A stretch of DNA of 64,000 nt, from NCBI GenBank assembly GCA_002786785.1, contig PCUD01000008.1, positions 212 to 64,211 of the forward strand, read 5' to 3'. The notes below the pieces were generated by a model that worked only from the letters and a program-made list of their open reading frames with translations, had not been told where the DNA came from and did no database searches. Numbering within the stretch: the first letter of the stretch is position 1; each line of letters starts with the position of its first letter. A program made the position numbers and the translations under genes. Source of the DNA: Ignavibacteriales bacterium CG18_big_fil_WC_8_21_14_2_50_31_20 (lineage in GTDB: Bacteria > Bacteroidota > Ignavibacteria > Ignavibacteriales > Melioribacteraceae). Positions 1-64,000 of this stretch are shown here, piece by piece.

Positions 1-1
1 A

Positions 2-1384
2 ATTGATGTAAATGGAGCTTTATTTAATTTAGGAGATGATTCAGGATTAAAACACTCTTTTATTGACAGTACTGTGCAGAATGGTCAAACCTATTATTAT
101 GCAGTTTCTGCTTATGATAAAGGATATATTGTTACAAATATAGTTGGTTCTACAGAAGGTATTCCTCCTTCTGAAACAGCAACAATATTTAGAACGGATG
201 TAAATGGAAATATAACTGTTGATGTTAATACTGCTGTTGTTACTCCAAGAGCTCCAGCAGCTGGTTTTATTGCACCAGAGATTTCTGAATTATTTGTCTC
301 TGGACCAGCTACAGGTTCAGTTTCAATAGATATACTTGATCAAGATTCTGTAAAAAACTTTCACACATATAGATTGGAATTTAAGAATGATGAACCATTT
401 AATAATGGCTCTAAACCTTTTTATTCCTTAATTGATTATACGGATAAAGATACTTTACTAAATAATATTCAACTTTCTGGATTGGAAGAACAAACAAAAG
501 TTACTGATGGTTTTTCAATGTATATTAAAAATGATTCGCTTGTTCAAGTTGATAACGATAAAACAAAATGGCTAAGTGGAAGTAGTAATTTCATCATGTC
601 AGTTGGTTTTGATTCTCGTTATTCTGCGGCATATCAAGGGAAAAGAGTGGATTATCCAGCAGATTTCAAAATTACTTTAACTGAGCCTGGTCAAGGTCAA
701 ATATCATATCCAGCAACTTCATTTAGTCAGCCGATACAGTCAAATGTGTTAGTAGAAAACTTGACAGAAAATAAAGATAGTATTCAATTTATTTTTAGAG
801 ATGAAAACAAGAATGAAATCTTTGACGAAGGAGATGCTATATTTATTGTTTATGGAGATTCTGTTGGTAAACCAGTTGTTAACAGAAGTGATATTCGCAT
901 TACTTGGTCTTTATCAATTATTAGAGATACTACAATAGCAGAAGAACTTCAAAAGGCTCCTGAATTTGGAGATGTCTTTAAAATAGTTACAAAAAAACCA
1001 TATAGAACAGGTGAATACATCGAGTTTGTTACAAAATCTCAAGGCTTTGATAAATCAAAAGCTAACTCAGATTTGGATAATATAATTGTTGTTCCAAATC
1101 CATATTCTGGAGCTGCAAGCTGGGAACGTACCTCAAGCAGTGTTGGAAGAGGGGAAAGAAAAATACAATTTATGAATCTGCCTAATAAGTGTACTATTAG
1201 GATATATAGTTTAAACGGAAAATTAGTACAAACATTAAATCACAATACTACTTTTTCTGATGGTCAAGAAGCCTGGAATCTGATTTCAAAAGATGGAATG
1301 GATATAGCTTACGGAGTTTATGTTTTTCATATTGATGCTCCGGGTATAGGCGAAAAAATTGGTCGATTTGCAATAATAAAATAA
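2..1384 (+). CDS. C-terminal part of a large secreted surface protein (5-prime end outside the window) with a T9SS-type C-terminal sorting domain
   Basis: The frame is open from base 2 up to the listed ATG at 74, so the gene is truncated by the window edge. It has an FN3-like motif QNGQTYYYAVSAYD. The tail VVPNPYSG...IRIYSLNGKLVQTL...GVYVFHI...FAIIK resembles Por/T9SS sorting domains. Confidence 0.6.
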   Translation: MDVNGALFNLGDDSGLKHSFIDSTVQNGQTYYYAVSAYDKGYIVTNIVGSTEGIPPSETATIFRTDVNGNITVDVNTAVVTPRAPAAGFIAPEISELFVSGPATGSVSIDILDQDSVKNFHTYRLEFKNDEPFNNGSKPFYSLIDYTDKDTLLNNIQLSGLEEQTKVTDGFSMYIKNDSLVQVDNDKTKWLSGSSNFIMSVGFDSRYSAAYQGKRVDYPADFKITLTEPGQGQISYPATSFSQPIQSNVLVENLTENKDSIQFIFRDENKNEIFDEGDAIFIVYGDSVGKPVVNRSDIRITWSLSIIRDTTIAEELQKAPEFGDVFKIVTKKPYRTGEYIEFVTKSQGFDKSKANSDLDNIIVVPNPYSGAASWERTSSSVGRGERKIQFMNLPNKCTIRIYSLNGKLVQTLNHNTTFSDGQEAWNLISKDGMDIAYGVYVFHIDAPGIGEKIGRFAIIK

Positions 1385-1405
1385 TTAATATTTCTTGGTA
1401 TAATT

Positions 1406-2437
1406 ATGTTCAATAAAAAACACAAAGCAAGTATTTTAATGTTTTTGTTAATTAGTATTACTGCTTTATATGGACAGAAAGTTTCAAATTCTGGAACAAC
1501 TGCTGCAAATTTTTTAGAAGTTCCTGTTGGGGCTTCTGCGGTTGGAATTGGTGGTGCGTTTGTAAGTATTGCAAATGATGCCAGTGCATTATTTTGGAAT
1601 TCTGCAGGGATAGCTAATTTAGATAGAAACGAGCTTATCTTAAATCATATTGATTGGATAGGAGGTACAAAGCATGATTTTGCTGGAATTGTTATTAATT
1701 TGCAGAATTATGGCAATTTGGGAATTAGTTTTACATCTCTGTCTATGGATGATATGATTGTTAGAACCGTTGAAAAGCCTAATGGAACTGGAGAGCTTTT
1801 TAATGCTCACGATATTTCAATGGGAATAACATATTCGCGTGCTTTAACTGATAGATTTTCAATTGGTCTTACTGCAAAATATATTCAACAAAGTATTTGG
1901 CACATGAATGCAACGGCGTTTGCTATTGATATTGGTACTTTATTTAAAACTGATCTTTTGGGTGGACTAGTAATTGGTGCATCACTTTCTAATTTTGGAA
2001 CTCCAATGACGCTACAAGGTAGAGATGCTAGATATTTCATTAGAGTTGATGACTCAAAGCTTGGCTCAAATGAGAGTATTCCTACAAATATTGAAATGGA
2101 TACATGGGAATTACCACTGGTTTTCAGAATTGGTGTATCAACAAATATTTATCAATCACCCACAAATTCATTTCTAATTGCAGTGGATGCCGTTCATCCA
2201 AATAATAATTTCCCAAGTGTTAATATTGGCTCACAATTTTCATTTATGGATTACTTCTTTTTAAGAATTGGTTACAATGAACTATTTCTTCAAGATGCCG
2301 AAGGTGGCTTAACTTTTGGAGTTGGATTAAATTCCAAAATGCTTTTTAGTGAAGCTATTGCTAGTTTTGATTACGCTTACAGAAATTTTGGACGTCTAGA
2401 AAACATCCATGTATTTTCATTAAATATTAAATATTAG
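1406..2437 (+). CDS. PorV/PorQ-family outer-membrane beta-barrel protein (T9SS associated)
   Basis: Signal peptide followed by the family hallmark GTTAANFLEVPVGASAVGIGGAFVSIANDASALFWNSAGIA. Alternating beta-strand pattern and an aromatic C-terminus (KY). Confidence 0.65.
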   Translation: MFNKKHKASILMFLLISITALYGQKVSNSGTTAANFLEVPVGASAVGIGGAFVSIANDASALFWNSAGIANLDRNELILNHIDWIGGTKHDFAGIVINLQNYGNLGISFTSLSMDDMIVRTVEKPNGTGELFNAHDISMGITYSRALTDRFSIGLTAKYIQQSIWHMNATAFAIDIGTLFKTDLLGGLVIGASLSNFGTPMTLQGRDARYFIRVDDSKLGSNESIPTNIEMDTWELPLVFRIGVSTNIYQSPTNSFLIAVDAVHPNNNFPSVNIGSQFSFMDYFFLRIGYNELFLQDAEGGLTFGVGLNSKMLFSEAIASFDYAYRNFGRLENIHVFSLNIKY

Positions 2438-2443
2438 GTTGAT

Positions 2444-3961
2444 GTGATTGCATTAATTGTATTTATATTAATGGTTTTCCAAAATGTTCAAAGTACTGAA
2501 CTTAAAAGTAATGAGCATAATGTTGCTAAAAATAATATTGATTCTGAAGTTGTAGCAAACGTTGGAAATATTAAAATAACAAATGAAGAATTTAGACTAA
2601 ATTATGAGTTCGGTCCTGTCTTCACTAAAAAGATAAATAATTCCAAAGAGAAGCATCTTAATTATATGATAAATGAAAAATTATTTGCTTTGGAAGCTGA
2701 GGCAATTGGGTTAGATACATCTCGACAAGTGATAAATTATCTAAACACAATTAATTCTGATCTTGCCACTGAAGAACTTTATATAGATGAAATACTTAGT
2801 AAAGTTGAAATTATGGATAACGAAATTGATTCTGTAATTACAAGAAAAAGTATGGATGTGAAAGTCAAATGGCTTTTTTCAGATTCTGAGTTTGAAATTA
2901 ACTCTCTTAATTTAAAGCTCAAAAGTGGAATCCCATTTGTCTCTCTATTTAAGCAACGATATAAATTAAAAGAAGAAATTGATAGTAAAGAATTAAAAAC
3001 TAACAGATATTTATTGGGGAAAAAGAATCCTAGTTTAGGTAAAATAGTAGATACACTTGAAAGCAAAAAGTTTTCAAAGCCAATATTTATGGATGATGGT
3101 TGGTATATAATTTATTTGGAAAGTTTTAATCAGCAAGCAATTCTTACAGAAACAGATTTTACAAGATTAAAAACAGAAGCAATAGATGCGGTTAAAATGA
3201 TTAAGATGAATTCTATTTCTGATAAATATGTTAATAACCTGATGATTGATAATGTACCAATAATTAAAAGCACTGCATTTAGAATATTAAGATCGTATTT
3301 AAGCAACTATATCTTAAAAAAAGAATTATACGAACAATGGTCGCTTCCCCAAAAAATGGATGAAGCTTTAGCAGAACTTGATAATAAAAGCAAAAGCGAT
3401 ATTAGTAAACTAGTATTGATTAATATGAAATCGACTGAAGTTACTATTAGTCAATTTTTAGAGTGGTTTTGGCTTCGCGACCAATACATAAAATTTGATA
3501 ATAGTTCATTGGAAGCATATACACTTTCTCTAAAAGATATCGTGTTTAGAATGGTTAGGGATGAGCTATTGACAAATACTGCTAAAAAGAAAGGATATTT
3601 TGAGTCAGATGTGGTAAAAAAACAATTCTCGTGGTGGCGTGAAAAAGTACTATCCAGTGCTTTTAAAAACTATTTAAGAAATACGATTAATGTAAGTTCT
3701 GATGAAATAGCACCGCAAAAAGGGAATGAAAAAGACATAAATATTGATATTGAAAAAGAATATACAGCAAAGCTATTTAGAACTATTCAGAAGCTTAAAC
3801 AAAAATATTCAATAGTAATTGATGAAGATATACTCGATAATATTATTGTTTCTGAAGAGGAAAATCCGAGTGCAATTAGTCTTTATACAATAAAAAAAGG
3901 TGGGCTAATCCCACGAACTCCTTATCCAACAATTGATAGTGAATGGGCAAATTGGGAATAA
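2444..3961 (+). CDS. Secreted SurA/PpiD-like chaperone or parvulin-like protein (weak call)
   Basis: GTG start and an N-terminal hydrophobic signal. The segment VKVKWLFSDSEFEINSLNLKLKSGIPFVSLFKQ looks like a degenerate PpiC-type rotamase core. This is recognition by eye only. Confidence 0.35.
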   Translation: MIALIVFILMVFQNVQSTELKSNEHNVAKNNIDSEVVANVGNIKITNEEFRLNYEFGPVFTKKINNSKEKHLNYMINEKLFALEAEAIGLDTSRQVINYLNTINSDLATEELYIDEILSKVEIMDNEIDSVITRKSMDVKVKWLFSDSEFEINSLNLKLKSGIPFVSLFKQRYKLKEEIDSKELKTNRYLLGKKNPSLGKIVDTLESKKFSKPIFMDDGWYIIYLESFNQQAILTETDFTRLKTEAIDAVKMIKMNSISDKYVNNLMIDNVPIIKSTAFRILRSYLSNYILKKELYEQWSLPQKMDEALAELDNKSKSDISKLVLINMKSTEVTISQFLEWFWLRDQYIKFDNSSLEAYTLSLKDIVFRMVRDELLTNTAKKKGYFESDVVKKQFSWWREKVLSSAFKNYLRNTINVSSDEIAPQKGNEKDINIDIEKEYTAKLFRTIQKLKQKYSIVIDEDILDNIIVSEEENPSAISLYTIKKGGLIPRTPYPTIDSEWANWE

Positions 3962-3962
3962 T

Positions 3963-5252
3963 ATGCACATAGTGAAAATAAATATATTTATTGGAATTCT
4001 TTTTTACATATTTATTGGTTGTTCTTCATCCAATGAAAAAAAAGAATATGAACTTCTTTATTGGAGTTCTAATAATTCTCAAGAAATAGAGTTTGCTAAA
4101 ATAGTTATTAGCCAATGGAATGAAATGCACCCAGAAGCAAAAGTTCAATACCAACCAGTTCCGGAAGGTCAGTCGAGTGAAGAAATTATTTTAGCCGCTG
4201 TTGTTGGGGAGACTACACCAGATGTTTATTCAAATATGTGGCAGGGTGATGTTGAAATTTACGCAGAGTCTGGCTCGCTCGTTGCTTTTGATACTTTGGA
4301 CGGATTTAATGAATTTATATATGATAGATGTGATACTTCTGTGATGATTGAAAATACATCGCTTGATAATCATATATACCAAATCCCTTGGAAGATAAAT
4401 CCTATTTTGATGATTTACAATAAAAATCACATTAAAAATCTTGGGTTAGATCATGCTCCATCAACTTATGATGAGTTTTTTGACGCAGCTGAAAAATTTA
4501 AGAAGGATAAAGATGGCGATGGATATATTGATCAGTGGTTTGGATATTCTGAGGTATTAGTTACTTGGTGGCAAAGGTTTTTTGATTTTTATCCATTGTA
4601 TTTGGCTGCTTCTAGCGGACAACCTTTAATAAAAAATAACAAAGCAGATTTTGATAATGAATATGCGGTTAACGTATTTAAATTTTTAAGAGAGTTATAT
4701 AAGCAAAAATATTTTCCACAAGAACGTTTGGCAACAAGAGAAGACCCATTTTTATCTGGTACTATTGTTACTAGGTTTACTGGTCCTTGGGAGATTTCTC
4801 ATGCTGAAAAATATAAACCTGATGGATTTGAATATGGATTTCAACATATTCCAGTTCCCGCTAATTCTAAAGGACCAATTTACACATATGGTGATCCTAA
4901 GAATATTGTAATTTTTAATACTTGCAAAAAGCCTAACTTAGCATTTCAGTTTGCTAAGTTCCTTACAAGCAAGAAGAACGATTTTCAATTACTCAAACTT
5001 ACTTCGCAATATCCAAGAAGAAAAGATCTTCTTACTGATTCTTTATTTGTGAAATATTTTGAAAAAAATCCAGAACTTAGAGTATTTGCAGAGCAAGCAA
5101 AATATGTAAGGGGAACAGATGCTTCTTCAGTATTAAAGGAAGTTTTTGATATTATTTCACAAGAATATGAAGCGTGTGTAATTTACGGTACAAAAACTCC
5201 TGAAGAAGCAATTAAAGATGCTGCATTTGCTGTCAATTTATTGAACTTATAA
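3963..5252 (+). CDS. ABC transporter extracellular sugar-binding lipoprotein (family 1 SBP)
   Basis: MHIVKINIFIGILFYIFIGCSSS is a lipoprotein signal with a Cys lipobox. LLYWSSNNSQEIEFAKIVISQWNEMHPEAKVQYQPVPEG and the WW/aromatic-rich body are typical of carbohydrate SBPs. The track start at 3933 overlaps the upstream gene and is less likely. Confidence 0.8.
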   Translation: MHIVKINIFIGILFYIFIGCSSSNEKKEYELLYWSSNNSQEIEFAKIVISQWNEMHPEAKVQYQPVPEGQSSEEIILAAVVGETTPDVYSNMWQGDVEIYAESGSLVAFDTLDGFNEFIYDRCDTSVMIENTSLDNHIYQIPWKINPILMIYNKNHIKNLGLDHAPSTYDEFFDAAEKFKKDKDGDGYIDQWFGYSEVLVTWWQRFFDFYPLYLAASSGQPLIKNNKADFDNEYAVNVFKFLRELYKQKYFPQERLATREDPFLSGTIVTRFTGPWEISHAEKYKPDGFEYGFQHIPVPANSKGPIYTYGDPKNIVIFNTCKKPNLAFQFAKFLTSKKNDFQLLKLTSQYPRRKDLLTDSLFVKYFEKNPELRVFAEQAKYVRGTDASSVLKEVFDIISQEYEACVIYGTKTPEEAIKDAAFAVNLLNL

Positions 5253-5261
5253 TTAGAAATT

Positions 5262-5351
5262 ATGAAACGAGCAAATAAAATGATTAACAGACTAAAAAAT
5301 GATTATAATGTAAGTTACATCTGGCAAAAATTAACAATGATAAAAAGATGA
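5262..5351 (+). CDS. 29-codon micro-ORF (MKRANKMINRLKNDYNVSYIWQKLTMIKR), stop overlapping the permease start as ATGA
   Basis: Hand-translated. It fills the SBP-permease gap, starting 9 nt after the SBP stop. Its paralog at 6210-6299 has the same length, the same MKRA start, a shared SYIWQKLT core and the same ATGA junction. Confidence 0.45.
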   Translation: MKRANKMINRLKNDYNVSYIWQKLTMIKR

Positions 5352-6205
5352 AAACTAGAAAAATAACACCATATTTACTTGTAGCACCATATATACTGCA
5401 CTTCGTAATATTTGTAGCGTTTCCTGTTATATTCTCAATTGTTTTAACATTTCATAAATGGAATATAATTTCACCGATGAAATTTTCTGGCTTAGATAAT
5501 TATATTAGGCTTTTTAACGATACCTTGTTTCTAAAATCAATAATGAACACTTTTGTATTTTTAATTATCCATATACCTCTTCAAATATTTGTTGCGTTAA
5601 TATTAGCAGAAATTCTTAATCAAAAAATATTTATGCGAGGATTTTTTAGAGCCGCTTTCTTTATGCCTGTTGTAGTTTCTGGTGTTGTTGTAACAATGCT
5701 TTGGCAGCAAATGTTTGCTTTCGATACTGGATTACTTAATAGAGTTTTGACCACAATCGGTTTAGATAAAGTTGGCTGGCTTGTTGACCCAGATATTGCA
5801 ATGTCATCAATTGCTGTTATGGCAACTTGGAAAAATGTTGGATTATATGTAATACTATTTTTAGTTGGCTTACAAACCGTTCCACCGCACTATTATGAAG
5901 CTGCTGATTTAGAAGGTGCAAACAGATTTCAGAAGTTCTTTTACATAACTCTTCCTATGATTAAACCAACCATGTTTATGGTTATTATTCTTTCTACAAT
6001 TGGTGGATTTTCATTATTTATTGAACCATATATTATGACAGGCGGCGGTCCACTGAACAGTACTATTTCTGCAGTTCTCTATATTTATAAGCAAGGATTT
6101 TTCTATTATCACATGGGTTACGCTTCAACACTGGGATTATTTTTTGCCTTAATAATATTGATTGTAATTGTAATTCAGAAAAAATTTATTGAGAGGGAAA
6201 AATAG
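5348..6205 (+). CDS. ABC sugar transporter permease (MalF/UgpA type)
   Basis: Six hydrophobic segments. Contains the EAA-loop region YYEAADLEGANRFQKFFYITLPMIKP typical of binding-protein-dependent transport inner-membrane components. Confidence 0.85.
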   Translation: MKTRKITPYLLVAPYILHFVIFVAFPVIFSIVLTFHKWNIISPMKFSGLDNYIRLFNDTLFLKSIMNTFVFLIIHIPLQIFVALILAEILNQKIFMRGFFRAAFFMPVVVSGVVVTMLWQQMFAFDTGLLNRVLTTIGLDKVGWLVDPDIAMSSIAVMATWKNVGLYVILFLVGLQTVPPHYYEAADLEGANRFQKFFYITLPMIKPTMFMVIILSTIGGFSLFIEPYIMTGGGPLNSTISAVLYIYKQGFFYYHMGYASTLGLFFALIILIVIVIQKKFIEREK

Positions 6206-6209
6206 TATT

Positions 6210-6299
6210 ATGAAACGAGCATGCAAAGATATTTATTCACAAGCTAATGATTGTAATGCGAGTTACATCTGGCAAAAATTAACTATAATAAACAGATGA
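6210..6299 (+). CDS. 29-codon micro-ORF (MKRACKDIYSQANDCNASYIWQKLTIINR), stop overlapping the permease start as ATGA
   Basis: Hand-translated. It starts 4 nt after the first permease stop and is the paralog of 5262-5351. The two share an identical 23-nt block agttacatctggcaaaaattaac. Confidence 0.45.
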   Translation: MKRACKDIYSQANDCNASYIWQKLTIINR

Positions 6300-7105
6300 A
6301 AAAACTAATATTTTATACCGTACTTTTATTTGCAGCTCTCTCATTCATTTATCCTTTTATTTGGATGATAAGTGCATCGCTTGCACCTGAAAGTGAAATA
6401 GGAAGTTTGGTGCTATTTCCAAATACTTTTACTTTGGATAGCTACACTCAAATGTTTTCAAAAATTCCAATTGGTAGAGCATTGTTCAATAGCATTTTGG
6501 TTTCTACATTAGTTACTATCGGAGTTTTAGTATTTGGTTCAATGGTTGGGTATGCGCTTTCAAAATTGGAATTTAAGGGAAGGGAATTCATATTTTACGT
6601 TATAATTTTTACAATGACACTTCCATTTCAAATTACTTTAATTCCACAATATATTTTAATGGTAAAATTTGGCTGGGTTGATACATACGCTGCGTTAATT
6701 GTGCCATATCTTATGAACGCTTTGGCAATAATAATGTTTAGACAATATTTCAAAAGTATTCCTACTGATTTGCTTGACGCGGCGCGTATTGATGGATGTG
6801 GGGAACTTAGAATACTTTTTACTATTCTTTGGCCAAACGCATTGCCAGCAATTGTTACAATTGGAATATTGACATTTATGGCATCTTGGAATGAAGTATT
6901 GTGGCCCTTAATTGTAATTAGAGACGAAAGTCTTATGACAATGCCGCAACTTGTTACATTATTTGCAGTGGGTGGAAGAGCTGATGCACAATTAGGTGTA
7001 AAACTTGCCTCTGCTATTTTACTAGCACTTCCAATAATGATAGCATATCTATTTTTTCAAAAATATTTTATACAAAGTATGGCTTCAACAGGACTTAAAG
7101 AATAG
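6296..7105 (+). CDS. ABC sugar transporter permease (MalG/UgpE type)
   Basis: Contains the EAA-loop LLDAARIDGCGELRILFTILWPNALP and multiple transmembrane segments. Confidence 0.85.
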   Translation: MKKLIFYTVLLFAALSFIYPFIWMISASLAPESEIGSLVLFPNTFTLDSYTQMFSKIPIGRALFNSILVSTLVTIGVLVFGSMVGYALSKLEFKGREFIFYVIIFTMTLPFQITLIPQYILMVKFGWVDTYAALIVPYLMNALAIIMFRQYFKSIPTDLLDAARIDGCGELRILFTILWPNALPAIVTIGILTFMASWNEVLWPLIVIRDESLMTMPQLVTLFAVGGRADAQLGVKLASAILLALPIMIAYLFFQKYFIQSMASTGLKE

Positions 7106-7197
7106 AAAAATTATTTTATTGAGTTGCAATGTTTTTAGCAGATAATAAACTGGTTATCTGTGTAAATAAAGAATTAGAATTTTAGAGAGAAATTAAA

Positions 7198-9534
7198 TTG
7201 AATAAAAAAAATATCCCCAATAAAATTGCATTTATAGGTGATTATTTACCCCGAAAGTGTGGTATTGCAACTTTTACATCCGATATATTTACAAGTATCA
7301 ATCTCCAATATCAAAAAAATAATTGCTTTGTAATTGCAGTTAATGATACAAAGGAAGGTTATAATTATCCCAATGAAGTTAAATTTGAAATTGAAGAACA
7401 AGAACTGGCTTCATATCAACGTGCTGCGGATTTTATCAATTTTAACAATATCGAAATTGTATCACTTCAGCACGAATTTGGAATTTATGGCGGTAAATCC
7501 GGAAGTCATATTCTTGCACTTTTAAGAGATTTGCATGTTCCGGTTGTAACTACGTTTCATACAATTTTAGAAAAACCAACACCTGAACAATTCTTAGTAA
7601 TGAAGGAAATTATTAAACTTTCTGCCCGTCTGGTTACAATGACGGAAAAAGGTAAATCTTTTCTTACAGAAATTTATAAAGCTCCGGTTGGAAAAATTGA
7701 TATTATTCCTCATGGAATTCCAGAGATGTCTTTTGTTGACCCTAATTTTTACAAGGACCAATTTGGAGTTGATGGAAAACAAGTGATCTTAACCTTTGGG
7801 CTTCTTTCTCCGCAAAAGGGGATTGAAAATGTTTTAAAAGCAATGCCTGAGGTTTTAAAAGAATTTCCAAATGTTGTATATGTAATTCTTGGAGCAACTC
7901 ATCCAAATCTTGTGAAGGAGCATGGAGAAATTTATAGAATGAGTCTTGAGCGGATGTCTGCTGATCTTGGAATTAAAAAGAATATAATATTTTATAACAG
8001 ATTTGTTGAATTAGAAGAACTAAAAGCTTTCATTGGAATGTGTGATATTTATATTACTCCATACATAAATAAAGCTCAAATAACTTCAGGAACACTTGCT
8101 TATGCTTTCGGCTGCGGGAAAAGTGTTATTTCTACACCTTACTGGCATGCAGAAGAGTTATTAGCGGAAGGAAGAGGAATTTTAGTTCCTTTCGCGGATT
8201 CAAAAGCTATTTCAACAGAAATAATTAGTTTATTGAAAGATGATAAACGCCGTCATGCAATGAGAAAAAAAGCTTACCTGCTTGGTCGTAAAATGATTTG
8301 GAGTGAAACAGCTAAAATATATTTGGATTCATTTAAAAAAGCTAGGCTTCCCAAAAATGAAAAATATTCCCGAATATTTGCTGTAAAAACGCTTGAAGAA
8401 AAAAGGGAAGAACTTCCCAAGATTAAATTAAATCATTTAATCAGAATGACAGATTCAACAGGTTTATATCATCATGCAATTGGTTCAATCCCTAATTATT
8501 CCGAAGGCTATTGTACTGACGATAACGCAAGAGCTCTTTTGCTTTCAGTTCTACTTGAGGAAACATATCCAGATAATGAAATAATTCAGGATTTATCTAG
8601 CCGTTATTCTGCTTTTGTTAACTATGCTTTTGATAAAAAAACTAAGCGCTTTAGAAATTTTATGAGCTATGATAGAAAATGGATTGAAGATGAGGGTTCC
8701 GATGATTGCCAAGGTAGATCAATTTGGGCTTTGGGAACTTGTGCAGGCAGATCAAAATTCCCTAATTTCCATATGTGGGGAACACAATTATTTAACCAAG
8801 CTATTAATTCAGCAGAAACTTTAACTTCGCCTCGTGCATGGGCTTTTTCTTTATTAGGCATAAATGAATATTTTAGAAGAATGAGCGGTGACACAATTGC
8901 CAGTCAGGTGAGAGATACACTAACAAACCGTTTGACAAAACTTTATGATTCTGTCGCCGAGGATGAATGGTTTTGGTTTGAAGATATTTTATCTTATGAT
9001 AACGCTGTAATTCCTCGTGCCTTAATTGTAAGTGGACAGTGGACAGAAAATGAGAAAGCTTTTGACATTGGATTGAAATCCTTACGTTGGCTTTTAAAAA
9101 TACAAACTACGGAACATGGTAATTTTAGACCAATAGGTTCTAATGGATTTTATCGAAAAGGTGGCAACAGAGCAAAATTTGATCAGCAACCTATTGAAGC
9201 CTATTCAATGCTTACAGCCTGTTTAGAAGCTACACGAGCAACCGATGATAAATTTTGGCTTGAATCTGCCAGAATGATTTTCGAATGGTTTTTAGGCAGA
9301 AATGATCTTGAAATTCCTCTTTATAACACAAAGACTGGCGGGTGCCACGATGCACTTCATGTTGACAGAATAAACCAAAATCAGGGCGGCGAATCGACAC
9401 TTGCCTTTTTACTATCTTTAGTCGAAATGCGCATTATGGAAAATTCTTTTCGTTCATTTAAAAGGCTCAAAGGTCTTGAACATCTTGAAAATTTAATTGA
9501 AAAACAAATAGTGGATAAACATGAAAGTAATTAG
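7198..9534 (+). CDS. Fusion protein: N-terminal GT4 (group 1) glycosyltransferase plus a C-terminal (alpha/alpha)-barrel-like domain of unknown function
   Basis: TTG start. The N-terminus IAFIGDYLPRKCGIATFTSD and the later E-x7-E-like region (TSGTLAYAFGCGKSVISTPYWHAEELL) are typical of GT4 enzymes. The C-terminal ~340 aa share motifs with the lipoprotein at 11892-13172 (CTDDNARALL, GGESTLAFLLSLVEM). No signal peptide. Confidence 0.7.
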   Translation: MNKKNIPNKIAFIGDYLPRKCGIATFTSDIFTSINLQYQKNNCFVIAVNDTKEGYNYPNEVKFEIEEQELASYQRAADFINFNNIEIVSLQHEFGIYGGKSGSHILALLRDLHVPVVTTFHTILEKPTPEQFLVMKEIIKLSARLVTMTEKGKSFLTEIYKAPVGKIDIIPHGIPEMSFVDPNFYKDQFGVDGKQVILTFGLLSPQKGIENVLKAMPEVLKEFPNVVYVILGATHPNLVKEHGEIYRMSLERMSADLGIKKNIIFYNRFVELEELKAFIGMCDIYITPYINKAQITSGTLAYAFGCGKSVISTPYWHAEELLAEGRGILVPFADSKAISTEIISLLKDDKRRHAMRKKAYLLGRKMIWSETAKIYLDSFKKARLPKNEKYSRIFAVKTLEEKREELPKIKLNHLIRMTDSTGLYHHAIGSIPNYSEGYCTDDNARALLLSVLLEETYPDNEIIQDLSSRYSAFVNYAFDKKTKRFRNFMSYDRKWIEDEGSDDCQGRSIWALGTCAGRSKFPNFHMWGTQLFNQAINSAETLTSPRAWAFSLLGINEYFRRMSGDTIASQVRDTLTNRLTKLYDSVAEDEWFWFEDILSYDNAVIPRALIVSGQWTENEKAFDIGLKSLRWLLKIQTTEHGNFRPIGSNGFYRKGGNRAKFDQQPIEAYSMLTACLEATRATDDKFWLESARMIFEWFLGRNDLEIPLYNTKTGGCHDALHVDRINQNQGGESTLAFLLSLVEMRIMENSFRSFKRLKGLEHLENLIEKQIVDKHESN

Positions 9535-10969
9535 AACCGATGTAGTAATTAAACCTGATTATAAGAGAGTTCTCTACAGACCTTTTACAATTGTGTCTGA
9601 GGAAAGAATAACAAAAATTATTGGAAGAATTCTTACCCTTTCTGAGGCTGAAGTTAAAAACGAACTTAATCAGGTAATCACGGAATTTGAAGAACGCCAT
9701 CAAAGGCTTCGTAAATTTTATTTAAATAGATTTGAGCAAATGAAAAAATATTTGCTAACGGATAAACAACTTAGTAATGATAGGAAATTATTAATTGGTG
9801 CATATTTTACACAAGAATATTCATTAGAATCAGCTGCACTTTTTAATCCGTCAATGGTATGGCATCCAGATCAATCAAATCTTGCAGAGGGAAGTCGTCG
9901 TTTTATTTTAAGTTTAAGGGCAACCGGAGAGGGACATATATCATCAATAACTTTTAGGTCAGGAGTTATTGATAAGGGAAATAATATTAATATTGATATT
10001 CCTAGTAGATATGTAACTACCTCTGAAAATATTTCAAATCAGATTTTTGAAAAAGCACTTTTTGAAAGAAAGTTAATTGAACTTGATTTGTTAACTGATT
10101 TTGCTCAAAAAGTAATTGACAGCCTGGATGAAAATTTTAGTTTTATTAATCTTGAAGAGACTATAAAAATTTTATTGCGTACCTTTAGAAAAAATGGTTT
10201 AGAGATTGAGTTGACCTCAAGGGCGATTTTATCATTGGCACTATCAAATTATGAAATTCAATACAATTCTGATCAAAGACTTTCTGAACGAGTAATATTT
10301 CCTCATTCACCTTCGGAAATGAATGGAATTGAGGATGCTCGTTTTGTAGAATTTATTGATGAAAATGGACAAAAAACTTATTATGCAACTTATACAGCAT
10401 ATGATGGAAAAGTCATTTTTCCACAACTTCTTGAGACTAAAGATTTTTTAAATTTTAAGATAAGTACATTAAATGGTCCTGAAGTAAAGAATAAAGGAAT
10501 GGCACTTTTTCCAAGGAAAATTAATGGACTTTACGCAATGATCTCAAGGCAGGATAATGAAAATATATTTTTAATGTACTCTGAGCATCTTCATTTCTGG
10601 TATACAAAACAGATAATTCTAAAACCAACTTATCCATGGGAATTTGTGCAACTGGGCAATTGTGGCTCTCCAATAGAAACTGAAGCTGGTTGGTTAGTAT
10701 TAAGTCATGGTGTTGGAGCAATGCGGGAATATTCAATGGGTGCATTTTTATTAGATAAAGATGATCCATCTAAAGTTATTGGTAGATTAAAGGAGCCTTT
10801 GCTCACGCCAAATGAAAATGAAAGAGAGGGATATGTCCCTAATGTGGTTTATAGTTGCGGTGGTGCTATCCATGATGATGAACTTATTATCCCTTATGCT
10901 ATGTCAGATCATGCAAGTAGCATCGCAAAGGTGAATGTTAAAGAATTAATTGATGAAATGATAAAATAA
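9521..10969 (+). CDS. Long GH130-family (beta-mannoside phosphorylase-like) protein with a ~260-aa N-terminal extension
   Basis: Overlaps the upstream gene by 14 nt. The C-terminal half (GIEDARFVEF...YYATYTAYDG...FPRKINGLYAM...GWLVLSHGVG...YSMGAFLLD...PNVVYSCG) matches the GH130 five-bladed propeller pattern. Confidence 0.65.
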   Translation: MKVIRTDVVIKPDYKRVLYRPFTIVSEERITKIIGRILTLSEAEVKNELNQVITEFEERHQRLRKFYLNRFEQMKKYLLTDKQLSNDRKLLIGAYFTQEYSLESAALFNPSMVWHPDQSNLAEGSRRFILSLRATGEGHISSITFRSGVIDKGNNINIDIPSRYVTTSENISNQIFEKALFERKLIELDLLTDFAQKVIDSLDENFSFINLEETIKILLRTFRKNGLEIELTSRAILSLALSNYEIQYNSDQRLSERVIFPHSPSEMNGIEDARFVEFIDENGQKTYYATYTAYDGKVIFPQLLETKDFLNFKISTLNGPEVKNKGMALFPRKINGLYAMISRQDNENIFLMYSEHLHFWYTKQIILKPTYPWEFVQLGNCGSPIETEAGWLVLSHGVGAMREYSMGAFLLDKDDPSKVIGRLKEPLLTPNENEREGYVPNVVYSCGGAIHDDELIIPYAMSDHASSIAKVNVKELIDEMIK

Positions 10970-10979
10970 TATAGGCGAT

Positions 10980-11882
10980 ATGAAAATGATTAGATATGAA
11001 AATAATCCTGTTCTTGTAAAAGAAGATGTCCCTTTCAAGGTGAATAGTATTTTTAATCCTGGGGCTATTAAGTATAATGATGAATATTTATTAATGTGCA
11101 GAGTAGAAATGCCAATCGGAAGATCTTCATTTCTCATTGCCCGAAGCAAAGATGGTTTTAGTTTTAAGTTGGATACTAAACCAATTTTAACTCCAGAAGA
11201 TCACAAGGACTGCTATGAGTATGTAAATTGGGGTATTGAAGATGCTAGGATAACTAGCATTGATAATAAATATTATTTAACGTATACCGGATATTCAAAA
11301 TATAAACCTGTTGTAATTTTGGCAGAAACCGAAAATTTTAAAACATATAAAATTCTTGGACCTATTTCTGAAGCTTCGAACAAAGATTGTTCTATATTTC
11401 CAGAAAAAATTGATGGATATTATTGGAAGGTAGATAGACCTGAAGCTGAAGAACGTAGGGATATCTGGATAAGTAAAAGTCCGGATTTAATTCATTGGGG
11501 TGAATATTCTGTTTTAATGGAGCCTGATAAAGGGACATGGGAAGATAACAAAATTGGTGCCTCTACACCTCCTATAAAAACGAAAGATGGATGGTTAATG
11601 TTATATCATGGAGTAAGGGGATTTGGTATATCATCTTTGTATAAACTCGGAGTTGTTTTGCTTGATTTGAATAATCCAAGAATTGTAAAAGGTAAAAGTA
11701 AAGAACCAATACTTTCTCCAGAAATGGATTATGAAAGAGTTGGAGATGTTGGGAACGTTGTATTCTCTAATGGTTGGATTAAGGAAGATAATGATGATCT
11801 TAAAATTTACTACTCGGGTGCTGATATGAATGTTTGCGTTGCAGAGACTTCCATTGATAAACTTGTTGCATTATGTAAATAA
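10980..11882 (+). CDS. GH130-family glycoside phosphorylase/hydrolase (short form)
   Basis: YENNPVL...FNPGAIKYNDEYLLMCRVE...GIEDARIT...YYLTYTGY...FPEKIDGYYW...GWLMLYHGV...YKLGVVLLDLNNP...NVVFSNG are classic GH130 blocks. No signal peptide. Confidence 0.8.
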   Translation: MKMIRYENNPVLVKEDVPFKVNSIFNPGAIKYNDEYLLMCRVEMPIGRSSFLIARSKDGFSFKLDTKPILTPEDHKDCYEYVNWGIEDARITSIDNKYYLTYTGYSKYKPVVILAETENFKTYKILGPISEASNKDCSIFPEKIDGYYWKVDRPEAEERRDIWISKSPDLIHWGEYSVLMEPDKGTWEDNKIGASTPPIKTKDGWLMLYHGVRGFGISSLYKLGVVLLDLNNPRIVKGKSKEPILSPEMDYERVGDVGNVVFSNGWIKEDNDDLKIYYSGADMNVCVAETSIDKLVALCK

Positions 11883-11891
11883 GGTGCTTTT

Positions 11892-13172
11892 ATGAAACAA
11901 AAATATATTATTCATATTATTTTACTAATTGTTATAACTTTTGTCTCATGCAACAGTAAGAGTAGCAATTATTCAAGAAGTAATACATCTCACTTGGATC
12001 ATCTCTATGAGGAAATACAAGTTGATGGAACTGAGATGGCTATTATTCATATTTACAGTGAATATCCTGACTATCATTATGTCGGTGCTGAAAATGAAGG
12101 TGTTGCATGTGTTGATGATGTAGCACGTGCTTTAGTCCTTTACGTTAAGGACTTTGAATATAATGGAAATGTAGAATCTTTAAGAAAGTCAAAACAACTT
12201 GCAAAATTTATTATCTACATGGAAGCAGAAGATTCCACCTATTATAACTTTGTTTTTGAAGATGGGAAAATTAATAAAACCTTTAGAACAAGTATTTCTG
12301 GTTTTCAATGGTGGATGTGGAGAGCTTTATGGGCATTAGGTGAAGCTTATCCAACAATTAAAAATGATGATGAAGTTTTAGCAAGCGAAATGTTGAAATT
12401 ACTAGATAATGGATTTAGCAAAACAATAAAGCATTATAAAATTTCTGATTTAACTGATTCTGAAAATGGAATAACTTTCCCGAATTGGCTGCCAGGTGAA
12501 TCTGGTATTGACCAAACAGCAGTTTTAATTATGGGTTTATCCTCCTACTATAAAATCAATAAAAGTGATGATGTTTTAAAATTAATTAATGAATTAAGTA
12601 ATAGTGTTTTAACTGTTCAGATTGGGTCAAATGACAACTATCCTTATGGAGCATTTTTAAGTTGGAGAAATGTATGGCACGCTTGGGGTAATTTACAAAG
12701 TTATTCTCTTTTAAAATCTTATGAGATAAATATGGATGAGAAATATCTTAACGCTGCACTTCAAGAAATAAATGGATTTTATAAATACCTAAATGACAAT
12801 AAATATTATAATGAAATATTCTTCAAAAATAATAATGGTCTTATAGAAGACATTTCAAAAAGTAAATATCCCCAAATTGCTTATGGAATAAGACCAATGG
12901 TTTATGCTTGTCTAGAAGCTTATAAAATAACGAATGATGAAAAGTATGCCATACAAGCTGGAAATATTGCACAATGGTTGTTTGGTGATAATGATTTAGG
13001 AAAGTCTCTTTACAATAGTGAAACTGGAATTTGTTTTGACGGTATTTCATTGGAAGACCAAATAAATATGAATTCCGGTGCTGAGTCAACGATTGAAGCG
13101 CTATTATCACTACTGGAAATTGAACAAAACCAAGTTGCAAAAAAATCTTTAATGGAATATATAAATAAGTGA
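11892..13172 (+). CDS. Lipoprotein of unknown function, paralogous to the C-terminal domain of the GT4 fusion
   Basis: Lipobox LLIVITFVSC. Motifs CVDDVARALVLYV, WRALWALGEAY and SGAESTIEALLSLLEIE align with 7198-9534 residues ~410-745. Confidence 0.6.
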   Translation: MKQKYIIHIILLIVITFVSCNSKSSNYSRSNTSHLDHLYEEIQVDGTEMAIIHIYSEYPDYHYVGAENEGVACVDDVARALVLYVKDFEYNGNVESLRKSKQLAKFIIYMEAEDSTYYNFVFEDGKINKTFRTSISGFQWWMWRALWALGEAYPTIKNDDEVLASEMLKLLDNGFSKTIKHYKISDLTDSENGITFPNWLPGESGIDQTAVLIMGLSSYYKINKSDDVLKLINELSNSVLTVQIGSNDNYPYGAFLSWRNVWHAWGNLQSYSLLKSYEINMDEKYLNAALQEINGFYKYLNDNKYYNEIFFKNNNGLIEDISKSKYPQIAYGIRPMVYACLEAYKITNDEKYAIQAGNIAQWLFGDNDLGKSLYNSETGICFDGISLEDQINMNSGAESTIEALLSLLEIEQNQVAKKSLMEYINK

Positions 13173-13237
13173 AAATGATTAAAAAATAATTATTGCACTA
13201 AAATTCAATAGCTATATTTTTGGGACAAATAATACTT

Positions 13238-15679
13238 ATGGAAAAAATAGAACTCATAAATGATTGGGAATTTAAGTTATTAAATGATAATTCACATTCC
13301 AACAAATCCAAAATTGATCCAGGGAAATGGTACAATGCAAAGGTTCCCGGAACAATTCATACGGATTTATTGGATAATAAACTTATTGAAGACCCTTTTT
13401 ATTCTGATAATGAAACGAGAATAAGCTGGATTGCTGAATGTGACTGGATATACTCAAAAGAGTTTACTTTTGATAAATCAGCAAATGTGGAATATCAATT
13501 AGTTTTTGATGGATTAGACACAATTGCAGAAATCTATTTGAATGATAATATTGTCGGAAATACAAATAATATGTTCGTTCAATATAAATATGATGTTGCT
13601 AAGTATTTGATCAACGGAAAAAATACGCTAAAGATTAAATTAATCTCTCCAAATAAATATAGTATTGATGAAGAGAGCAAGCATTCCAAACTTCAAGTGG
13701 CTTTAAAATCAAATAGAGTTTATATAAGAAAAGCGCAATACTCATTTGGCTGGGATTGGGGTCCAGAACTTACAACCTCTGGAATTTGGAAAGATGTTTA
13801 TATAATAGAAAAGCCAAAAGCAGAAATTGAAAGTATTACATTTAATACTATATCAATTACTGGAGATGTGGCAGAAGTTGAAATTAAAGTAACACTAGAA
13901 AATAAAATTAAAGATGAACTTCTGTTAAATATCAAGCTTGATAATAAAGAGCAAATTACTGAAAATAGTATTGCTGTTAAAGGCAAAGAAAATACTATTC
14001 GATTGTTTGTCAAAAATCCTAAACTGTGGTTTCCAAACGGGGAAGGGGAACAAGAACTATATCAACTTAATTGCCAATTGTGTAATAAAGAAAATGATAT
14101 TTATGATGAGCAAACAAAAACAGTTGGAATTAGAATAATTGAGCTGTTGCTTGAAAAAAATAATGAACCAGATTTCTTAATAAAAGTTAATGGGCAGTCT
14201 GTTTTTTGCAAAGGTGTAGATTGGATTCCAGCAGATTCATTTTTACCGAGAGTCACCAATGAAAAGTATTTAGATTTATTAACTAAAGCCAAAGATGCTA
14301 ATATGAATATGATTAGAGTCTGGGGTGGTGGGATTTATGAAAACGATATTTTTTATGAATATTGTGATAAACTTGGATTATTAGTCTGGCAAGATTTTAT
14401 GTTTGCATGCGGAGCATATCCTGAACATGATAGTATCATCGAAAATATCAAAAACGAGGTAACTCAAAATGTAAACCGATTGCAACATCATCCTTCAATA
14501 GCAATATGGTGTGGAAATAATGAAAATGAGTGGGGATGGTTTCAAGACCAGAAATCTCCAGTTAAAGAATTACCAGGATATAAAATTTATAATTCCATTA
14601 TTCCCACTATACTGAAATCAATTGATTCCAAAGCAAATTACTGGCAATCCTCACCTTTTGGTGATGATGAAGATCCAAACTCAACAAATAGTGGAAATAC
14701 TCATCATTGGGATATTTGGAGTTTTTGGAAAGACTACACAGAAGTTAAAAATGATAAAAGTTTATTTGTAACTGAATTTGGATTTCAAGGTCCAGCAAAT
14801 ATTGATACATTTAATAAATGCATTCCAGAGAAAAATAGAAATGCACAAGATCAAATATTTGAATTTCACAATAAGCAAGTTGAGGGTCCAGAAAGACTAT
14901 TTAAGTTTTTGTCAGCTCATTTGCCTATCAAAACTAAATGGGAAGATTTTATTTATTTAACTCAACTCAATCAAGGCTTTGCGCTAAAAACATGTCTCGA
15001 ACACTGGAGAACAAATGGCAGAACAAATGGAAGTTTAATTTGGCAATTAAATGATGTTTGGCCTGTAACTAGCTGGTCGCTGATTGATTCTGATTCATTG
15101 CCTAAAATGTCATATCATTTTGTTAAAAATATATTTTCTCAACAGATTGCATATTTCTCAACAGAGAATAATGATGTTATTTTAAGTGTCCAAAATCAGA
15201 GTAATGAAAAATTTATTGGTAGTTGCAAAATGTTTTTTATTAATACAGAAACTGGTAATGTGATTCAAGAAATAGAGATAGGTTTAAATTTAGAAGAAAA
15301 CAGTAATCACAAAATAGATTCTTTTTCATCACCACAATATATTAATGACAAAACAATTTTATTTGCGGAACTTTATAATGAATCCAGCGAAATAATTAAT
15401 TCTAATTATTACAAAAGTCTTGCTTGGAAATATTACGATTTAGCAAAAGTGGAAATATCAATAAAGCTGATTACACGAAATGGGAAAAAGTTTGTTGAAG
15501 TAGCCAGTGATAAACCTTCCTATTTTGTTGATTTATATGCAAAAGGAGTTGAGTTCTCAAAAAGAGGTTTTACGATTATGCCGGGAAATGAAATTTTAAT
15601 AGAAATTATAAAAGGTGATAATGTCAATTTGAAAGAAAGTGATATTAAAATATTTTCGTTGAATGATTATCTAAAATAA
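13238..15679 (+). CDS. GH2 beta-mannosidase
   Basis: The N-terminus WEFKLL...WYNAKVPGTIHTDLLDNKLIEDPFY, and the blocks WGPELTTSGIWKDV, NMIRVWGGGIYE, LVWQDFMFAC, WCGNNENE and VTEFGFQG, are typical of beta-mannosidases. ATG 13238 is preferred over the track TTG at 13220. Confidence 0.85.
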   Translation: MEKIELINDWEFKLLNDNSHSNKSKIDPGKWYNAKVPGTIHTDLLDNKLIEDPFYSDNETRISWIAECDWIYSKEFTFDKSANVEYQLVFDGLDTIAEIYLNDNIVGNTNNMFVQYKYDVAKYLINGKNTLKIKLISPNKYSIDEESKHSKLQVALKSNRVYIRKAQYSFGWDWGPELTTSGIWKDVYIIEKPKAEIESITFNTISITGDVAEVEIKVTLENKIKDELLLNIKLDNKEQITENSIAVKGKENTIRLFVKNPKLWFPNGEGEQELYQLNCQLCNKENDIYDEQTKTVGIRIIELLLEKNNEPDFLIKVNGQSVFCKGVDWIPADSFLPRVTNEKYLDLLTKAKDANMNMIRVWGGGIYENDIFYEYCDKLGLLVWQDFMFACGAYPEHDSIIENIKNEVTQNVNRLQHHPSIAIWCGNNENEWGWFQDQKSPVKELPGYKIYNSIIPTILKSIDSKANYWQSSPFGDDEDPNSTNSGNTHHWDIWSFWKDYTEVKNDKSLFVTEFGFQGPANIDTFNKCIPEKNRNAQDQIFEFHNKQVEGPERLFKFLSAHLPIKTKWEDFIYLTQLNQGFALKTCLEHWRTNGRTNGSLIWQLNDVWPVTSWSLIDSDSLPKMSYHFVKNIFSQQIAYFSTENNDVILSVQNQSNEKFIGSCKMFFINTETGNVIQEIEIGLNLEENSNHKIDSFSSPQYINDKTILFAELYNESSEIINSNYYKSLAWKYYDLAKVEISIKLITRNGKKFVEVASDKPSYFVDLYAKGVEFSKRGFTIMPGNEILIEIIKGDNVNLKESDIKIFSLNDYLK

Positions 15680-15692
15680 TTTGGAGTAATAA

Positions 15693-16658
15693 ATGAAGTA
15701 TATAAATTTAGGAAGAACTGGTTTAAGTGTTAGTAGAATATGTCTCGGAACAATGAACTTTGGTGCAATTACACCGAAGGAAGACAGCTTTTCTATTATG
15801 AATCGCGCACTCGAACTTGGAATTAATTTCTTTGATACAGCCAATGTTTATGGTGGTAAAGTTGGAGAAGGAATAACAGAAAAGTTAATGGGAGAATGGT
15901 TTGAACAAGATAAAGAAAGAAGAGATAAAATAGTGCTTGCTACAAAAGTATATGGCAATATGGGAAATTGGCCAAATGAAAAAAATCTTTCTGCTTATCA
16001 TATCAAAAAAGCTTGCGAAGATAGTCTTAAAAGATTAAAAACGGATCACATTGATTTATATCAAATGCATCACGTTGATAGAAATACACCTTGGGATGAA
16101 ATACTGCAGGCAACAGAGCAGTTAATACGTGAAGGTAAAATTATTTACGTTGGTAGCAGCAACTTTGCTGGTTGGGATATTGCAACTGCATGCCAAGAAT
16201 ATAGTAAAAGAAATATGCTCGGGTTAGTGAGCGAACAAAGTAAATACAATTTATTTAACAGAAAAATTGAAAGAGAAGTTATTCCAGCTTGTGAATATTA
16301 TGGAGTAGGGATAATTCCTTGGAGTCCACTGGAAGGCGGTATGCTTGGTGGTGTAAAAAAGGTAAACGAAGGTAGACGAAATGCCAGCGAAGTAATGAAC
16401 AAATATAAAAAGCATAATGATCAAATGGATAAATGGGAAAACTATTGTGCAGAAATTGGCGAAGAACCAGCTGATGTTGCACATGCTTGGTTAATTCATC
16501 AACCAGCAGTGACAGCGCCAATAATTGGTCCACGTACATTAGAGCAACTTGAAAAAGCAATGCGAGTTATCAATTTAAATTTAGATAAAAATCAGTTAGA
16601 TAAACTGGATGAAATATTTCCAACAGCGGGACAAGCCCCACAATACTATGCTTGGTAA
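15693..16658 (+). CDS. Aldo/keto reductase
   Basis: LGRTGLSVSRICLGTMNFG, INFFDTANVYG, HIDLYQMHHVD and YVGSSNFAGW are AKR signatures. An SD-like tggag lies upstream. Confidence 0.9.
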   Translation: MKYINLGRTGLSVSRICLGTMNFGAITPKEDSFSIMNRALELGINFFDTANVYGGKVGEGITEKLMGEWFEQDKERRDKIVLATKVYGNMGNWPNEKNLSAYHIKKACEDSLKRLKTDHIDLYQMHHVDRNTPWDEILQATEQLIREGKIIYVGSSNFAGWDIATACQEYSKRNMLGLVSEQSKYNLFNRKIEREVIPACEYYGVGIIPWSPLEGGMLGGVKKVNEGRRNASEVMNKYKKHNDQMDKWENYCAEIGEEPADVAHAWLIHQPAVTAPIIGPRTLEQLEKAMRVINLNLDKNQLDKLDEIFPTAGQAPQYYAW

Positions 16659-16722
16659 ATAATAAATAGTGAATTAATTATTTAAAATGAAACCTGATAA
16701 ATAAAAAAGAAATGAGTCACCA

Positions 16723-19700
16723 ATGAAGAGCTTTAGTAAAAATAAATTTAATATAATTATTTATCTCTTAGCATTGGCAGTGGGGATAGACGCTCAGCAA
16801 ATTAATATAAATCGTATTAATTTAATGCCCGACTTTCCGTCACCTTATTTAATGAGAAATTGGGAAGGCGTAACAAAGGGATATGATTCTCTAGTTTTTA
16901 ACTTAGATGCAACTGGTGAATATCTTCCATTAATTCTATTAAATAACAATACTGTTAATTATCCAATTGATATCAGCTTTGGTTTGCATACAGTTGTTGG
17001 AACCACATCACCCGCATCTGGAGAAGCAATTAATGTTTTACCAGCTGTAATTGGCGCAAGTTTAGTTGGAATTGATAAAAGTAATCAAAACGGTTATAAT
17101 TGGGTTAAAATGTGTCGCGAATATTTTAACAATAGACCCGAACAAAATGTTTATAAAAATCATCCAGTTGATGATACTTACGACGACTGGTGGTACGAAA
17201 CAATGCCCAATGTATTTTTCTATCAACTTTACGATTTATATCCCAATACTCAAGATTTTAATTATCAGTTAAGAAGTGTTGCAAATCAATGGCTAAAAGC
17301 AGTTGAGAAAATGGGTGGTAGCGCAACTCCTTGGACAGTACCAAATATGAATTACAGAGGTTGGAATTTAACTACAATGACACCATATAATTTTGGAGTT
17401 AAAGAACCAGAATCAGCGGCTGCTATTGCTTGGCTTTTGTATAATTCATACAAGGAAACTAGCGAAGAGAAATATAGAATAGGTGCTGAATGGGCAATGG
17501 AGTTTCTCAATAATTATCCCACAAATCCATCCTACGAATTGCAGTTATCTTTTGGTGTTTACGTCGCTGCAAAGATGAATGCAGAACTCGGGACTGAATA
17601 TAACATTGAGAAAATGCTTAATTGGTGCTTTGATGTTGGTCCACTTCGCGATTGGGGATCAATAGTTGGCACATGGGGTGGACTGGATATATCGGGTGTA
17701 ATTGGTGAAGTAAACGGTTCAAACGATTATGCATTTTTAATGAATACATTTGAACAAGCTGGTGCATTGCTTCCTCTATTGCGATATGATGATCGGTTTG
17801 CAGACGCACTTGGTAAATGGATGCTAAATGCTGCAAACGCTTCAAGATTGTTTTACACAAATTATTTGCCAGATCACAAGCAGGACAGCGAAGAATGGTC
17901 ACATCAATATGATACTAACTCATACATAGGTCATGAAGCAATTAGGCAATCTAACTTTGCTGCCTCACCTTATGCAACTGGCGATGCTATCAGCGGGGGA
18001 TGGGGGGAAACAAACCTAGCCCTTTATGGTTCTTCTCATGTTGGAATATTTGGCGGCATAATTGATACTACAAATGTTAAAGGAATATTAAAATTAGATT
18101 TATTGAAAACTGATTTCTTCCGAGATGATGCATATCCAACTTATTTGATTTATAATCCCTACGATGTTGAACAGACAATATCATTGGATGTTGGTTTTAT
18201 CAGCAATGACATTTATGAATCTACTAGTAATAGCTTTTTAATGTCTGGCGCTTCTGGAAATGCACAAATAAGTATTCCTGCAAAAAAATCTTATGTAATT
18301 GTAATAACTCCCACTGGTGGGGTAAAAAGTTATGACGGAAATAAATTTCTAGTAGGCAATATAATTGTTGATTATACATCTGATAATACAGTTTCCAATT
18401 ATCCTCCAAGAATTAAAAGTCTTGGAACAAAACAAAATGAAATATTAATTAATGATTCCACAGATATTTATTGCACGGCTGTTGACAAAGATGGTGATAA
18501 TCTGCAATATAAATGGAGTGCAAATACTAGGACTATTATTGGAAGTGGAGCAAATGTAATGTGGATTGCTCCCGAAGACACTGGTAAATATTTCATTAAT
18601 GTTGAAGTTGATGATGGTAATGGTGAAACGGTATTTGAGCAAATTGAAATACATGTTGTAGCAAAGTTTAATTCTGCTCCCATTATAAATAAACTGGATG
18701 CCAACCCACGAAAAATAGATTTGAACAAGACTACAGAAATTGAATGTTGGGCAGTCGATGAGGATGGTGATCCACTATCATATAAGTGGCAAAGTTCAGT
18801 TGGAACTATTGATGGAAGCGGTTCAAAAATTATTTGGACTGCCCCAGGCGAAGAAGGGAATTACAACATAAAATGCACAGTAAGCGATCCTGATAGTGCC
18901 ATTTATACCGATAGCATAATCGTTGCAGTAAGAGATTTATCCATTATTCATGATGGAAATTTAATATTGTTTTTGCCTTTTAACGGTAATGGACTTGATG
19001 AAAGCGGGAATAACAATGTCGTTGCAGTAAATGGTGCTAATCTAACAACCGATAGATTTGGCGCAATTCAAAGTGCCTATAAGTTTGATGGAATAAGTAA
19101 CAATATTAGAGTTACTAACTCTACACTATTGAATTTCTCAAATTCAATTACCTTAAATTTTTGGATGTACATTAATAATCTTTACGAAAGAGAACAATAC
19201 CCAGTATCACATGGCAATTGGGAAAACAGATGGAAGGTTTCTATTTCAAATAATAGAATTAGATGGACAATAAAAACTGATGATGGAATTGTTGATCTCG
19301 ATTCTGAAACTGAAGTAACAATTGGGAAATGGTACAATGTAACTGCACTTTATTCTGGTTCAGATTTGGAACTCTATATTAATGGAAAACTTGACGCATT
19401 TAAATATTGGAGTGGAAGTATTGCAAGCTCGCCGTACGATCTTATGCTTGCACAGGCTTTGCCAAATAATAATCAAAATAATTTTAGTGGTAAGTTGGAT
19501 GATTTAAGATTATATGATTTTGAATTACCATACAATGATATTCAAAAATTGTATGACTTAGAAACATCCGTTGATGATGAAACTAATAATTTACCTATTA
19601 CTTCAACTCTATTTCAAAATTATCCCAATCCATTTAATGGACAAACAATTGTCAAATTTCAAATAGGCTCTTTTTCCAAAGTAACAATTGAGATATACAA

Positions 19701-19875
19701 CATTCTTGGGCAAAAAGTGGTTTCCCTATTGAATGAGGAAAAATCGGCTGGTGAATATTCAATTAGTTGGGATGGAAAAAACAATAGAGGAATTAAAGTA
19801 AACACGAGTGTTTATTTTATAAGAATGAAGGCTGGTAATAATACATTTACAAAGAAGATTGCTTTATTAAAATAA
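16723..19875 (+). CDS. Large T9SS-sorted secreted protein: unknown ~550-aa N-domain, two Ig/PKD-like repeats, a LamG (concanavalin-like) domain and a Por C-terminal sorting domain
   Basis: Has a signal peptide. The LamG-like segment runs LDESGNNNVVAVNGANLTTDRFG...YKFDG...LDDLRLYDFELP. The tail LFQNYPNPFNGQTIVKFQI...IEIYNILGQKV...YSISWDGKNNRG...VYFIRMKAG..FTKKIALLK is a textbook T9SS CTD. Confidence 0.8.
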   Translation: MKSFSKNKFNIIIYLLALAVGIDAQQININRINLMPDFPSPYLMRNWEGVTKGYDSLVFNLDATGEYLPLILLNNNTVNYPIDISFGLHTVVGTTSPASGEAINVLPAVIGASLVGIDKSNQNGYNWVKMCREYFNNRPEQNVYKNHPVDDTYDDWWYETMPNVFFYQLYDLYPNTQDFNYQLRSVANQWLKAVEKMGGSATPWTVPNMNYRGWNLTTMTPYNFGVKEPESAAAIAWLLYNSYKETSEEKYRIGAEWAMEFLNNYPTNPSYELQLSFGVYVAAKMNAELGTEYNIEKMLNWCFDVGPLRDWGSIVGTWGGLDISGVIGEVNGSNDYAFLMNTFEQAGALLPLLRYDDRFADALGKWMLNAANASRLFYTNYLPDHKQDSEEWSHQYDTNSYIGHEAIRQSNFAASPYATGDAISGGWGETNLALYGSSHVGIFGGIIDTTNVKGILKLDLLKTDFFRDDAYPTYLIYNPYDVEQTISLDVGFISNDIYESTSNSFLMSGASGNAQISIPAKKSYVIVITPTGGVKSYDGNKFLVGNIIVDYTSDNTVSNYPPRIKSLGTKQNEILINDSTDIYCTAVDKDGDNLQYKWSANTRTIIGSGANVMWIAPEDTGKYFINVEVDDGNGETVFEQIEIHVVAKFNSAPIINKLDANPRKIDLNKTTEIECWAVDEDGDPLSYKWQSSVGTIDGSGSKIIWTAPGEEGNYNIKCTVSDPDSAIYTDSIIVAVRDLSIIHDGNLILFLPFNGNGLDESGNNNVVAVNGANLTTDRFGAIQSAYKFDGISNNIRVTNSTLLNFSNSITLNFWMYINNLYEREQYPVSHGNWENRWKVSISNNRIRWTIKTDDGIVDLDSETEVTIGKWYNVTALYSGSDLELYINGKLDAFKYWSGSIASSPYDLMLAQALPNNNQNNFSGKLDDLRLYDFELPYNDIQKLYDLETSVDDETNNLPITSTLFQNYPNPFNGQTIVKFQIGSFSKVTIEIYNILGQKVVSLLNEEKSAGEYSISWDGKNNRGIKVNTSVYFIRMKAGNNTFTKKIALLK
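18403..18930 (+). repeat. Two tandem ~86-aa Ig/PKD-like coding repeats inside 16723-19875 (18403-18660 and 18676-18930)
   Basis: Unit 1 contains ...IYCTAVDKDGDNLQYKWSAN..GSGANVMWIAPEDTGKYFINVEVDDGNG. Unit 2 contains ...IECWAVDEDGDPLSYKWQSS..GSGSKIIWTAPGEEGNYNIKCTVSDPDS. Confidence 0.7.
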
Positions 19876-19884
19876 TTTAAATAA

Positions 19885-22452
19885 TTGGATAAGAATTTGA
19901 TGAATATCAAAAACATTTTTTATTATGCTATACTTTTAGCATTGTTTCTTAGCTCTATTATTATTTCACAAGTGGATGATAATCTTAAAATAATTAGCAC
20001 AAAAGAAGTCGGTCAAATTGAAGTTGGTGGACCTTTTGTTGGAATTGAAATACACAAAAGTTTCCCTATGATTAATAGGATAAGCTTTTATTATCCAGTT
20101 GCCAATAGCATTGATATTAGTGAAGACTATTGGAAACGTGAGCAATATAGAATTATGTCAATGGGATTAAAAGTTGGGGATAATCCTAAGATCATGCTCA
20201 AAGAGGAGACTTGGAAAGTAAATCAAACTCCATACGATGTTGAATTCAGCAAGGATTTGCAGAGATCTGGAATTAATATTAAATATGAATTCTGTAAAAA
20301 TATACCAGCAATGAGTGCTGAATTTACAATTGAAAACAAATCCGATTCAGTTAAAATATATGAAGTGTATCTCAAGTATGAATCAATCTTAAAAACAAGT
20401 CATACTTATGCAAAGCTTGATAGTGGTGTTACAAACTTTCGTGAAAATGGTAAATTAATTTCTATCGATTATTACGAAGCCCAAGCTGGTAATGCACAAG
20501 TATTCTTTTATAATGCTGGTGAAGAACCCAGTTATTGTGCTTCAAAATTTGTTGAAGGTAACGACTCTAATCCCGATGATTATTGGTTAAACTCATCTGA
20601 ACCATTTGAACAAAAAGGAAAGGATTCAAAACCAGTTGTAGCCTTTGTGTATAAGAAAGAACTAGAGCCTGGAGAGAGTTTCCAAATAACAAATCTTATT
20701 GGTTCCGTAAATATTAGTGAATCTAAAAGTATAATTTCTAAATTATCGAAGGATTATAAAAAAGAAATTATTGATTATAAAAATTACATTTTAGATAATT
20801 CCACCAACAAAGAAATAATCAAAACGGGAAACGAAAATATTGATTTCACAACCGATTGGGCGTTGGCGGTTTTGGCAACAAATGCGCATTATATTGATTC
20901 AACAATTGTTCCAATGCCAGCGCAGGCTGAATACAATTTCTATTTTACACACGATGCACTTCTTACTGATTTAGCGGCTGTAAATTTTGATTTGAATAGA
21001 GTGAAAAATGATCTCACATTTATTATAAAGCATGCAGATGCAAATAATGTAATTCCCCATGCATATTATTGGAAAGATGGAGAATATAAAACTGAATATG
21101 CTGGCACAGAAAACTGGAATCATTTTTGGTTTACACTTCTTTGCTCGCGTTATTTAAAGCATTCTGGAGATTTAGAATTTGCGAAAACTCTGTATCCATA
21201 CGTTCAACAAAGTATTAATACAGCAATGAAGAATAAAGAAAATAATCTAATGTACTCCTTTCGTCCAGATTGGTGGGATATTGGCAGCAACTACGGACCA
21301 AGAGCATACATGACTATCCTTGCAATTAAAGCTCTTAGAGAGTACTGTTATTTTGCTTCAGAATTAAATATTGATGCCAATGAAATTCAGAAATATCAAG
21401 AAATATCAGATTCACTTAATTCCAATCTTAATAATAAATTATGGAACAAAGAATTAAATTATCTAACCAATTTCTTTGAAGATGGTACAGAGGATAAACA
21501 TATTTACATGGGTTCAATGCTTGCGTCGCATTTTGGATTATTGGATGATGAGAAAAATTATCACCTAATGGAAACTGCCAAAAAATATCTGTTGGATGAA
21601 AAATTAGGTGTTTACACTCTTTATCCAATGGACTTAAACAAACTAGCTGATTATATGGGCTTTGTTGAAGGTGAAGCTGGTGAGCCATATTATTATGCAA
21701 ACGGAGGAATTTGGCCTCATGGTAATTCGTGGTATTTGCTAGGATTGATTAGCAATAAACAGTTTGAAGAAGCTTATAATTTTATGATGAAAATAATGAC
21801 TATGGATGGAGTAATTAATAGTCCAAACGGTCAGCCGGCAATGTATGAATATAGAATTAGCGACAAAAACAATTTAGATAATTATGGAAAGATTGATAAA
21901 CCTCAGTTTTTATGGGCTGGTGGTTGGTACATTTATTCACTTTATAATCTGTTTGGCATAAAAGAAAACAATTGGAATATTTCGCTGGAACCATTTTTAC
22001 CAAATGATATTGATTCAGTAAATCTAAATATTATGGTAAAAGGTACACTGATTCCTATATCAATTAATGGAAAAGGGAAATATATTTCGTCAATTATGTA
22101 TGATACAAAAGTTGTTCCTTCATATATTTTTAATGATGATAACACAGATTGCACAAAGATGTCTCTAGAATTAGGTGAGCTAAAGATGCCAATGATTTTA
22201 AAAGCCGAAACTAAAATCATTAATCCAATTTACTCATCAGAAAGGAAATTACTAGAATTTATAACTAATTCTTTTTCAGGCAACCAAGTTGCGATAGAAA
22301 TTATATCACCTTTTTCTGTAAATAAAGTGTTGAACAATAAAATGGAAATTGAGCTTTTTAAGCAAAGTAAATTGGAAGATGAAAATTATAAAATACATCT
22401 TCGCTACACTCAGAACTCGAAAGGGAATAAAATAGAATTAAGTTTTAACTAA
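19885..22452 (+). CDS. Secreted (alpha/alpha)6-barrel glycoside hydrolase-like protein (glycogen-debranching/GDE_C-like fold)
   Basis: Has a signal peptide; the start is TTG 19885 or ATG 19900. The segments HAYYWKDGEY...NWNHFWFTLL...YYYANGGIWPHGNSWYLLGL are typical of six-hairpin glycosidases. Confidence 0.55.
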   Translation: MDKNLMNIKNIFYYAILLALFLSSIIISQVDDNLKIISTKEVGQIEVGGPFVGIEIHKSFPMINRISFYYPVANSIDISEDYWKREQYRIMSMGLKVGDNPKIMLKEETWKVNQTPYDVEFSKDLQRSGINIKYEFCKNIPAMSAEFTIENKSDSVKIYEVYLKYESILKTSHTYAKLDSGVTNFRENGKLISIDYYEAQAGNAQVFFYNAGEEPSYCASKFVEGNDSNPDDYWLNSSEPFEQKGKDSKPVVAFVYKKELEPGESFQITNLIGSVNISESKSIISKLSKDYKKEIIDYKNYILDNSTNKEIIKTGNENIDFTTDWALAVLATNAHYIDSTIVPMPAQAEYNFYFTHDALLTDLAAVNFDLNRVKNDLTFIIKHADANNVIPHAYYWKDGEYKTEYAGTENWNHFWFTLLCSRYLKHSGDLEFAKTLYPYVQQSINTAMKNKENNLMYSFRPDWWDIGSNYGPRAYMTILAIKALREYCYFASELNIDANEIQKYQEISDSLNSNLNNKLWNKELNYLTNFFEDGTEDKHIYMGSMLASHFGLLDDEKNYHLMETAKKYLLDEKLGVYTLYPMDLNKLADYMGFVEGEAGEPYYYANGGIWPHGNSWYLLGLISNKQFEEAYNFMMKIMTMDGVINSPNGQPAMYEYRISDKNNLDNYGKIDKPQFLWAGGWYIYSLYNLFGIKENNWNISLEPFLPNDIDSVNLNIMVKGTLIPISINGKGKYISSIMYDTKVVPSYIFNDDNTDCTKMSLELGELKMPMILKAETKIINPIYSSERKLLEFITNSFSGNQVAIEIISPFSVNKVLNNKMEIELFKQSKLEDENYKIHLRYTQNSKGNKIELSFN

Positions 22453-22467
22453 ATAATAAGGTTAACA

Positions 22468-23562
22468 ATGGCGCATGTTGAATTAAGAAATATATCAAAG
22501 ATATATGATGGAAAAGCTAAAGCAGTTAATAGTGTAAGTTTTGAAATAAAAGATAAGGAATTTGTTGTTTTGGTTGGTCCTTCTGGTTGCGGAAAATCTA
22601 CAACTCTAAGAATGGTTGCTGGTCTTGAAGAAATCACAAGTGGTGAATTATATATCGATGATAAGCTAGTAAATGAAGTGCCACCTAAAGATAGAGACAT
22701 AGCAATGGTATTCCAGAATTATGCTCTTTATCCACACATGTCAGTTTATGATAACATGGCATTTGGACTAAAAATAAGAAAATATAGCAAAGACGAGATT
22801 AAAAAGAGAGTTGATGAAGCATCAAACATTTTGGGACTGAATGATTTACTACAACGGAAGCCAAAACAGCTCTCTGGCGGGCAACGTCAGCGTGTAGCAT
22901 TAGGTAGAGCAATTGTTAGGAAGCCAAAAGTATTTCTATTTGATGAACCTCTAAGCAACTTAGATGCAAAACTTCGTGTTCAGATGAGAACAGAAATATC
23001 CAAACTTCACAAAAAGTTAGAAGCTACAATGATTTATGTTACGCACGATCAAACAGAAGCAATGACAATGGGAGATAGAATTGTTGTAATGAAAGATGGA
23101 TTTATAAACCAAATAGCTTCACCAATGGATTTGTACAATTATCCCCAAAATAAATTTGTAGCCGGTTTTATTGGAAGCCCATCAATGAATTTTATTGATG
23201 GAAAAATTATATCAGAATCTGGATTGTTTTTTGTAAGTTCTGATAAATCAATAAAAATTCCATTATTAAAATCACATACTGAAAAATTAGAAAAATGTAT
23301 TAACGCTGAAGTTACTATTGGCATAAGACCAGAAAATATTTCTTTATCCAAAAGTGAAGAAGAAGATTATCAAATATCAACTACCATGGACGTTGTTGAG
23401 CCGATGGGCAATGAAATAATTATTTATTTTAGCATTGGTGAAAACCCATTGATTGGCAGAGTTCAATCAAATCAAATGCTAAATACCAATTTCAATTATA
23501 ATCTTTATCTAAATTTAGGGAAATTACATTTCTTTGAAGCTGGAACAGAGAATGTAATTTGA
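22468..23562 (+). CDS. Sugar ABC transporter ATP-binding protein (MalK/MsmK/UgpC type)
   Basis: Walker A GPSGCGKST, Q-loop, signature LSGGQRQR, Walker B VFLFDEPLSNLD, H-loop YVTHDQ, and a C-terminal TOBE-like regulatory domain. Confidence 0.92.
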   Translation: MAHVELRNISKIYDGKAKAVNSVSFEIKDKEFVVLVGPSGCGKSTTLRMVAGLEEITSGELYIDDKLVNEVPPKDRDIAMVFQNYALYPHMSVYDNMAFGLKIRKYSKDEIKKRVDEASNILGLNDLLQRKPKQLSGGQRQRVALGRAIVRKPKVFLFDEPLSNLDAKLRVQMRTEISKLHKKLEATMIYVTHDQTEAMTMGDRIVVMKDGFINQIASPMDLYNYPQNKFVAGFIGSPSMNFIDGKIISESGLFFVSSDKSIKIPLLKSHTEKLEKCINAEVTIGIRPENISLSKSEEEDYQISTTMDVVEPMGNEIIIYFSIGENPLIGRVQSNQMLNTNFNYNLYLNLGKLHFFEAGTENVI

Positions 23563-23661
23563 TGAAAATATATAATTAGTTCACCATTTTAAAAAAATAT
23601 ATTAAAATAATCTTCATAAATTTGTTATTCTTTTGAAACTATTTTAGTATTTAGGTTATAT

Positions 23662-25944
23662 TTGCAAGTTCTTTTATTAAAGTATTATAGGATTATTATT
23701 AAACAAAATATTAAAAATAAAATAAGTTTCTATTTATTATTTCTCTTACTAACATTTTTTACTTCACACACTTTTAGCCAAAATTCAGGTAAAATTAGAG
23801 GAACTATTACAGATGAGGCAAATGGAGAAGTATTAGCATTTGGAAATGTGTTAATCGAAGAACTAAATATTGGGGTCACCACAAATGACAAAGGTTATTA
23901 TTATATATCTTCACTGCCAGTAAATACAAACGTTTCATTAGTAGTTTCCTATGTAGGATATGAAAGCAGGAAAATTGAATTTTATGTTTATCCAGATAAA
24001 ATTAACAAATTGGATATTCAGTTATCTTCTTCTAGCGTTATTTTGCAAACTGTTGAGAAAATTGGTGAGAAAATAGTTGAAAAAAACGAAACTGATATAA
24101 GTCTCGAAAGAATTTCGGTAAGGGAATTAGAGGCAATACCAAAAGGAGTTGAGACTGATGTGTTTAGGTCTTTACAATATGTTCCTGGTGTTAATTTTAC
24201 TGCTGATTTGTCCGCAAGATATTATGTTAGAGGGGGAGATAGTAACCAAAATCTTGTTCTTGTGAATGGAGCAAATGTTTACAACTCCTTTCATGCAATG
24301 GGACTTTTTAGTGTTATAGATCCAGAAATGATTAATACAATGGAGTTTTATAAAGGAGGCTATACTTCCGAGTATGGTGGAAGATTATCATCTGTTTTAA
24401 ATTTAGTTACCAAAGATGGTAATAGAACTCGATATTCTGGTAAAGCCGCTGTAAGTTTTCTTACTGCAAAAGGAGTTGTTGAAGGTCCAATCCCAAATGG
24501 TTCATTTATTATTACTGGTCGCAAAAGTCATAGCACAAGTGTACTAAAAAATTTTTTTAATGATGAAACCGCACCATTTAATTTTTATGACGCTTCATTT
24601 AAAATTAATTTTAGTAATCCAAATTTTATCTCTGGATCAAAGATAATCTTTCATGGTTTCTTGAGTAAAGATAAATTAGAGTTTAATAATCCTCTAAGAG
24701 AAGATTATAACTGGTCTAATAACATTTTCGGCTTTTCTTGGTTTCAAGTTTACGATATTCCACTTTTTTCAGAAATTAGTTATACTACAAACAATTTTCA
24801 AGGTAAAGTTCTTCCAAATTTTAGCTCAACAAGGGAAAAAGAAAGTCAATTAATTGAGCATAAAATTGATTTGATATTTAATTATATAATAGATAATAAA
24901 AACGAAGTTGAGGCAGGGTTTCAAATAACAAATCTTCAAACAAAACTTTTTATTGAAAACTTATTAGGTGTTTATTCCAATATTGATGAAAAAGGCATTA
25001 ATATTAGTTTATTTGCAAAATATAAATTGTTACAATATGATGAATTTGGGCTAGACGTTGGTTTAAGATATAATGTAGCTGGTTTAACTAGAGCTGGAAC
25101 CGGATTTATTGAACCAAGAATCTCATTTACTTATACACCAAATCCAGTAATTGCTTTTAAAGTCTTCTGGGGTAGGTTCCAACAAGAAATAACTACAATA
25201 TCAAATGAAAATGAGGTTATTAATGTTTTTGAACCATATATTTTAGTTCCAAAGTATCTTAAAACCCCACAGGCAGAACATTATAACGCTGGTGTGACAT
25301 TTTATTTAACTGAAAAAATTAATTTAGTTAGCGAAGTATATTATAAAAAATCAAAAAATATTACTGAAATAAATTATGATAAGAAATTTGCATCTGATTA
25401 TGATCTTGTGAATGGAGAAGCAGAATCTTATGGGTTTGAAAATGAACTAAATTATTCAAATCCCTTAATGCATTTTTCCATTGGATATACATTAGCTTAT
25501 TCGTACAAGACAGTTAATAATTGGACTTATTACCCAAGATATGATTCAAGGCATACACTTAATTGTGCCCTTGAAGTAAATATTGGAAGTGGATGGAAAT
25601 CAATGTTGACTTGGACATATAAATCTGGTCTACCTTACACTCCAATAATCGGGTATTATGAAAAGTTATTTCTTGATCCTGCTGAATTTAATACTAATAT
25701 TTATAATTATTATTTCCCTCATTCAGTGTTGGGTGATAAAAACATTTCACGTTTACCGTCATATCATAGAATGGATGTGGGTGTTTCTAAAATTTTTGAT
25801 TTAAATTATTTTAAAGTAAATATTGATGCAAGTATTACAAACATTTATAACCGAAAAAATATGTTTTATTATGATAGAAGTACAGGTGAAAGAGTCAATA
25901 TGCTACCGTTTTTTGTCTCAATTAATGCTAAGGTTGAAATATGA
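23662..25944 (+). CDS. TonB-dependent outer-membrane receptor with an N-terminal carboxypeptidase-regulatory-like domain
   Basis: GKIRGTITDEANGEVLAFGNVLI...VVSYVGYESRKI is the CarbopepD_reg-like part. The plug region reads ELEAIPKGVETDVFRSLQYVPGV...YYVRGGDSNQNLVLVNG. There is a long beta-barrel. The start codon is uncertain because there is no in-frame ATG near the signal peptide. Confidence 0.8.
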   Translation: MQVLLLKYYRIIIKQNIKNKISFYLLFLLLTFFTSHTFSQNSGKIRGTITDEANGEVLAFGNVLIEELNIGVTTNDKGYYYISSLPVNTNVSLVVSYVGYESRKIEFYVYPDKINKLDIQLSSSSVILQTVEKIGEKIVEKNETDISLERISVRELEAIPKGVETDVFRSLQYVPGVNFTADLSARYYVRGGDSNQNLVLVNGANVYNSFHAMGLFSVIDPEMINTMEFYKGGYTSEYGGRLSSVLNLVTKDGNRTRYSGKAAVSFLTAKGVVEGPIPNGSFIITGRKSHSTSVLKNFFNDETAPFNFYDASFKINFSNPNFISGSKIIFHGFLSKDKLEFNNPLREDYNWSNNIFGFSWFQVYDIPLFSEISYTTNNFQGKVLPNFSSTREKESQLIEHKIDLIFNYIIDNKNEVEAGFQITNLQTKLFIENLLGVYSNIDEKGINISLFAKYKLLQYDEFGLDVGLRYNVAGLTRAGTGFIEPRISFTYTPNPVIAFKVFWGRFQQEITTISNENEVINVFEPYILVPKYLKTPQAEHYNAGVTFYLTEKINLVSEVYYKKSKNITEINYDKKFASDYDLVNGEAESYGFENELNYSNPLMHFSIGYTLAYSYKTVNNWTYYPRYDSRHTLNCALEVNIGSGWKSMLTWTYKSGLPYTPIIGYYEKLFLDPAEFNTNIYNYYFPHSVLGDKNISRLPSYHRMDVGVSKIFDLNYFKVNIDASITNIYNRKNMFYYDRSTGERVNMLPFFVSINAKVEI

Positions 25945-26903
25945 GAATAACATATTTTGTAATTATAATTCTCATTTTCACATTATTCATTTCTTGTGAT
26001 GAAAGCTTTAGTCCAAAGGCACCTTATGACGAAAGATACTCATTAAATTGTATTATCCGTGGAGATACGTCTTTTCAAGTGGCAACTACCTATAAAAGTT
26101 ACAACGTTCCAAATATTAATCCTTACGAGAACAATGAGGATTCCTTCATTGATGGAGCATTTATTAGGATTTGGAGAGGTAATGATGAAATATCCATTTT
26201 TAGAGATTCAACAATGGAGAGAAATGATAAATCTAAATTTAATTCAGACATCAAATATTATTACATTAATGGTTTCATTCCTAATGAAGGAGACTCTTTA
26301 GAAATTGAAGCTTTACTTCCAAATGGCAGAAGATTACGCTCAAATACAAAAATACCATTCGGTGTAAAAAGGAATGAACATAATAGTGATTTGATAGTTA
26401 CAAGATCATCTAAGGATTTTATTAGAACAAACTGGATTATTAAAAATCAAAACCAAATTTATTTACCTAAGCTATTTATAGACTATTTAGAAAATGAAAA
26501 TGGGGTTAATATTAGGAAAGAAAAGATAATTCCTTGGAAGAAATTGAAAGTTAATGATGCTATTAAATATATTTATCCATCACCATCTGGGGATTATTTT
26601 ATAGATTATGATATTGATATTATAAGAGAAGCTATGGAGGATATTTCAAAAAATGATACCGAAAAAGAGAAATACACAATTATTTCTATAATACTCGAGT
26701 TATCAGTTTTTGATGAAAATCTTACAACTTATTATTTTACAGTTGGTTTGGATGGTAATTCATTTGCAATTGGGCTTGATGAAGGGGATTATAGTAACAT
26801 TGAGAATGGATTTGGAATATTTGGTTCATTTTTTACACAAAAATTTAAAATAGGATTATCAAAACCTTATGTAAATAGTTTTGGTTATATATTCTATGAA
26901 TAA
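25941..26903 (+). CDS. DUF4249-like lipoprotein (usual partner of this receptor class)
   Basis: ATGA overlap with the receptor gene. Lipobox FTLFISC. The C-terminal NIENGFGIFGSF resembles the conserved end of DUF4249 proteins. Confidence 0.5.
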   Translation: MRITYFVIIILIFTLFISCDESFSPKAPYDERYSLNCIIRGDTSFQVATTYKSYNVPNINPYENNEDSFIDGAFIRIWRGNDEISIFRDSTMERNDKSKFNSDIKYYYINGFIPNEGDSLEIEALLPNGRRLRSNTKIPFGVKRNEHNSDLIVTRSSKDFIRTNWIIKNQNQIYLPKLFIDYLENENGVNIRKEKIIPWKKLKVNDAIKYIYPSPSGDYFIDYDIDIIREAMEDISKNDTEKEKYTIISIILELSVFDENLTTYYFTVGLDGNSFAIGLDEGDYSNIENGFGIFGSFFTQKFKIGLSKPYVNSFGYIFYE

Positions 26904-26908
26904 ATGAG

Positions 26909-28378
26909 ATGAAAATGAAAATTGGAAAAAATATATTTATTACGCTTTACACTTTATTGTTCATATTATTTTCATATAGTTGTGAGCAAGATATATCTGT
27001 AACTCCACCAACTAAACCAGTTCCACTGGGTTCAGTAATTATTCAATCTGAACCTAAAGGTGCAATGATTTATGAAGATGGCAGAATTTCCGGTATTCTT
27101 ACACCTGATACACTTAATTGGTTGGAAGAAAGAGAGTATTATTTTACTTTACAAAAGAAATATCATAAAGATACTTCTTTTGTTTTGTCTGCTTTGGTAG
27201 ATTCAAGTGCAAAGATTTTTATTGATTACTATAAAAATCCAACAATGTTGGGAAGTGCCAACTTTTCATCAACTCCTAATAATTCAAAGGTATATTTAAA
27301 TAATAATTACTTAGGAACTACGCCATTTTCAATACCAAAACTTAAACCAGGTGCGTTTTACTATGTTTTCCAAAAAGATAATCATAGGTGTGATAGTATT
27401 TTAGTTCCCGTTTATAGTAGTAGAACAGCAACAGCAAAGATAGAATTAACAGATACGACTTATTGGGTTGATTATTCGGATAGAACATCAGAAATTCATG
27501 ATTTTGCACTACTTTCAGTTGCTGTTGATCAAGATGATGTTGTTTGGGTAGGTTCCAATAATGGAGTATCAAGTTTTGATGGAAAGCAATGGAAATATTA
27601 CTCTATCAATAACTCAGGTTTAAGTGGAATGATTATCAATAGAATTAAAGTTGATAAATACAACAATAAATGGTTTGCAACAGATAATGGTATAAGCAAA
27701 TATGATGGTAGTACCTGGATTAATGAATCGAAACAAACAAGTTCAACATTTCCAGATAATTGGGTTGAAGATATTGAGTTACTAGATGACGGTCGAAAAA
27801 TTATTGCTACAAAAAATGGTTTAGGAAGATCATTCGATAATGGCTGGAATGTTTCAAGATTTTCAGCATATGCCGATTCAAATTGGATTACCGATGTTGA
27901 TGTTAAAGGTGATGATATTTGGGTTACTCACAAAAATAAAGGAGTACTACATTTGGGTACTGGTAGGGAATGGGAGTGGTTTTTTTACTATCCAGCACGT
28001 TATGATAAGGCAACAGAATATAATTGTGTTACGATTGCGGAAGATGTAGTTTGGTTTGGCCATAAAATTGAATATTATAGTGCAATGACTGGATTATCTT
28101 CGTTTAAAAATGAGAGATTTGATAAAAGCAGTTATAAAGCATTTTGGGGAATTGATGTTTATAATATTATAATTAAAAATGGCAATGAAAAATGGATTGC
28201 TACTAGAGATGGATTATTTGTTTTTGAAAATTATAATAATCGAAAATTTTACTCTACACAAAATACACCATTAAAAGAAGATAGAATATTTGATGTCGCT
28301 TTTGATTCAAAAGGTGATGCTTGGATTGCTACTTTTGGCGCTGGTCTATATCATTTTAAAGTTACTCAATTAAAATAA
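26909..28378 (+). CDS. Lipoprotein with two PEGA-like domains and two-component-regulator-type beta-propeller repeats, but no output domain
   Basis: Lipobox FSYSC. PEGA-like segments are VIIQSEPKGAMIYEDGRISGILTPDTL and FSSTPNNSKVYLNNNYLGTTPFSI. Repeated W..T..G(L/V)..(F/Y)DG motifs follow (VWVGSNNGVSSFDGKQW, KWFATDNGISKYDGSTW, KWIATRDGLFVFEN, AWIATFGAGLYHF). Confidence 0.55.
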   Translation: MKMKIGKNIFITLYTLLFILFSYSCEQDISVTPPTKPVPLGSVIIQSEPKGAMIYEDGRISGILTPDTLNWLEEREYYFTLQKKYHKDTSFVLSALVDSSAKIFIDYYKNPTMLGSANFSSTPNNSKVYLNNNYLGTTPFSIPKLKPGAFYYVFQKDNHRCDSILVPVYSSRTATAKIELTDTTYWVDYSDRTSEIHDFALLSVAVDQDDVVWVGSNNGVSSFDGKQWKYYSINNSGLSGMIINRIKVDKYNNKWFATDNGISKYDGSTWINESKQTSSTFPDNWVEDIELLDDGRKIIATKNGLGRSFDNGWNVSRFSAYADSNWITDVDVKGDDIWVTHKNKGVLHLGTGREWEWFFYYPARYDKATEYNCVTIAEDVVWFGHKIEYYSAMTGLSSFKNERFDKSSYKAFWGIDVYNIIIKNGNEKWIATRDGLFVFENYNNRKFYSTQNTPLKEDRIFDVAFDSKGDAWIATFGAGLYHFKVTQLK

Positions 28379-28548
28379 ACAAGCCTTATTCATTGAAATC
28401 TGCGTGGTTCAATTTCCCATTTATTGTTTAGCTAAATTAATATTTAATTAAAAGAGAGCTAAAAATATTTTTATAATAATATTTATAATCTTGCATAATT
28501 ATTTAAGTGAAACTAAATTTGATTATTGAAAAATAATTTGGTGAAAAA

Positions 28549-29454
28549 TTGAACCCATTACACAATTTAATTGTTGAAACCGTAAAAATAATGCCTAAAT
28601 CCATTATTTATTTATTTGCAAAAAAATATATTGCAGGTAAAACACTCTCTAACGGCGTTGCTGTTGCTAAAGATTTAAACTCTAAAGGAATTATGACAAC
28701 AATGGATGTTCTTGGTGAATCCGTTCGTCAAAAAGAAGATGCCATTAATTTTGTTAATCAATTTTTAGAGCTTTTGGATACTATTGAAAAAGAAAAGCTT
28801 AATTCTAATATCTCAACAAAACCTACTCAATTAGGTTTAAATATTGATTTCGATTTTTGTGTTGTACAGTATGAAAAAATAATTGAGCGTGCAAAAATGT
28901 ACAATAATTTTGTTCGGATTGATATGGAAGATTCTTCGACAACTGATAGTATAATTAAACTTTATACAAAATTATATCAAAAATTTCCTCAAAATGTTGG
29001 TATTGTAGTTCAAGCATATTTGCATCGAACAATTGATGATGTTCGTGAAATGGACAAAATTAAGACAAATTATCGTCTGTGCAAAGGTATTTACATTGAG
29101 CCAAAAGAAATTGCTTATAAAGAAAAAAAGGAAGTACGTGATAATTTTATTAAAAATCTAAATCTAATGCTCGATGATGGTTGTTATGTAGGTATTGCAA
29201 CTCATGACAAGCCAATAATTGATAAAGCTTTTGAGATTATCAAAACTCATAAACTATCAAAAGACAAATATGAGTTTCAGATGCTTTATGGCGTAACAGA
29301 AAATTTACGTAAGCAGATATTAGATAATGGCCACAGAATGAGAGTTTATGTTCCTTTTGGGGACCAATGGTATTATTATGCTATTCGTCGTTTGCAAGAA
29401 AATCCACAAGTAGCTTGGACAATGTTTAAGAGCTTTTTGCCATTTACAAAATAA
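28549..29454 (+). CDS. Proline dehydrogenase (monofunctional PutA-like)
   Basis: YIAGKTL..A....L...G...TMDVLGE, YEFQMLYGV and RVYVPFGDQWYYYAIRRLQENP are family signatures. The start is either TTG 28549 or ATG 28591. Confidence 0.8.
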   Translation: MNPLHNLIVETVKIMPKSIIYLFAKKYIAGKTLSNGVAVAKDLNSKGIMTTMDVLGESVRQKEDAINFVNQFLELLDTIEKEKLNSNISTKPTQLGLNIDFDFCVVQYEKIIERAKMYNNFVRIDMEDSSTTDSIIKLYTKLYQKFPQNVGIVVQAYLHRTIDDVREMDKIKTNYRLCKGIYIEPKEIAYKEKKEVRDNFIKNLNLMLDDGCYVGIATHDKPIIDKAFEIIKTHKLSKDKYEFQMLYGVTENLRKQILDNGHRMRVYVPFGDQWYYYAIRRLQENPQVAWTMFKSFLPFTK

Positions 29455-29466
29455 TTAAAGGATTTA

Positions 29467-30486
29467 ATGACAATACTTGGACTCGAATCTTCGTGTGATG
29501 AAACTTCAGTTTCCATTATTAGAGATGGTGAAATTTTATCAAATCTTATTTCTTCGCAACATTTTCACTTAAAATATGGTGGGGTGGTTCCTGAGCTCTC
29601 AAGTAGAGCTCACCTACAAATGATATCTCCTTTATTCAAAAAGGCTTTGGAAGAAGCAAACATTGAAAAAGAAGAAATTGATTTAGTTTCAGCTACTGCG
29701 GGTCCTGGTTTAATAGGAGCACTACTTGTCGGACTAAATTTTGGGAAAGCACTTTCTTATTCATTGAATAAACCATTTATTGCAGTTAATCATATCGAAG
29801 GTCATATTTTTTCATGTTTTTTGATGGAAGAAAAACCAGAATATCCAATTTTATCACTTGTCGTTTCCGGTGGTCATACACTTTTGCTTTTGGTTAAGGA
29901 TGATTTAAATATTGTTAAACTTGGCTCTACTATTGATGATGCTGCTGGTGAAGCTTTTGATAAAGTTGCAAAAATGATTGGGCTTGGATATCCTGGCGGC
30001 CCAAAAGTTCAAGAATATTCCGAAAAGGGAAATCCAAAGGCAATAAAATTCCCAGTTGCTAACCTAAAAGGGGAGTATGATTTTTCTTTTAGTGGACTAA
30101 AAACTTCTGTATTAAGGTATATTCAAAAAGAATATCCAATTTTAGAAAAGATCACAGAAGATGAAAAATCAAATATTGCAGCTTCATTCCAAGATGCAGT
30201 TGTTAAAGCATTAAGCAATAATGTTAAAAAAGCAATTTTAAATTATGAAATTAAAACACTATCAGTTGTCGGCGGTGTTGCTGCAAATAAGGCTATTCGA
30301 AATAAATTAATACAATTAGCTAAAAAATTTAACAAAAAAATAGTAATTCCAGATATTGAATTTTGTGGAGATAATGCAGCAATGATTGCATACCGAGCAG
30401 GTAAACTTTTTGAAAACAATATTATTTCTGATTTAAATGCTGTTGCTTTTCCAGCTTTACCAAAAAATGCTTTTATTGCTAATTAA
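29467..30486 (+). CDS. tsaD: tRNA N6-adenosine threonylcarbamoyltransferase
   Basis: ILGLESSCDETSVSII, the His motif VNHIEGHI, VSGGHT, GYPGGP and VVGGVAANK are characteristic Kae1/TsaD blocks. Confidence 0.93.
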   Translation: MTILGLESSCDETSVSIIRDGEILSNLISSQHFHLKYGGVVPELSSRAHLQMISPLFKKALEEANIEKEEIDLVSATAGPGLIGALLVGLNFGKALSYSLNKPFIAVNHIEGHIFSCFLMEEKPEYPILSLVVSGGHTLLLLVKDDLNIVKLGSTIDDAAGEAFDKVAKMIGLGYPGGPKVQEYSEKGNPKAIKFPVANLKGEYDFSFSGLKTSVLRYIQKEYPILEKITEDEKSNIAASFQDAVVKALSNNVKKAILNYEIKTLSVVGGVAANKAIRNKLIQLAKKFNKKIVIPDIEFCGDNAAMIAYRAGKLFENNIISDLNAVAFPALPKNAFIAN

Positions 30487-30582
30487 ATATCAATGATTGA
30501 TTTTAAATTAAAAAATATATTTATTTGTTCAATTATTCCTTTATATTAAAGAAGAATTAAATCATTTTTTGAGTGTGTTTTC

Positions 30583-31332
30583 ATGTCAAAATTATTAGTT
30601 ATTCCGTCAATTGATATTAAAGATGGACAAACTGTTAGAGTAGTTCAAGGAATTCCAGAATTAAATTGCCGTGCATATGGTAATGACCCTGTTGAGATGG
30701 CGATGATATGGCGAACAGAAAATGCAAAATTTCTTCATGTTGTTGATTTTGACCATTCACAATTGCATTCCATTAAAAATTATAAAATTGTAAAAGAAAT
30801 TTGCGAATCAGTTGTAATTCCAGTTGAGTTTGGTGGTGGAATTAGTTCTTTTGATGATGCGCAAGAAGCTATGGATTTAGGGGTTACACGTCTAGTAATT
30901 GGCTCTCTAGCTTATACAAATCCTCTCGAATTTGAGAAAATAATACAGCAATTCGGAAGCTCAAAACTTGCTGCTGCAATTGATATAATTGATAACAAAG
31001 TTGTAATCCGTGGAAGAAAGGAAGTTCTTGATTTATCTCCATTAGAATATGCAAAAAGACTTGAAAATAACGGAATGAAAAGAGTTATTGTAACTGATGT
31101 TTCCAAAAATGGAATGCTAAACGGTGCTAATATTGAACTTTCAAAATTAATTGCTCAAAATACTAATCTAAAGGTTACTCATTCTGGTGGAATTTCCAAA
31201 AAGGAAGAACTATTTGAACTTAATTCGCTTACAAATATTGGAATTGATTCTGCTATTATTGGCAGAGCACTTTACGAAAATAAATTTGCTTGTCAAAAAA
31301 TATGGCGGATTGCCGAATCTGGAATTTTTTAA
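30583..31332 (+). CDS. HisA/HisF-family (beta/alpha)8 barrel protein (ProFAR isomerase-like, divergent)
   Basis: IPSIDIKDGQTVRVVQG, VTDVSKNGMLNGAN, HSGGIS and IIGRALYENKF follow the HisA pattern. Some canonical residues differ, and there are no other his genes nearby. Confidence 0.6.
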   Translation: MSKLLVIPSIDIKDGQTVRVVQGIPELNCRAYGNDPVEMAMIWRTENAKFLHVVDFDHSQLHSIKNYKIVKEICESVVIPVEFGGGISSFDDAQEAMDLGVTRLVIGSLAYTNPLEFEKIIQQFGSSKLAAAIDIIDNKVVIRGRKEVLDLSPLEYAKRLENNGMKRVIVTDVSKNGMLNGANIELSKLIAQNTNLKVTHSGGISKKEELFELNSLTNIGIDSAIIGRALYENKFACQKIWRIAESGIF

Positions 31333-31374
31333 TTAAGTTTAAAGTAGTCATAATTCAATACAATAGGAGGTAAT

Positions 31375-31842
31375 ATGGAACTGATAAAAAAAATATTAGT
31401 ACCAATCGATTTCTCTGATTATTCTAAAAAAGCACTTCATTACACAGTTGCTTTTGCTAAACAATTTAATGCCGAAATTAATCTTGTTTATGTAATTGAG
31501 CCTGTTGTTTATCCAGCTGATTTAAGTATGGGGCAAGTAGTTATTCCTCAATCAGAAATTGATTTAAGTTCAAAATCCAAGCAAGAACTTGAACAGCTTG
31601 CTAAAACGGAAATTGGGAATCTTCTTAAATACAATATTATTATTAAAAACGGAAAACCTTTTGTGGAAATTATTGAAACAGCAACCGAAATTGATTCTGA
31701 TTTAATAATAATTTCTACTCACGGACATACAGGAGTTGAGCATTTGCTTTTTGGCAGCACGGCAGAAAAAGTTGTTCGCAAAGCCCCTTGTCCAGTCCTT
31801 ACAATTCGTGAACCAATTAAGGGTTTTAGATTTAAAGCATAG
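31375..31842 (+). CDS. Universal stress protein (UspA family)
   Basis: ILVPIDFSDYSKKAL...LIIISTHGHTGVEHLLFGSTAEKVVRKAPCPVLTI. A strong SD (aggagg) lies upstream. Confidence 0.9.
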   Translation: MELIKKILVPIDFSDYSKKALHYTVAFAKQFNAEINLVYVIEPVVYPADLSMGQVVIPQSEIDLSSKSKQELEQLAKTEIGNLLKYNIIIKNGKPFVEIIETATEIDSDLIIISTHGHTGVEHLLFGSTAEKVVRKAPCPVLTIREPIKGFRFKA

Positions 31843-31994
31843 TATTCTGTTGGAAATATTATTCGAGTAAAGTTTATGTTTTAATTTTATATTTGTTAAA
31901 AATAAAAAATAGGTTATTATTCTAAAACTAATAACTTATTAATATTTTTTTTGTAGATTTGACTTATCAATTAAATTTATAATTAGGAAATATA

Positions 31995-34367
31995 ATGGAT
32001 AAAAAGAAGAATGTTAAAACAGAAAAAAAACAGCTTTCTTCAAGCGTTGAACAATATTATTTAACTAAATCAAAAAAAGAATTACAATATAAACCAACCG
32101 AAAAAATACCGATAATTCAAGTTGATAATTTCCCAGAATTGGGTAAACTAACTGCTTTAAGATTTGTTGAGTGGTTGCAGAGCAATCCCAACGGAGTTGT
32201 TTCACTACCAACTGGAAAAACTCCCGAGCATTTTATTAGATGGGTGTCACGTATTATTAATCAATGGGATTCAAAATCTATTCAAGAAGTGTTAACAGAA
32301 GTAGGTATAAACGCTTCACAAAAACCGTCACTTTCAAATATCACATTTGTTCAAATTGATGAATTTTATCCAATAGATTCAGCTCAGCATAATAGCTTTT
32401 ATTATTATATAAATAAATATTATTTCAAAAATCTTGGTTTTAATAAATCAAAAGCCTTAATGATGAATATAAATGAAATTTCAACTGCCGAAAATTTGCC
32501 ATTAGAAACAATTTTCCCAGATAGTGTAGTTGATTTATCCTTAAGAACAAGATGGGCAAGTAATAGATTGGAGCGTTTACAAAAGAAAACTATTGAATTC
32601 ATTGACGAATTTTGTACTAATTACGAAAAGCAAATTAGAGATTTAGGAGGAATAGGATTTTTCCTTGGTGGAATTGGTCCTGACGGTCATATTGGTTTTA
32701 ATGTGCAAGGTAGCGATCATTATTCAACCACTCGTTTAATTCAAACAAACTACGAAACACAAGCTGCCGCTTCGAGTGATTTGGGAGGAATTGAAATTGC
32801 AAAAAATAGATTAGTTATTACAATTGGCTTAGATACAATTACTTATAACAAAGATGCAACGGCAATAATCATTGCTGCTGGCGAAGCAAAATCAAACATT
32901 GTGCGTGACTCTATTCAAAATAGTGCTTCAAATAAATATCCAGCAACTGTTTTACAAAAATTAGAAAATGGACGTTTTTACTTAACAAATGGTGCTGCTC
33001 TTCGTTTAATAGAAAGACGATATACCGATATGCTTGCTGAAGAACCTCTAAGTAAAGCAACAATTGAACGTGCCGTTTTTAATTTGGTTGTAGAAAAACA
33101 AAAAACATTACTTGAACTAACAAAAGAAGATTACCAATCAAATAAAATATCTAATCTAATTTTGACTAAAACTGAAAAAACTCCGAAAGAGTTAGGTGAA
33201 ACAATTCGTAAAAGTTTGTTGGAACGATTTGAAAAAGGTTTAACGCCTATTGAAAATGAAACAATATTGCATACTGCGCCTCATCACGATGATATTATGC
33301 TTGGTTACTTGCCTTATATAAATCATTTGGTTCGAACTCCAACAAACACACATCATTTTACTTATTTGACTAGTGGATTTACTGCAGTAACCAATTTTTA
33401 TATGTTGGAATTATTTAGAAATCTATTAGAAAATCTTCATAATGATTCTTTCACAAGTAGATTTGACGAAGGTTATTTTGACCCAGCAAATATTGAAGGT
33501 AAAAACAGAGATGTTGCATTGTATTTAGATGGAATTGCAGAACACTCTGCTACTCTTAAAATTGAAGCTGTTTCGAGACGACTTGTAAGAAACATGATTG
33601 AAATTTATGAAGAGGATAATCCAGTTTATTTACAAGATAGGGTCGAAGAATTAATCAATTATTTCGAAACTCAGTATCCTGGTAAAAAAGATATCCAACA
33701 TGTTCAAAAATTAAAAGGAATGCAACGTGAATGGGAAGTTGAAATTCTTTGGGCTTATTATGGATTTTCAGTTGAGGATATTTCTCATTTAAGATTAGGG
33801 TTTTATCAAGGTGATATTTTTACCGAAAATCCAGAAATGGGACGTGATGTTATCCCTGTTGTAAATTTGTTGAAAAAAATTAAACCTACAATTGTTACAG
33901 TTGCATTAGACCCAGAAGGAAGTGGTCCAGATACTCATTACAAAGTTCTTCAAGCTGTTTCTGAAGCATTAAAGATTTATGAAAAAGAAACTGGTAATTC
34001 AAATATTAAAGTTTGGGGATATCGAAACGTTTGGTTCCGATTCCATCCAGCAGAAGCAAATATTTATTTGCCGGTTAGCCTTGGTTCCTTTGCAATTTTG
34101 GAAAATACTTTTATGAAAAGTTTTGGTTCGCAAAGTAATGCAAGTTTCCCAAGTTGGGAATATGATGGTCCATTCCATCGGTTGGCTCAACGTATTCAAG
34201 TTGACCAATATAATATTATGAGAACTTCGCTTGGGAAAGAGTATTTCTTAAATCATGATTATAAAAGGGTATGTGCAGCTAAAGGAATGATTTTCTTGAA
34301 AGAACTTACACTTGAGGAGTTCTACAAACATTCTATTGAATTAAAAAAATTAACTGAAAATTCTTAA
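31995..34367 (+). CDS. nagB: Long-form glucosamine-6-phosphate deaminase fused to a PIG-L/LmbE-like deacetylase domain
   Basis: The N-terminal half has LPTGKTPE, FVQIDEFYP and LGGIGPDGHIGFN (NagB/6-phosphogluconolactonase fold). The C-terminal half has HTAPHHDDIMLGY, resembling the LmbE AHPDD motif. Confidence 0.7.
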   Translation: MDKKKNVKTEKKQLSSSVEQYYLTKSKKELQYKPTEKIPIIQVDNFPELGKLTALRFVEWLQSNPNGVVSLPTGKTPEHFIRWVSRIINQWDSKSIQEVLTEVGINASQKPSLSNITFVQIDEFYPIDSAQHNSFYYYINKYYFKNLGFNKSKALMMNINEISTAENLPLETIFPDSVVDLSLRTRWASNRLERLQKKTIEFIDEFCTNYEKQIRDLGGIGFFLGGIGPDGHIGFNVQGSDHYSTTRLIQTNYETQAAASSDLGGIEIAKNRLVITIGLDTITYNKDATAIIIAAGEAKSNIVRDSIQNSASNKYPATVLQKLENGRFYLTNGAALRLIERRYTDMLAEEPLSKATIERAVFNLVVEKQKTLLELTKEDYQSNKISNLILTKTEKTPKELGETIRKSLLERFEKGLTPIENETILHTAPHHDDIMLGYLPYINHLVRTPTNTHHFTYLTSGFTAVTNFYMLELFRNLLENLHNDSFTSRFDEGYFDPANIEGKNRDVALYLDGIAEHSATLKIEAVSRRLVRNMIEIYEEDNPVYLQDRVEELINYFETQYPGKKDIQHVQKLKGMQREWEVEILWAYYGFSVEDISHLRLGFYQGDIFTENPEMGRDVIPVVNLLKKIKPTIVTVALDPEGSGPDTHYKVLQAVSEALKIYEKETGNSNIKVWGYRNVWFRFHPAEANIYLPVSLGSFAILENTFMKSFGSQSNASFPSWEYDGPFHRLAQRIQVDQYNIMRTSLGKEYFLNHDYKRVCAAKGMIFLKELTLEEFYKHSIELKKLTENS

Positions 34368-34390
34368 TTTATTTATTATGATTTTTTATT

Positions 34391-34417
34391 AAGGGGTGTT
34401 TATTCACCCCTTTTTTA
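34391..34417 (+). terminator. Rho-independent terminator after nagB
   Basis: aaggggtg-tttatt-cacccctt followed by a T-run. Confidence 0.8.
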
Positions 34418-34505
34418 TTTTAAATATTTTAATCTGAATCCTTTTATAGACAAAAACATCTTACAAATTAACAATTTTAATTTATAATAATAAAAAGGAT
34501 AAAAA

Positions 34506-34874
34506 ATGACTGAGATATTAACAAAAGCCGATTTTTTAACTAAAATATTCGACTATGAAAATAAAAAAGATTGGGATTACCAAGGTGAAGTTCCAGCATT
34601 AATTGATTTTTATGCTGATTGGTGCCAACCATGTAAAATGGTAGCTCCTATTCTTGAGGAATTAAGTAATGAATACGATGGAAAATTAAAAATTTATAAA
34701 ATAAATACAGAAGTCGAAGAAGAATTGGCAGGTATATTTGGAATTAGATCAATTCCATCACTTTTATTTATTCCAAAAGATGGGAAACCTCAAATGGCTC
34801 AAGGTGCCTTACCAAAGGAAAACCTTAAAGAAGCAATCGAAAGTGTGTTATTTTCTGTTGATAAAATTGCTTAA
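34506..34874 (+). CDS. Thioredoxin
   Basis: Active site WCQPCK in the context LIDFYADWCQPCKMVAPIL, plus GIRSIPSLLF. Confidence 0.9.
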   Translation: MTEILTKADFLTKIFDYENKKDWDYQGEVPALIDFYADWCQPCKMVAPILEELSNEYDGKLKIYKINTEVEEELAGIFGIRSIPSLLFIPKDGKPQMAQGALPKENLKEAIESVLFSVDKIA

Positions 34875-34912
34875 TTTCCATATCTTTACAAGTTAGATAC
34901 TTGCATTTTTAA

Positions 34913-34940
34913 ACTGATCAAATTTTGGTCAGTTTTTTTA
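34913..34940 (+). terminator. Probable rho-independent terminator after thioredoxin
   Basis: actgatc-aaaatttt-ggtcagt (7-bp stem with one G-U pair) followed by ttttttt. Confidence 0.55.
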
Positions 34941-35023
34941 TATTTTTAAACTAAATGGAACCTTAGTCTAAGAATATTTGTATAGGCACTACAATTTTTT
35001 ATATACTTCGTGGGAGTTATATT

Positions 35024-35884
35024 TTGAAAATAACTAAGCAATTTACAAACCGTGAAAGCCAAAGTTTAGACAGATATTTACAAGAAATTGGTAAAGTGGA
35101 TCTTATTACTGCCGATCAAGAAATTGAATTAGCAATTAAAATTAGAAATGGAGACCAAGTAGCCTTAGAAACACTTACAAAAGCAAATTTACGATTTGTG
35201 GTTAGTGTTGCTAAACAATTCCAAAATAAAGGTTTACCGTTAAGTGATTTAATAAACGAAGGAAATATTGGGCTAATTAAAGCAGCTAAAAAATTTGATG
35301 AAACTCGTGGATTCAAATTTATTTCTTATGCAGTTTGGTGGATTAAACAATCTATTATGCAAGCTATTGCAGATCAGTCAAGGATGGTGCGTCTCCCACT
35401 TAATAGAGTTGGTGCATTAACAAAAATTTCTAAAATTGCATCAGTACTTGAACAAGAGTTTGAAAGAACTCCTTCAACTGAGGAGATTGCAAAAGAACTT
35501 GAAATGGATGTAAATGATGTTGCTTATGCTTTAAAAGTTTCTGGACGCCATGTTTCTGTTGATGCACCTTTTTCACAAAGTGACAATGATAAAAGTAGTT
35601 TGCTTGATGTAATTTCAAACAACGAACAACCTGAGCCTGATTATGATTTAATGACAAATTCATTGAAAAATGATATTGAGAGCTCACTTGGCACTTTAAC
35701 CGAAAGAGAAGCTGAAGTTATCCGTTTGTATTTTGGAATTAATAGCGAATACTCCGCAACTCTTGAAGAAATTGGTGAAATGTTAAATTTAACTCGTGAA
35801 AGAGTTCGTCAAATTAAAGAAAAAGCTCTTGGAAGATTACGACATTCATCAAGAAGTAAAAATCTTAAAGTTTATTTAGGGTAA
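35024..35884 (+). CDS. rpoD: Primary RNA polymerase sigma-70 factor (short FCB/Bacteroidetes type)
   Basis: TTG start. The 286-aa product has [69 protein letters not shown] and region 4 [14 protein letters not shown]. Confidence 0.85.
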
Positions 35885-35902
35885 AAAAATATTTTTTGCA
35901 AA

Positions 35903-35933
35903 AGCGATTAGAAGTTCTAATCGCTTTTTTTTT
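35903..35933 (+). terminator. Rho-independent terminator after rpoD
   Basis: agcgattag-aagtt-ctaatcgct followed by nine T. Confidence 0.85.
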
Positions 35934-36033
35934 GCCCAAAATTAAATGGTTATTTGTAATATGATAATAACCTTTGAATAGATTATGAAAATTATTATTT
36001 TTATAACTACAACATTCATAAATTGGAAGCAAT

Positions 36034-37227
36034 ATGAAAAAAATATTACTTTTTGTTCTAATGTTCATAACTGTCCAACTAAATGCACAGGATAAACCAA
36101 TGGAAATTATTCAAAAAAATATTTCTGAAATTAAAGAGAAATATGCTCCAGACAAAAGGGTTGCAATATTTCAAATTGACTTAGTTGAAGAAAACAATAC
36201 ATTCAAATTAGTAGGTGAAACCACAGAATTACATGCAAAAAATGAACTCCTAAAAACTTTGGAATTAGCTAATATTAATTTTTTAGATGAAATTAAATTA
36301 TTACCCGAAAATGAATTAGGCAATAAGACACTTGGGTTAATTGATGTTTCTGTTGCAAATCTTCGCGGAGAACCAAAACATCCAGCCGAAATGGTAACAC
36401 AAGCTCTACTTGGAACTCCAGTTAGAGTGTTGAAAGAGGATGATGGGTTTTATCTAATTCAAACCCCAGATAAATATATTGCTTGGGTTGATGAAGATGC
36501 TATTAAAACAATTTCTAAAGATGAATATGACAAATGGTATAGTTCGGATAAAGTAATTTTTATTAAAGAATTTGGTTTTTCTTTTATTGAAGCTGATAAA
36601 CAATCGGAACGGATTTCTGATTTAGTTATTGGAAATATACTTGTAAAAATTGGTGAACAAGAAGGGTTTACAAAAGTAAAATATCCTGATGGAAGAGAAG
36701 CTTTTGTTGAAACTTCTGAATTAAAGGATTTTAATGAATGGCTTTCCTATGCATATCCAACAAGAAAAAACATTATTAAAACTGCAAAACTATTTATTGG
36801 AAATCCATATATGTGGGGTGGTACATCGGCTAAAGGATTAGATTGCAGTGGATTTACTAAAACAGTTTATTTCCTAAATGGTGTTTTGCTTGATAGAGAT
36901 GCCTCACAACAAGTTAAAAAGGGAATAGAAGTAGATACAGAAAATAATTTTGATAATGTGCAAAAAGGTGATTTGCTTTTTTTTGGTGTAAAATCAAAAG
37001 ATGGATTAAGAAAAAGAATTACACATGTTGGAATTTATATTGATAACTTAGAATTTATTCATGAAGCTGGAAAAGTTAAATATAATAGTTTTGATAAAAA
37101 TGCACAAAATTTTAGTAAATACCGTCTTAAAAATTTTGCTGGCTCAAGGAATATAATTGATTCAATTGGCAAAAACGGAATTGAACTTATCAAAGATAAT
37201 AAATTCTATAATGGAGAGTTAAAATGA
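36034..37227 (+). CDS. Secreted NlpC/P60 (C40) cell-wall peptidase with SH3-like domains
   Basis: Has a signal peptide. The catalytic Cys block is GNPYMWGGTSAKGLDCSGFTKTVY and the His block is THVGIYI. Confidence 0.85.
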   Translation: MKKILLFVLMFITVQLNAQDKPMEIIQKNISEIKEKYAPDKRVAIFQIDLVEENNTFKLVGETTELHAKNELLKTLELANINFLDEIKLLPENELGNKTLGLIDVSVANLRGEPKHPAEMVTQALLGTPVRVLKEDDGFYLIQTPDKYIAWVDEDAIKTISKDEYDKWYSSDKVIFIKEFGFSFIEADKQSERISDLVIGNILVKIGEQEGFTKVKYPDGREAFVETSELKDFNEWLSYAYPTRKNIIKTAKLFIGNPYMWGGTSAKGLDCSGFTKTVYFLNGVLLDRDASQQVKKGIEVDTENNFDNVQKGDLLFFGVKSKDGLRKRITHVGIYIDNLEFIHEAGKVKYNSFDKNAQNFSKYRLKNFAGSRNIIDSIGKNGIELIKDNKFYNGELK

Positions 37228-38369
37228 AACAGAATAGAAGAAACTTTATTATAACTTCAGGTTTAATAGGTGGAGCAGTTTTAACTCCAAGTTTATTTAA
37301 CAATGCGTTTGGGAAAAATATTAATATTATAGGTGAAAATAAAAAAATGAAATTTACATTCAAACCTTATACTTTACAATTGAAACACGTTTTTACAATA
37401 GCAACAAGTTCGCGTTCTACTACTCCAGTTATGCTTACTCAAATTGAGTATGATGGAATTATTGGATATGGAGAAGCATCTATGCCACCATATTTAGGTG
37501 AATCTCACGAAACAGCTTCAAAATTTTTATCAAAAGTTGATTTATCTCAATTTAACGATCCATTTAAAATGGATGAAATTCTTGAATATATTGATGGAAT
37601 TGATGAGAAAAATACTGCAGCAAAAGCAGCTGTTGATATTGCTCTTCACGATTTAGTAGGAAAAATTATAGGTCAACCATGGTATAAAATTTGGGGATAT
37701 GATAAATCAAAAACTCCAAATACTTCTTTTACAATAGGAATTGATACTCCAGAAGTTGTAAAGCAAAAAGTAAAAGAAGCAACTGCTTATAATATTCTAA
37801 AAGTAAAACTTGGGCGAGAAACAGACAAAGAGATGATAGAAACAATACGCTCAGTGACTGATAAGCCTCTTGTTGTTGATGTTAATCAAGGATGGACAGA
37901 TAAACATTTTGCACTAGATATGATTTATTGGCTAAATGAAAGAGGAGTTAAAATGGTTGAGCAACCAATGCCAAAAACTCAATTGGACGATAACGCTTGG
38001 TTAACCGAAAAATCACCTCTTCCAACATTTGGTGATGAATCGGTTCAAAGGATACCCGATGTAATTAAAGCACATGGAATATATTCTGGGATTAATATAA
38101 AACTTATGAAATGTACAGGATTGAGAGAAGCTCACAAAATGGTTGATCTTGCTAAATCGCTTAATTTACAAGTAATGTTAGGTTGTATGACAGAAACATC
38201 GTGTGCAATTTCTGCAATTTCGCAGCTTGCACCTGAAGCAGTTTGGGGTGATATTGATGGAAATCTTTTAATTAGCAATGATCCTTTCGACGGAATTATA
38301 ATAGTGGATGGTAAAGTAACACTAAACGAAGCTCCAGGTATTGGATTAACTGCAGTTAGATCTTTCTAA
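37224..38369 (+). CDS. Dipeptide (L-Ala-D/L-Glu-type) epimerase of the enolase superfamily with a twin-arginine signal
   Basis: ATGA overlap with the peptidase gene. The Tat-like N-terminus is MKQNRRNFIITSGLIGGAVL. The enolase/MLE blocks are KVKLG, VVDVNQGW, VEQP, DES and KLMKCTG. Confidence 0.75.
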   Translation: MKQNRRNFIITSGLIGGAVLTPSLFNNAFGKNINIIGENKKMKFTFKPYTLQLKHVFTIATSSRSTTPVMLTQIEYDGIIGYGEASMPPYLGESHETASKFLSKVDLSQFNDPFKMDEILEYIDGIDEKNTAAKAAVDIALHDLVGKIIGQPWYKIWGYDKSKTPNTSFTIGIDTPEVVKQKVKEATAYNILKVKLGRETDKEMIETIRSVTDKPLVVDVNQGWTDKHFALDMIYWLNERGVKMVEQPMPKTQLDDNAWLTEKSPLPTFGDESVQRIPDVIKAHGIYSGINIKLMKCTGLREAHKMVDLAKSLNLQVMLGCMTETSCAISAISQLAPEAVWGDIDGNLLISNDPFDGIIIVDGKVTLNEAPGIGLTAVRSF

Positions 38370-38376
38370 AAAATTT

Positions 38377-38409
38377 AAAGCATACTTAATTTTATGCTGA
38401 GTATGCTTT
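38377..38409. terminator. Hairpin between convergent genes (possible bidirectional terminator)
   Basis: aaagcatact-13 nt loop-agtatgcttt. The flanks are A/T rich. Confidence 0.5.
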
Positions 38410-38435
38410 AGCTTTTAACTTTAATCGAAAATAGA

Positions 38436-39095
38436 TTACTTAATTATAACACCCCATTCCATAATATAATATTTTTCTCTTTTACTGCTTTCAATTATAG
38501 GCTGTTTAAGTTTCAATTGATTGTTATCTCTTCCTTTTATATAATAAAATAATCTAAAAATATTATCTGGTTCTTTTGAAAAATTTAACAAAATCATCTT
38601 TTCAATATCCAAAGTATATTGCGGATAAATTGCGTAATAGTCAAATTGGGTTAACTTTGGAATCCAATAATCAGTGAAATCTTTAATTTCTTTTGTACTA
38701 AATCCAGAAAATTTCAAATTGTTTATGAAGAAAGAATTAAGGCTTTCTTTGTTAACTAACCAACCTGCCTTTTTTTGAAATAAATCAGGGACATCACATT
38801 CATAAAATAAATATTGATATTCATCATCAATAATACCATTTGGTTTCACAGTAACATCCCACCCACTATTGTATAAAGGAATTGATGTTGTTACATGTCC
38901 TCCACTTACGAATAAAATATTTACTTCTAAGTTTAGAGACTCTGTAGGATAAATATAAATATTTGGTTTATACACTATAACATTAGATGAGTCATCGTCG
39001 CAAGGGTTAGGTTCAGTGGGGGAATCTTTGCAACCACAAATTATAGCTATAAATAAAAATGCTAAAATGAAAAATGATAATTCTTTGGATTTCAT
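38436..39095 (-). CDS. Hypothetical lipoprotein
   Basis: Signal peptide with Cys lipobox (FIAIICGC). I recognise no family. Confidence 0.5.
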   Translation of the reverse strand: MKSKELSFFILAFLFIAIICGCKDSPTEPNPCDDDSSNVIVYKPNIYIYPTESLNLEVNILFVSGGHVTTSIPLYNSGWDVTVKPNGIIDDEYQYLFYECDVPDLFQKKAGWLVNKESLNSFFINNLKFSGFSTKEIKDFTDYWIPKLTQFDYYAIYPQYTLDIEKMILLNFSKEPDNIFRLFYYIKGRDNNQLKLKQPIIESSKREKYYIMEWGVIIK

Positions 39096-39198
39096 ATTTT
39101 TACCTCAATAATTGTTTTAATACTTGCAATATTTATTTATTAAAATAACTTATTAAACTAAATATTTAAAAACACAAATATTTTATATTAAATAAATA

Positions 39199-39894
39199 TT
39201 AGACTGCTACACCAAACAAAGCACCAACACCCGCCGTTAATCCCATTGCTAATGCGCCCCAAAACGAAACTCTTAAAACAGCTTTAAGAATAGGAGAACC
39301 ACCTACTTTTGCTGAAACCATTCCTAATAAACCAAGGAAAAACAACGAAGTTATTGCGACACAAGGAATTAAAATGCTTTGAGGAAAAATTATTACTGCC
39401 AATAATGGCATTATTGCACCAACTGCAAAAGCACCGGCGGAAGAAAATGCCGCTTGAGTAGGTTTGGCGGTAAGTATTTCGGAGATTCCTAATTCATCTC
39501 TTGCATGAGCGCCTATTGCATCATGGGCCATTAGTTGAATTGCTACTTGAGAAGCTAATCCCTTTTCCAAGCCTCTTCCAACATAAATATTTGTAAGTTC
39601 CTCAACCTCGTGTTCATGGTCATCTTCAAGTTCTTTTAATTCTCTAGCAATGTCAGCTTTTTCTGTATCGGCTTGTGAACTTACTGAAACATATTCACCG
39701 GCAGCCATTGACATAGCACCAGCAACAAGACCAGCAACACCAGCAATTAAAATTTCATTAATTGAAACGCTTGCTGCTGCAACACCTACAATTAAACTTG
39801 CAACCGAAACAATTCCATCATTTGCTCCTAAAACTGCAGCTCTTAGCCATCCAACGTGTTGTGTTCTGTGTTTTTCGGTGTGAGAACTTTTCAT
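39199..39894 (-). CDS. VIT1/CCC1-family iron/manganese transporter
   Basis: WLRAAVLGANDGIVSVASLIVGVA, GAMSMAAGEYVSVSSQ, an acidic cytosolic helix and C-terminal TM helices. The ATG at 39894 (MKSSHTEKH) is preferred over the track start at 39948. Visibly higher G+C than the neighbours, probably reflecting Gly/Ala-rich TM composition. Confidence 0.8.
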   Translation of the reverse strand: MKSSHTEKHRTQHVGWLRAAVLGANDGIVSVASLIVGVAAASVSINEILIAGVAGLVAGAMSMAAGEYVSVSSQADTEKADIARELKELEDDHEHEVEELTNIYVGRGLEKGLASQVAIQLMAHDAIGAHARDELGISEILTAKPTQAAFSSAGAFAVGAIMPLLAVIIFPQSILIPCVAITSLFFLGLLGMVSAKVGGSPILKAVLRVSFWGALAMGLTAGVGALFGVAV

Positions 39895-40071
39895 AATAAT
39901 TTTCCTAAATAAAAAAAATTTAATTATAGGAACAATATAGCATTTCAACCAATATAACGATTAAGTAATTTTTTTGATAAGAATGGATTTATAAACAAAA
40001 AAATAGCATTTTTCAATTTTTTGACTTTTGTGTTATTCTTTATATCTTTAATTTAATAAAAATGGAAATCA

Positions 40072-41706
40072 ATGAAACACATTTGGATAGTATTATTTTT
40101 AGTAACTTCACAATTGTTTGCCAAAAGCGAAATCTTTATAAGATTATCCCAAGTCGGTTTTTTACCAAACGATATTAAATCTGGAGTTATTCTTTCCGAT
40201 AAGGAACTTAATGAATCACATTTTAAAATAATAAATTCTACAAATAATAAATTTGAATTTGATGGGAAAATTGGAAACGACGAAGGTCAATTTGGCAATT
40301 TCAAATATTCGTATAAGTTCTATTTTTCCGATTTTAATAAAGTGGGTAATTATAAAATTGCTTTAAAATCATACCGTTCTTTTAATTTTGAAATTGGGAA
40401 TTCAATTTATTCACCTGTTGTAAAAGAGTTAATGAAATTTTTTCCTATTCAACGCTGTGGTTATACAAATCCTGTTGGACACGAAGTTTGCCACATTGCT
40501 GACGCAACAAGTTTAATTGATGGTGATAAAACATTAATTCAAACTTTGGATGTTACTGGTGGATGGCATGACGCTGGTGATTATGTAAAATTTTTAAGCA
40601 CAACAGCACTTACAACTTATACATTGCTTTTTGCTTACGATTTTAATAATGAAAAATATGGATTTGACTTTGATAATAATAATGTCCCAGATATTTTAGA
40701 AGAAGCAAAAATTGGCCTTGATTGGATGCTTAGAGCACAAACTGATGATAACCGTTTAATAATTCAAGTCCAAAATTTACAGGACCATGATGTTGGCTGG
40801 CGTTTACCAGAAAATGATTCACTTACATTTAACCGACCTGGTTATATTGGAATTGGGAAAAATATTATTGGAATTTACTCGGCAACTTTAGCATTGGCAA
40901 GTAGAATTTGGAAAGAAAAATTTGAGAATGAGGTTTTTGCCGATGAATGTTTAACTACTTCACAAAAGTATTATAAATTAAAGGATGTTGTACAAGATAT
41001 TGATAGTGCAGGCACTGGTCACTATCTTGATAATAAACATGAAGGTAAATTAGCTCTTGCAGCAATTGAGCTTTATATAACAACAAAAGATAGAAATTAT
41101 TTGAAAGATGCAAAAAAATATGGTTTAGCTGCTGGTGCTGAGTATTGGTGGAGTTATGGAAATATTTCTACTTTTGCCCATTACCGTCTAGCAAAAAACG
41201 ATAGATATTTTTTAGAACTAATAAAACAAAGTTTAAATTCATTTAATAAAAGTAGGAATTCTAAATTATTTGGAGAAACAGTTTCACTTGGGTGGGGTTC
41301 AAATTTAACTCAAATTGGAACAGCACTTCAAGCAATACTTTATTCCGATATTTCAAAAACCAATGAATTTGATTCATTAAAAATATCCGTTAGAGATTAT
41401 CTTTTAGGAAAAAATCAATGGGGAATTAGTTTTGTATCCAATATTGGATCTAATTATTCAAAAAATTTGCATCATCAAATTAGCTTTATTAATAAAATAA
41501 CACTGCCTGGTGGATTTGCGGCAGGCCCAGTTTTAAAGAGCTCGGTACAAAGTTATAATTTACCATTTACACAACGCGATAGATATTCAAAATTCCAAAC
41601 AGAATATGCTTATTATAGAGATGATAGAATGGACTACGTTACAAACGAACCTACTATTATAAATAATGCAATGGCAGTACTATTATTCGGATATTTTATC
41701 GAATAA
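40072..41706 (+). CDS. GH9 endoglucanase with an N-terminal Ig-like (CelD_N type) domain
   Basis: Signal peptide. GH9 signatures GGWHDAGDYVKF and DDRMDYVTNEPTIINNA. Confidence 0.85.
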   Translation: MKHIWIVLFLVTSQLFAKSEIFIRLSQVGFLPNDIKSGVILSDKELNESHFKIINSTNNKFEFDGKIGNDEGQFGNFKYSYKFYFSDFNKVGNYKIALKSYRSFNFEIGNSIYSPVVKELMKFFPIQRCGYTNPVGHEVCHIADATSLIDGDKTLIQTLDVTGGWHDAGDYVKFLSTTALTTYTLLFAYDFNNEKYGFDFDNNNVPDILEEAKIGLDWMLRAQTDDNRLIIQVQNLQDHDVGWRLPENDSLTFNRPGYIGIGKNIIGIYSATLALASRIWKEKFENEVFADECLTTSQKYYKLKDVVQDIDSAGTGHYLDNKHEGKLALAAIELYITTKDRNYLKDAKKYGLAAGAEYWWSYGNISTFAHYRLAKNDRYFLELIKQSLNSFNKSRNSKLFGETVSLGWGSNLTQIGTALQAILYSDISKTNEFDSLKISVRDYLLGKNQWGISFVSNIGSNYSKNLHHQISFINKITLPGGFAAGPVLKSSVQSYNLPFTQRDRYSKFQTEYAYYRDDRMDYVTNEPTIINNAMAVLLFGYFIE

Positions 41707-41849
41707 TGTGAAAAAAGTTGCAAAATCTCATAATGAAACACATTTAATTCTAAAAAAATTCGTTTTTGTTCAAAAAATGAAGTATTATTACGGCACGAAA
41801 ATTGTTAAATATGGTTAACTTTTTATGTATTTGAGGATTAATAAAAACC

Positions 41850-43121
41850 ATGAATGTTGGAATTACTTTAATTAAATCGGGATTTGCTCTTATTGACCAA
41901 AAGTGGGGGGGAGTATACAGAGGAGGAAGTTATTTAGTTGTTGGTCCTCGTAAATCTGGAAGAACTCTTATTAGCCTACAATTTGCGTTAGAAGCTGCTG
42001 AAGCAAATGAAACTTGTGTCTTTTTTACTACAATGCGTCCTCGCGATTTAATGATTCACTCTGCTTCATTAAATGTTGATTTACAAAAACACATGAATAA
42101 AAATAGAATTATTGTAGTAAGAGTTACTCCTCCAAATGATATTTATGATATGTACAATCCAGATGATTTTTTGATTGAATACATGAATGATATTATTACA
42201 GTTGTTAGTCAATACAAGCCATCTAGATTGGTTTTTGATGAACTTACACCATACATTGGGTTCAAAAACTTGGATTTATTAGACGATGTTTTTGCTCATT
42301 TAATAGAAACAATTGAAGAAAAAAACATTACAAGTATGTTTGTTGTTGGTGAACCAGCTACTTCTAAAACTGAAGCAATAATTAATATTTTGAAAGATAA
42401 TGTTACTGCCCATTTAAGCCTTCATAAAATCAATGAAAAAATTCATGGTAAATATCATGGTGGAATTGCATGTATAACTCCAAATGTGGGACATACTGAA
42501 GGGGAGTATGAATCTGAATTTTGGATTGAACCCAAAATAGGAGTTTTAGTAGCTCCATCTGAGAATGTTGAAAAATCAATATCTAATGATAATCTTTCTG
42601 ATTCAACGGAAGAAGGTTCCAAGAACAAAACAAACAATCTAGCTTTTGCTGTTAATACTGAAGAAAAAGATATTCAACTATCTAATTTGTATAGTTATAA
42701 CGATTTTCAATTAATTCTCAATAATCAAATAGCATTGTTTCAAAGTACAGGACAAAAATTTAATTTCATTTCTTTTAGGCTTGATCAAACAGCGCATATT
42801 CAAGGTTTATTGACTATCAATCAACTAAAAAATGCAATTGGGTTATCAATAAACAAAAGAGATAAAATTTGTGTAATTGATAATAATATTATGCTATTAT
42901 TAATAAGAAGCACGGAAGAGCACAAAAAAGATATTTTTAGAGCAATAAAAACACATTTACCAAGCAATGATACAAAATATTTAGAAGCTATTTCAAAATA
43001 TATTTTTGGAGTTGAATTTGACCTTGATGATTCAACTACAAACGCTGAAACACTGCTAACTCCAGTAACAAATAATGATAGTAACTTAAAATACATTTCA
43101 TTTAACCAATTTATTCAATAA
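41850..43121 (+). CDS. KaiC/RecA-like domain with a degenerate Walker A, fused to a degenerate GGDEF-like C-terminal domain (putative regulator of the EPS locus)
   Basis: The N-terminal half has the KaiC/RecA-like layout. Its P-loop reads GPRKSGRT (41943-41966), with Arg where the Walker Lys is expected, and its Walker B reads RLVFDELT. The C-terminal ~140 aa follow a GGDEF-fold pattern (FNFISFRLD...DKICVIDNNIMLLLI) but lack the GG(D/E)EF motif. Confidence 0.45.
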   Translation: MNVGITLIKSGFALIDQKWGGVYRGGSYLVVGPRKSGRTLISLQFALEAAEANETCVFFTTMRPRDLMIHSASLNVDLQKHMNKNRIIVVRVTPPNDIYDMYNPDDFLIEYMNDIITVVSQYKPSRLVFDELTPYIGFKNLDLLDDVFAHLIETIEEKNITSMFVVGEPATSKTEAIINILKDNVTAHLSLHKINEKIHGKYHGGIACITPNVGHTEGEYESEFWIEPKIGVLVAPSENVEKSISNDNLSDSTEEGSKNKTNNLAFAVNTEEKDIQLSNLYSYNDFQLILNNQIALFQSTGQKFNFISFRLDQTAHIQGLLTINQLKNAIGLSINKRDKICVIDNNIMLLLIRSTEEHKKDIFRAIKTHLPSNDTKYLEAISKYIFGVEFDLDDSTTNAETLLTPVTNNDSNLKYISFNQFIQ

Positions 43122-46100
43122 TGAATTTTAGTTTAAAAATATTGTTTTTTTTTATTCTTTTTTCATTTGTTACCCTTAAAGCTCAAGAGAAAAATTTTGA
43201 AATTCTAAAGCGCCAAGGCATAATTCACATGGCAAACAGCAAATACGGCGAAGCAATAGATTTGTTTAATAAATATATTACAGCTAATCCACAAGATGCT
43301 GAAGGCTATAATCTAAGAGGGCTATCCTACGAAAAGCGACAGGTTTATGAATATGCTGTTTTAGACTTACGAAGAGCAATTAATCTAACTCCAAACAATA
43401 GTGTGTACAAGGCTAATTTAAGCAGAGTGATTTCAATTTGGTATCCAATTTTGTATAAAAAAATTGAAGGCCATAAGCGTGAAATTGCTATCAACCCAAA
43501 ATCTGCTTTTGACCATTTAGAAATTGGTAAATCATACAGATGGTTAGAAGAATGGAAATTAGCTGAATTGTGGTATGATAAATACTTAGTTTTAGATGAC
43601 AATGCTTCACCTGATGAAATAATTAGATATTCAATAATTCTTGCAAAAACTGGTTCAATTAAAAAGGGCGAGCGAGTTCTTAAAAAATGGGTTGATAGAT
43701 ATCCAGAGGATTGGAGACTTTGGAGTAGATATGGTTATTTTACTCTTTGGCTTGGAAATCGTGATAATGCGGCAAATGCTTTTAGAAGTTCTTTAAGTTT
43801 TAAGCCTTTCTTTAAAGAAGCTCAAGATGGATTAGACATTGCAACAGAAAAAGGCTATATGGTTAAAAATGAACCAAGAGCTTACGAACGTGGATATCCT
43901 ATTGATGTAAATTATGCAAAACTTAAAAAAAATCCAGCAAATAGTGAAACCCGATTTGAATTAATTGGATTATTAATTGATGCTGATAGAATTGAGGAAG
44001 CTCGTGAACAGTTAAATATTCTTAAAACAGATTACGAAAATAGTGATGAATATAAAGAATTAGATGCAAGACTTACTCCACTGATGATAACTAAATATTC
44101 TTCTTTGCTTGAAGAAAATTTAGCAAAATTAAAACAATTTCCAAACGATAAAACCATTGTCAAAAATGTAGCTGATTATTATGTTCGGTTAAAACAATAT
44201 GATGAAGCTAATGAAATAATGAAAGAATACCTTGACTTGGAACCTGATGATTATGAAATGAAGGAATATTATGCTGATATTCTTGCATATTCTGGAAATT
44301 ATACGGACGCTGCAAATATTTTATCTGAATTAATCGAAAATGGACATTCTTCCAACTTAATTGTACAAAAAGCTGCTAATTATTTTGGAAATGATTTCGA
44401 CTATTTTAGCTCAATTGATTTGCTTAGCAATTACATTGGTGATAAACCAATTGAAGACGTAAAAGAATTGAAATTCCAATTAGCACAGTATTATGCTTGG
44501 AATTATCAATGGGATGACGCATTAAATAGCACTGAAGAATTATTAGAAGCATATCCAAATAATAATAAATATAAATTATTTCGCTCTCAACTTATTGTTT
44601 GGACTGTTGACGATACTGAATTTGAGTCCGCTCAAGTTAGTTTTAATGAAATATTAAAAGAAGATCCTAATAATTTAGAAAGTTTATTAGGGCTTGCTAC
44701 TATTTATTCTTGGAAAAGAGACTACCCAGAGGCAAAAAAATACATTGACAAACTCAAACAACTTTACCCAGATAATAGTGAAATATCAAGTGTAGAGAAT
44801 TTTTATAATGCTCAAATTTCACTTGAACCAGATAGAAAGCGATTAGAAAAACGTGCCGAAATTGGAGAGTTAGTTGAAAAAGAAGATTATAATTCTGCTT
44901 TAGATTTATTCTCTGAGTATTTTGAAATGGATCCTCAGCCTTCCAGACAAGTTTATAAGGAATATGCTCAAATAAATTTAGCTGTTGAAAATTATGATGA
45001 GGCAATTAAAATTTATGAAAATCTTTTGGCTGAAGAATATGAAGAAAATATTGCTTACGATAGAGCTAGTGCATATTTATGGAAAGGCGATTCATTAAAT
45101 GCACTTAATCAATTTTTAGAGCTTTCGAAGCAAAATCCAGAAAATTATGATTATAAAATGGGTTTAGCTGAATCATATTTAATTAATAAAGAATATGGCA
45201 ATGCAGATGATATTTATGATGAAATATTAGATGTTACCAAAGATACAGCTAAGGAAAATTATATTAAACGAAGAAAAGATATGATGCCATTATATGGTTT
45301 ATCAGCCGGTTTAAGTTCTGCTTTTAAATTTATGATACCACAAAATATTAGCTTTATTCCAAGTTTTATTTTTTATGACGATAACCAAATGTTAACTTAT
45401 TACCAATATGGTTTAAGAGCAGAAATTGGTCTCTTTAGATATTTCACAATTGGTGGCACATGGATGCGTACTGATATTTTTTCGTTGTCTACTAGCCAAA
45501 CGTTAACCGAATTATCGGGGCAGTTATATTTTCACCCATTCCCAAAATTTTCTATTGGTGGGAGCTTGGGAAAATTAGATATTCAAAGGGAACTTAAAAA
45601 AAATATTGGTACTATTGAAGCACGTTGGTATTCAGATGATTTGATAGTAAATATTGGATATAAAGACACTGATTCAAGACTTGTTCTCTTTTCACCATTT
45701 TTAATTGATGTTAATTTAACTGCTTTTGTTTATTATTTTGCTGGAAACTATAGATATAAAAACAAATACAAATTATTGTTGTTTTACCAATATTTTAATA
45801 TATCTGATGGAAATCTCGCTAACGATTTTAGATTTAGATTAGGCAAAGCATTTCAAGAAAATATATTTTGGGGTTATGAATATTTCTTTTCTGATTTTGG
45901 TTTTAGTTCAGCAACCTATTACTCTCCACAAGAATATAGTACCCATTCCATTTGGATTGATTACGAGTACAAAAAAGTAAAAAAATTAGATTTAATTTTT
46001 GGTGGTGAAATTGGTTATGCTCCTTCGGTTGATTTTATAGTTGGAAATATTTATGCTGATGCCAGTTATAAAGTTTTAGAAAATCTTTTAATAAACGGAA

Positions 46101-46186
46101 GAGCCACTTATGGTAATTCTTATAGGTTTGATAGCAGTTATCAATTTATTTCAATATTTCTCTCAGCATATTGGAGTATCTGGTAA
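43121..46186 (+). CDS. TPR-repeat periplasmic scaffold fused to a C-terminal outer-membrane beta-barrel (PgaA/PelB/BcsC-like EPS export porin)
   Basis: The start overlaps the upstream stop (TAATG). Has a signal peptide. About 700 aa of TPR-like repeats follow (EAIDLFNKYI..NPQDAEGYNLRGLSY etc). The last ~300 aa show an alternating beta-strand pattern and end in an aromatic residue (YWSIW). Confidence 0.65.
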   Translation: MNFSLKILFFFILFSFVTLKAQEKNFEILKRQGIIHMANSKYGEAIDLFNKYITANPQDAEGYNLRGLSYEKRQVYEYAVLDLRRAINLTPNNSVYKANLSRVISIWYPILYKKIEGHKREIAINPKSAFDHLEIGKSYRWLEEWKLAELWYDKYLVLDDNASPDEIIRYSIILAKTGSIKKGERVLKKWVDRYPEDWRLWSRYGYFTLWLGNRDNAANAFRSSLSFKPFFKEAQDGLDIATEKGYMVKNEPRAYERGYPIDVNYAKLKKNPANSETRFELIGLLIDADRIEEAREQLNILKTDYENSDEYKELDARLTPLMITKYSSLLEENLAKLKQFPNDKTIVKNVADYYVRLKQYDEANEIMKEYLDLEPDDYEMKEYYADILAYSGNYTDAANILSELIENGHSSNLIVQKAANYFGNDFDYFSSIDLLSNYIGDKPIEDVKELKFQLAQYYAWNYQWDDALNSTEELLEAYPNNNKYKLFRSQLIVWTVDDTEFESAQVSFNEILKEDPNNLESLLGLATIYSWKRDYPEAKKYIDKLKQLYPDNSEISSVENFYNAQISLEPDRKRLEKRAEIGELVEKEDYNSALDLFSEYFEMDPQPSRQVYKEYAQINLAVENYDEAIKIYENLLAEEYEENIAYDRASAYLWKGDSLNALNQFLELSKQNPENYDYKMGLAESYLINKEYGNADDIYDEILDVTKDTAKENYIKRRKDMMPLYGLSAGLSSAFKFMIPQNISFIPSFIFYDDNQMLTYYQYGLRAEIGLFRYFTIGGTWMRTDIFSLSTSQTLTELSGQLYFHPFPKFSIGGSLGKLDIQRELKKNIGTIEARWYSDDLIVNIGYKDTDSRLVLFSPFLIDVNLTAFVYYFAGNYRYKNKYKLLLFYQYFNISDGNLANDFRFRLGKAFQENIFWGYEYFFSDFGFSSATYYSPQEYSTHSIWIDYEYKKVKKLDLIFGGEIGYAPSVDFIVGNIYADASYKVLENLLINGRATYGNSYRFDSSYQFISIFLSAYWSIW

Positions 46187-46254
46187 AATCTATTATATTG
46201 TATTTTAGTTTTTAGTCTTTAATTATTTACAAATTAATTAGAAAGTGATGTAAA

Positions 46255-47472
46255 ATGAATATATTTAATAAAATTTCCTTTATTCTAGTAACATATTTTA
46301 TCGTACTTAATTTTTCAACCTTTTATGCTCTCCCACCTGCTAAATCTGGAGATTCAATTGGCAATAGAGTGCCAATAAGTGGCGATATTCAGCAATTGAA
46401 ATACTTTTTTGATGCATTGGAAAAAACAAATTCCGAAAAAATTAGAATTGCACACTATGGTGATTCAATTATTTGGGGTGATATAATTTCAGATAATTTG
46501 CGAGTTAATTTGCAAAAAAAATATGGTGGTCATGGTATCGGATTCTTATCAATTTGTAATGATGACTTAGCAGCGCGCAAAACTATAATGCATGAATTTT
46601 CTGACGATTGGGATTGGGCTTCTGTTTTTACAAAAAATAGAGATAAGTATCCAATTGGAATTGCAGGAACTGTTGCAAAAGCTTCAGCTAATAGTTGGGT
46701 TTCTTTTGCAACAAACCGTGTTTCACCAGCTACTGATTCATTTTCAGAAATGTCGCTATTTTATTCAAACTCAAATTCTAATTCATCTGTAAAGTATAAA
46801 ATTAATGGTGATGAAGCTATTACTGTTAATCTTGAAAACAGTAAAAATTTGACCAAAACAGACGTAAATTTTGGCAAGGAAGTTAATAAAATTAAATTAA
46901 CATTTAACAATAGCGCTGAAGCTTTTTTTTATGGCATTACCTTGGAATCTGGAAATGGAATATATGTTGATAATTTCCCATTTAGAGGAAATTCTGGAGT
47001 TTCTATGCGTGATCTTGATGAAGATTTATTACCAATTTTTACGAATAACCTTAATTATAAATTAGTAATCCTTCAGTTTGGAGTTAATATTGCAGCTTCT
47101 GGGAATATTAAATACAAATGGTATTCAAACATGATGCTAAATGTTCTACAAAAAATCAAAAAATCTTTCCCTAATTCATCAATTTTAATGATATCACCAG
47201 GTGATTTAGGACAAAAACAAGGTAGAAAAATTATAACTCATCCAGAAATTGAAAAATTTGTTAAGGTTCAAGAGGAAATTGCTAATGGAGGTGGGGTTGC
47301 ATTCTGGAATATGTTTGAAGCTATGGGTGGCGAAAATTCAATTGCAAATTGGGTTGAAACTACTCCACCATTAGCTTTTAAAGACTATTGCCACCTTACA
47401 GGTGAAGGTGGTGAGATAATATCAATGAAACTAATCACTGCTCTAATGGAAGCAAAATCAAAAATAAAGTGA
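46255..47472 (+). CDS. Secreted or anchored SGNH/GDSL-type hydrolase or acyltransferase (polysaccharide O-acetyl modification candidate)
   Basis: Block I is AHYGDSIIWGD (GDS at 46459-46467). A block III-like segment is LQFGVNIA. Block V is DYCHLT (D-x-x-H). Confidence 0.6.
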   Translation: MNIFNKISFILVTYFIVLNFSTFYALPPAKSGDSIGNRVPISGDIQQLKYFFDALEKTNSEKIRIAHYGDSIIWGDIISDNLRVNLQKKYGGHGIGFLSICNDDLAARKTIMHEFSDDWDWASVFTKNRDKYPIGIAGTVAKASANSWVSFATNRVSPATDSFSEMSLFYSNSNSNSSVKYKINGDEAITVNLENSKNLTKTDVNFGKEVNKIKLTFNNSAEAFFYGITLESGNGIYVDNFPFRGNSGVSMRDLDEDLLPIFTNNLNYKLVILQFGVNIAASGNIKYKWYSNMMLNVLQKIKKSFPNSSILMISPGDLGQKQGRKIITHPEIEKFVKVQEEIANGGGVAFWNMFEAMGGENSIANWVETTPPLAFKDYCHLTGEGGEIISMKLITALMEAKSKIK

Positions 47473-47643
47473 TTATTTAGTTAATATATACTATTTTGCT
47501 ATCGTACATGTACCAAATTGAGTCAGTATTTATATATCAAAGCTAATAATTAATCTGTTACATTATTATAGCTCAAAATAAACCAAATATGGACTTTTTA
47601 GTTGGCATAATTTTTGTTTTATTACTGAAAAAAGTATAATAAA

Positions 47644-49044
47644 ATGACAACAGAAAATAATCACACATATAAAATTGAATTAGATAACAGAGAAGTTATT
47701 CCTCCCAAAAGAAATGAAGGGAAGGAGAAATTAAGAACTATAATTATTTCTGGACTATTATCAATACTTCTAATTTTTATTATTTTATTTACATTGCCAT
47801 TAACTGTATTAACTTTTGAAGGCTTAATGGTATACGCTTCTATAGTTTCTTTAGTAATTTTTCTTTTTATTTTGCTTTTTAGATATTTTGGCATTTTATT
47901 CTTAGCATATTTTTATATAACAAAATACACTGTTGAAAGTCATTCAAATTTTTCTCCTTTTATTTCAATTATAATTCCTGCATATAACGAAGGTATAAAT
48001 CTTAAAACATCTGTCGAATCTCTATTAAAACTAAATTATTCAAACTATGAATTAATTATTGTAAACGATGGTTCAAAAGACAATACCAAAGAAGTAGGAG
48101 AGGCTCTTGTTGGAATGCAAAATGGAATTAATTCAAAAATTAAAGTTTCGCTTATTAACAAACCAAATGGTGGAAAAGCAAAAGCATTAAATGCAGGCAT
48201 TCAATATTCGGAAGCGGATTTCGTGGTTTGTATGGATGGTGATTCAGTTCTTACGCCAGATACATTGAAAAATGCTGTCAGTCACTTTGAGGACCCAAAT
48301 GTTGGAGCAGTGGCTGGTAATGTAAAAATTGCAAATAGGAATAAATGGTTAACAGATCTTCAAGCATTAGAATATGTAGAAGGATTAAATCTAGCTCGCT
48401 CAGCTCAAGGACAGCTTAGAATGGTTAATATTATTCCAGGTCCTATTGGAATGTTTAGAAAAGAAGCATTAAAGGATGTTGGATTTTATGCAAGTGATAC
48501 TTTTGCAGAAGATGCCGATTTAACATTAAAAATTTTAGCCGTTGGTTGGAAAGTAAATTATGAACCAAATGCACAAGCACTTACTGAAGCCCCAGTAAAG
48601 CTTCATCAACTATTAAAACAAAGATACAGATGGACTCGCGGAATTTTACAAGCAATTAGAAAGCATAAAAAGCATTTAATTAACCCCACATTAAATTTTA
48701 ATAATACAATTGTGCTTTGGGGAATGCTATACGAAGCACTTATTTGGCCTGCAATGAATATTTTTGCTAACATCTTTTTTATAGCAGTGGCTTTATTAAA
48801 TGGTATGTCTAGTCTTATTTTTTATTGGTGGGTAAGTATTGCACTATTAGATTTTATGTCAGCAGTTTATTGCATTGCTGTAGAAAAGGAAGAATTTAGA
48901 CTTGTTCCTTGGGCTTTAGTTTATAGGATGGTTTTTGTTCTTGTTATTGATATTACAAAAGCGATGGCTACCATTGAAGAATTTCTTGGATTTGAAATGG
49001 AATGGGGTCATTTAGAGAGAACTGGAATTGCAAATAAAAAATAA
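47644..49044 (+). CDS. Processive family-2 glycosyltransferase (PgaC/IcaA/NodC-like polysaccharide synthase)
   Basis: Flanking TM helices. Motifs IIIPAYNE, IVNDGSKD, CMDGDS, FAEDADLT and the Q-x-x-R-W motif QRYRWTRG (48619-48642). Confidence 0.85.
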   Translation: MTTENNHTYKIELDNREVIPPKRNEGKEKLRTIIISGLLSILLIFIILFTLPLTVLTFEGLMVYASIVSLVIFLFILLFRYFGILFLAYFYITKYTVESHSNFSPFISIIIPAYNEGINLKTSVESLLKLNYSNYELIIVNDGSKDNTKEVGEALVGMQNGINSKIKVSLINKPNGGKAKALNAGIQYSEADFVVCMDGDSVLTPDTLKNAVSHFEDPNVGAVAGNVKIANRNKWLTDLQALEYVEGLNLARSAQGQLRMVNIIPGPIGMFRKEALKDVGFYASDTFAEDADLTLKILAVGWKVNYEPNAQALTEAPVKLHQLLKQRYRWTRGILQAIRKHKKHLINPTLNFNNTIVLWGMLYEALIWPAMNIFANIFFIAVALLNGMSSLIFYWWVSIALLDFMSAVYCIAVEKEEFRLVPWALVYRMVFVLVIDITKAMATIEEFLGFEMEWGHLERTGIANKK

Positions 49045-49068
49045 AAATTTAATATATGAGGAAAGAAA

Positions 49069-49533
49069 ATGGAACTAATTCCAATCTTATCATTAATTAT
49101 ACTTGTAGCAACAATATCTACATTTATATTAGCAGTTGGTGCCTACATCTTATATAAAATAAGAGAAAGAAAAGGTAGAACTAGTGCTGCTCAGCGTCCA
49201 GATTCAATAGAAGCTGAACTAATTACACCATCTAGAATTGTTGCAGAAACTAATACTCCACGAACGGCTGTAACTGGTGAGCAAATTTATACTAGAAACA
49301 TTAGAAGTGAAGCTGCTTACACAAGCGAACGTTCACCACAAATGCGCCCTACTTTTGTAGCACCAAGAGAAACACGAGCTACACGCACACATATTTCACG
49401 ATATACTGCTCCAATAACACAAGAATCAAATGAACCAGAAAAATATACATCTGCTCAAAAATTTAAACGTTATAACAGTGCATACGATACAAAACCAGAA
49501 GAAAAGAAAGAGGATAGCCTTAAATGGCGTTAA
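49069..49533 (+). CDS. Small single-pass membrane protein with a low-complexity Thr/Arg/Pro/Glu-rich tail
   Basis: One N-terminal TM helix (ILSLIILVATISTFILAVGAYILY), then ~115 aa that look disordered. The 3-prime end overlaps the next gene by 10 nt. It sits in the PgaD/IcaD-like position after the synthase. Confidence 0.5.
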   Translation: MELIPILSLIILVATISTFILAVGAYILYKIRERKGRTSAAQRPDSIEAELITPSRIVAETNTPRTAVTGEQIYTRNIRSEAAYTSERSPQMRPTFVAPRETRATRTHISRYTAPITQESNEPEKYTSAQKFKRYNSAYDTKPEEKKEDSLKWR

Positions 49534-51545
49534 AAGATTCAAAATATGACAAAAAGCAGCAGAAGAAGAAAAATTCTGATGCAGAATCCAACCAAGCTAT
49601 TAAAGGATTACGCGTAAATTATCCAATAATATTTTTGAGTGGATTAGTTATTCTTATTGCATCAATTTTAACATTTCTTTTGATTATCAAAAATATTTTT
49701 GGTAATTACGAATTATCAGAAATATTACCAACACGAGAAAATTTACAAGAATTTAGATACTCTGAAAAGGTTGGGATTTTGTATTCAAATTATACTGCAA
49801 ATATGCTTGGTAGCGATGTAACTTGGGTTCAAGATAATATTGACACGTGGAAAGAGTTTCTAAAAAATCTAAAAATTAATTACGAAGTATTTACTGATTT
49901 AGACCTTGAGGAAGTAAAGCATAAAAAGTATAATCTAATTATTCTTGCTGGCGCAAAATCCATGAGTGATAAAGAAGTGGTGCAAATAAAAAAATATATT
50001 GATGCAGGTGGGTCAATTCTTGCAACAGGTGGAGTTGCTACTTTTTCAAGCGAAGCTAAATGGAGAGGTTGGGATTTCTTTAAGGAAACTTTTGGAATGA
50101 AATTTACAAAGGAACTTTCTCCACTAGAAATGCTTAAGAAAAACCATACATTAAGAGGAAACATGCCTTTAACTGCTGGAATTCCTACTGGCTATATTTT
50201 ACAAATTGCAACATGGGATAGACCTGTTTATGCGGAAATTTTAGAACAAAGAGTTACACAAGTAAGTTATTGGTATGATTATAGAGGTGAAAAAGGATTA
50301 GTTGATGAACAAATTAAAAAAAGTGCTGGCATTGCCAATGGAACTTATGGGAAAGGTCGTTTTGTTTGGTACGGTTTTGAACTAAATTCAGTAGTTGGAA
50401 GTAATGAAGATTATACAAATTTGGCTAAATTAGTAAAAAATAGTGTTAACTGGTTGATATATCAACCAACGTCTTACGTTAAAGATTGGCCAGAACCTTA
50501 TGTTGCTGCCGCAATTTATTTACCAACGGTTAAAGAAAATACAAATAATCTAAGCTCAATTAAAAGTACTATTTCAGAATTTAAGGAAGATGCTGCAATA
50601 ATTGTTGAAGATAATCTTGCGTTAAAATACACTGAAGAATTATCTAAGTTATCCCAATATGGAGAGATTATCCCTATAATTGAATTAGGGGTTTTTGAAC
50701 CATTTTCTACAGTTGATGATGACTTTTATGCAACTAAAACAACTGCCAATTCTGAATCAAATTTAGGTTCAAAAGAGATTCAAAAATCAAGTATTCTTTA
50801 TGTTAAGGATTCTCTAAACAAATTAATTAACAAAAAATTGTTAGGTATTACTCCATATTCTGGTTTTTATAATCAAACAACATTAGATATTTTGGCAGAA
50901 GAAGATATAAGTTATATAATTACCGATTCAATTACTGATAGATCTGTTCCAAACAAAATTATATTAAATGAAAAGGAAGTTTTTATAATTACAAATACAT
51001 CTCGTGACGATATTAAAATAATGAAGGAATTTGGACTAATGGACCCAAAATTTCAAAAATATACTTATTTTGAAGATATTGATAGAATTGTATTTGAAGG
51101 TGGTTTATATGTTTTAAAATTGCATAATAATTATCAATTAAGACCAGAGTATAAGCATATTTTTGGAGATATTACCAAATATATAAATTCTCAAAATATT
51201 TGGGTTACTTCCATTCCTAAATTATTAAAGTGGTGGGAATCTAAGAGTGGTGTTGAATTAAAATATGATACACGTGGCAAAAGAAGAATATCAGTTGAAG
51301 TTTCTAACCACAAAGATACACGTGAAGATGAATTTACTGTTGAAGTGAATTTTAATAAAGCAGTAAAAAATATTGAAATATCTGCTGAATTAATTAATAC
51401 CCCAATTCCAAAATATAAATTTGATGATGAAACTCAGATTTTATATTTATATATTAAAAATCTTAAAAAAGATGAATCAAGAATCTTTTTAATCGATTTT
51501 GAAAATATTAATGAATTTAATGCTAATGAAAGACTTATTTTTTAG
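49524..51545 (+). CDS. Membrane-anchored extracytoplasmic protein with a possible GATase1/ThuA-like region plus a polysaccharide-deacetylase-like (NodB-fold) region lacking obvious catalytic motifs
   Basis: Lys-rich N-terminus and one TM helix. The segment NLIILAGAKSMSDKEVVQIKKYIDAGGSILATGG looks GATase1-like. The C-terminal half shows a CE4-like strand/helix pattern (LLGITPYSGFYN...YVLKLHNNY...IWVTSIPKLLKWWE) without a recognisable DD or HxxH motif. Confidence 0.4.
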   Translation: MALKDSKYDKKQQKKKNSDAESNQAIKGLRVNYPIIFLSGLVILIASILTFLLIIKNIFGNYELSEILPTRENLQEFRYSEKVGILYSNYTANMLGSDVTWVQDNIDTWKEFLKNLKINYEVFTDLDLEEVKHKKYNLIILAGAKSMSDKEVVQIKKYIDAGGSILATGGVATFSSEAKWRGWDFFKETFGMKFTKELSPLEMLKKNHTLRGNMPLTAGIPTGYILQIATWDRPVYAEILEQRVTQVSYWYDYRGEKGLVDEQIKKSAGIANGTYGKGRFVWYGFELNSVVGSNEDYTNLAKLVKNSVNWLIYQPTSYVKDWPEPYVAAAIYLPTVKENTNNLSSIKSTISEFKEDAAIIVEDNLALKYTEELSKLSQYGEIIPIIELGVFEPFSTVDDDFYATKTTANSESNLGSKEIQKSSILYVKDSLNKLINKKLLGITPYSGFYNQTTLDILAEEDISYIITDSITDRSVPNKIILNEKEVFIITNTSRDDIKIMKEFGLMDPKFQKYTYFEDIDRIVFEGGLYVLKLHNNYQLRPEYKHIFGDITKYINSQNIWVTSIPKLLKWWESKSGVELKYDTRGKRRISVEVSNHKDTREDEFTVEVNFNKAVKNIEISAELINTPIPKYKFDDETQILYLYIKNLKKDESRIFLIDFENINEFNANERLIF

Positions 51546-51559
51546 GAAACTGCTATAAA

Positions 51560-53413
51560 ATGAAAAATTATTCTAAAATATATTTTATTTTTTTATTGGT
51601 TGGATTATTTCTTATTGGTTGTGTGCAATCAGTTGAAAACCCTTATAATGGTGGTGGCACCAATATAAATGAAAATAAACCAGTCATTAATATTCTTAAT
51701 CCTGTTTCAGGTGATTCAATTTATATGGGTTATACATCAATTATATATCAAGCAACCGATTATAATGGAGGTCCTGGATTATTGCTATATAATTTGTTTG
51801 TTGATGGAGTTTTGGTTCAGAGCTTTCCTCAAAATGAAGATGGTTCAAATCCTTATTTATATTTTAGTACAGATACATTAGAAAAAAAATTAGGCATAAA
51901 TCCAGCTTCTTGGCCTTCCGAAATATCTTACGCAATGACAGTTGTAAATATTGATAAAGATTTTGGTGAAACAGTTTTGATAGATAGTATTTATATTAAC
52001 CGAAAACCTGTTGCTCCAAGTAATTTAGTTTTAACAAGAATTTCTGATAAATCATTCAATCTTTTTTGGGATGATAAAGCTTCAAACGAAACTAAATACG
52101 AAGTTTGGAGACAAGATGGAAGTAACAATACTTTTTTATTTATTAAAGATTTACCAATTAATTCGATAAGTACTAATGATGTAGTTAATTCAGATTATAT
52201 AAATTATGGATATAAAATTAGGGCAGTAAATAGTTTTGGAAGTTCTGCTTTTAGTAATATTGCTTATTCAAGTGGGGTTCCAGGTGGTGATGCACCAACA
52301 AATCTAAAAGGTGAAGCATTAGGCGCTTCAACAATTCAGTTAACTTGGGATGATAATTCCGAAACCGAAGATGGTTTTGTTATTGAACGTACTAATCCAG
52401 CAACTGGAAATTATGAAAGATTAGTTGTATTACCTAAAAATACTAAAGAATATTTTGATTCTGATTTATATCCTCTTACTACTTATAGATATAGAATTGC
52501 TTCATTCAAAAGTTCTTCAATTTCTGCGTTTTCTAATGTTGTAACTGTTTCTACTTATGACAAAGATATTGCAGCCCCTGAAAATTTAATTGCAACTTAT
52601 AAACCAATTGATAAAGCTGTTTATCTAACTTGGACTGATAATACAAACAAAGAAGACGGTGCAATTATTGAACGAAAGGAAACAATTAATGGTGAGTTTA
52701 AAATTATTGGAACTACTACTGCCGATATAAATTATTTTTCAGATGCTAATATTGTTGAAAACCAGCTTTATTATTACCGAGCAAGATTTAATATAGTTGA
52801 TGGTTTCAAAACAACATATTCTAATGTTGATACAGTTTTTGTATACGATGCTCCACCTTTTGCACCTTCAAATTTGCAAATAACCAAATTTACCGACACT
52901 ACTTATAGTTTATGGTGGACTGATAATTCTGATGATGAAGAAGGTTTTCAACTTTGGAGAAAAGATGGAAGCACTGGAGTTTATTATTTATATAAAGATT
53001 TGCTCCAAAACACAACTGGGTTTAATGATAAAATTGCAAGTGGAGTTACTTATTTTTACAAAGTTCGTGCATACAGATCACCTACTTTCTCTGCTTTTTC
53101 AAACGAAGTAAATAACGAAAGTATTGGTTCTAAATACCCAGCGCCAACAAATTTATCGTATTCCATTGTAAATTCAAATCAAGTTAAATTAAATTGGACA
53201 AATGCTGCAACTGACGAACTTCAAATTATTGTTGAACGAAAATTACAGACAGAAATAGATTTTAATGAAATTAAAAGATTATCTCCTGGAACTACAACAT
53301 TAACTGATTCTGATGGTTTATCAAATAATTTGACTGTCTTTTATAGATTAAAAACAAAATATCCACAGGGTGAGTCAGAATATACAACTGAATTAACAGT
53401 TTATATTCCTTAA
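51560..53413 (+). CDS. Lipoprotein with an Ig-like domain and five tandem fibronectin type III domains
   Basis: Lipobox LFLIGC. Five repeats each contain P..P(S/T)NL....(W)(D/T)D.(S/T).(N/D)E.G(F/A).(I/L/V)(W/E)R. Confidence 0.75.
   Translation: MKNYSKIYFIFLLVGLFLIGCVQSVENPYNGGGTNINENKPVINILNPVSGDSIYMGYTSIIYQATDYNGGPGLLLYNLFVDGVLVQSFPQNEDGSNPYLYFSTDTLEKKLGINPASWPSEISYAMTVVNIDKDFGETVLIDSIYINRKPVAPSNLVLTRISDKSFNLFWDDKASNETKYEVWRQDGSNNTFLFIKDLPINSISTNDVVNSDYINYGYKIRAVNSFGSSAFSNIAYSSGVPGGDAPTNLKGEALGASTIQLTWDDNSETEDGFVIERTNPATGNYERLVVLPKNTKEYFDSDLYPLTTYRYRIASFKSSSISAFSNVVTVSTYDKDIAAPENLIATYKPIDKAVYLTWTDNTNKEDGAIIERKETINGEFKIIGTTTADINYFSDANIVENQLYYYRARFNIVDGFKTTYSNVDTVFVYDAPPFAPSNLQITKFTDTTYSLWWTDNSDDEEGFQLWRKDGSTGVYYLYKDLLQNTTGFNDKIASGVTYFYKVRAYRSPTFSAFSNEVNNESIGSKYPAPTNLSYSIVNSNQVKLNWTNAATDELQIIVERKLQTEIDFNEIKRLSPGTTTLTDSDGLSNNLTVFYRLKTKYPQGESEYTTELTVYIP
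52007..53410 (+). repeat. Five diverged tandem FN3-coding repeats (~95 codons each)
   Basis: Unit starts are PVAPSNLVLTRIS, DAPTNLKGEAL, AAPENLIATYK, PFAPSNLQITKF and PAPTNLSYSIV. Confidence 0.7.
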
Positions 53414-53430
53414 GAAATTAGGTGTAAATT

Positions 53431-56385
53431 ATGGAAAACAATATCGAAAATATTACAAATTTAGTGAGTGATAAATTAGTAACTCACTTAAGAATTAATA
53501 CTGATGAAGTTTATGAGTTTATTGAGGATAAAGCAATTTTAGATATAATTGAAATTGTAAAACAATCATATCCATTTACTTTTATTGGTCGCCAAAAATT
53601 TAGACGAAAAATTGATCAACTTAGTTTTGGCTTTTGGATAAAAGATTCAAATGATAAAATGATAATTGTAAACGATGTATTTGCAAAATCTTTAAATCAA
53701 AAAGTATCTGAAATTGAAGGGAAACTTATTACCGATTTATATAGTGATGATGAATATCAATTAATTAAAAATATAACCAATTATATTATTTCAACTTCCA
53801 ATTCTGTAATCTATGAATCTTTTTCTAAAAAGAGCAGTGAAGATTTTGTTCAGGTTGTTGAATTTCCAATTTGTGATATAGACGATAAAGTAGTAGCAAT
53901 TATTGGGTTTAATCAAAAAGCATTTAAATTAGATGAATTAATAAATAACGATTTAAATATTCAAACTAATATAGAAGATATTCCAGCAGTTGTAGTTTTA
54001 GTTTCAAACGATTTTGTTGTGCAAAGTTTTTCAAATAAATTTTATAAAGAATTTAATCTAAATCCTAATTCAATAAAAAGCCAAAATCTTCAGTCAATTT
54101 TTAGTATAGATTTTGCTAAACTTATGCATAAAGATTCTGGTGCAACTATTAAAATTGGCAAAAGTGAATATTTATTTGAATATAAAAAAACAAATATTAA
54201 CGAATTGGATGGATATTATTTTTCATTTATCGAAATACTTGAAAAATCTAAAAAAAGCAATTCTTCAGAAAAATCATTTGATATGCTAATGTACACAAGT
54301 CCCGATCCAATGTTTATTTATGGAATTGACAATCTTAAATTTCTAAAAGTAAACGATGCAGCATTGAAATTTTATGGTTATCGCGAGGAAGAATTTTTGA
54401 GTATGGACCTCACTGATTTGTATGCACCCGAAGATATTCAAACTTTAGTTGATTCTTCATCTAATAATACACTTGAAAGAGGATTCACTGGCCCTTGGCG
54501 TCAAAAGAAAAAAGATGGCAGTACAATTAAGGTTGAAGTAAGTAAATCTGGAATTGAATATAATAATACACAATCGCATTTTAACATTATTAGAGATATT
54601 TCAAAAAATATTGAAAATGATAAAATTATTAGCCAATTTAATTTGGTACTCGAAAATATAGGTGATATCATTTTAGTAACTGATGCTGATGGTTTTATTA
54701 AACAAGCAAATGAAAGTGTTAGCGAAATATTAGGTTACAATGCTTCTTCACTAAATGAAAGATCTTTTCTTTCATTAGTTGCAGATGATTTTAGAGCAAA
54801 AATAAATACATCTATATTTCACAATTCTAAAAATAAAAAAGCTAAATTAGAGTGTAATCTCAAAAAAGAAGATGGAACTTTAGTTACTGTTAATTTAATT
54901 TCATGTCCAATATTTGGTGTTAATAAAGAATTAGAATCATTTTTAATAATTATTAAATCTGAAAAAGATGTTGTTGTTAAAACAGTTGTTCAAAAAGAAA
55001 TTATTGTTGAACCTACTGAAAATACGTCAAAAGGGAATTTAGATTCAGATTTCTTAGGGTATCTTTTTCACGAACTTTTAACTCCTGTGAATGTTATTAT
55101 TGGGTTTTCTCAAGAATTAGCTGAAAATGCTGATTCAGCAAGTGAAGAAGTTAAAGAAGCGATGGATATAATTAAACAAAATCAACGAATTCTGCTACAG
55201 CTTATGGATAACGCTGTTCAGTATTCTGAATTAGAACAAAACAAAATGAAAATTAGTCCAAATAATGTACATTTTGTTGAACTAATTGACCAAATTGAGA
55301 CCGATATTAAAAAGACGTCATCTAATTTTAATAAAGAATTAAAATACGGTAAAATATCCTCGTCATTAATATTTGAAACTGATAAGAACAAAATTGAAGT
55401 ATTAACTTCAATGCTAATTGATTTTGCAATGCGAGTTACAAAAAGTGACAGAATATTTCTTTCGGCTTATCAAACAGATACGAGTCATTGTGTAATTGCT
55501 GTTAAAGATGATAGAAATGAAATATCCAAAGAATTGGCTGCTGGATTAGAAACAATATTTACAGGCAATGAAGAAGAAATTCGTCATAAATATGGAATCT
55601 CTCGCTTCACAAGACGGTTCGCAATCAAGCTTTCTAAAATTCTTACAGATAGTGCTGGAATTATTTCTAAATATGGAAAAGAATATGAATTCGGTTTTAC
55701 TATTCCAGTCCGTTTTAATAATAAAAAAATATCAGAAATTTTAGGAAGTAGTAAATTGATAAATAGCGAAAGTAGCATAAACACACAAGTGGATGAAACT
55801 TTTAAAAAGGAACTAGTGGAAAACAAAGAATTTGAGCCAGTTATCAAAGAGGAAAAAGAAGCTTCGAGAGAGCCAATTACTTTTCAGGTAAATGTAAATA
55901 CACAATCTACTTCTCAACAAAGTGTTCAACCACCATTAACTCAGCCAGAACCAGTATTTAAGGAAGTTACTTCGCAAATGGTGGAAGAAGTTGCCACTGA
56001 AGTAATTGAGCAAAAAAGTTTTGAATCGCTTTCTTGTCTTTATGTGGAAGATCAAGTTGATTCACAAATATTATTTAAAGTTCAAATGAAAGGACTAAAA
56101 TCAATAGAATTTGCGAATAGTTTTGAAAAAGCTATTCCATTACTTCAAACAAAAAAGTTCGATTTTATTGTAATGGATATAAATTTACAAGGCGAATACA
56201 ACGGTTTGGATGCTTTACGAGCAATTCAAAAAATGCCAGAATATATTAATGTTCCAATTGTTGCTGTTACTGCTTATGTGCTTCCAGGTGATAGAGAGCG
56301 ATTTATTTCTGCTGGATTTAACGACTTTATTTCTAAACCTATTTTACGTGATAAATTAGAAACTTGTTTAAACAATATTTTTTAG
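53431..56385 (+). CDS. Cytoplasmic multi-PAS hybrid sensor: HisKA-like H-box, apparently degenerate ATPase domain, Gln/Pro-rich linker and C-terminal receiver domain
   Basis: No TM segment. PAS-like blocks are present (e.g. FIYGIDNLKFLKVNDAALKFYGYREEEF). The H-box is FHELLTPVNVIIGF (His codon 55069-55071). The following ~200 aa lack clear N, G1 (DxGxG) and G2 (GxGLG) boxes. The receiver has VEDQ, FIVMDINL (Asp codon 56176-56178), VAVTAY and SKPI. Confidence 0.65.
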   Translation: MENNIENITNLVSDKLVTHLRINTDEVYEFIEDKAILDIIEIVKQSYPFTFIGRQKFRRKIDQLSFGFWIKDSNDKMIIVNDVFAKSLNQKVSEIEGKLITDLYSDDEYQLIKNITNYIISTSNSVIYESFSKKSSEDFVQVVEFPICDIDDKVVAIIGFNQKAFKLDELINNDLNIQTNIEDIPAVVVLVSNDFVVQSFSNKFYKEFNLNPNSIKSQNLQSIFSIDFAKLMHKDSGATIKIGKSEYLFEYKKTNINELDGYYFSFIEILEKSKKSNSSEKSFDMLMYTSPDPMFIYGIDNLKFLKVNDAALKFYGYREEEFLSMDLTDLYAPEDIQTLVDSSSNNTLERGFTGPWRQKKKDGSTIKVEVSKSGIEYNNTQSHFNIIRDISKNIENDKIISQFNLVLENIGDIILVTDADGFIKQANESVSEILGYNASSLNERSFLSLVADDFRAKINTSIFHNSKNKKAKLECNLKKEDGTLVTVNLISCPIFGVNKELESFLIIIKSEKDVVVKTVVQKEIIVEPTENTSKGNLDSDFLGYLFHELLTPVNVIIGFSQELAENADSASEEVKEAMDIIKQNQRILLQLMDNAVQYSELEQNKMKISPNNVHFVELIDQIETDIKKTSSNFNKELKYGKISSSLIFETDKNKIEVLTSMLIDFAMRVTKSDRIFLSAYQTDTSHCVIAVKDDRNEISKELAAGLETIFTGNEEEIRHKYGISRFTRRFAIKLSKILTDSAGIISKYGKEYEFGFTIPVRFNNKKISEILGSSKLINSESSINTQVDETFKKELVENKEFEPVIKEEKEASREPITFQVNVNTQSTSQQSVQPPLTQPEPVFKEVTSQMVEEVATEVIEQKSFESLSCLYVEDQVDSQILFKVQMKGLKSIEFANSFEKAIPLLQTKKFDFIVMDINLQGEYNGLDALRAIQKMPEYINVPIVAVTAYVLPGDRERFISAGFNDFISKPILRDKLETCLNNIF

Positions 56386-56390
56386 ACTAA

Positions 56391-56445
56391 AAATCCAACA
56401 ACTTTTTAATAAAATACTTTTTAGTTGTTGGATTTATCTTTTTAT
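56391..56445 (+). terminator. Rho-independent terminator closing the EPS/sensor gene string
   Basis: aaatccaacaact-19 nt loop-agttgttggattt (13-bp stem) followed by atcttttt. Confidence 0.7.
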
Positions 56446-56536
56446 TAAAAACTAATTTTTCTTATCATAAATAAACATGAAACTTTAAATAACTAATCAA
56501 AATATTCTCTTGCAGAATTATTATTTTATCCATAAA

Positions 56537-56562
56537 TTATACCATACAAATGTATGGTATAA
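56537..56562. promoter_or_regulatory. Perfect 26-bp palindrome (12-bp arms, 2-bp spacer) 19 nt upstream of lexA; candidate LexA operator
   Basis: The sequence ttataccataca-aa-tgtatggtataa was checked base by base, and every position pairs. Confidence 0.55.
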
Positions 56563-56580
56563 AGTAAATGGAATTAAAAA

Positions 56581-57201
56581 ATGCAAAAAGAACTAACAAA
56601 AATTCAGCAAGATATTTTGAACTATTTAATTGAATTAAAAAGTAAAAGTGCTGTTCCAACACTTGCAGAAATTGCAAAACATTTTGAATATAAAAATCGT
56701 TCAACTGTTCAACAACATTTGCAATCAATTGAAAAGAAAGGATTTATTAAACGAAATCCCAAAATTTCTGGAGGCATTGAATTGACTTTTGACAATAACT
56801 ATTTTATTCCTCGTCCTATTCTTGGTGAAGTTGCTGCAGGAAATCCTCTTACAATATATCCAGACTCTATTGATACTATTGAATTACCAACTATTGCACA
56901 CGTTCCTAACGATTCGTTTTTACTTAAAGTAAAAGGGGATAGCTTAAAGGATGCATATATATTTACTGGCGATATTGTTATTGTAAATCCGAACTTGCAA
57001 GCAGAAAATGGACAATTTGTTGTTGCAGTTTTGGATAATGCAGCAGTTGTTAAAAGGTTTGTTAAAAAGAATGATTTAATTGAACTACATTCTGAAAATA
57101 CAGAATATGAACCAATAATTATTGAAAGCACACATCCAAATTTTCAATTAGTTGGTGTTGTAATTGGAGTTTATAGAACAATGGCAAAGAAAGTTGGTTA
57201 A
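56581..57201 (+). CDS. lexA: LexA repressor (S24 autopeptidase)
   Basis: N-terminal winged HTH (LTKIQQDILNYLIE...PTLAEIAKHF). Ala-Gly cleavage site in VAAGNP. Catalytic Ser in VKGDSLKDA and Lys in AVVKRF. Confidence 0.9.
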   Translation: MQKELTKIQQDILNYLIELKSKSAVPTLAEIAKHFEYKNRSTVQQHLQSIEKKGFIKRNPKISGGIELTFDNNYFIPRPILGEVAAGNPLTIYPDSIDTIELPTIAHVPNDSFLLKVKGDSLKDAYIFTGDIVIVNPNLQAENGQFVVAVLDNAAVVKRFVKKNDLIELHSENTEYEPIIIESTHPNFQLVGVVIGVYRTMAKKVG

Positions 57202-57204
57202 ATA

Positions 57205-57705
57205 ATGACACAAAAATTTGTTTCATATCTTAAATCACAAATTGGTCAACTAAAAATAACTGCTGATGAAAACTCAATCAATTCCATTCTATTTGTTTTT
57301 GATAATACCCAATTAGAAAATGAAAACAGTAACGAAATACTTGAAATATGTAAAAAACAACTAAATGAATATTTTGTTGGGGAAAGAAAAGAATTTGATG
57401 TAAACATCAATCAAGAAGGAACAGAATTTCAACAAAAAGTTTGGAATGAATTAGTTAAACTCCCATTTGGTAAAACTGTGAGCTACAATTATATTGCTGA
57501 AAGAGTTGGTGGAAAAAATATGATGCGCGCAGTTGGTTCAGCAAACGGGAAAAATCAAATATCTATCATCGTTCCTTGCCATAGAGTAATTGGAAGCGAT
57601 GGAAGTTTAACCGGATACGCAGGCGGAATGTGGCGAAAAGAATGGCTTTTGAAACATGAGGATAAATATTCGAACGAGGAAAGACAACTCGGTTTGGGGT
57701 TTTAA
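57205..57705 (+). CDS. ogt: Methylated-DNA--protein-cysteine methyltransferase
   Basis: Active site IVPCHRVIGSDGSLTGYAGG. It starts 3 nt after the lexA stop. Confidence 0.9.
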   Translation: MTQKFVSYLKSQIGQLKITADENSINSILFVFDNTQLENENSNEILEICKKQLNEYFVGERKEFDVNINQEGTEFQQKVWNELVKLPFGKTVSYNYIAERVGGKNMMRAVGSANGKNQISIIVPCHRVIGSDGSLTGYAGGMWRKEWLLKHEDKYSNEERQLGLGF

Positions 57706-57717
57706 CACAATACTTTA

Positions 57718-57741
57718 TGTCATTCCAGCAAAAGCGGGAAT
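57718..57741 (+). repeat. Degenerate copy of the hairpin repeat (tgtcattccagcaaaagcgggaat)
   Basis: Same ends as the 24-nt repeat at 57753, with a changed centre. Confidence 0.6.
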
Positions 57742-57752
57742 ATTTTTATAGC

Positions 57753-57776
57753 TGTCATTCCCGCGAAGGCGGGAAT
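57753..57776 (+). repeat. 24-nt hairpin-forming repeat tgtcattcccgcgaaggcgggaat (left arm flanking the GIY-YIG gene)
   Basis: The internal stem is attcccgc-gaag-gcgggaat. Its exact reverse complement occurs at 58105-58128. Confidence 0.85.
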
Positions 57777-57802
57777 CTTTTCAATTTTATAGTATCTTAA
57801 AT

Positions 57803-58096
57803 ATGAAAAACTATTATGTTTATATTCTAGCAAGCAAAAAAGATGGTGTCATTTATATCGGTGTAACTAACGATTTAATTCGTCGTGTGTATGAACATAA
57901 AAATAAACTTATAGATGGTTTTACGAAGAAATACAATGTTAATAAATTAGTTTACTATGAAATTTGCAGAAATGTTAATGAAGCAATAAAAAGAGAAAAG
58001 CAAATGAAAAAATGGTTAAGAGAGTGGAAAACAAATTTGATTGAGGAGAATAATACATTGTGGAATGATTTGTACGCAGAGTTAACTGGTCAGTAA
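57803..58096 (+). CDS. Small GIY-YIG nuclease-family protein (URI domain, UPF0213-like)
   Basis: YVYILASKKDGVIYIGVTNDLIRRVYEHK contains GIY-YIG motifs, with Arg and Glu downstream. Confidence 0.85.
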   Translation: MKNYYVYILASKKDGVIYIGVTNDLIRRVYEHKNKLIDGFTKKYNVNKLVYYEICRNVNEAIKREKQMKKWLREWKTNLIEENNTLWNDLYAELTGQ

Positions 58097-58104
58097 TATT
58101 TAAG

Positions 58105-58128
58105 ATTCCCGCCTTCGCGGGAATGACA
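58105..58128 (-). repeat. Inverted copy of the 24-nt repeat (right arm)
   Basis: attcccgccttcgcgggaatgaca is the exact reverse complement of 57753-57776 (24/24). Confidence 0.85.
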
Positions 58129-58192
58129 GTGTGTTTTTATGATAATAAAGGTAAATGACTTAATGACTTTTTACGAAAGGAAATAAAATAAC

Positions 58193-58612
58193 ATGACATT
58201 TCAAAAAGAGATAAATATTGTTGAAAAGAGCAGGGGATTTCACATAATCACAAATGAAGTTCTTAAGCAAATTCCAGAAATTGAAAAAATCAAAATTGGG
58301 ATTGCAAATGTATTTATTAAACATACTTCAGCTTCTCTTACATTAAATGAAAATGTTTCATCGGATGTTTTAAGAGATATGGAAAAATATTTTGGTAAAT
58401 ATGTGCCAGAAGATAACTTATTTTATGAGCACAATTATGAAGGAAGTGATGATATGCCTGCTCATATTAAATCATCAATACTTGGTCAATCAGTTTCAAT
58501 ACCAATCACCAATGGGAAATTAAATCTTGGAACTTGGCAAGGAATTTATCTTGGTGAGCATAGAAATTATGGTGGAGCAAGAAAAATTGTAATAACACTA
58601 TTTGGTGAATGA
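58193..58612 (+). CDS. YjbQ/UPF0047-family protein (secondary thiamine-phosphate synthase-like)
   Basis: NVFIKHTSASLTLNEN...DMPAHIKSSILGQSVSIPITNGKLNLGTWQGIYLGEHR. Confidence 0.85.
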   Translation: MTFQKEINIVEKSRGFHIITNEVLKQIPEIEKIKIGIANVFIKHTSASLTLNENVSSDVLRDMEKYFGKYVPEDNLFYEHNYEGSDDMPAHIKSSILGQSVSIPITNGKLNLGTWQGIYLGEHRNYGGARKIVITLFGE

Positions 58613-58669
58613 AAATAGAACAATTTGTCCTTATATTTATACATTAAATTTTAAGATAGGAATAGTAAT

Positions 58670-60034
58670 ATGGATTTTGAAGTAATTGTAATAGGAAGTG
58701 GGCCTGGTGGTGAAGGAGCTGCAATGAAAGCTGTTAAAGCTGGTAAAAAAGTTGCAATGTGTGATAGCTTTGCAAATATTGGAGGGAATTGTACACATAA
58801 AGGAACAATTCCGAGTAAAGCACTAAGACACGCTACACAGATACTTCAAAATAGAAATGATTTTCGGAACGTAAATTTTCAAGAAATGCTTTCAACCGCA
58901 GAAACAGTTATTAAAAGCCAAATGGATTTGCGAAAGGGTTTTTATATTCGTAACTGGGTGGATATTCTTGACGGTTCTGCTTCGTTTATTGATAAAAATA
59001 CGATTGTGGTGCATCATAGTACCGGTGAAATAAAGGAATATACTTCTGAGTATTTTATAATTGCAACTGGCTCACGTCCTTATCGTCCCGCCGATGTTGA
59101 CTTTTCACACCCAAGGATTGTTGATAGCGATACGGTTCTCGATTTACAAGGGCATCCACAATCAATTACAATTTATGGTGCTGGAGTTATTGGCTGTGAA
59201 TACGCATCTATTTTTAGAGGTTTGCGAACAAAAGTAAATCTAATTAATAATCGTGCTCAACTTTTGTCTTTTTTGGATGATGAAATTGTTGATGCACTTG
59301 CCTATCATTTACGTGAAAACGGTGTAATTATTCGCCATAATGAAGAATATGAAAAAGTTGAAGCTGATGACCATGGCGTAACAATTTATCTGAAATCTAA
59401 TAAAAAAATTAGGACTGATTATCTGCTTTGGGCACAAGGACGAACTGGAAATTCGGATAATATTGGACTTGATAAAATTGGTCTTGACGTTGATTACAAA
59501 GGCTCAATTCAAGTTAATGCAAATCATCAAACAAATATTCCACATATTTATGCAGTAGGAGATATTGTTGGTTATCCAAGTTTGGCTAGTGCTTCATATG
59601 ATCAAGGTAGATTTGCTGCCTCACATCTTGTTGAAGGGAAAAACGATTATCATCTTGTGAAAAATATTCCAACTGGAATTTATACAGTTCCAGAAATTAG
59701 TTCAATTGGAAAAACAGAGAGGGAATTAACAGAGGAGAAAATTCCTTATGAAATAGGGCGCTCATTTTTTAAACATCTTGCTAGAGCTCAAATTACAGGG
59801 GATACTACTGGAGTTCTTAAAATTTTATTTCATCGAGAAACTTTTGAAATTCTTGGAATTCATTGCTTTGGAAATGGTGCTTCAGAAATTATTCATATTG
59901 GACAAGCAATTATGTCGCAACCAGCTGAACATAATAATCTAATGTACTTTGTAAATACAACATTCAACTACCCAACAATGGCTGAAGCCTACCGCGTTGC
60001 AGCTTTGAATGGTTTGAATAGGGTGGAAGAGTAA
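58670..60034 (+). CDS. sthA: Soluble pyridine nucleotide transhydrogenase (Si-specific)
   Basis: [15 protein letters not shown] and [18 protein letters not shown] (single Cys followed by Thr, as in SthA, not a disulfide pair). A second NAD(P) fold is [13 protein letters not shown]. The C-terminal dimerisation domain contains [11 protein letters not shown]. Confidence 0.8.
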
Positions 60035-60083
60035 AAAATGGAAAAAATTATTAATTCATAATTATTAATGGAGGGGATATCTA

Positions 60084-61178
60084 ATGGCAAAGCAATTTTT
60101 TACGGAACCATTTGATGATGGTACAAAGATTAAGTTAGAAATATTTAGAAGATATTTAGAGTCATGGTTACCTACTTTTACAAAGGCCAAAGAAGTACAT
60201 TGGAAAAATATTTTTATATACGATCTATTTGCTGGTGTTGGCAAGGACAGTGATGGAAATTATGGTAGTCCATTGTTAATTGTTGAAGAACTTAAAAGAC
60301 ATTATAATGCTATTCGTGAGAATGATTTAAATATACATATTGTATTTAATGATTTAGAAAAAGATAATATACAAAAACTTGAATCTGAAGTAAATGTAAT
60401 AGCTCCTAAAAGACCATATAGTATAAAATATTATAATAAAGATTTTAAAGAACTATTTAATGAGTTATTTCCAAAGATGTTAACTCATAGTCAAGAGCCT
60501 ATGTTATTCTTTTGTGATCAGTTTGGAATAAAACATATTACTGAAGAAGTTTTCAATAAAATTCTTAAATTGAAAAGAACAGATTTACTATTTTTTATTT
60601 CTTCTTCTTTTGTTAAACGATTTTCTGAGTTAAATGAATTTCAGAAGTATCTTCAAATTCAAAAGGAGGTTTTTAACGATGCCAGGCCATTTCATAGCCA
60701 TCGAATTGTATTTCAATATTATCAGAATATGGTACCTGAAGATAAGGAGTATTATTTGGCACCATTTTCAATTCAAAAAGGGAAAAATATATATGGACTA
60801 ATATTTGGTTCAAACCATACTTTAGGAATAGAAAAATTTCTTAATATTGGTTGGAAGTTAAATTCAAATTCAGGCGATGCAAATTTCAATATTGATGAGG
60901 AAAAAATAGCAGTTGGGGAATTAGATTTGTTTGAAAGTTTTAATGTACCTAAAAAATGCCAGCTATTTGAAAAGGAACTTTGGGATAATATTTTAAATAG
61001 AAAAATAATTTCTAAGAAACAATTATATTCTTTTACCTTTAATTTTGGATGTTTACCGAAGCATGCTAATTCAGTAATAAATAAATTAGTTAATGATGAA
61101 AAAATTGGGATACTTAAATTATCCTCGCAAAGAATTCATAGTTTAAATGACGAAAAGATTGAGGTATTAAATGAATAA
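60084..61178 (+). CDS. tcmP: Three-Cys-motif partner protein TcmP-like
   Basis: The N-terminal block is TKIKLEIFRRYLESWLPTF. It is followed by IYDLFAGVGKDS (60222-60242), which resembles SAM-methyltransferase motif I. It is paired with and overlaps the DUF5131 gene. A strong SD (ggagggg) lies upstream. Confidence 0.6.
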   Translation: MAKQFFTEPFDDGTKIKLEIFRRYLESWLPTFTKAKEVHWKNIFIYDLFAGVGKDSDGNYGSPLLIVEELKRHYNAIRENDLNIHIVFNDLEKDNIQKLESEVNVIAPKRPYSIKYYNKDFKELFNELFPKMLTHSQEPMLFFCDQFGIKHITEEVFNKILKLKRTDLLFFISSSFVKRFSELNEFQKYLQIQKEVFNDARPFHSHRIVFQYYQNMVPEDKEYYLAPFSIQKGKNIYGLIFGSNHTLGIEKFLNIGWKLNSNSGDANFNIDEEKIAVGELDLFESFNVPKKCQLFEKELWDNILNRKIISKKQLYSFTFNFGCLPKHANSVINKLVNDEKIGILKLSSQRIHSLNDEKIEVLNE

Positions 61179-61920
61179 AACTAAAATAGAATGGACAGAA
61201 GAAACTTGGAATCCTACAACAGGCTGTACCAAAGTAAGTGCTGGTTGTAAGAATTGTTACGCTGAAGCTATGGCAAACAGATTAAAAGCTATGGGGGCAC
61301 CTGGTTATGAAAATGGATTCGAATTTTCAATTCTACCAGAAAGACTTGAGCAACCATTAAAAAAGAAAAAACCAACTAAATATTTTGTTAACTCTATGAG
61401 TGATTTATTTTATGAAGATATGCCGGATAGTTATTTGGATGACATTTTTAATATTATTGAGAAAACACCTCAGCACATCTATCAAATATTGACAAAACGG
61501 GAAGACCGAATGTCTGAATATTTTAGGAAAAAGTCTATTCCAAAAAATATTTGGTTAGGTGTAACCTCGGAGAACAGAAAAAATGGTTTACCTAGAATTG
61601 ATAAACTGAGAAACTTGAAAGCCACGATTAAATTTATATCTATTGAACCTTTATTAGAAGATCTAGGGAAAATTAATTTAGCTGGTATAGATTGGGTGAT
61701 TGTTGGAGGTGAAAGTGGTCCAAAAGCACGCCCAATGAAAGAAGTGTGGGCTGTCAATATAAAAAGACAATGTGAAGAACAAAATGTAGCTTTCTTTTTT
61801 AAGCAGTGGGGAACTTGGGGTTCTGATGGAGTAAAAAGAAATAAAAAATCTAATGGTCGTATTTTATTGGGTAAAGAGTGGAGTGAATATCCAGAATATG
61901 AACTAAATGTAGCTATTTAG
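61171..61920 (+). CDS. DUF5131 (phage Gp37/Gp68-family) three-Cys protein
   Basis: KIEWTEETWNPTTGCTKVSAGCKNCYAE carries C-x6-C-x2-C (Cys codons 61225, 61246, 61255). Also present are VNSMSDLF, ILTKR, WLGVTSEN, ISIEPLLE, WVIVGGESGP and FFFKQWG. It overlaps tcmP by 8 nt. Confidence 0.75.
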   Translation: MNKTKIEWTEETWNPTTGCTKVSAGCKNCYAEAMANRLKAMGAPGYENGFEFSILPERLEQPLKKKKPTKYFVNSMSDLFYEDMPDSYLDDIFNIIEKTPQHIYQILTKREDRMSEYFRKKSIPKNIWLGVTSENRKNGLPRIDKLRNLKATIKFISIEPLLEDLGKINLAGIDWVIVGGESGPKARPMKEVWAVNIKRQCEEQNVAFFFKQWGTWGSDGVKRNKKSNGRILLGKEWSEYPEYELNVAI

Positions 61921-61955
61921 TAGAATATATTAATTTATTAATCAAAAGGAGAATA

Positions 61956-62429
61956 GTGATGAAAGAAGGTTTAATTGAACAACTTAAAACACAAGAAAAA
62001 TTTTTCTTAAATACTGTTAGTGTTTTAACTGAAGAGGATTCAAGTTTCAAACCCAAGGAAGAAATGTACACTGTTGCACAGCAAGTTGCTCATGCCGCCG
62101 ATACAGTCAATTGGTTTTTAGAAGGTGCTTTTGGTAGTGCTGGTTTTGAAATGAATTTTGAAAAATATGATGAAAAAATGAAATCATTTAAATCATTTGA
62201 TGAATCCATTAAATACTTCAAAGATGAATTTGCAAAAGGTATTTCAAGATTGGAAGCTGTTGGAGATTCTGAATTAGTGGCTCCAATAAACGGACCTATT
62301 ATGACTGGTGCTCCTAAATTGGCTGTTGTGGGCGCAATAGCAGACCATACAGCACATCATAGAGGCTCATTAGCTGTTTATGCTCGCTTAATAGGCAAAG
62401 CACCTAAAATGCCATATGGTGAAATGTAA
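61956..62429 (+). CDS. DinB-family (four-helix bundle, metal-binding) protein
   Basis: The His triad pattern is QVAHAADT ... IADHTAHHRGSLAVYARL. An SD (aaggag) lies upstream. The start is GTG 61956 or ATG 61959. Confidence 0.7.
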   Translation: MMKEGLIEQLKTQEKFFLNTVSVLTEEDSSFKPKEEMYTVAQQVAHAADTVNWFLEGAFGSAGFEMNFEKYDEKMKSFKSFDESIKYFKDEFAKGISRLEAVGDSELVAPINGPIMTGAPKLAVVGAIADHTAHHRGSLAVYARLIGKAPKMPYGEM

Positions 62430-62443
62430 TTTTAATTTTTTGT

Positions 62444-62476
62444 GGAAGAGATTATCTATTTTCTCTTCCTTATTTT
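62444..62476 (+). terminator. Probable terminator after the DinB gene
   Basis: ggaagaga-10 nt loop-tctcttcc followed by ttatttta. Confidence 0.55.
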
Positions 62477-62566
62477 AAAGGTAATGTCTTAAATCCAACG
62501 ATTATTTATTAAGTATTCAATCAATTATTTTCTTTATCGCACTCCATTTTTTGTTTTTTTATACAA

Positions 62567-63454
62567 TTGTGTATTATTTTGAAAACCCCAAAACTACATA
62601 TCGGTACTGCTGGCTGGTCTTTTAAAGATTGGGTGCCAGCTTTTTATCCTAAAAATCAATCGGTTAATTTTGATTGGTTACAGTTTTATGCTCATTATTT
62701 CAATTTTGTTGAAGTCAATTCCAGTTATTATACTTATTTAAATCCAATGATTGTTGAAAGCTGGTTACGCAAATTGGAAGATGTTGATGATTTTTCATTT
62801 ACGCTTAAACTTCATCAAGATTTTACACACAAACACAATTTTACAAAAGCAAAAGTAAGTGCAGTTTTGCAAAATCTAAATTTGTTGAAAGATTCAGAAA
62901 GACTAAGCGGATTGCTTATTCAGTTTCCATATTCATTTCAGTTTAACGATTCAAACATGAATTATATGCAAAAAATTATTGAACTATTTGATGGATATAA
63001 CAGATTTGTTGAAGTACGTCATAAATCTTGGCAAACCAAAAAGGCAAAATCAATTACATTCTGCACAGTTGATCAGCCCAATATTGGCGAATCTATTGAA
63101 TTTAATCCAGTGGTTGGAAATCAAGCAATGTACATTCGTTTTCATGGAAGAAATGAAGAAGCATGGATAAACTCATTAAGTAATTTCGGGAAGAAACAAA
63201 CGTACGAAGAGCAAAGTTCACGTTATGAGTACTTGTATTTACCTGGTGAATTAGTATCCTTTAATAGACAAATTAAAGAAGTTTATGACCAAGTGAAGGA
63301 TGTTTATATTGTTATGAATAATCATCCCAAAGGAAATGCGGTTGCAAATGCATTTGAATTACTACATCTTCTGAAGAATAGAGAGAAAATAATTCTTCCA
63401 GAAACAATTAGTAATACATTTCCAAGACTAAAAATAATTTCGAATAATCATTAA
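62567..63454 (+). CDS. DUF72 (UPF0759) family protein
   Basis: LHIGTAGWSFKDW, FNFVEVNSSYY and VEVRHKSW are typical DUF72 blocks. The start is TTG 62567 or TTG 62579. Confidence 0.75.
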   Translation: MCIILKTPKLHIGTAGWSFKDWVPAFYPKNQSVNFDWLQFYAHYFNFVEVNSSYYTYLNPMIVESWLRKLEDVDDFSFTLKLHQDFTHKHNFTKAKVSAVLQNLNLLKDSERLSGLLIQFPYSFQFNDSNMNYMQKIIELFDGYNRFVEVRHKSWQTKKAKSITFCTVDQPNIGESIEFNPVVGNQAMYIRFHGRNEEAWINSLSNFGKKQTYEEQSSRYEYLYLPGELVSFNRQIKEVYDQVKDVYIVMNNHPKGNAVANAFELLHLLKNREKIILPETISNTFPRLKIISNNH

Positions 63455-63531
63455 TAAAGCAAAGATTCCATTCGTCACTAAATTACAAATATAATCTTTG
63501 CTAAAATTGAAGAATTAAGAACAGAAATTAT

Positions 63532-64000
63532 TTAATTTATAACTTGTCTCTTGATAATCAATTTATCATATAATAAAATTAAAATAGCTGAGCCAAGTGC
63601 AATTATTGCAAAAATTAGCCACATTAAATCAGGTCGTTGCATATCTCGTGCAAATGCAGCATATAGTTGTCCAGAAAGAATTCCACCAAAAAGATTTCCG
63701 AGCGCAACACACCAATAAAAATAACCCATATAAAGTGCAACTTTTTCAGGGGGTGCAATTCGTCCAGTATATTCTTTTGATTTAGGCGAAGCCATCATTT
63801 CGCCAAAAGAAAAGACTAAAATTCCAGCAAGAGTAATAATTCCAACAGTACCAAAAATCAAAATGGAAAAAGATACAACTGTAATAATTGTTCCCCAAAA
63901 AATTGTCGTAAACGCTTTTAACCTTGTTACAAGATATGAAACCAGCACTTGGAAAAAGATAATTGCTCCTGCATTCATGTTTATTAAATACTCTGGATTA
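63532..64000 (-). CDS. C-terminal part of an MFS-type (POT/peptide-transporter-like) permease, 5-prime end beyond the window
   Basis: The minus-strand frame remains open to base 64000 (..NPEYLINMNAGAII..). The product is a run of hydrophobic helices. Confidence 0.55.
   Translation of the reverse strand, partial: NPEYLINMNAGAIIFFQVLVSYLVTRLKAFTTIFWGTIITVVSFSILIFGTVGIITLAGILVFSFGEMMASPKSKEYTGRIAPPEKVALYMGYFYWCVALGNLFGGILSGQLYAAFARDMQRPDLMWLIFAIIALGSAILILLYDKLIIKRQVIN

Follow-up and report, generated by a model that had tools for sequence, protein, structure and literature searches.

A conserved Ignavibacteriota gene cluster predicted to encode an uncharacterised type of exopolysaccharide synthesis and export machine

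Our analysis of a 64-kb window, the whole stretch of DNA studied here, revealed a cluster of genes whose products most likely synthesise a sugar polymer and export it. We consider it probable that the cluster specifies a synthase-dependent exopolysaccharide synthesis–export machine of a distinct, uncharacterised type, conserved across Ignavibacteriota and operating by the mechanism proposed below. An earlier, sequence-only reading of this DNA had matched the gene set to no canonical operon, and this holds: no gene has an equivalog-level NCBIfam match, no curated model describes the operon, and no paper describing it was found in the searchable literature. In the sources, its proteins are named 'hypothetical' or 'RAD55 family ATPase'. 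The observations of that reading proved real in part, and its interpretation is partly supported, as detailed where the individual genes are discussed.

Layout and conservation of the cluster

The cluster is real and strongly conserved in Ignavibacteria/Ignavibacteriota. Nine genes had been reported between 41850 and 56385, yet eight co-directional open reading frames lie there, the number that the sequence-only reading itself listed; the ninth co-conserved gene, which it overlooked, encodes a GH9 hydrolase (Table 1). The overlaps it described are present (1 nt between genes 1 and 2, at 43121; 10 nt between genes 5 and 6, at 49524–49533), as are the small gaps of 24, 14 and 17 nt and the larger ones of 68 and 171 nt. 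Likewise, the terminator consists of a 13-bp stem (56391–56403 pairing with 56423–56435) and a 19-nt loop, followed by the U-rich tract UAUCUUUUUAUU; the hairpin folds with –15.3 kcal/mol (z = –3.7), and equally good folds arose in 0 of 200 shuffles. Across loci, the median intergenic distance is –1 nt for genes 1 and 2 and –10 nt for genes 5 and 6, and gene 5 is predicted to be translationally coupled to gene 6. Median gaps between genes 6 and 7 and between genes 7 and 8 are 12–20 nt.

Table 1. Coordinates of the genes and sequence elements of the cluster.
Feature	Position	Strand	Description
GH9 gene	40072..41706	+	secreted glycoside hydrolase (predicted), co-directional, just outside 41850-56385
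sigma-54-type -24/-12 element	41792..41805	+	GGCACGAAAATTGT, 45 nt 5' of gene 1
gene 1	41850..43121	+	KaiC/RecA-like putative pseudo-ATPase with remote GGDEF-like domain
gene 2	43121..46186	+	TPR and C-terminal beta-barrel, predicted outer-membrane export protein
gene 3	46255..47472	+	accessory periplasmic SGNH esterase, Ape1 type (predicted)
sigma-54-type -24/-12 element	47603..47617	+	TGGCATAATTTTTGT, 27-41 nt 5' of gene 4 start codon
gene 4	47644..49044	+	inner-membrane processive GT2 synthase (predicted)
gene 5	49069..49533	+	small single-pass membrane protein, low-complexity tail
gene 6	49524..51545	+	inner-membrane-anchored periplasmic protein, CE4 (NodB) fold, predicted scaffold
gene 7	51560..53413	+	FN3 lipoprotein
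gene 8	53431..56385	+	cytoplasmic PAS-rich hybrid sensor
intrinsic-terminator-like hairpin	56391..56435	+	13-bp stem, 19-nt loop, closes locus

Gene presence was counted in the 38 related loci with complete flanks. The order GH9–1–2–(3)–4–5–6–7–8 is kept in 31 of them; gene 5 is found in all 38, gene 7 in 36, gene 8 in 35 and the GH9 gene in 32, whereas gene 3 is present in 21 and missing from 17. Gene 1, the FN3 gene and the sensor gene accompany the synthase in 35–36 of the 38, consistent with the co-conservation expected from the sequence-only reading. The arrangement is not due to chance: dozens of genomes share the block in synteny but differ in its outer neighbours. Those neighbours (a VIT-family gene; LexA and MGMT) are missing or variable among related loci, and even where the GT2 synthases are 70–93% identical the nine-gene block is kept and the outer flanks are not. 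Most loci belong to one phylum, so that synteny could partly reflect relatedness. Beyond it, two Zhuqueibacterota loci (L059 and L063) retain the KaiC, TPR, GT2, small-protein, CE4-like, FN3 and GH9 genes, with the GH9 gene still in the cluster but at its far side on the other strand. In a WOR-3 locus (L070), KaiC comes with a GGDEF-like domain, the TPR, GT2 and small-protein genes are present, and the CE4 is intact. All three lack gene 8. In Myxococcota (L064) a KaiC–REC–X protein lies immediately 5' of the TPR and GT2 genes, and in Acidobacteriota (L071, L072 and L074) a KaiC-like gene is close by, and that of L072 has REC and GGDEF-like domains.

Synthesis, export and processing proteins

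Gene 4 encodes, as had been read, a GT2 enzyme with a QRYRW motif and without a PilZ domain (Pfam GT2 families, E 1e-33). Its catalytic motifs DGS, D(G/S)D (DxD), ED and QRYRW are intact and kept in 72 sequences, and the synthase is predicted to be active. By sequence it is closest to PgaC/IcaA and NodC (NCBIfam PgaC_IcaA 203 bits, E 8e-60; NodC 122 bits; CelA 77 bits; 30% identity to E. coli PgaC across 335 aa), but because the PgaC_IcaA score falls below the family cutoff of 422 bits, neither linkage nor sugar can be read from it. PgaC/IcaA produce a beta-1,6 polymer. The GH9 protein matches GH9 (Pfam E 7e-74) and an N-terminal, Ig-like CelD_N domain (E 3e-12), a signal peptide can be recognised, and the catalytic motifs DAGD and NEP are kept in 47 orthologues; the hydrolase is predicted to be active and secreted, a counterpart of BcsZ, the endoglucanase of cellulose systems. 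Since all GH9 activities known to us from CAZy act on beta-1,4 bonds, we favour a beta-1,4-linked polymer, cellulose-like or chitin/chitosan-like, over beta-1,6 PNAG.

Export is assigned to the gene 2 product. In it, a signal peptide leads into TPR repeats that span about 700 aa, and a predicted C-terminal beta-barrel of about 300 aa follows; the last residue is aromatic. The TPR portion of the proposed TPR-porin stands on many Pfam matches (residues ~19–716), while the barrel emerges from a weak similarity to BcsC: the C-terminal profile aligns with residues 945–1054 of the E. coli BcsC barrel (hhalign E 5.7e-4, probability 29%), the two share a YYSPQEY motif, and Pfam BCSC_C is the sole recurrent, albeit sub-threshold, match. 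No match to PgaA was obtained for the barrel, which resembles BcsC and not PgaA, with weak scores.

Gene 5 specifies a single N-terminal hydrophobic helix followed by R/T/E-rich sequence and matches no family in Pfam or NCBIfam, PgaD included. The gene 6 product comprises one transmembrane helix, a ThuA/GIFT/GH42M-like alpha/beta domain, a CE4 (NodB) barrel and a beta-sandwich, with Foldseek also matching the ThuA-like structure 4jqs and Pfam giving weak matches to ABC_transp_aux, GIFT and ThuA; its AF2 model is of low confidence (mean pLDDT 63; residues 170–278 below 50). An anchored, NodB-like protein of 673 aa had been described here. The CE4 fold is borne out (Foldseek E 4e-9), but the His-His-Asp metal site is missing: the domain lacks the MT1 Asp, the MT2 HxxxH and the MT3 Arg, and residues 330–530 contain no conserved His, whereas the WOR-3 orthologue retains HGDEH and RPPYG.

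Two further proteins may modify or hold the polymer. The GDS, GxN and DxxH motifs of the predicted SGNH enzyme, gene 3, are present and kept in 36 sequences, although the Pfam score lies below the cutoff; an inserted domain separates SGNH blocks I and II. Its profile matches PDB entries 4k3u, 4k40, 4k7j and 4k9s (E 2e-27), indicating an Ape1-type esterase, and it lacks an MBOAT partner, contrary to the suggested Alg/Wss-type acetylation module. Given these features and its absence from 17 loci, we regard gene 3 as accessory. The five-FN3 lipoprotein, gene 7, was described correctly, with an LIGC lipobox and five AP.NL...W.D repeats (Pfam fn3 E 5e-17) preceded by an Ig-like region; repeat number varies among loci (397–823 aa).

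Regulatory genes and promoters

What might control a synthase without a PilZ domain? The gene 1 product is cytoplasmic, with a KaiC/RecA-like domain (residues ~1–238), a disordered linker and a GGDEF-like domain (residues ~278–423). The KaiC assignment is confirmed by sequence (Pfam KaiC E 3e-20) and by structure, with a Foldseek match to KaiC/FlaH at E 4e-14. In the Walker A motif, GPRKSGRT, the lysine is replaced by arginine, being retained by 3 of 52 orthologues, and an invariant Met62 occupies the position of the catalytic Glu; the domain looks like a pseudo-ATPase, bearing in mind that loss of motifs is no proof of lost activity. The proposed GGDEF-like domain is a remote likeness that emerges from profile–profile comparison only (hhalign against E. 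coli GGDEF domains: probability 70%, E 4e-5, 126 columns), with a GGDEF-like topology in the AF2 model. The domain has no Pfam or PDB sequence match, and HMM searches of Pfam, PDB and 1.84 billion proteins did not recover the GGDEF assignment. Only 59 clusters at 50% identity make up its family; of the distant members scanned, the eight that are full-length or nearly so are all KaiC fusions, and a 1389-aa match (P0288) showed no Pfam domain on scanning.

The last gene, read as a PAS hybrid sensor, does encode three PAS domains, HisKA and an intact receiver (Pfam), with the H-box FHE(L/I)LTP and the receiver Asp conserved. Its ATP-binding (CA) domain, however, is degenerate: HATPase_c gives no Pfam match, and all 44 sequences have degenerate N, G1 and G2 boxes. 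Because of this degenerate kinase domain, gene 8 is better viewed as a putative phosphotransfer or phosphatase node than as an autokinase. Several of the helper and regulator proteins of the locus look like inactivated enzymes.

Control had been ascribed to the first and last genes. It is unlikely to come from these alone, given the degenerate gene 8 kinase and the presence of conserved sigma-54-type promoters. The gene 1 motif recurs ~47 nt 5' of the gene 1 reading frame in 13 of 55 related loci, and 49 of the 59 matches to the sigma-54-type motif on both strands of 2.6 Mb of related loci are the gene 1 or gene 4 site. A stricter pattern, TGGCAY-N5-TTGY, has a single match in the 64-kb window; in 36 of 74 loci it is found ~45 nt 5' of gene 4, which accounts for 36 of its 44 matches in the 2.6 Mb, and the gene 4 site is invariant in an alignment of close relatives. 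No such element precedes the GH9 gene. The conserved promoters imply an unlinked enhancer-binding protein. That the window encodes none counts against the mechanism proposed below, as does the limited share of loci in which the motif precedes gene 4 or gene 1.

A model of the machine and its relation to known systems

We propose the following model. Gene 4 would use a housekeeping UDP-sugar to build a homopolymer of beta-linked hexose or N-acetylhexosamine, which it would pass across the inner membrane, where gene 6, as a membrane-anchored periplasmic scaffold and probably together with gene 5, would receive it. The TPR domain of gene 2 may then guide the chain to exit through its BcsC-like barrel. 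Like BcsZ in cellulose systems, the GH9 enzyme would trim the chain or release it; the Ape1-like esterase may serve as an optional modifier, and the FN3 lipoprotein is a probable polymer binder or tether at the outer membrane. Control may operate in two layers: transcription from the two putative sigma-54-type promoters, 5' of genes 1 and 4, served by an unlinked enhancer-binding protein, with gene 8 as a node for phosphotransfer or phosphatase activity, and post-translational control of the synthase by gene 1, which would be a BcsE-like partner that binds nucleotide or provides a scaffold.

Could the locus instead be a divergent pgaABCD-type system making partially deacetylated PNAG, with genes 2, 6, 4 and 5 in the roles of PgaA, PgaB, PgaC and PgaD? 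The top curated match of the synthase is PgaC_IcaA, its neighbours include an exporter with TPR and barrel parts, a protein of CE4 fold and a small membrane protein, and the CE4 domain is intact in the WOR-3 relative. Yet the match reaches less than half the equivalog cutoff, and the Pga analogy drawn earlier is weakened by the BcsC-like barrel, the single-helix gene 5 protein without a PgaD match, and a gene 6 product that lacks the metal site and has no similarity to PgaB (hhalign probability 0.1%). The co-conserved hydrolase is, moreover, a presumably beta-1,4-acting GH9 and not the GH153 domain of PgaB, and we consider a PNAG system improbable. A narrower functional unit, genes 2, 4, 5 and 6 only, would make the GH9, FN3 and sensor genes neighbours by shared descent and the GH9 a nutritional cellulase. 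The single-phylum bias of the loci, the GH9 gene's lack of a sigma-54 element and the absence of the sensor from three loci would fit, as would Melioribacter roseus, whose four GH9 genes were all read as degradative cellulases and which showed cell-bound CMCase activity (PMC3534657). This, too, seems unlikely to us: the outer flanks are not conserved even among close relatives that keep the nine genes, Zhuqueibacterota hold the GH9 and FN3 genes in the cluster despite relocation of the former, and the short gaps around gene 7 are consistent with co-transcription.

More plausible, although still doubtful, is that c-di-GMP is the main switch, with gene 1 as a candidate degenerate-GGDEF receptor of the PelD/YdaK/BcsE type that activates the PilZ-less synthase. 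PelD and the PgaC–PgaD pair use c-di-GMP. So does BcsE (PMC7439463), and the GGDEF-like C-terminal domain of gene 1, the REC and GGDEF-like domains of its distant homologues, and an invariant Asp aligned with the I-site Asp and flanked by invariant lysines are consistent with such a role. The receptor assignment, Pel/Yda-like in the sequence-only reading, holds as an architectural analogy only; the RxxD arginine of the I-site is not conserved, N, S, T or D taking its place among orthologues, and the Zhuqueibacterota versions of gene 1 lack the C-terminal domain entirely. Furthermore, the region contains no c-di-GMP riboswitch and the window encodes no GGDEF protein.

Our preferred reading, a distinct exopolysaccharide machine with its own regulators, finds a parallel for gene 1 in the architecture of BcsE, in which a RecA-like N-terminal domain superimposable on KaiC, with a degenerate Walker A, is followed by degenerate REC and GGDEF domains (PMC7439463). 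While its helper and regulator proteins are its own and unstudied, the locus resembles, in its broad organisation, the machines that make cellulose and PNAG.

Anatomy and conservation of the gene block

The region 41850-56385 had been described, in a sequence-only reading, as an exopolysaccharide locus of nine genes. We count eight co-directional open reading frames, the number that reading itself listed, and the remainder of the observation is real. As described there, neighboring genes overlap by 1 nt at 43121 and by 10 nt at 49524-49533, are elsewhere separated by 24, 14 and 17 nt with two larger gaps of 68 and 171 nt, and are followed by a terminator consisting of a 13-bp stem, a 19-nt loop (-15.3 kcal/mol, z = -3.7) and a U-rich tract. 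A generic terminator scan missed this hairpin because its loop is long; the sigma-70/terminator scanner reported 102 promoter-like sites versus 111 expected, and is uninformative in this AT-rich DNA. One further co-directional gene, situated just upstream of the start proposed earlier, is part of the conserved block. Its product is a GH9 glycoside hydrolase with a CelD_N Ig-like domain; a signal peptide is present, and the catalytic motifs DAGD and NEP are intact.

With the GT2 protein as query, a search that covered each GTDB species by one genome identified 75 loci, mostly in Melioribacteraceae, Ignavibacteriaceae and other Ignavibacteriota, with the cultured carriers Melioribacter sp. OK-6-Me, Melioribacter sp. 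Ez-97 and Rosettibacter primus among them (the loci from cultured carriers include L013, L035 and L053). Loci were treated as complete when 8 kb or more flanked the GT2 gene on both sides (n = 38). The order GH9-g1-g2-g3-g4-g5-g6-g7-g8 occurs in 19 of these, and 12 more show the same order without g3. The earlier proposal hinged on co-conservation of the regulator, FN3 and sensor genes with the synthase, and they are indeed present in 35 (g1), 36 (g7) and 35 (g8) of the 38 complete loci, next to 38 for g5, 36 for g6, 34 for g2, 32 for GH9 and 21 for g3; the cluster therefore is a real unit. The tight couplings are kept as well, with median spacings of -1 nt (g1/g2) and -10 nt (g5/g6), and the outer neighbors vary: the upstream VIT-family gene adjoins no other locus, and LexA or the methyltransferase is found downstream again in a minority of genomes. 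These two genes and one for a small GIY-YIG protein lie directly downstream of the block as a DNA-damage-related group that is unrelated to the locus. A few Ignavibacteriota loci (L007, L043 and L046, as well as L065 and L069) either have no TPR-porin gene between g1 and the synthase gene or are missing the entire upstream half; in these genomes, the exporter may be encoded elsewhere.

Features of the locus and of related loci (L numbers denote loci of related genomes found with the GT2 protein)
Feature	Sequence	Position	Content
GH9	window	40072-41706	GH9 glycoside hydrolase with CelD_N Ig-like domain
Element before g1	window	41792-41805	Relaxed GGCAY-N5-TTGY, predicted promoter
g1	window	41850-43121	KaiC-like protein
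g2	window	43121-46186	TPR-porin
g3	window	46255-47472	SGNH protein; all SGNH catalytic blocks present, insert domain between blocks I and II
Second intergenic element	window	about 47508-47526	TGTACCAAATTGAGTCAGT region
Element before g4	window	47603-47617	TGGCAY-N5-TTGY, predicted promoter
g4	window	47644-49044	GT2 synthase
g5	window	49069-49533	Small membrane protein
g6	window	49524-51545	CE4-like protein
g7	window	51560-53413	FN3 lipoprotein
g8	window	53431-56385	PAS sensor
Downstream group	window	56581-58096	LexA, O6-methylguanine-DNA methyltransferase, small GIY-YIG protein
Third sigma-54-like match	window	11548-11561 (-)	Antisense inside ORF 10980-11882
KaiC-only gene	L059 (Zhuqueibacterota)	5946-6689	KaiC-like domain alone
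KaiC-only gene	L063 (labelled 'Cytophagia')	5346-6119	KaiC-like domain alone
KaiC-REC-X gene	L064 (Myxococcota)	5666-7978	770-aa protein
KaiC-like gene	L072 (Acidobacteriota)	2719-4428 (-)	Weak REC match

Synthase, exporter and periplasmic proteins

The synthase g4 retains the DGS, D(G/S)D, ED and QRYRW motifs across 72 sequences, and Pfam detects no PilZ domain in it. Among curated models, PgaC_IcaA (TIGR03937) gives 202.9 bits (E 8e-60), under the equivalog cutoff of 422.3, NodC gives 122 bits, and CelA, whose cutoff is 699, gives 77 bits; the protein shares 30% identity with E. coli PgaC. The sugar and linkage of the polymer cannot be read from such scores or from this degree of identity. 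Enzymes of family GH9 (CAZy) are known to act on beta-1,4-linked glucans, xyloglucan and glucosamine oligomers. Given the co-conserved GH9 gene and the BcsC-like barrel of the exporter, we therefore favor, by inference, a beta-1,4 polymer over beta-1,6-linked PNAG as the product.

In the exporter g2, a signal peptide is followed by TPR repeats that extend to about residue 716 and then by a C-terminal region of 300 residues. The profile of this region aligns weakly with the E. coli BcsC barrel (hhalign E 5.7e-4, prob 29%), a YYSPQEY motif being common to both, and does not align with E. coli PgaA (prob 0.5%); a search of PDB sequences with the barrel profile gave no match. Pfam BCSC_C is the only recurrent match of this region, at sub-threshold level, in two of 17 orthologues (best E 0.002; window protein E 0.32). 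On the BcsC equivalog model (cutoff 858 bits), g2 reaches 43 bits, and on the PgaA model TIGR03939 (cutoff 366 bits) it reaches 37.6 bits, over the TPR repeats only.

The SGNH gene, g3, had been taken for a modifier of the Alg/Wss type. Its profile instead matches PDB entries 4k3u, 4k40, 4k7j and 4k9s (E 2e-27), which we take to be the O-acetylpeptidoglycan esterase Ape1 of N. meningitidis. In Ape1, the SGNH fold is interrupted by an inserted carbohydrate-binding module (CBM) (PMC9487903), and g3 resembles it in having an insert domain that separates blocks I and II. Unlike Ape1, g3 resides in an exopolysaccharide locus, has no patA/patB partners, and is dispensable in 17 of the 38 complete loci. 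Since it lacks an MBOAT partner and is missing from those loci, we consider g3 an accessory esterase rather than part of an Alg/Wss-type acetylation module.

The small protein g5 has one N-terminal hydrophobic helix and a low-complexity tail, with no family match in Pfam or NCBIfam. The model of g6 (mean pLDDT 63), which has one transmembrane anchor, matches CE4 deacetylases (3rxz, E 4e-9), its N-terminal domain matches folds of the ThuA/GH42M type, and its orthologues show weak matches to PF01522 and PF08532. The WOR-3 orthologue has HGDEH, RPPYG and a 72-bit Pfam match. In the alignment to it, the motif-1 Asp, the HxxxH and the motif-3 Arg of g6 are all absent, and the Ignavibacterial family has no conserved His within residues 330-530. 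We read g6 as a putative pseudo-deacetylase serving as a periplasmic scaffold, and it might have a non-canonical activity; similarity to E. coli PgaB is not detected by hhalign (prob 0.1%). The lipoprotein g7 carries a lipobox and, in the window, five FN3 repeats. Its orthologues range from 397 to 823 aa, and the number of repeats is therefore not fixed.

The putative KaiC-like regulator, the sensor and predicted promoters

At its N-terminus, g1 has a KaiC/RecA-like domain (Pfam E 3e-20; Foldseek E about 1e-13 to KaiC, FlaH and PH0186), and among the 50 matches listed for the full model, all are of the KaiC type. Its Walker A sequence is GPRKSGRT, with the lysine replaced by arginine in 49 of 52 orthologues; the other three read GQRKSGKT and retain the lysine. 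All have a methionine in place of the catalytic glutamate, the invariant Met62 aligning with E77 of KaiC and E96 of RecA. Of the features expected for an active ATPase, the domain thus has neither the Walker-A lysine nor the catalytic glutamate. The relatives of g1 in WOR-3, Myxococcota and Acidobacteriota keep GK(T/S).

Following a linker modeled as disordered (residues 239-274, pLDDT <50), g1 ends in a confidently predicted domain of 150 residues. Across 35 family members, this domain has no Pfam match even at E <= 10, GIL and GGDEF included, and searching PDB sequences with its profile returned none either. Among 1.84 billion protein representatives, the profile retrieved only 59 clusters and no match outside its own family; all eight full- or near-full-length distant members scanned have an N-terminal KaiC domain, and the single 1389-aa member scanned (P0288) shows no Pfam domain. 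The order of the domain's secondary structure elements in the AF2 model fits the alpha-beta-alpha-alpha-beta-beta-alpha-beta arrangement of GGDEF domains, and hhalign, with both alignments widened, pairs the whole domain in register with six E. coli GGDEF domains (prob 70%, E 4e-5, 126 columns); alignment to the single E. coli sequence DgcT is too weak to use (prob 1.4%). A stretch in the WOR-3 relative, DFTGLFN, resembles the N-terminal motif of GGDEF domains. At the position of GG(D/E)EF, g1 reads (I/V)(D/E)N(N/K)(I/V), which departs from the active-site signature, and at the RxxD position it reads x-K-(R/K)-D, keeping the Asp and not the Arg.

The arrangement recalls BcsE, whose N-terminal region is predicted to adopt a RecA-like fold superimposing on KaiC, with a degenerate Walker A, followed by degenerate REC and GGDEF domains (PMC7439463). 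In domain architecture, BcsE is the nearest parallel of g1. An identification of g1 as a BcsE is rejected, given that no sequence similarity between g1 and E. coli BcsE is detectable (hhalign prob 0.3%), and for the same reason we offer the idea that g1 works like BcsE only as a hypothesis.

How widespread is the association of such a protein with a synthase? The Zhuqueibacterota locus L059, and L063, which resembles it, encode the TPR-porin, the GT2 synthase and the small, CE4-like and FN3 proteins together with a KaiC-only gene; GH9 is kept too, but downstream on the other strand, and loci of this type have no PAS sensor gene. Their KaiC-like proteins (247-257 aa, Walker A GRT) are without the C-terminal GGDEF-like domain. 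The WOR-3 locus L070 encodes KaiC with a C-terminal domain, a TPR protein, the GT2 synthase, a small protein and a CE4 protein. In the Myxococcota locus, the KaiC-REC-X gene lies directly upstream of genes for a TPR protein and GT2, and in three Acidobacteriota loci (L071, L072 and L074), a KaiC-like gene is located a few kb from GT2. The C-terminus of the L072 protein weakly matches Pfam GGDEF_2 (E 0.004) and GGDEF (E 0.03). Both the L064 and the L072 proteins combine a canonical GK(S/T) Walker A with a receiver and a further C-terminal domain, the same domain order as in BcsE. The loci from these phyla therefore show a PgaC-like GT2 synthase recurrently partnered by a TPR exporter and a KaiC-like protein.

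The 171-nt gap before g4 contains an element, TGGCAY-N5-TTGY, that is invariant in close relatives and occurs once in the 64-kb window. It is found about 45 nt upstream of g4 in 36 of 74 loci, which account for 36 of the 44 matches in 2.6 Mb of related sequence. The relaxed form, GGCAY-N5-TTGY, is present about 47 nt upstream of g1 in 13 loci, including the window; 49 of its 59 matches in the 2.6 Mb fall at the g1 and g4 sites, and none precedes any other gene of the block. The count in the window alone (three sigma-54-pattern matches versus 1.3 expected) is not significant, and it is positional conservation that argues for the elements, which we predict to be -24/-12 promoters of the sigma-54 type. 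The third match in the window was rejected as functional, as it lies antisense inside an open reading frame, and is probably a chance match.

Promoters of the sigma-54 type carry GG at -24 and GC or TTG at -12 with a fixed spacing, and they need RpoN and an enhancer-binding protein. A motif scan of the window revealed neither such a protein (GAFTGA) nor a GGDEF protein. About 95 nt upstream of the -24 box of g4, the window and the related loci L001, L002, L003 and L005 share a second conserved intergenic element with the consensus TGTaTCAtTTTGAGyCA; it is a candidate enhancer-binding-protein site. Scanning 39000-58000 against Rfam revealed no RNA family, riboswitches included.

In the hybrid sensor g8, which has no transmembrane segment, three or more PAS domains are accompanied by a conserved H-box histidine and an intact receiver with a conserved aspartate. 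There is no HATPase_c match (Pfam, E <= 0.01), and the N, G1 and G2 boxes of the ATP-binding domain (about residues 650-760) are degenerate in all 44 sequences. From these motifs, g8 appears to be a pseudo-kinase that probably relays or removes phosphate and would not autophosphorylate.

Relation to known secretion systems

Synthase-dependent secretion is known in depth for few systems, namely cellulose, PNAG, alginate and Pel, and nearly all of this work concerns Proteobacteria and Firmicutes. Ignavibacteriota are common in sediments, groundwater, hot springs and bioreactors. The locus would represent the counterpart machine of this whole, mostly uncultured phylum and could explain how its members form matrix or aggregates. 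It also amounts to a natural experiment on the regulation of machines of this kind in the absence of PilZ. Related synthases of five or more other phyla have a KaiC-like partner too, one that seems to be active in some lineages and degenerate in others; this distribution hints at a broader evolutionary setting for the N-terminal domain of BcsE, itself a puzzle. The predictions are open to direct testing in the cultured carriers, which are Melioribacter spp. and Rosettibacter primus. In public records, the proteins are named hypothetical or 'RAD55 family ATPase', and a literature search for the gene set found no paper describing the locus in the searchable library. The authors of the M. roseus genome list its GH9 genes among the cellulases and make no mention of a locus of this kind (PMC3534657).

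We have high confidence in the general function, a synthase-dependent exopolysaccharide locus, and moderate to low confidence in the nature of the product and in the roles of g1, g5, g6, g7 and g8. It is conceivable, if on balance doubtful, that all of the following hold jointly: the locus is a new class of secretion system found across Ignavibacteriota, with relatives in several phyla; a PilZ-less GT2 synthase is placed under a dedicated KaiC-derived regulator, maybe ancestral to the BcsE type (KaiC-like ATPase, optional REC, GGDEF-like); three former enzymes, a KaiC-like ATPase, a CE4 deacetylase and a histidine kinase, were turned into non-catalytic scaffolds or signaling parts in the Ignavibacterial branch; and the product is a GH9-processed beta-1,4 polymer, undescribed for this group.

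Which of the known machines does the locus resemble most? No gene tested could be assigned to a Pga or Bcs family. The sequence-only reading stands in so far as it proposed a non-canonical, co-conserved locus with a PilZ-less synthase; its Pga and Alg analogies, the catalytic state it gave to three of the proteins, and its regulatory scheme had to be revised. The Pel system (PelA-G) shares with the locus TPR-plus-barrel export (PelB), an outer-membrane lipoprotein partner (PelC), a degenerate-GGDEF cytoplasmic receptor (PelD), to which g1 with its putative GGDEF-like domain would correspond, and a CE4-type deacetylase domain (PelA). However, the Pel polymerase PelF is a GT4 enzyme, whereas the synthase here is GT2; PelD, unlike g1, joins a GAF domain to a GGDEF domain and has an intact RxxD site; PelA is an active deacetylase and hydrolase; and Pfam and NCBIfam scans revealed no sequence-level similarity of the locus to Pel proteins.

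The likeness to pgaABCD/icaADBC extends further. The GT2 synthase is nearest to PgaC/IcaA and, like them, has no PilZ domain, a TPR-porin is present, a small membrane protein is encoded right after the synthase, and there is a periplasmic protein of the CE4 fold. In contrast to these operons, the synthase scores under the equivalog cutoff, the barrel has no match to PgaA, the CE4-like protein lacks the catalytic metal site and a GH153 domain, and the locus has extra KaiC-like, GH9, FN3 and sensor genes. PgaD has two transmembrane helices; g5, with its one hydrophobic helix, has no NCBIfam match to PgaD at E <= 0.01.

With the cellulose system (BcsRQABZC-EFG), the locus shares a processive GT2 synthase, a TPR protein with a barrel aligning weakly to BcsC, a dedicated secreted hydrolase of an endoglucanase family, and a putative cytoplasmic regulator that, as in BcsE, joins a KaiC-like pseudo-ATPase of RecA fold to what may be a degenerate GGDEF domain. 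Unlike in Bcs, the synthase is without PilZ and scores 77 bits on CelA versus 203 on PgaC, the hydrolase is of GH9 rather than GH8, g1 is without the degenerate REC domain of BcsE, and genes for BcsB, BcsQ, BcsR, BcsF and BcsG are absent from the locus. None of the eight locus proteins matches a BcsB family in Pfam or NCBIfam, and we speculate that g6 could be a functional analogue of BcsB. Further differences from Bcs are the anchored CE4-like protein, the FN3 lipoprotein and the predicted sigma-54 promoters. The locus is best described as a variant of synthase-dependent secretion that combines a PgaC-like synthase with Bcs-like logic, in the form of a putative BcsC-type barrel, a dedicated endoglucanase-family hydrolase and a BcsE-shaped regulator, and that has additions of its own, namely an anchored GIFT/CE4-like scaffold, an FN3 lipoprotein, predicted sigma-54 control and a pseudo-kinase sensor.

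What the first reader, a model, noticed from the sequence alone, without database searches (positions are those of the whole stretch)
60084..61920. Translationally coupled TcmP plus DUF5131 (three-Cys) pair inserted between housekeeping genes: candidate nucleic-acid modification or defence module
Seen: two genes overlap by 8 nt and sit between sthA and a DinB-family gene. The DUF5131 product carries C-x6-C-x2-C near its N-terminus (Cys codons 61225, 61246, 61255). The partner carries IYDLFAGVG, which resembles SAM-binding motif I of DNA methyltransferases. Established: the DUF5131 (phage Gp37/Gp68) and TcmP families are known to co-occur as a pair, and to my knowledge no biochemical function has been assigned. 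Inference: a non-canonical Fe-S (radical-SAM-like) enzyme working with a SAM-dependent partner would fit a DNA/RNA modification or anti-phage function. There are no phage structural or integrase genes here, so it is a stand-alone cellular module rather than a prophage remnant.
Basis: partly seen in the sequence, partly recalled or inferred. Interest (0 to 1): 0.72.

Follow-up and report, generated by a model that had tools for sequence, protein, structure and literature searches.

The report
Swappable methylase plus radical-SAM accessory pair
Two overlapping genes, a methyltransferase-like protein (TcmP) and a radical-SAM-like three-cysteine enzyme (DUF5131), form a mobile accessory module already listed as the untested anti-phage candidate PDC-M30; it is a real and typical member of that pair, and its chemistry is still unknown.

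Summary
TcmP (60084-61178) and DUF5131 (61171-61920) overlap by 8 nt between sthA and a DinB_2 gene. The C-x6-C-x2-C and IYDLFAGVG motifs lie where stated, and both family assignments are strong.

The defence or modification idea is reasonable but not new: both proteins match PADLOC's unvalidated candidate PDC-M30 (A and B). No published function was found.

New here:
- **Accessory status.** The closest relative (SthA 99% identical) has an empty sthA-dinB site. Other relatives carry AbiL, a ZorD/DpdE-like helicase, toxin-antitoxin genes or a PDC-S01-like gene in slots of the same lexA-ogt-yjbQ-sthA-DUF72 cluster.
- **Unequal evolution.** DUF5131 is highly conserved and TcmP is hypervariable (mean identity 57% against 24% over 64 pairs). 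In one relative, at the same site, DUF5131 is 92% identical and TcmP only about 26-30%.
- **What stays fixed in TcmP.** Almost nothing but SAM motif I and a D-x-[FY]-G motif IV.
- **Recurrent link to S24/LexA-type repressors and mobile elements.**

Best reading (inferred, about 0.45): a conflict module in which variable TcmP picks a nucleic-acid target and methylates it, and conserved DUF5131 does radical chemistry on it. It is a new member of a known, uncharacterised kind. Interest is moderate.

The parts
60071..60077 (+). Shine-Dalgarno-like GGAGGGG before tcmP
   Evidence: Read directly from the sequence. The position is conserved in L003 and L005.
60084..61178 (+). tcmP: three-Cys-motif partner protein (PDC-M30A), 364 aa. 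It has a class I SAM-methyltransferase fold plus a C-terminal winged helix.
   Evidence: TIGR04474 E=1.6e-46. PADLOC PDLC04568 E=2.3e-126. AlphaFold2 model pLDDT 85. Foldseek matches are all SAM methyltransferases, such as Trm1, TrmK, Trm5a and KsgA.
60216..60248 (+). SAM-binding motif I, IYDLFAGVGKD (residues 45-55)
   Evidence: D47 and G51 are invariant, F49 is at 91% and G53 at 89% across 64 divergent TcmPs.
60516..60533 (+). Motif IV-like DQFGIK (residues 145-150); reads DPYG in the L094 variant
   Evidence: D145 is invariant and G148 is at 86% across 64 TcmPs. L094 has FIDPYGYK at the same place.
60924..61106 (+). C-terminal winged helix-turn-helix (GMT-wHTH-like), residues about 281-341
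   Evidence: PF22560 E=0.0011, below cut-off in this protein but precomputed on most homologues. The model shows a helical bundle at residues 290-337 after a disordered linker at 266-287.
61171..61178 (+). 8-nt overlap ATGAATAA (DUF5131 start and tcmP stop), suggesting translational coupling
   Evidence: Relatives mostly overlap by 4 nt (ATGA).
61171..61920 (+). DUF5131 / phage Gp37-Gp68 family protein (PDC-M30B), 249 aa; radical-SAM superfamily subgroup
   Evidence: PF07505 E=2.4e-106. PADLOC PDLC04569 E=4.4e-117. TIGR04471 E=1.3e-29, below cut-off. PHROG 2045.
61225..61257 (+). C19-x6-C26-x2-C29, the presumed [4Fe-4S] ligands
   Evidence: The same spacing occurs in 66 of 66 relatives matched by the pattern, including two phage proteins, and also in phiE125 gp37. 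Each Cys is at least 95% conserved.
58670..60034 (+). sthA, the left flank of the insertion slot
   Evidence: NF003585 E=2e-205. It is 99.1% identical in L093, where dinB2 follows directly.
61956..62429 (+). DinB_2-family gene, the right flank; itself variable among relatives
   Evidence: PF12867 E=1.7e-12. No DinB2-like ORF was detected between sthA and DUF72 in L095 and L096.

Best explanation
The two genes are one accessory, horizontally exchanged two-subunit module of the PDC-M30 type. It works on nucleic acid (DNA most likely) in conflicts with phages and other mobile elements.

**Roles of the two subunits**
- TcmP is the fast-evolving, swappable subunit. Its class I SAM-methyltransferase core keeps only the SAM-binding motif I and a D-x-[FY]-G catalytic motif. 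Variable inserts and a C-terminal winged helix choose the target.
- DUF5131 is the slow-evolving catalytic subunit. It would bind a [4Fe-4S] cluster through C-x6-C-x2-C and cleave SAM to a 5'-deoxyadenosyl radical.

**Proposed mechanism**
TcmP binds a specific site and methylates, or at least presents, a base. DUF5131 then performs radical chemistry on that same nucleotide. The result is either a new modification or a lesion that marks or disables foreign DNA.

**Shown here**
- Family membership.
- The fold of TcmP.
- Conservation of the motifs.
- Pairing of the two genes.
- Accessory, hotspot status.
- Decoupled evolution of the two partners.

**Inferred**
- Fe-S binding and SAM cleavage.
- A nucleic-acid substrate.
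- The order of the two steps.
- The anti-phage role.
For: **Candidate status**
- Both proteins match PADLOC candidate PDC-M30 A and B (E=2e-126 and 4e-117). PMC10855318 describes this as an unvalidated 'guilt-by-embedding' candidate, present in 32 of 100 P. aeruginosa strains.

**Pairing**
- TcmP-like genes lie adjacent in 67 of 82 DUF5131 loci, in three different orientations.

**Accessory status**
- L093 (SthA 99.1% identical, flanks about 95% nt identity) has sthA directly followed by dinB2.
- Other slots of the same cluster hold other cargo:
  - AbiLi/AbiLii in L005.
  - A ZorD/DpdE-like SNF2 helicase plus ParE toxin-antitoxin genes in L093.
  - A PDC-S01-like gene in L098.
  - A PIN-domain gene in L100.

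**Decoupled evolution**
- Over 64 pairs, mean identity is 57% for DUF5131 and 24% for TcmP. TcmP is the more conserved partner in only 0.25% of 2016 comparisons, and the rank correlation is 0.08.
- At the same site in L094, DUF5131 is 92.4% identical and TcmP only about 26-30%, matching a different PADLOC sub-model.

**Conserved chemistry**
- The positions conserved in at least 80% of the 64 TcmPs are essentially motifs I and IV.
- C-x6-C-x2-C was invariant in every relative checked.

**Mobility**
- 438 plasmid records (163 conjugative) and 180 phage records carry DUF5131.
- In Gordonia phage Easley, tcmP lies directly downstream of the immunity repressor, between integrase and repressor.
- Integrase- or resolvase-bearing islands occur in L091, L092 and L173.

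**Neighbours**
- The commonest Pfam families among 140 neighbouring proteins were ResIII, N6_N4_Mtase, Peptidase_S24, Methylase_S, Eco57I and RVT_1.
- In S. meliloti, tcmP is listed in a putative operon with the defence gene hna (PMC12445080).

**Precedent**
- Enzymes of the neighbouring radical-SAM clusters act on DNA: spore photoproduct lyase, and phage M6 gp53 (PMC9477430 and PMC8989533).
Against: - No experiment supports any step, and no paper assigns a function (7 literature searches).
- The DUF5131 model is mediocre (pLDDT 66). Foldseek gave no match below E=1e-3, only a TIM-barrel-like resemblance, with the radical-SAM enzyme SuiB at TM 0.45.
- The Cys spacing is not the canonical CX3CX2C.
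- TcmP's closest folds are RNA rather than DNA methyltransferases, with TM of only 0.3-0.4.
- There is no nuclease or other obvious effector.
- Defence enrichment among neighbours was not tested against a control. Many neighbours are housekeeping genes, and L090 shows an ordinary context.
- About 9% of DUF5131 genes, and most phage copies, lack TcmP. DUF5131 can therefore act without it.
- Links to LexA/S24 and to MMC induction fit a DNA-damage role equally well.
Confidence: 0.45

Rival explanations
1. DNA-damage repair or tolerance module. DUF5131 would reverse or process a DNA lesion by radical chemistry, as spore photoproduct lyase does. TcmP would be a DNA-binding, base-presenting helper. 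Expression would be tied to the SOS response.
For: - The pair sits in a lexA-ogt-yjbQ-sthA-dinB-DUF72 cluster in at least five Ignavibacteriales contigs. L001 adds a WYL regulator, a Y-family polymerase and DnaE2-like genes.
- An S24 peptidase gene overlaps the DUF5131 start by 4 nt in Betaproteobacteria (L022, L025, L031, L174).
- An SRAP gene lies next to the pair in L092.
- The phiE125 record notes that gp37 is similar to M. tuberculosis Rv2734. Rv2734 is mitomycin-induced together with Rv2735c, recX and recA (PMC5057432).
- DUF5131 is in the same radical-SAM megacluster as spore photoproduct lyase.
Against: - The pair is absent from the closest relative, which has the same flanks.
- The same cluster is a hotspot for Abi, toxin-antitoxin and helicase cargo, so linkage to lexA may be incidental.
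- A hypervariable, swap-prone partner is not expected for repair of a chemically fixed lesion.
- The only LexA-box-like palindrome in the window is at lexA itself, and a terminator-like hairpin follows ogt.
- The pair is carried widely on plasmids and in prophage lysogeny modules.
Confidence: 0.15
2. Restriction-modification analogue. TcmP would methylate host DNA at its recognition sites for self-protection and recruit DUF5131 to unmethylated foreign DNA. DUF5131 would damage that DNA by hydrogen abstraction, acting as a radical 'restriction' subunit. The pattern would resemble Type III Mod (variable) and Res (conserved).
For: - The variable methyltransferase and conserved partner mirror the Mod/Res or HsdS/HsdR pattern.
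- The catalytic methyltransferase motifs are the only parts of TcmP kept throughout the family.
- Tight coupling, with the methyltransferase gene first in most loci.
- Restriction-modification genes and SF2 helicases are frequent neighbours.
Against: - No radical-SAM enzyme is known to act as a restriction effector.
- Solo DUF5131 genes are common in phages and in some genomes.
- Gene order is reversed (DUF5131 first) in 14 of the 82 loci (13 of them adjacent), and the genes are on opposite strands in 7 (6 adjacent).
- No interaction data exist.
Confidence: 0.12
3. Counter-defence or self-marking by mobile elements. The chemistry is the same two-step modification, but its purpose is to protect the carrier's DNA (plasmid, prophage or phage) from host restriction rather than to defend the cell.
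For: - DUF5131 is common in phages (180 records). There it sits among early or DNA-metabolism genes, for example in TChen next to an ATPase, an HNH endonuclease and a DNA methyltransferase.
- It is on 438 plasmids.
- L092 has ArdC antirestriction genes nearby.
- The module has no effector gene.
Against: - In this window the pair is chromosomal, with no mobile-element genes nearby.
- TcmP is rare in phages: 7 records, only 6 of them Gordonia phages.
- In Easley, tcmP lies immediately downstream of the immunity repressor on the same strand, which suggests expression in the lysogen. That fits prophage-encoded defence better.
Confidence: 0.12
4. Antiviral small-molecule synthesis, on the viperin model. 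DUF5131 would convert a free nucleotide into a chain terminator or signal, and TcmP would methylate the substrate or product.
For: - Radical-SAM defence enzymes exist. Prokaryotic viperins are known from my own knowledge, and the Ophion system is reported in bioRxiv 10.1101/2025.09.30.679545.
- TcmP's fold also resembles small-molecule methyltransferases; histamine N-methyltransferase was the top hit.
Against: - A hypervariable partner with a winged helix argues for recognition of a macromolecule.
- There is no kinase or nucleotide-metabolism partner.
- There is no similarity to the viperin or Ophion architectures.
Confidence: 0.05

Closest known systems
PADLOC phage-defence candidate PDC-M30 (A = TcmP, B = DUF5131) and its sister PDC-M41
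   Same: Both window proteins match the A and B models end to end (E=2e-126 and 4e-117) and are adjacent. The DUF5131 also fits PDC-M41B almost equally well. Short TcmP variants in other loci are PDC-M41A.
   Different: Nothing structural differs. PDC-M30 is only a computational candidate with no validated activity (PMC10855318). This copy is chromosomal, in an uncultured Ignavibacteriales bacterium.
[quoted passage not shown]
   Same: Both scores are above the curated cut-offs. The gene pair is adjacent and the three-Cys motif is present.
   Different: Neither family has an assigned function. Many phage DUF5131 genes have no TcmP.
Radical SAM superfamily: RadicalSAM.org Megacluster-5 (DUF5131 = 5-2, MJ0683-like = 5-1, spore photoproduct lyase = 5-3) and NCBIfam TIGR04471 'radical SAM mobile pair protein A'
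   Same: Three N-terminal cysteines are followed by an alternating strand-helix core. TIGR04471 matches at E=1.3e-29 over residues 17-212. DUF5131 is listed as a radical-SAM subgroup (PMC9477430).
   Different: The spacing is C-x6-C-x2-C, not CX3CX2C. The score is below the TIGR04471 cut-off. The fold match to solved radical-SAM enzymes is weak. No solved relative exists.
Type III (Mod/Res) and Type I (HsdS/HsdM/HsdR) restriction-modification systems
   Same: A variable, specificity-bearing methyltransferase-type subunit is paired with a conserved catalytic partner. Both show cassette-like exchange and mobile, island-associated distribution.
   Different: There is no nuclease or helicase domain. 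The partner is a radical-SAM-like enzyme. No methylation or restriction has been shown.
Trm5 then TYW1 in wybutosine synthesis, and phage M6 gp53 in thymidine hypermodification
   Same: These are precedents for a methyltransferase followed by a radical-SAM enzyme on one nucleic-acid base, and for a radical-SAM enzyme installing a DNA modification (PMC8989533). Trm5a and Trm1 are among TcmP's fold matches.
   Different: There is no sequence-level relationship to TYW1 or gp53. The substrate here is unknown. The wybutosine analogy comes from my general knowledge, not from a test.

Membership tests
Pfam PF07505 DUF5131 (phage Gp37/Gp68) | Full-length HMM match above the gathering score | tested here: met
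   355.1 bits against 28.9; residues 3-241 cover profile positions 1-243 of 243.
Pfam PF07505 DUF5131 (phage Gp37/Gp68) | N-terminal three-Cys motif | tested here: met
   C19-x6-C26-x2-C29; the same spacing occurs in 66 of 66 relatives.
NCBIfam TIGR04474 TcmP | HMM score above the curated cut-off | tested here: met
   159.4 bits against 53.
NCBIfam TIGR04474 TcmP | Encoded next to a three-Cys-motif (DUF5131) protein | tested here: met
   8-nt overlap in the window. Adjacent in 67 of 82 loci.
PADLOC PDC-M30 | Adjacent genes matching the A and B models | tested here: met
   PDLC04568 E=2.3e-126 and PDLC04569 E=4.4e-117.
PADLOC PDC-M30 | Confers resistance to phage | not testable with these tools
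   No experimental validation was found for any member.
Radical SAM superfamily | Canonical CX3CX2C cluster motif | tested here: not met
   The spacing is C-x6-C-x2-C. Non-canonical spacings are accepted in this curated subgroup.
Radical SAM superfamily | Partial or full TIM-barrel fold like solved members | tested here: inconclusive
   Model pLDDT 66 with a strand-helix core. Best Foldseek E=6e-3. SuiB TM 0.45 and RlmN TM 0.34.
Radical SAM superfamily | [4Fe-4S] cluster and reductive SAM cleavage | not testable with these tools
   Needs anaerobic purification, UV-vis/EPR and a 5'-deoxyadenosine assay.
Class I SAM-dependent methyltransferases | Rossmann-like seven-strand fold | tested here: met
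   Model pLDDT 85. There are 78 PDB matches at E<=1e-3, and all 50 listed are methyltransferases. The viral library agrees.
Class I SAM-dependent methyltransferases | Glycine-rich motif I and an acidic or aromatic motif IV | tested here: met
   D47-x-F49-x-G51-x-G53 and D145-x-x-G148 are the best-conserved positions across 64 TcmPs.
Class I SAM-dependent methyltransferases | Methyl transfer to a defined substrate | not testable with these tools
   The substrate is unknown.
Restriction-modification systems | A nuclease (or helicase-nuclease) partner of the methyltransferase | tested here: not met
   No nuclease or helicase domain occurs in either protein or in the adjacent genes.
Spore photoproduct lyase-type DNA repair enzymes | Sequence or structural match to spore photoproduct lyase | tested here: not met
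   No PDB match by sequence or by profile. Spore photoproduct lyase is not among the 50 Foldseek matches listed. The only link is membership of the same megacluster.
Prophage or integrative element | Integrase, structural or replication genes, or flanking repeats | tested here: not met
   None between 38 kb and 64 kb of the window. No convincing flanking repeats.

The most novel reading that the evidence does not exclude
TcmP and DUF5131 would form a restriction-modification-like system built on radical chemistry. Interchangeable TcmP subunits would set the sequence specificity. A single conserved radical-SAM subunit would then either install a previously unknown DNA base hypermodification on the TcmP-marked site, or act as the first radical-based 'restriction' enzyme against unmarked DNA.
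Probability: 0.2. Interest if true: 0.85.

Novelty: new member of a known kind. Interest (0 to 1): 0.45.

Why it matters
DUF5131 is a large, very widespread radical-SAM subgroup with no known reaction:
- at least 583 genome loci across many phyla carry it;
- so do 438 plasmid and 180 phage records.

If the pair modifies or damages nucleic acid, it would add new SAM-radical chemistry to DNA or RNA biology, and possibly a new defence principle.

The most useful result here is a design for experiments. At one and the same chromosomal site, nature has paired a nearly identical DUF5131 with two TcmPs that are only 26-30% identical. That predicts TcmP sets the specificity, which can be tested directly by swapping TcmPs and reading out modification motifs or phage range.

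This particular copy, from an uncultured Ignavibacteriales bacterium, is not special among thousands of others. Pseudomonas aeruginosa copies would be easier to study.

Tried and rejected
1. **Conserved member of an SOS regulon.** Four related contigs first suggested this. I dropped it as the main reading for three reasons:
   - A 99%-SthA relative has an empty site, and the cluster proved to be a cargo hotspot.
   - The LexA-box-like palindrome TACCATACAAATGTATGGTA occurs only upstream of lexA.
   - A terminator-like hairpin follows ogt.
2. **Promoter scan.** The sigma-70 scan found no more sites than shuffled sequence, so it says nothing. This organism may use another promoter type.
3. **Transposition signature.** No convincing direct or inverted repeats flank the pair. 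Only an AT-rich TTATTAAT-like string recurs at both junctions, which may be chance in DNA of about 30% GC.
4. **Solved structures.** None was found by sequence or by profile for either protein.
5. **DUF5131 fold search.** Inconclusive, because model confidence was low in the Cys loop.
6. **Alternative partners.**
   - phiE125 gp38 and TChen gp65, the genes upstream of phage DUF5131, are not TcmP.
   - The seven genomic loci with no TcmP despite upstream sequence have no recurrent substitute. The apparent N-terminal extensions there are ORF-calling artefacts.
7. **Published systems checked and excluded.**
   - Ophion (radical SAM + PHP + PRTase) has a different architecture.
   - Phage M6 gp53 is spore-photoproduct-lyase-like, not DUF5131.
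   - The Dnd paper has no relevant content.
8. **Neighbour enrichment.** It could only be counted as the commonest families among 140 neighbours. No per-protein table or control was available, so no statistic is claimed.
Full report
**1. The observation**

The window has two same-strand ORFs: 60084..61178 (364 aa) and 61171..61920 (249 aa).
- They share ATGAATAA, so the second gene's ATG lies 8 nt inside the first.
- GAGG sits 6 nt upstream of that ATG, and GGAGGGG precedes the first gene.
- The downstream protein reads TTGC19TKVSAGC26KNC29YAE.
- IYDLFAGVG is residues 45-53 of the upstream protein.

The family assignments are not marginal.
- PF07505 (DUF5131): E=2.4e-106, full length.
- TIGR04474 (TcmP): E=1.6e-46, three times the cut-off.

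The flanks, all on the + strand with short gaps, are LexA, Ogt, a small GIY-YIG gene, YjbQ/UPF0047 and SthA upstream, and DinB_2 and DUF72 downstream. The ORFs checked between 38 kb and 64 kb encode glycosyl hydrolase and transferase, TPR, KaiC-like and kinase proteins. None is an integrase or a phage structural protein. An identical TcmP is on record from an Ignavibacteriales metagenome-assembled genome.

**2. It is already a catalogued candidate**

Both proteins match PADLOC's 'phage defence candidate' PDC-M30, components A and B (E=2.3e-126 and 4.4e-117). PMC10855318 describes these PDC entries as unvalidated 'guilt-by-embedding' predictions. It reports PDC-M30 in 32 of 100 P. aeruginosa strains, 68.8% of them in the phage-resistant group.

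Seven full-text searches found no paper that assigns a function to TcmP or DUF5131. The terms included DUF5131, PDC-M30, TcmP, PF07505, TIGR04474, Gp37Gp68 and radical SAM plus defence. RadicalSAM.org lists DUF5131 as an uncharacterised radical-SAM subgroup (Megacluster-5-2), next to MJ0683-like (5-1) and spore photoproduct lyase (5-3).

**3. What the two proteins are**

*TcmP.* An AlphaFold2 model built from 31 homologues is confident (pLDDT 85).
- It shows an alternating strand-helix Rossmann core (about residues 40-260), a disordered linker (266-287) and a C-terminal helical bundle. The bundle corresponds to the weak GMT-wHTH match (PF22560).
- Foldseek against the PDB returns only SAM-dependent methyltransferases: histamine N-methyltransferase, Trm1, TrmK, Trm5a, METTL16 and KsgA (E from 3e-6 to 5e-4, TM 0.3-0.4).
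- The viral library gives the same kind of matches.

*DUF5131.* The model is weaker (pLDDT 66).
- The Cys loop is unmodelled, as expected without a cluster. The strand-helix core gives only TIM-barrel-like matches, and SuiB has the highest query TM-score among those listed (0.45, E=0.02).
- Homology to radical SAM therefore rests on the TIGR04471 match (E=1.3e-29, below that model's equivalog cut-off) and on curated classification.
- No relative of either protein has a solved structure.

**4. The pairing is real and flexible**

A scan of one genome per species found at least 583 DUF5131 loci. They span Bacteroidota, Pseudomonadota, Nitrospirota, Planctomycetota, Acidobacteriota, Spirochaetota, Thermotogota and others. 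Identity reaches 79% outside the phylum, a sign of horizontal transfer.

I called ORFs and searched them with an iterated TcmP profile. Of 82 loci:

| TcmP-like gene | Loci |
|---|---|
| Adjacent, upstream on the same strand | 48 |
| Adjacent, downstream on the same strand | 13 |
| Adjacent, on the opposite strand | 6 |
| Present but more than 100 nt away | 2 |
| None, although upstream sequence was available | 7 |
| None, contig too short to tell | 6 |

A link kept through three orientations points to function rather than to a frozen operon.

**5. It is an accessory insertion in a hotspot**

I fetched 80 metagenome contigs encoding close SthA relatives and labelled their genes.

| Contig | SthA identity to window | What lies at the slot |
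|---|---|---|
| L093 | 99.1% (flanks about 95% nt) | sthA, a 62-nt spacer, dinB2, DUF72; no pair |
| L094 | 93% | the pair, at the same place |
| L003 and L005 | 91% and 87% | the pair, at the same place |
| L095 and L096 | 92-93% | sthA directly followed by DUF72 |
| L098 | 81% | a PDC-S01-like AAA_14/DUF4143 gene plus two ORFs |

Other slots of the same cluster also hold variable cargo:
- L093 carries a 1074-aa SNF2/SWIM helicase (best PADLOC matches DpdE and ZorD), a 272-aa ORF and a ParE toxin-antitoxin pair between yjbQ and sthA.
- L005 carries AbiLi/AbiLii between ogt and yjbQ.
- L100 has a PIN gene after sthA.
- The window has a GIY-YIG gene, and L003 a 23S_rRNA_IVP gene.

The site is a recurrent landing place for defence-type and selfish cargo. 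This overturned my interim idea, based, that the pair is a conserved member of an SOS cluster.

I found no integrase and no convincing flanking repeats. Exchange by recombination through the conserved flanks is the simplest route; that is inference. The tcmP region is also lower in G+C than sthA (0.26-0.27 against 0.34-0.36).

**6. The two partners evolve in opposite ways**

Identities to the window proteins at the same chromosomal slot:

| Contig | DUF5131 | TcmP |
|---|---|---|
| L094 | 92.4% | 26-30% (a different PADLOC sub-model, PDLC04566 rather than PDLC04568) |
| L003 | 89.6% | 80.1% |

The nucleotide alignment between the window and L094 breaks exactly over tcmP.

Across 64 pairs (2016 comparisons):
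- Mean identity is 57% for DUF5131 and 24% for TcmP.
- TcmP is the more conserved partner in 0.25% of comparisons.
- The rank correlation between the two is 0.08.

Besides the start methionine, only these TcmP positions are kept in at least 80% of the 64 sequences: K17, Y24, D47, F49, G51, G53, G61, S62, L99, D145 and G148.
- That amounts to motif I (D-x-F-x-G-x-G) and a motif IV-like D-x-[FY]-G. The latter reads DQFG here and DPYG in L094.
- The least conserved stretches are residues 101-140, 181-220 and the whole C-terminal linker plus winged helix.

DUF5131 keeps 68 positions at 95% or more, including all three cysteines. The C-x6-C-x2-C spacing is present in every sequence examined.

The plain reading is that SAM chemistry is the constant function of TcmP, while everything that could recognise a target is free to change or be swapped. 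DUF5131 is a constrained catalytic core. From my own knowledge, Trm1 and the amino-methyltransferases use D-P-[FY]-type motif IV. That would suggest N-methylation of an exocyclic amine, but it is a lead, not a test.

**7. Wider context**

*Defence or mobile settings*
- L002: the pair is followed by a ResIII/UvrD_C helicase and DUF2290.
- L091: integrase, ResIII helicase, AAA_24 and a large deaminase.
- L092: resolvase, Abi_alpha, HNH, ArdC, and SRAP next to the pair.
- L025: a PRTase-CE/wHTH gene and a reverse transcriptase immediately downstream.
- A P. aeruginosa plasmid: integrase, then DUF5131, then TcmP.
- S. meliloti: tcmP is listed with the defence gene hna in a putative operon.
- Gordonia phage Easley: tcmP lies directly downstream of the immunity repressor, between integrase and repressor, with DUF5131 convergent. 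From my own knowledge, that is the slot where temperate actinophages keep lysogen-expressed defence genes.
- The commonest Pfam families among 140 immediate neighbours from 47 loci were ResIII (4), N6_N4_Mtase (3), Peptidase_S24 (3), then Methylase_S, Eco57I, RVT_1 and A_deaminase (2 each). The rest were single housekeeping hits. This is suggestive but uncontrolled.

*DNA-damage flavour*
- An S24 peptidase gene overlaps the DUF5131 start in Betaproteobacteria. I saw it in L022, L025 and L031, and independently in the RefSeq annotation of a Comamonas plasmid.
- The phiE125 record says gp37 resembles M. tuberculosis Rv2734. Rv2734 is mitomycin-induced together with recX and recA.

*Ordinary settings also exist* (L090).

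In phages, 180 records carry DUF5131 but only 7 carry a detectable TcmP, 6 of them Gordonia phages.

**8. Most likely mechanism**

Shown:
- Membership of the two families.
- The methyltransferase fold.
- Motif conservation.
- Pairing.
- Accessory, hotspot status.
- Decoupled evolution.
- Mobility.

Inferred: TcmP binds SAM and a specific nucleic-acid site through its variable parts and methylates or presents a base. DUF5131 binds a [4Fe-4S] cluster through the three cysteines, cleaves SAM and performs radical chemistry on that nucleotide. The outcome serves conflict with phages or other mobile elements.

I put about 0.45 on this composite. The rivals are:

| Rival | Confidence | Main point |
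|---|---|---|
| SOS-linked DNA repair | 0.15 | Supported by the LexA/S24/Rv2734 links. Weakened by the empty site and the hypervariable partner. |
| Restriction-modification analogue with a radical 'restriction' subunit | 0.12 | Fits the Mod/Res-like evolutionary pattern, but has no precedent. |
| Self-protective modification by mobile elements | 0.12 | Same chemistry, opposite purpose. |
| Viperin-like small-molecule synthesis | 0.05 | A variable winged-helix partner argues against it. |

**9. Verdict**

The finding is real and correctly interpreted as a candidate. It is a typical member of an already catalogued, uncharacterised pair. Its value lies in the family's unknown chemistry and in the natural TcmP swap, which gives a clean experimental design. 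The copy itself is not unusual.

Noticed in passing
window 56540-56559: A near-perfect palindrome, TACCATACAAATGTATGGTA (9-nt arms, 2-nt centre), ends 21 nt upstream of the lexA start. It is conserved upstream of lexA in L003 and L005 and occurs only once in the window. It is probably the LexA operator of this lineage.
   Followed up: partly
window 57803-58096: A small GIY-YIG gene (97 aa) lies between ogt and yjbQ. Relatives carry different cargo in or near this slot: 23S_rRNA_IVP in L003, AbiLi/AbiLii in L005 and PDDEXK_3 in L001. This slot is therefore also variable.
   Followed up: partly
window 57757-57776: A GC-rich hairpin followed by a T-run lies just after ogt. It suggests that lexA-ogt is a separate two-gene transcript.
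   Followed up: no
window 56393-56433: An inverted repeat, ATCCAACAAC ... GTTGTTGGAT, lies between the hybrid histidine kinase gene and lexA. It is probably the kinase gene's terminator.
   Followed up: no
L094 7388-9318: At the same sthA-dinB2 slot, DUF5131 is 92% identical to the window protein while TcmP is only 26-30% identical and matches another PADLOC sub-model. This is a natural swap of the partner gene.
   Followed up: yes
L093 1348-5974: The closest relative lacks the pair. Between yjbQ and sthA it carries a 1074-aa SNF2/SWIM helicase (best PADLOC matches DpdE and ZorD), a 272-aa ORF with no family match, and an antitoxin plus ParE pair.
   Followed up: partly
L022, L025 and L031 (about 9280-12110); L174 5354-7745: In Betaproteobacteria the order is S24 peptidase, DUF5131, TcmP, with the S24 stop overlapping the DUF5131 start. 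This looks like a three-gene variant that may be induced by DNA damage. In L025 it is followed by a PRTase-CE/wHTH gene and a reverse transcriptase.
   Followed up: partly
L087 (Gordonia phage Easley) 3986-6477: The full pair sits in the lysogeny module. tcmP (gp39) lies directly downstream of the immunity repressor (gp40) on the same strand, and DUF5131 (gp38) is convergent, next to a metalloprotease, an HTH gene and the integrase.
   Followed up: partly
window 61956-62429; L095 and L096: No DinB2-like ORF was detected between sthA and DUF72 in relatives L095 and L096, where only a 28-nt gap separates the two genes. dinB2 may therefore be accessory cargo of the same slot rather than a fixed housekeeping gene.
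   Followed up: no
window 1-56000: 36 of the 38 ORFs of at least 120 aa are on the + strand, an unusually uniform orientation over 56 kb.
   Followed up: no
L001 6685-18287: In a more distant Ignavibacteriae genome the same cluster also holds a WYL/HTH regulator, a GyrI-like gene, a Y-family polymerase, an IS200-like transposase and split DnaE2-like polymerase genes. Together these form a larger DNA-damage island.
   Followed up: no
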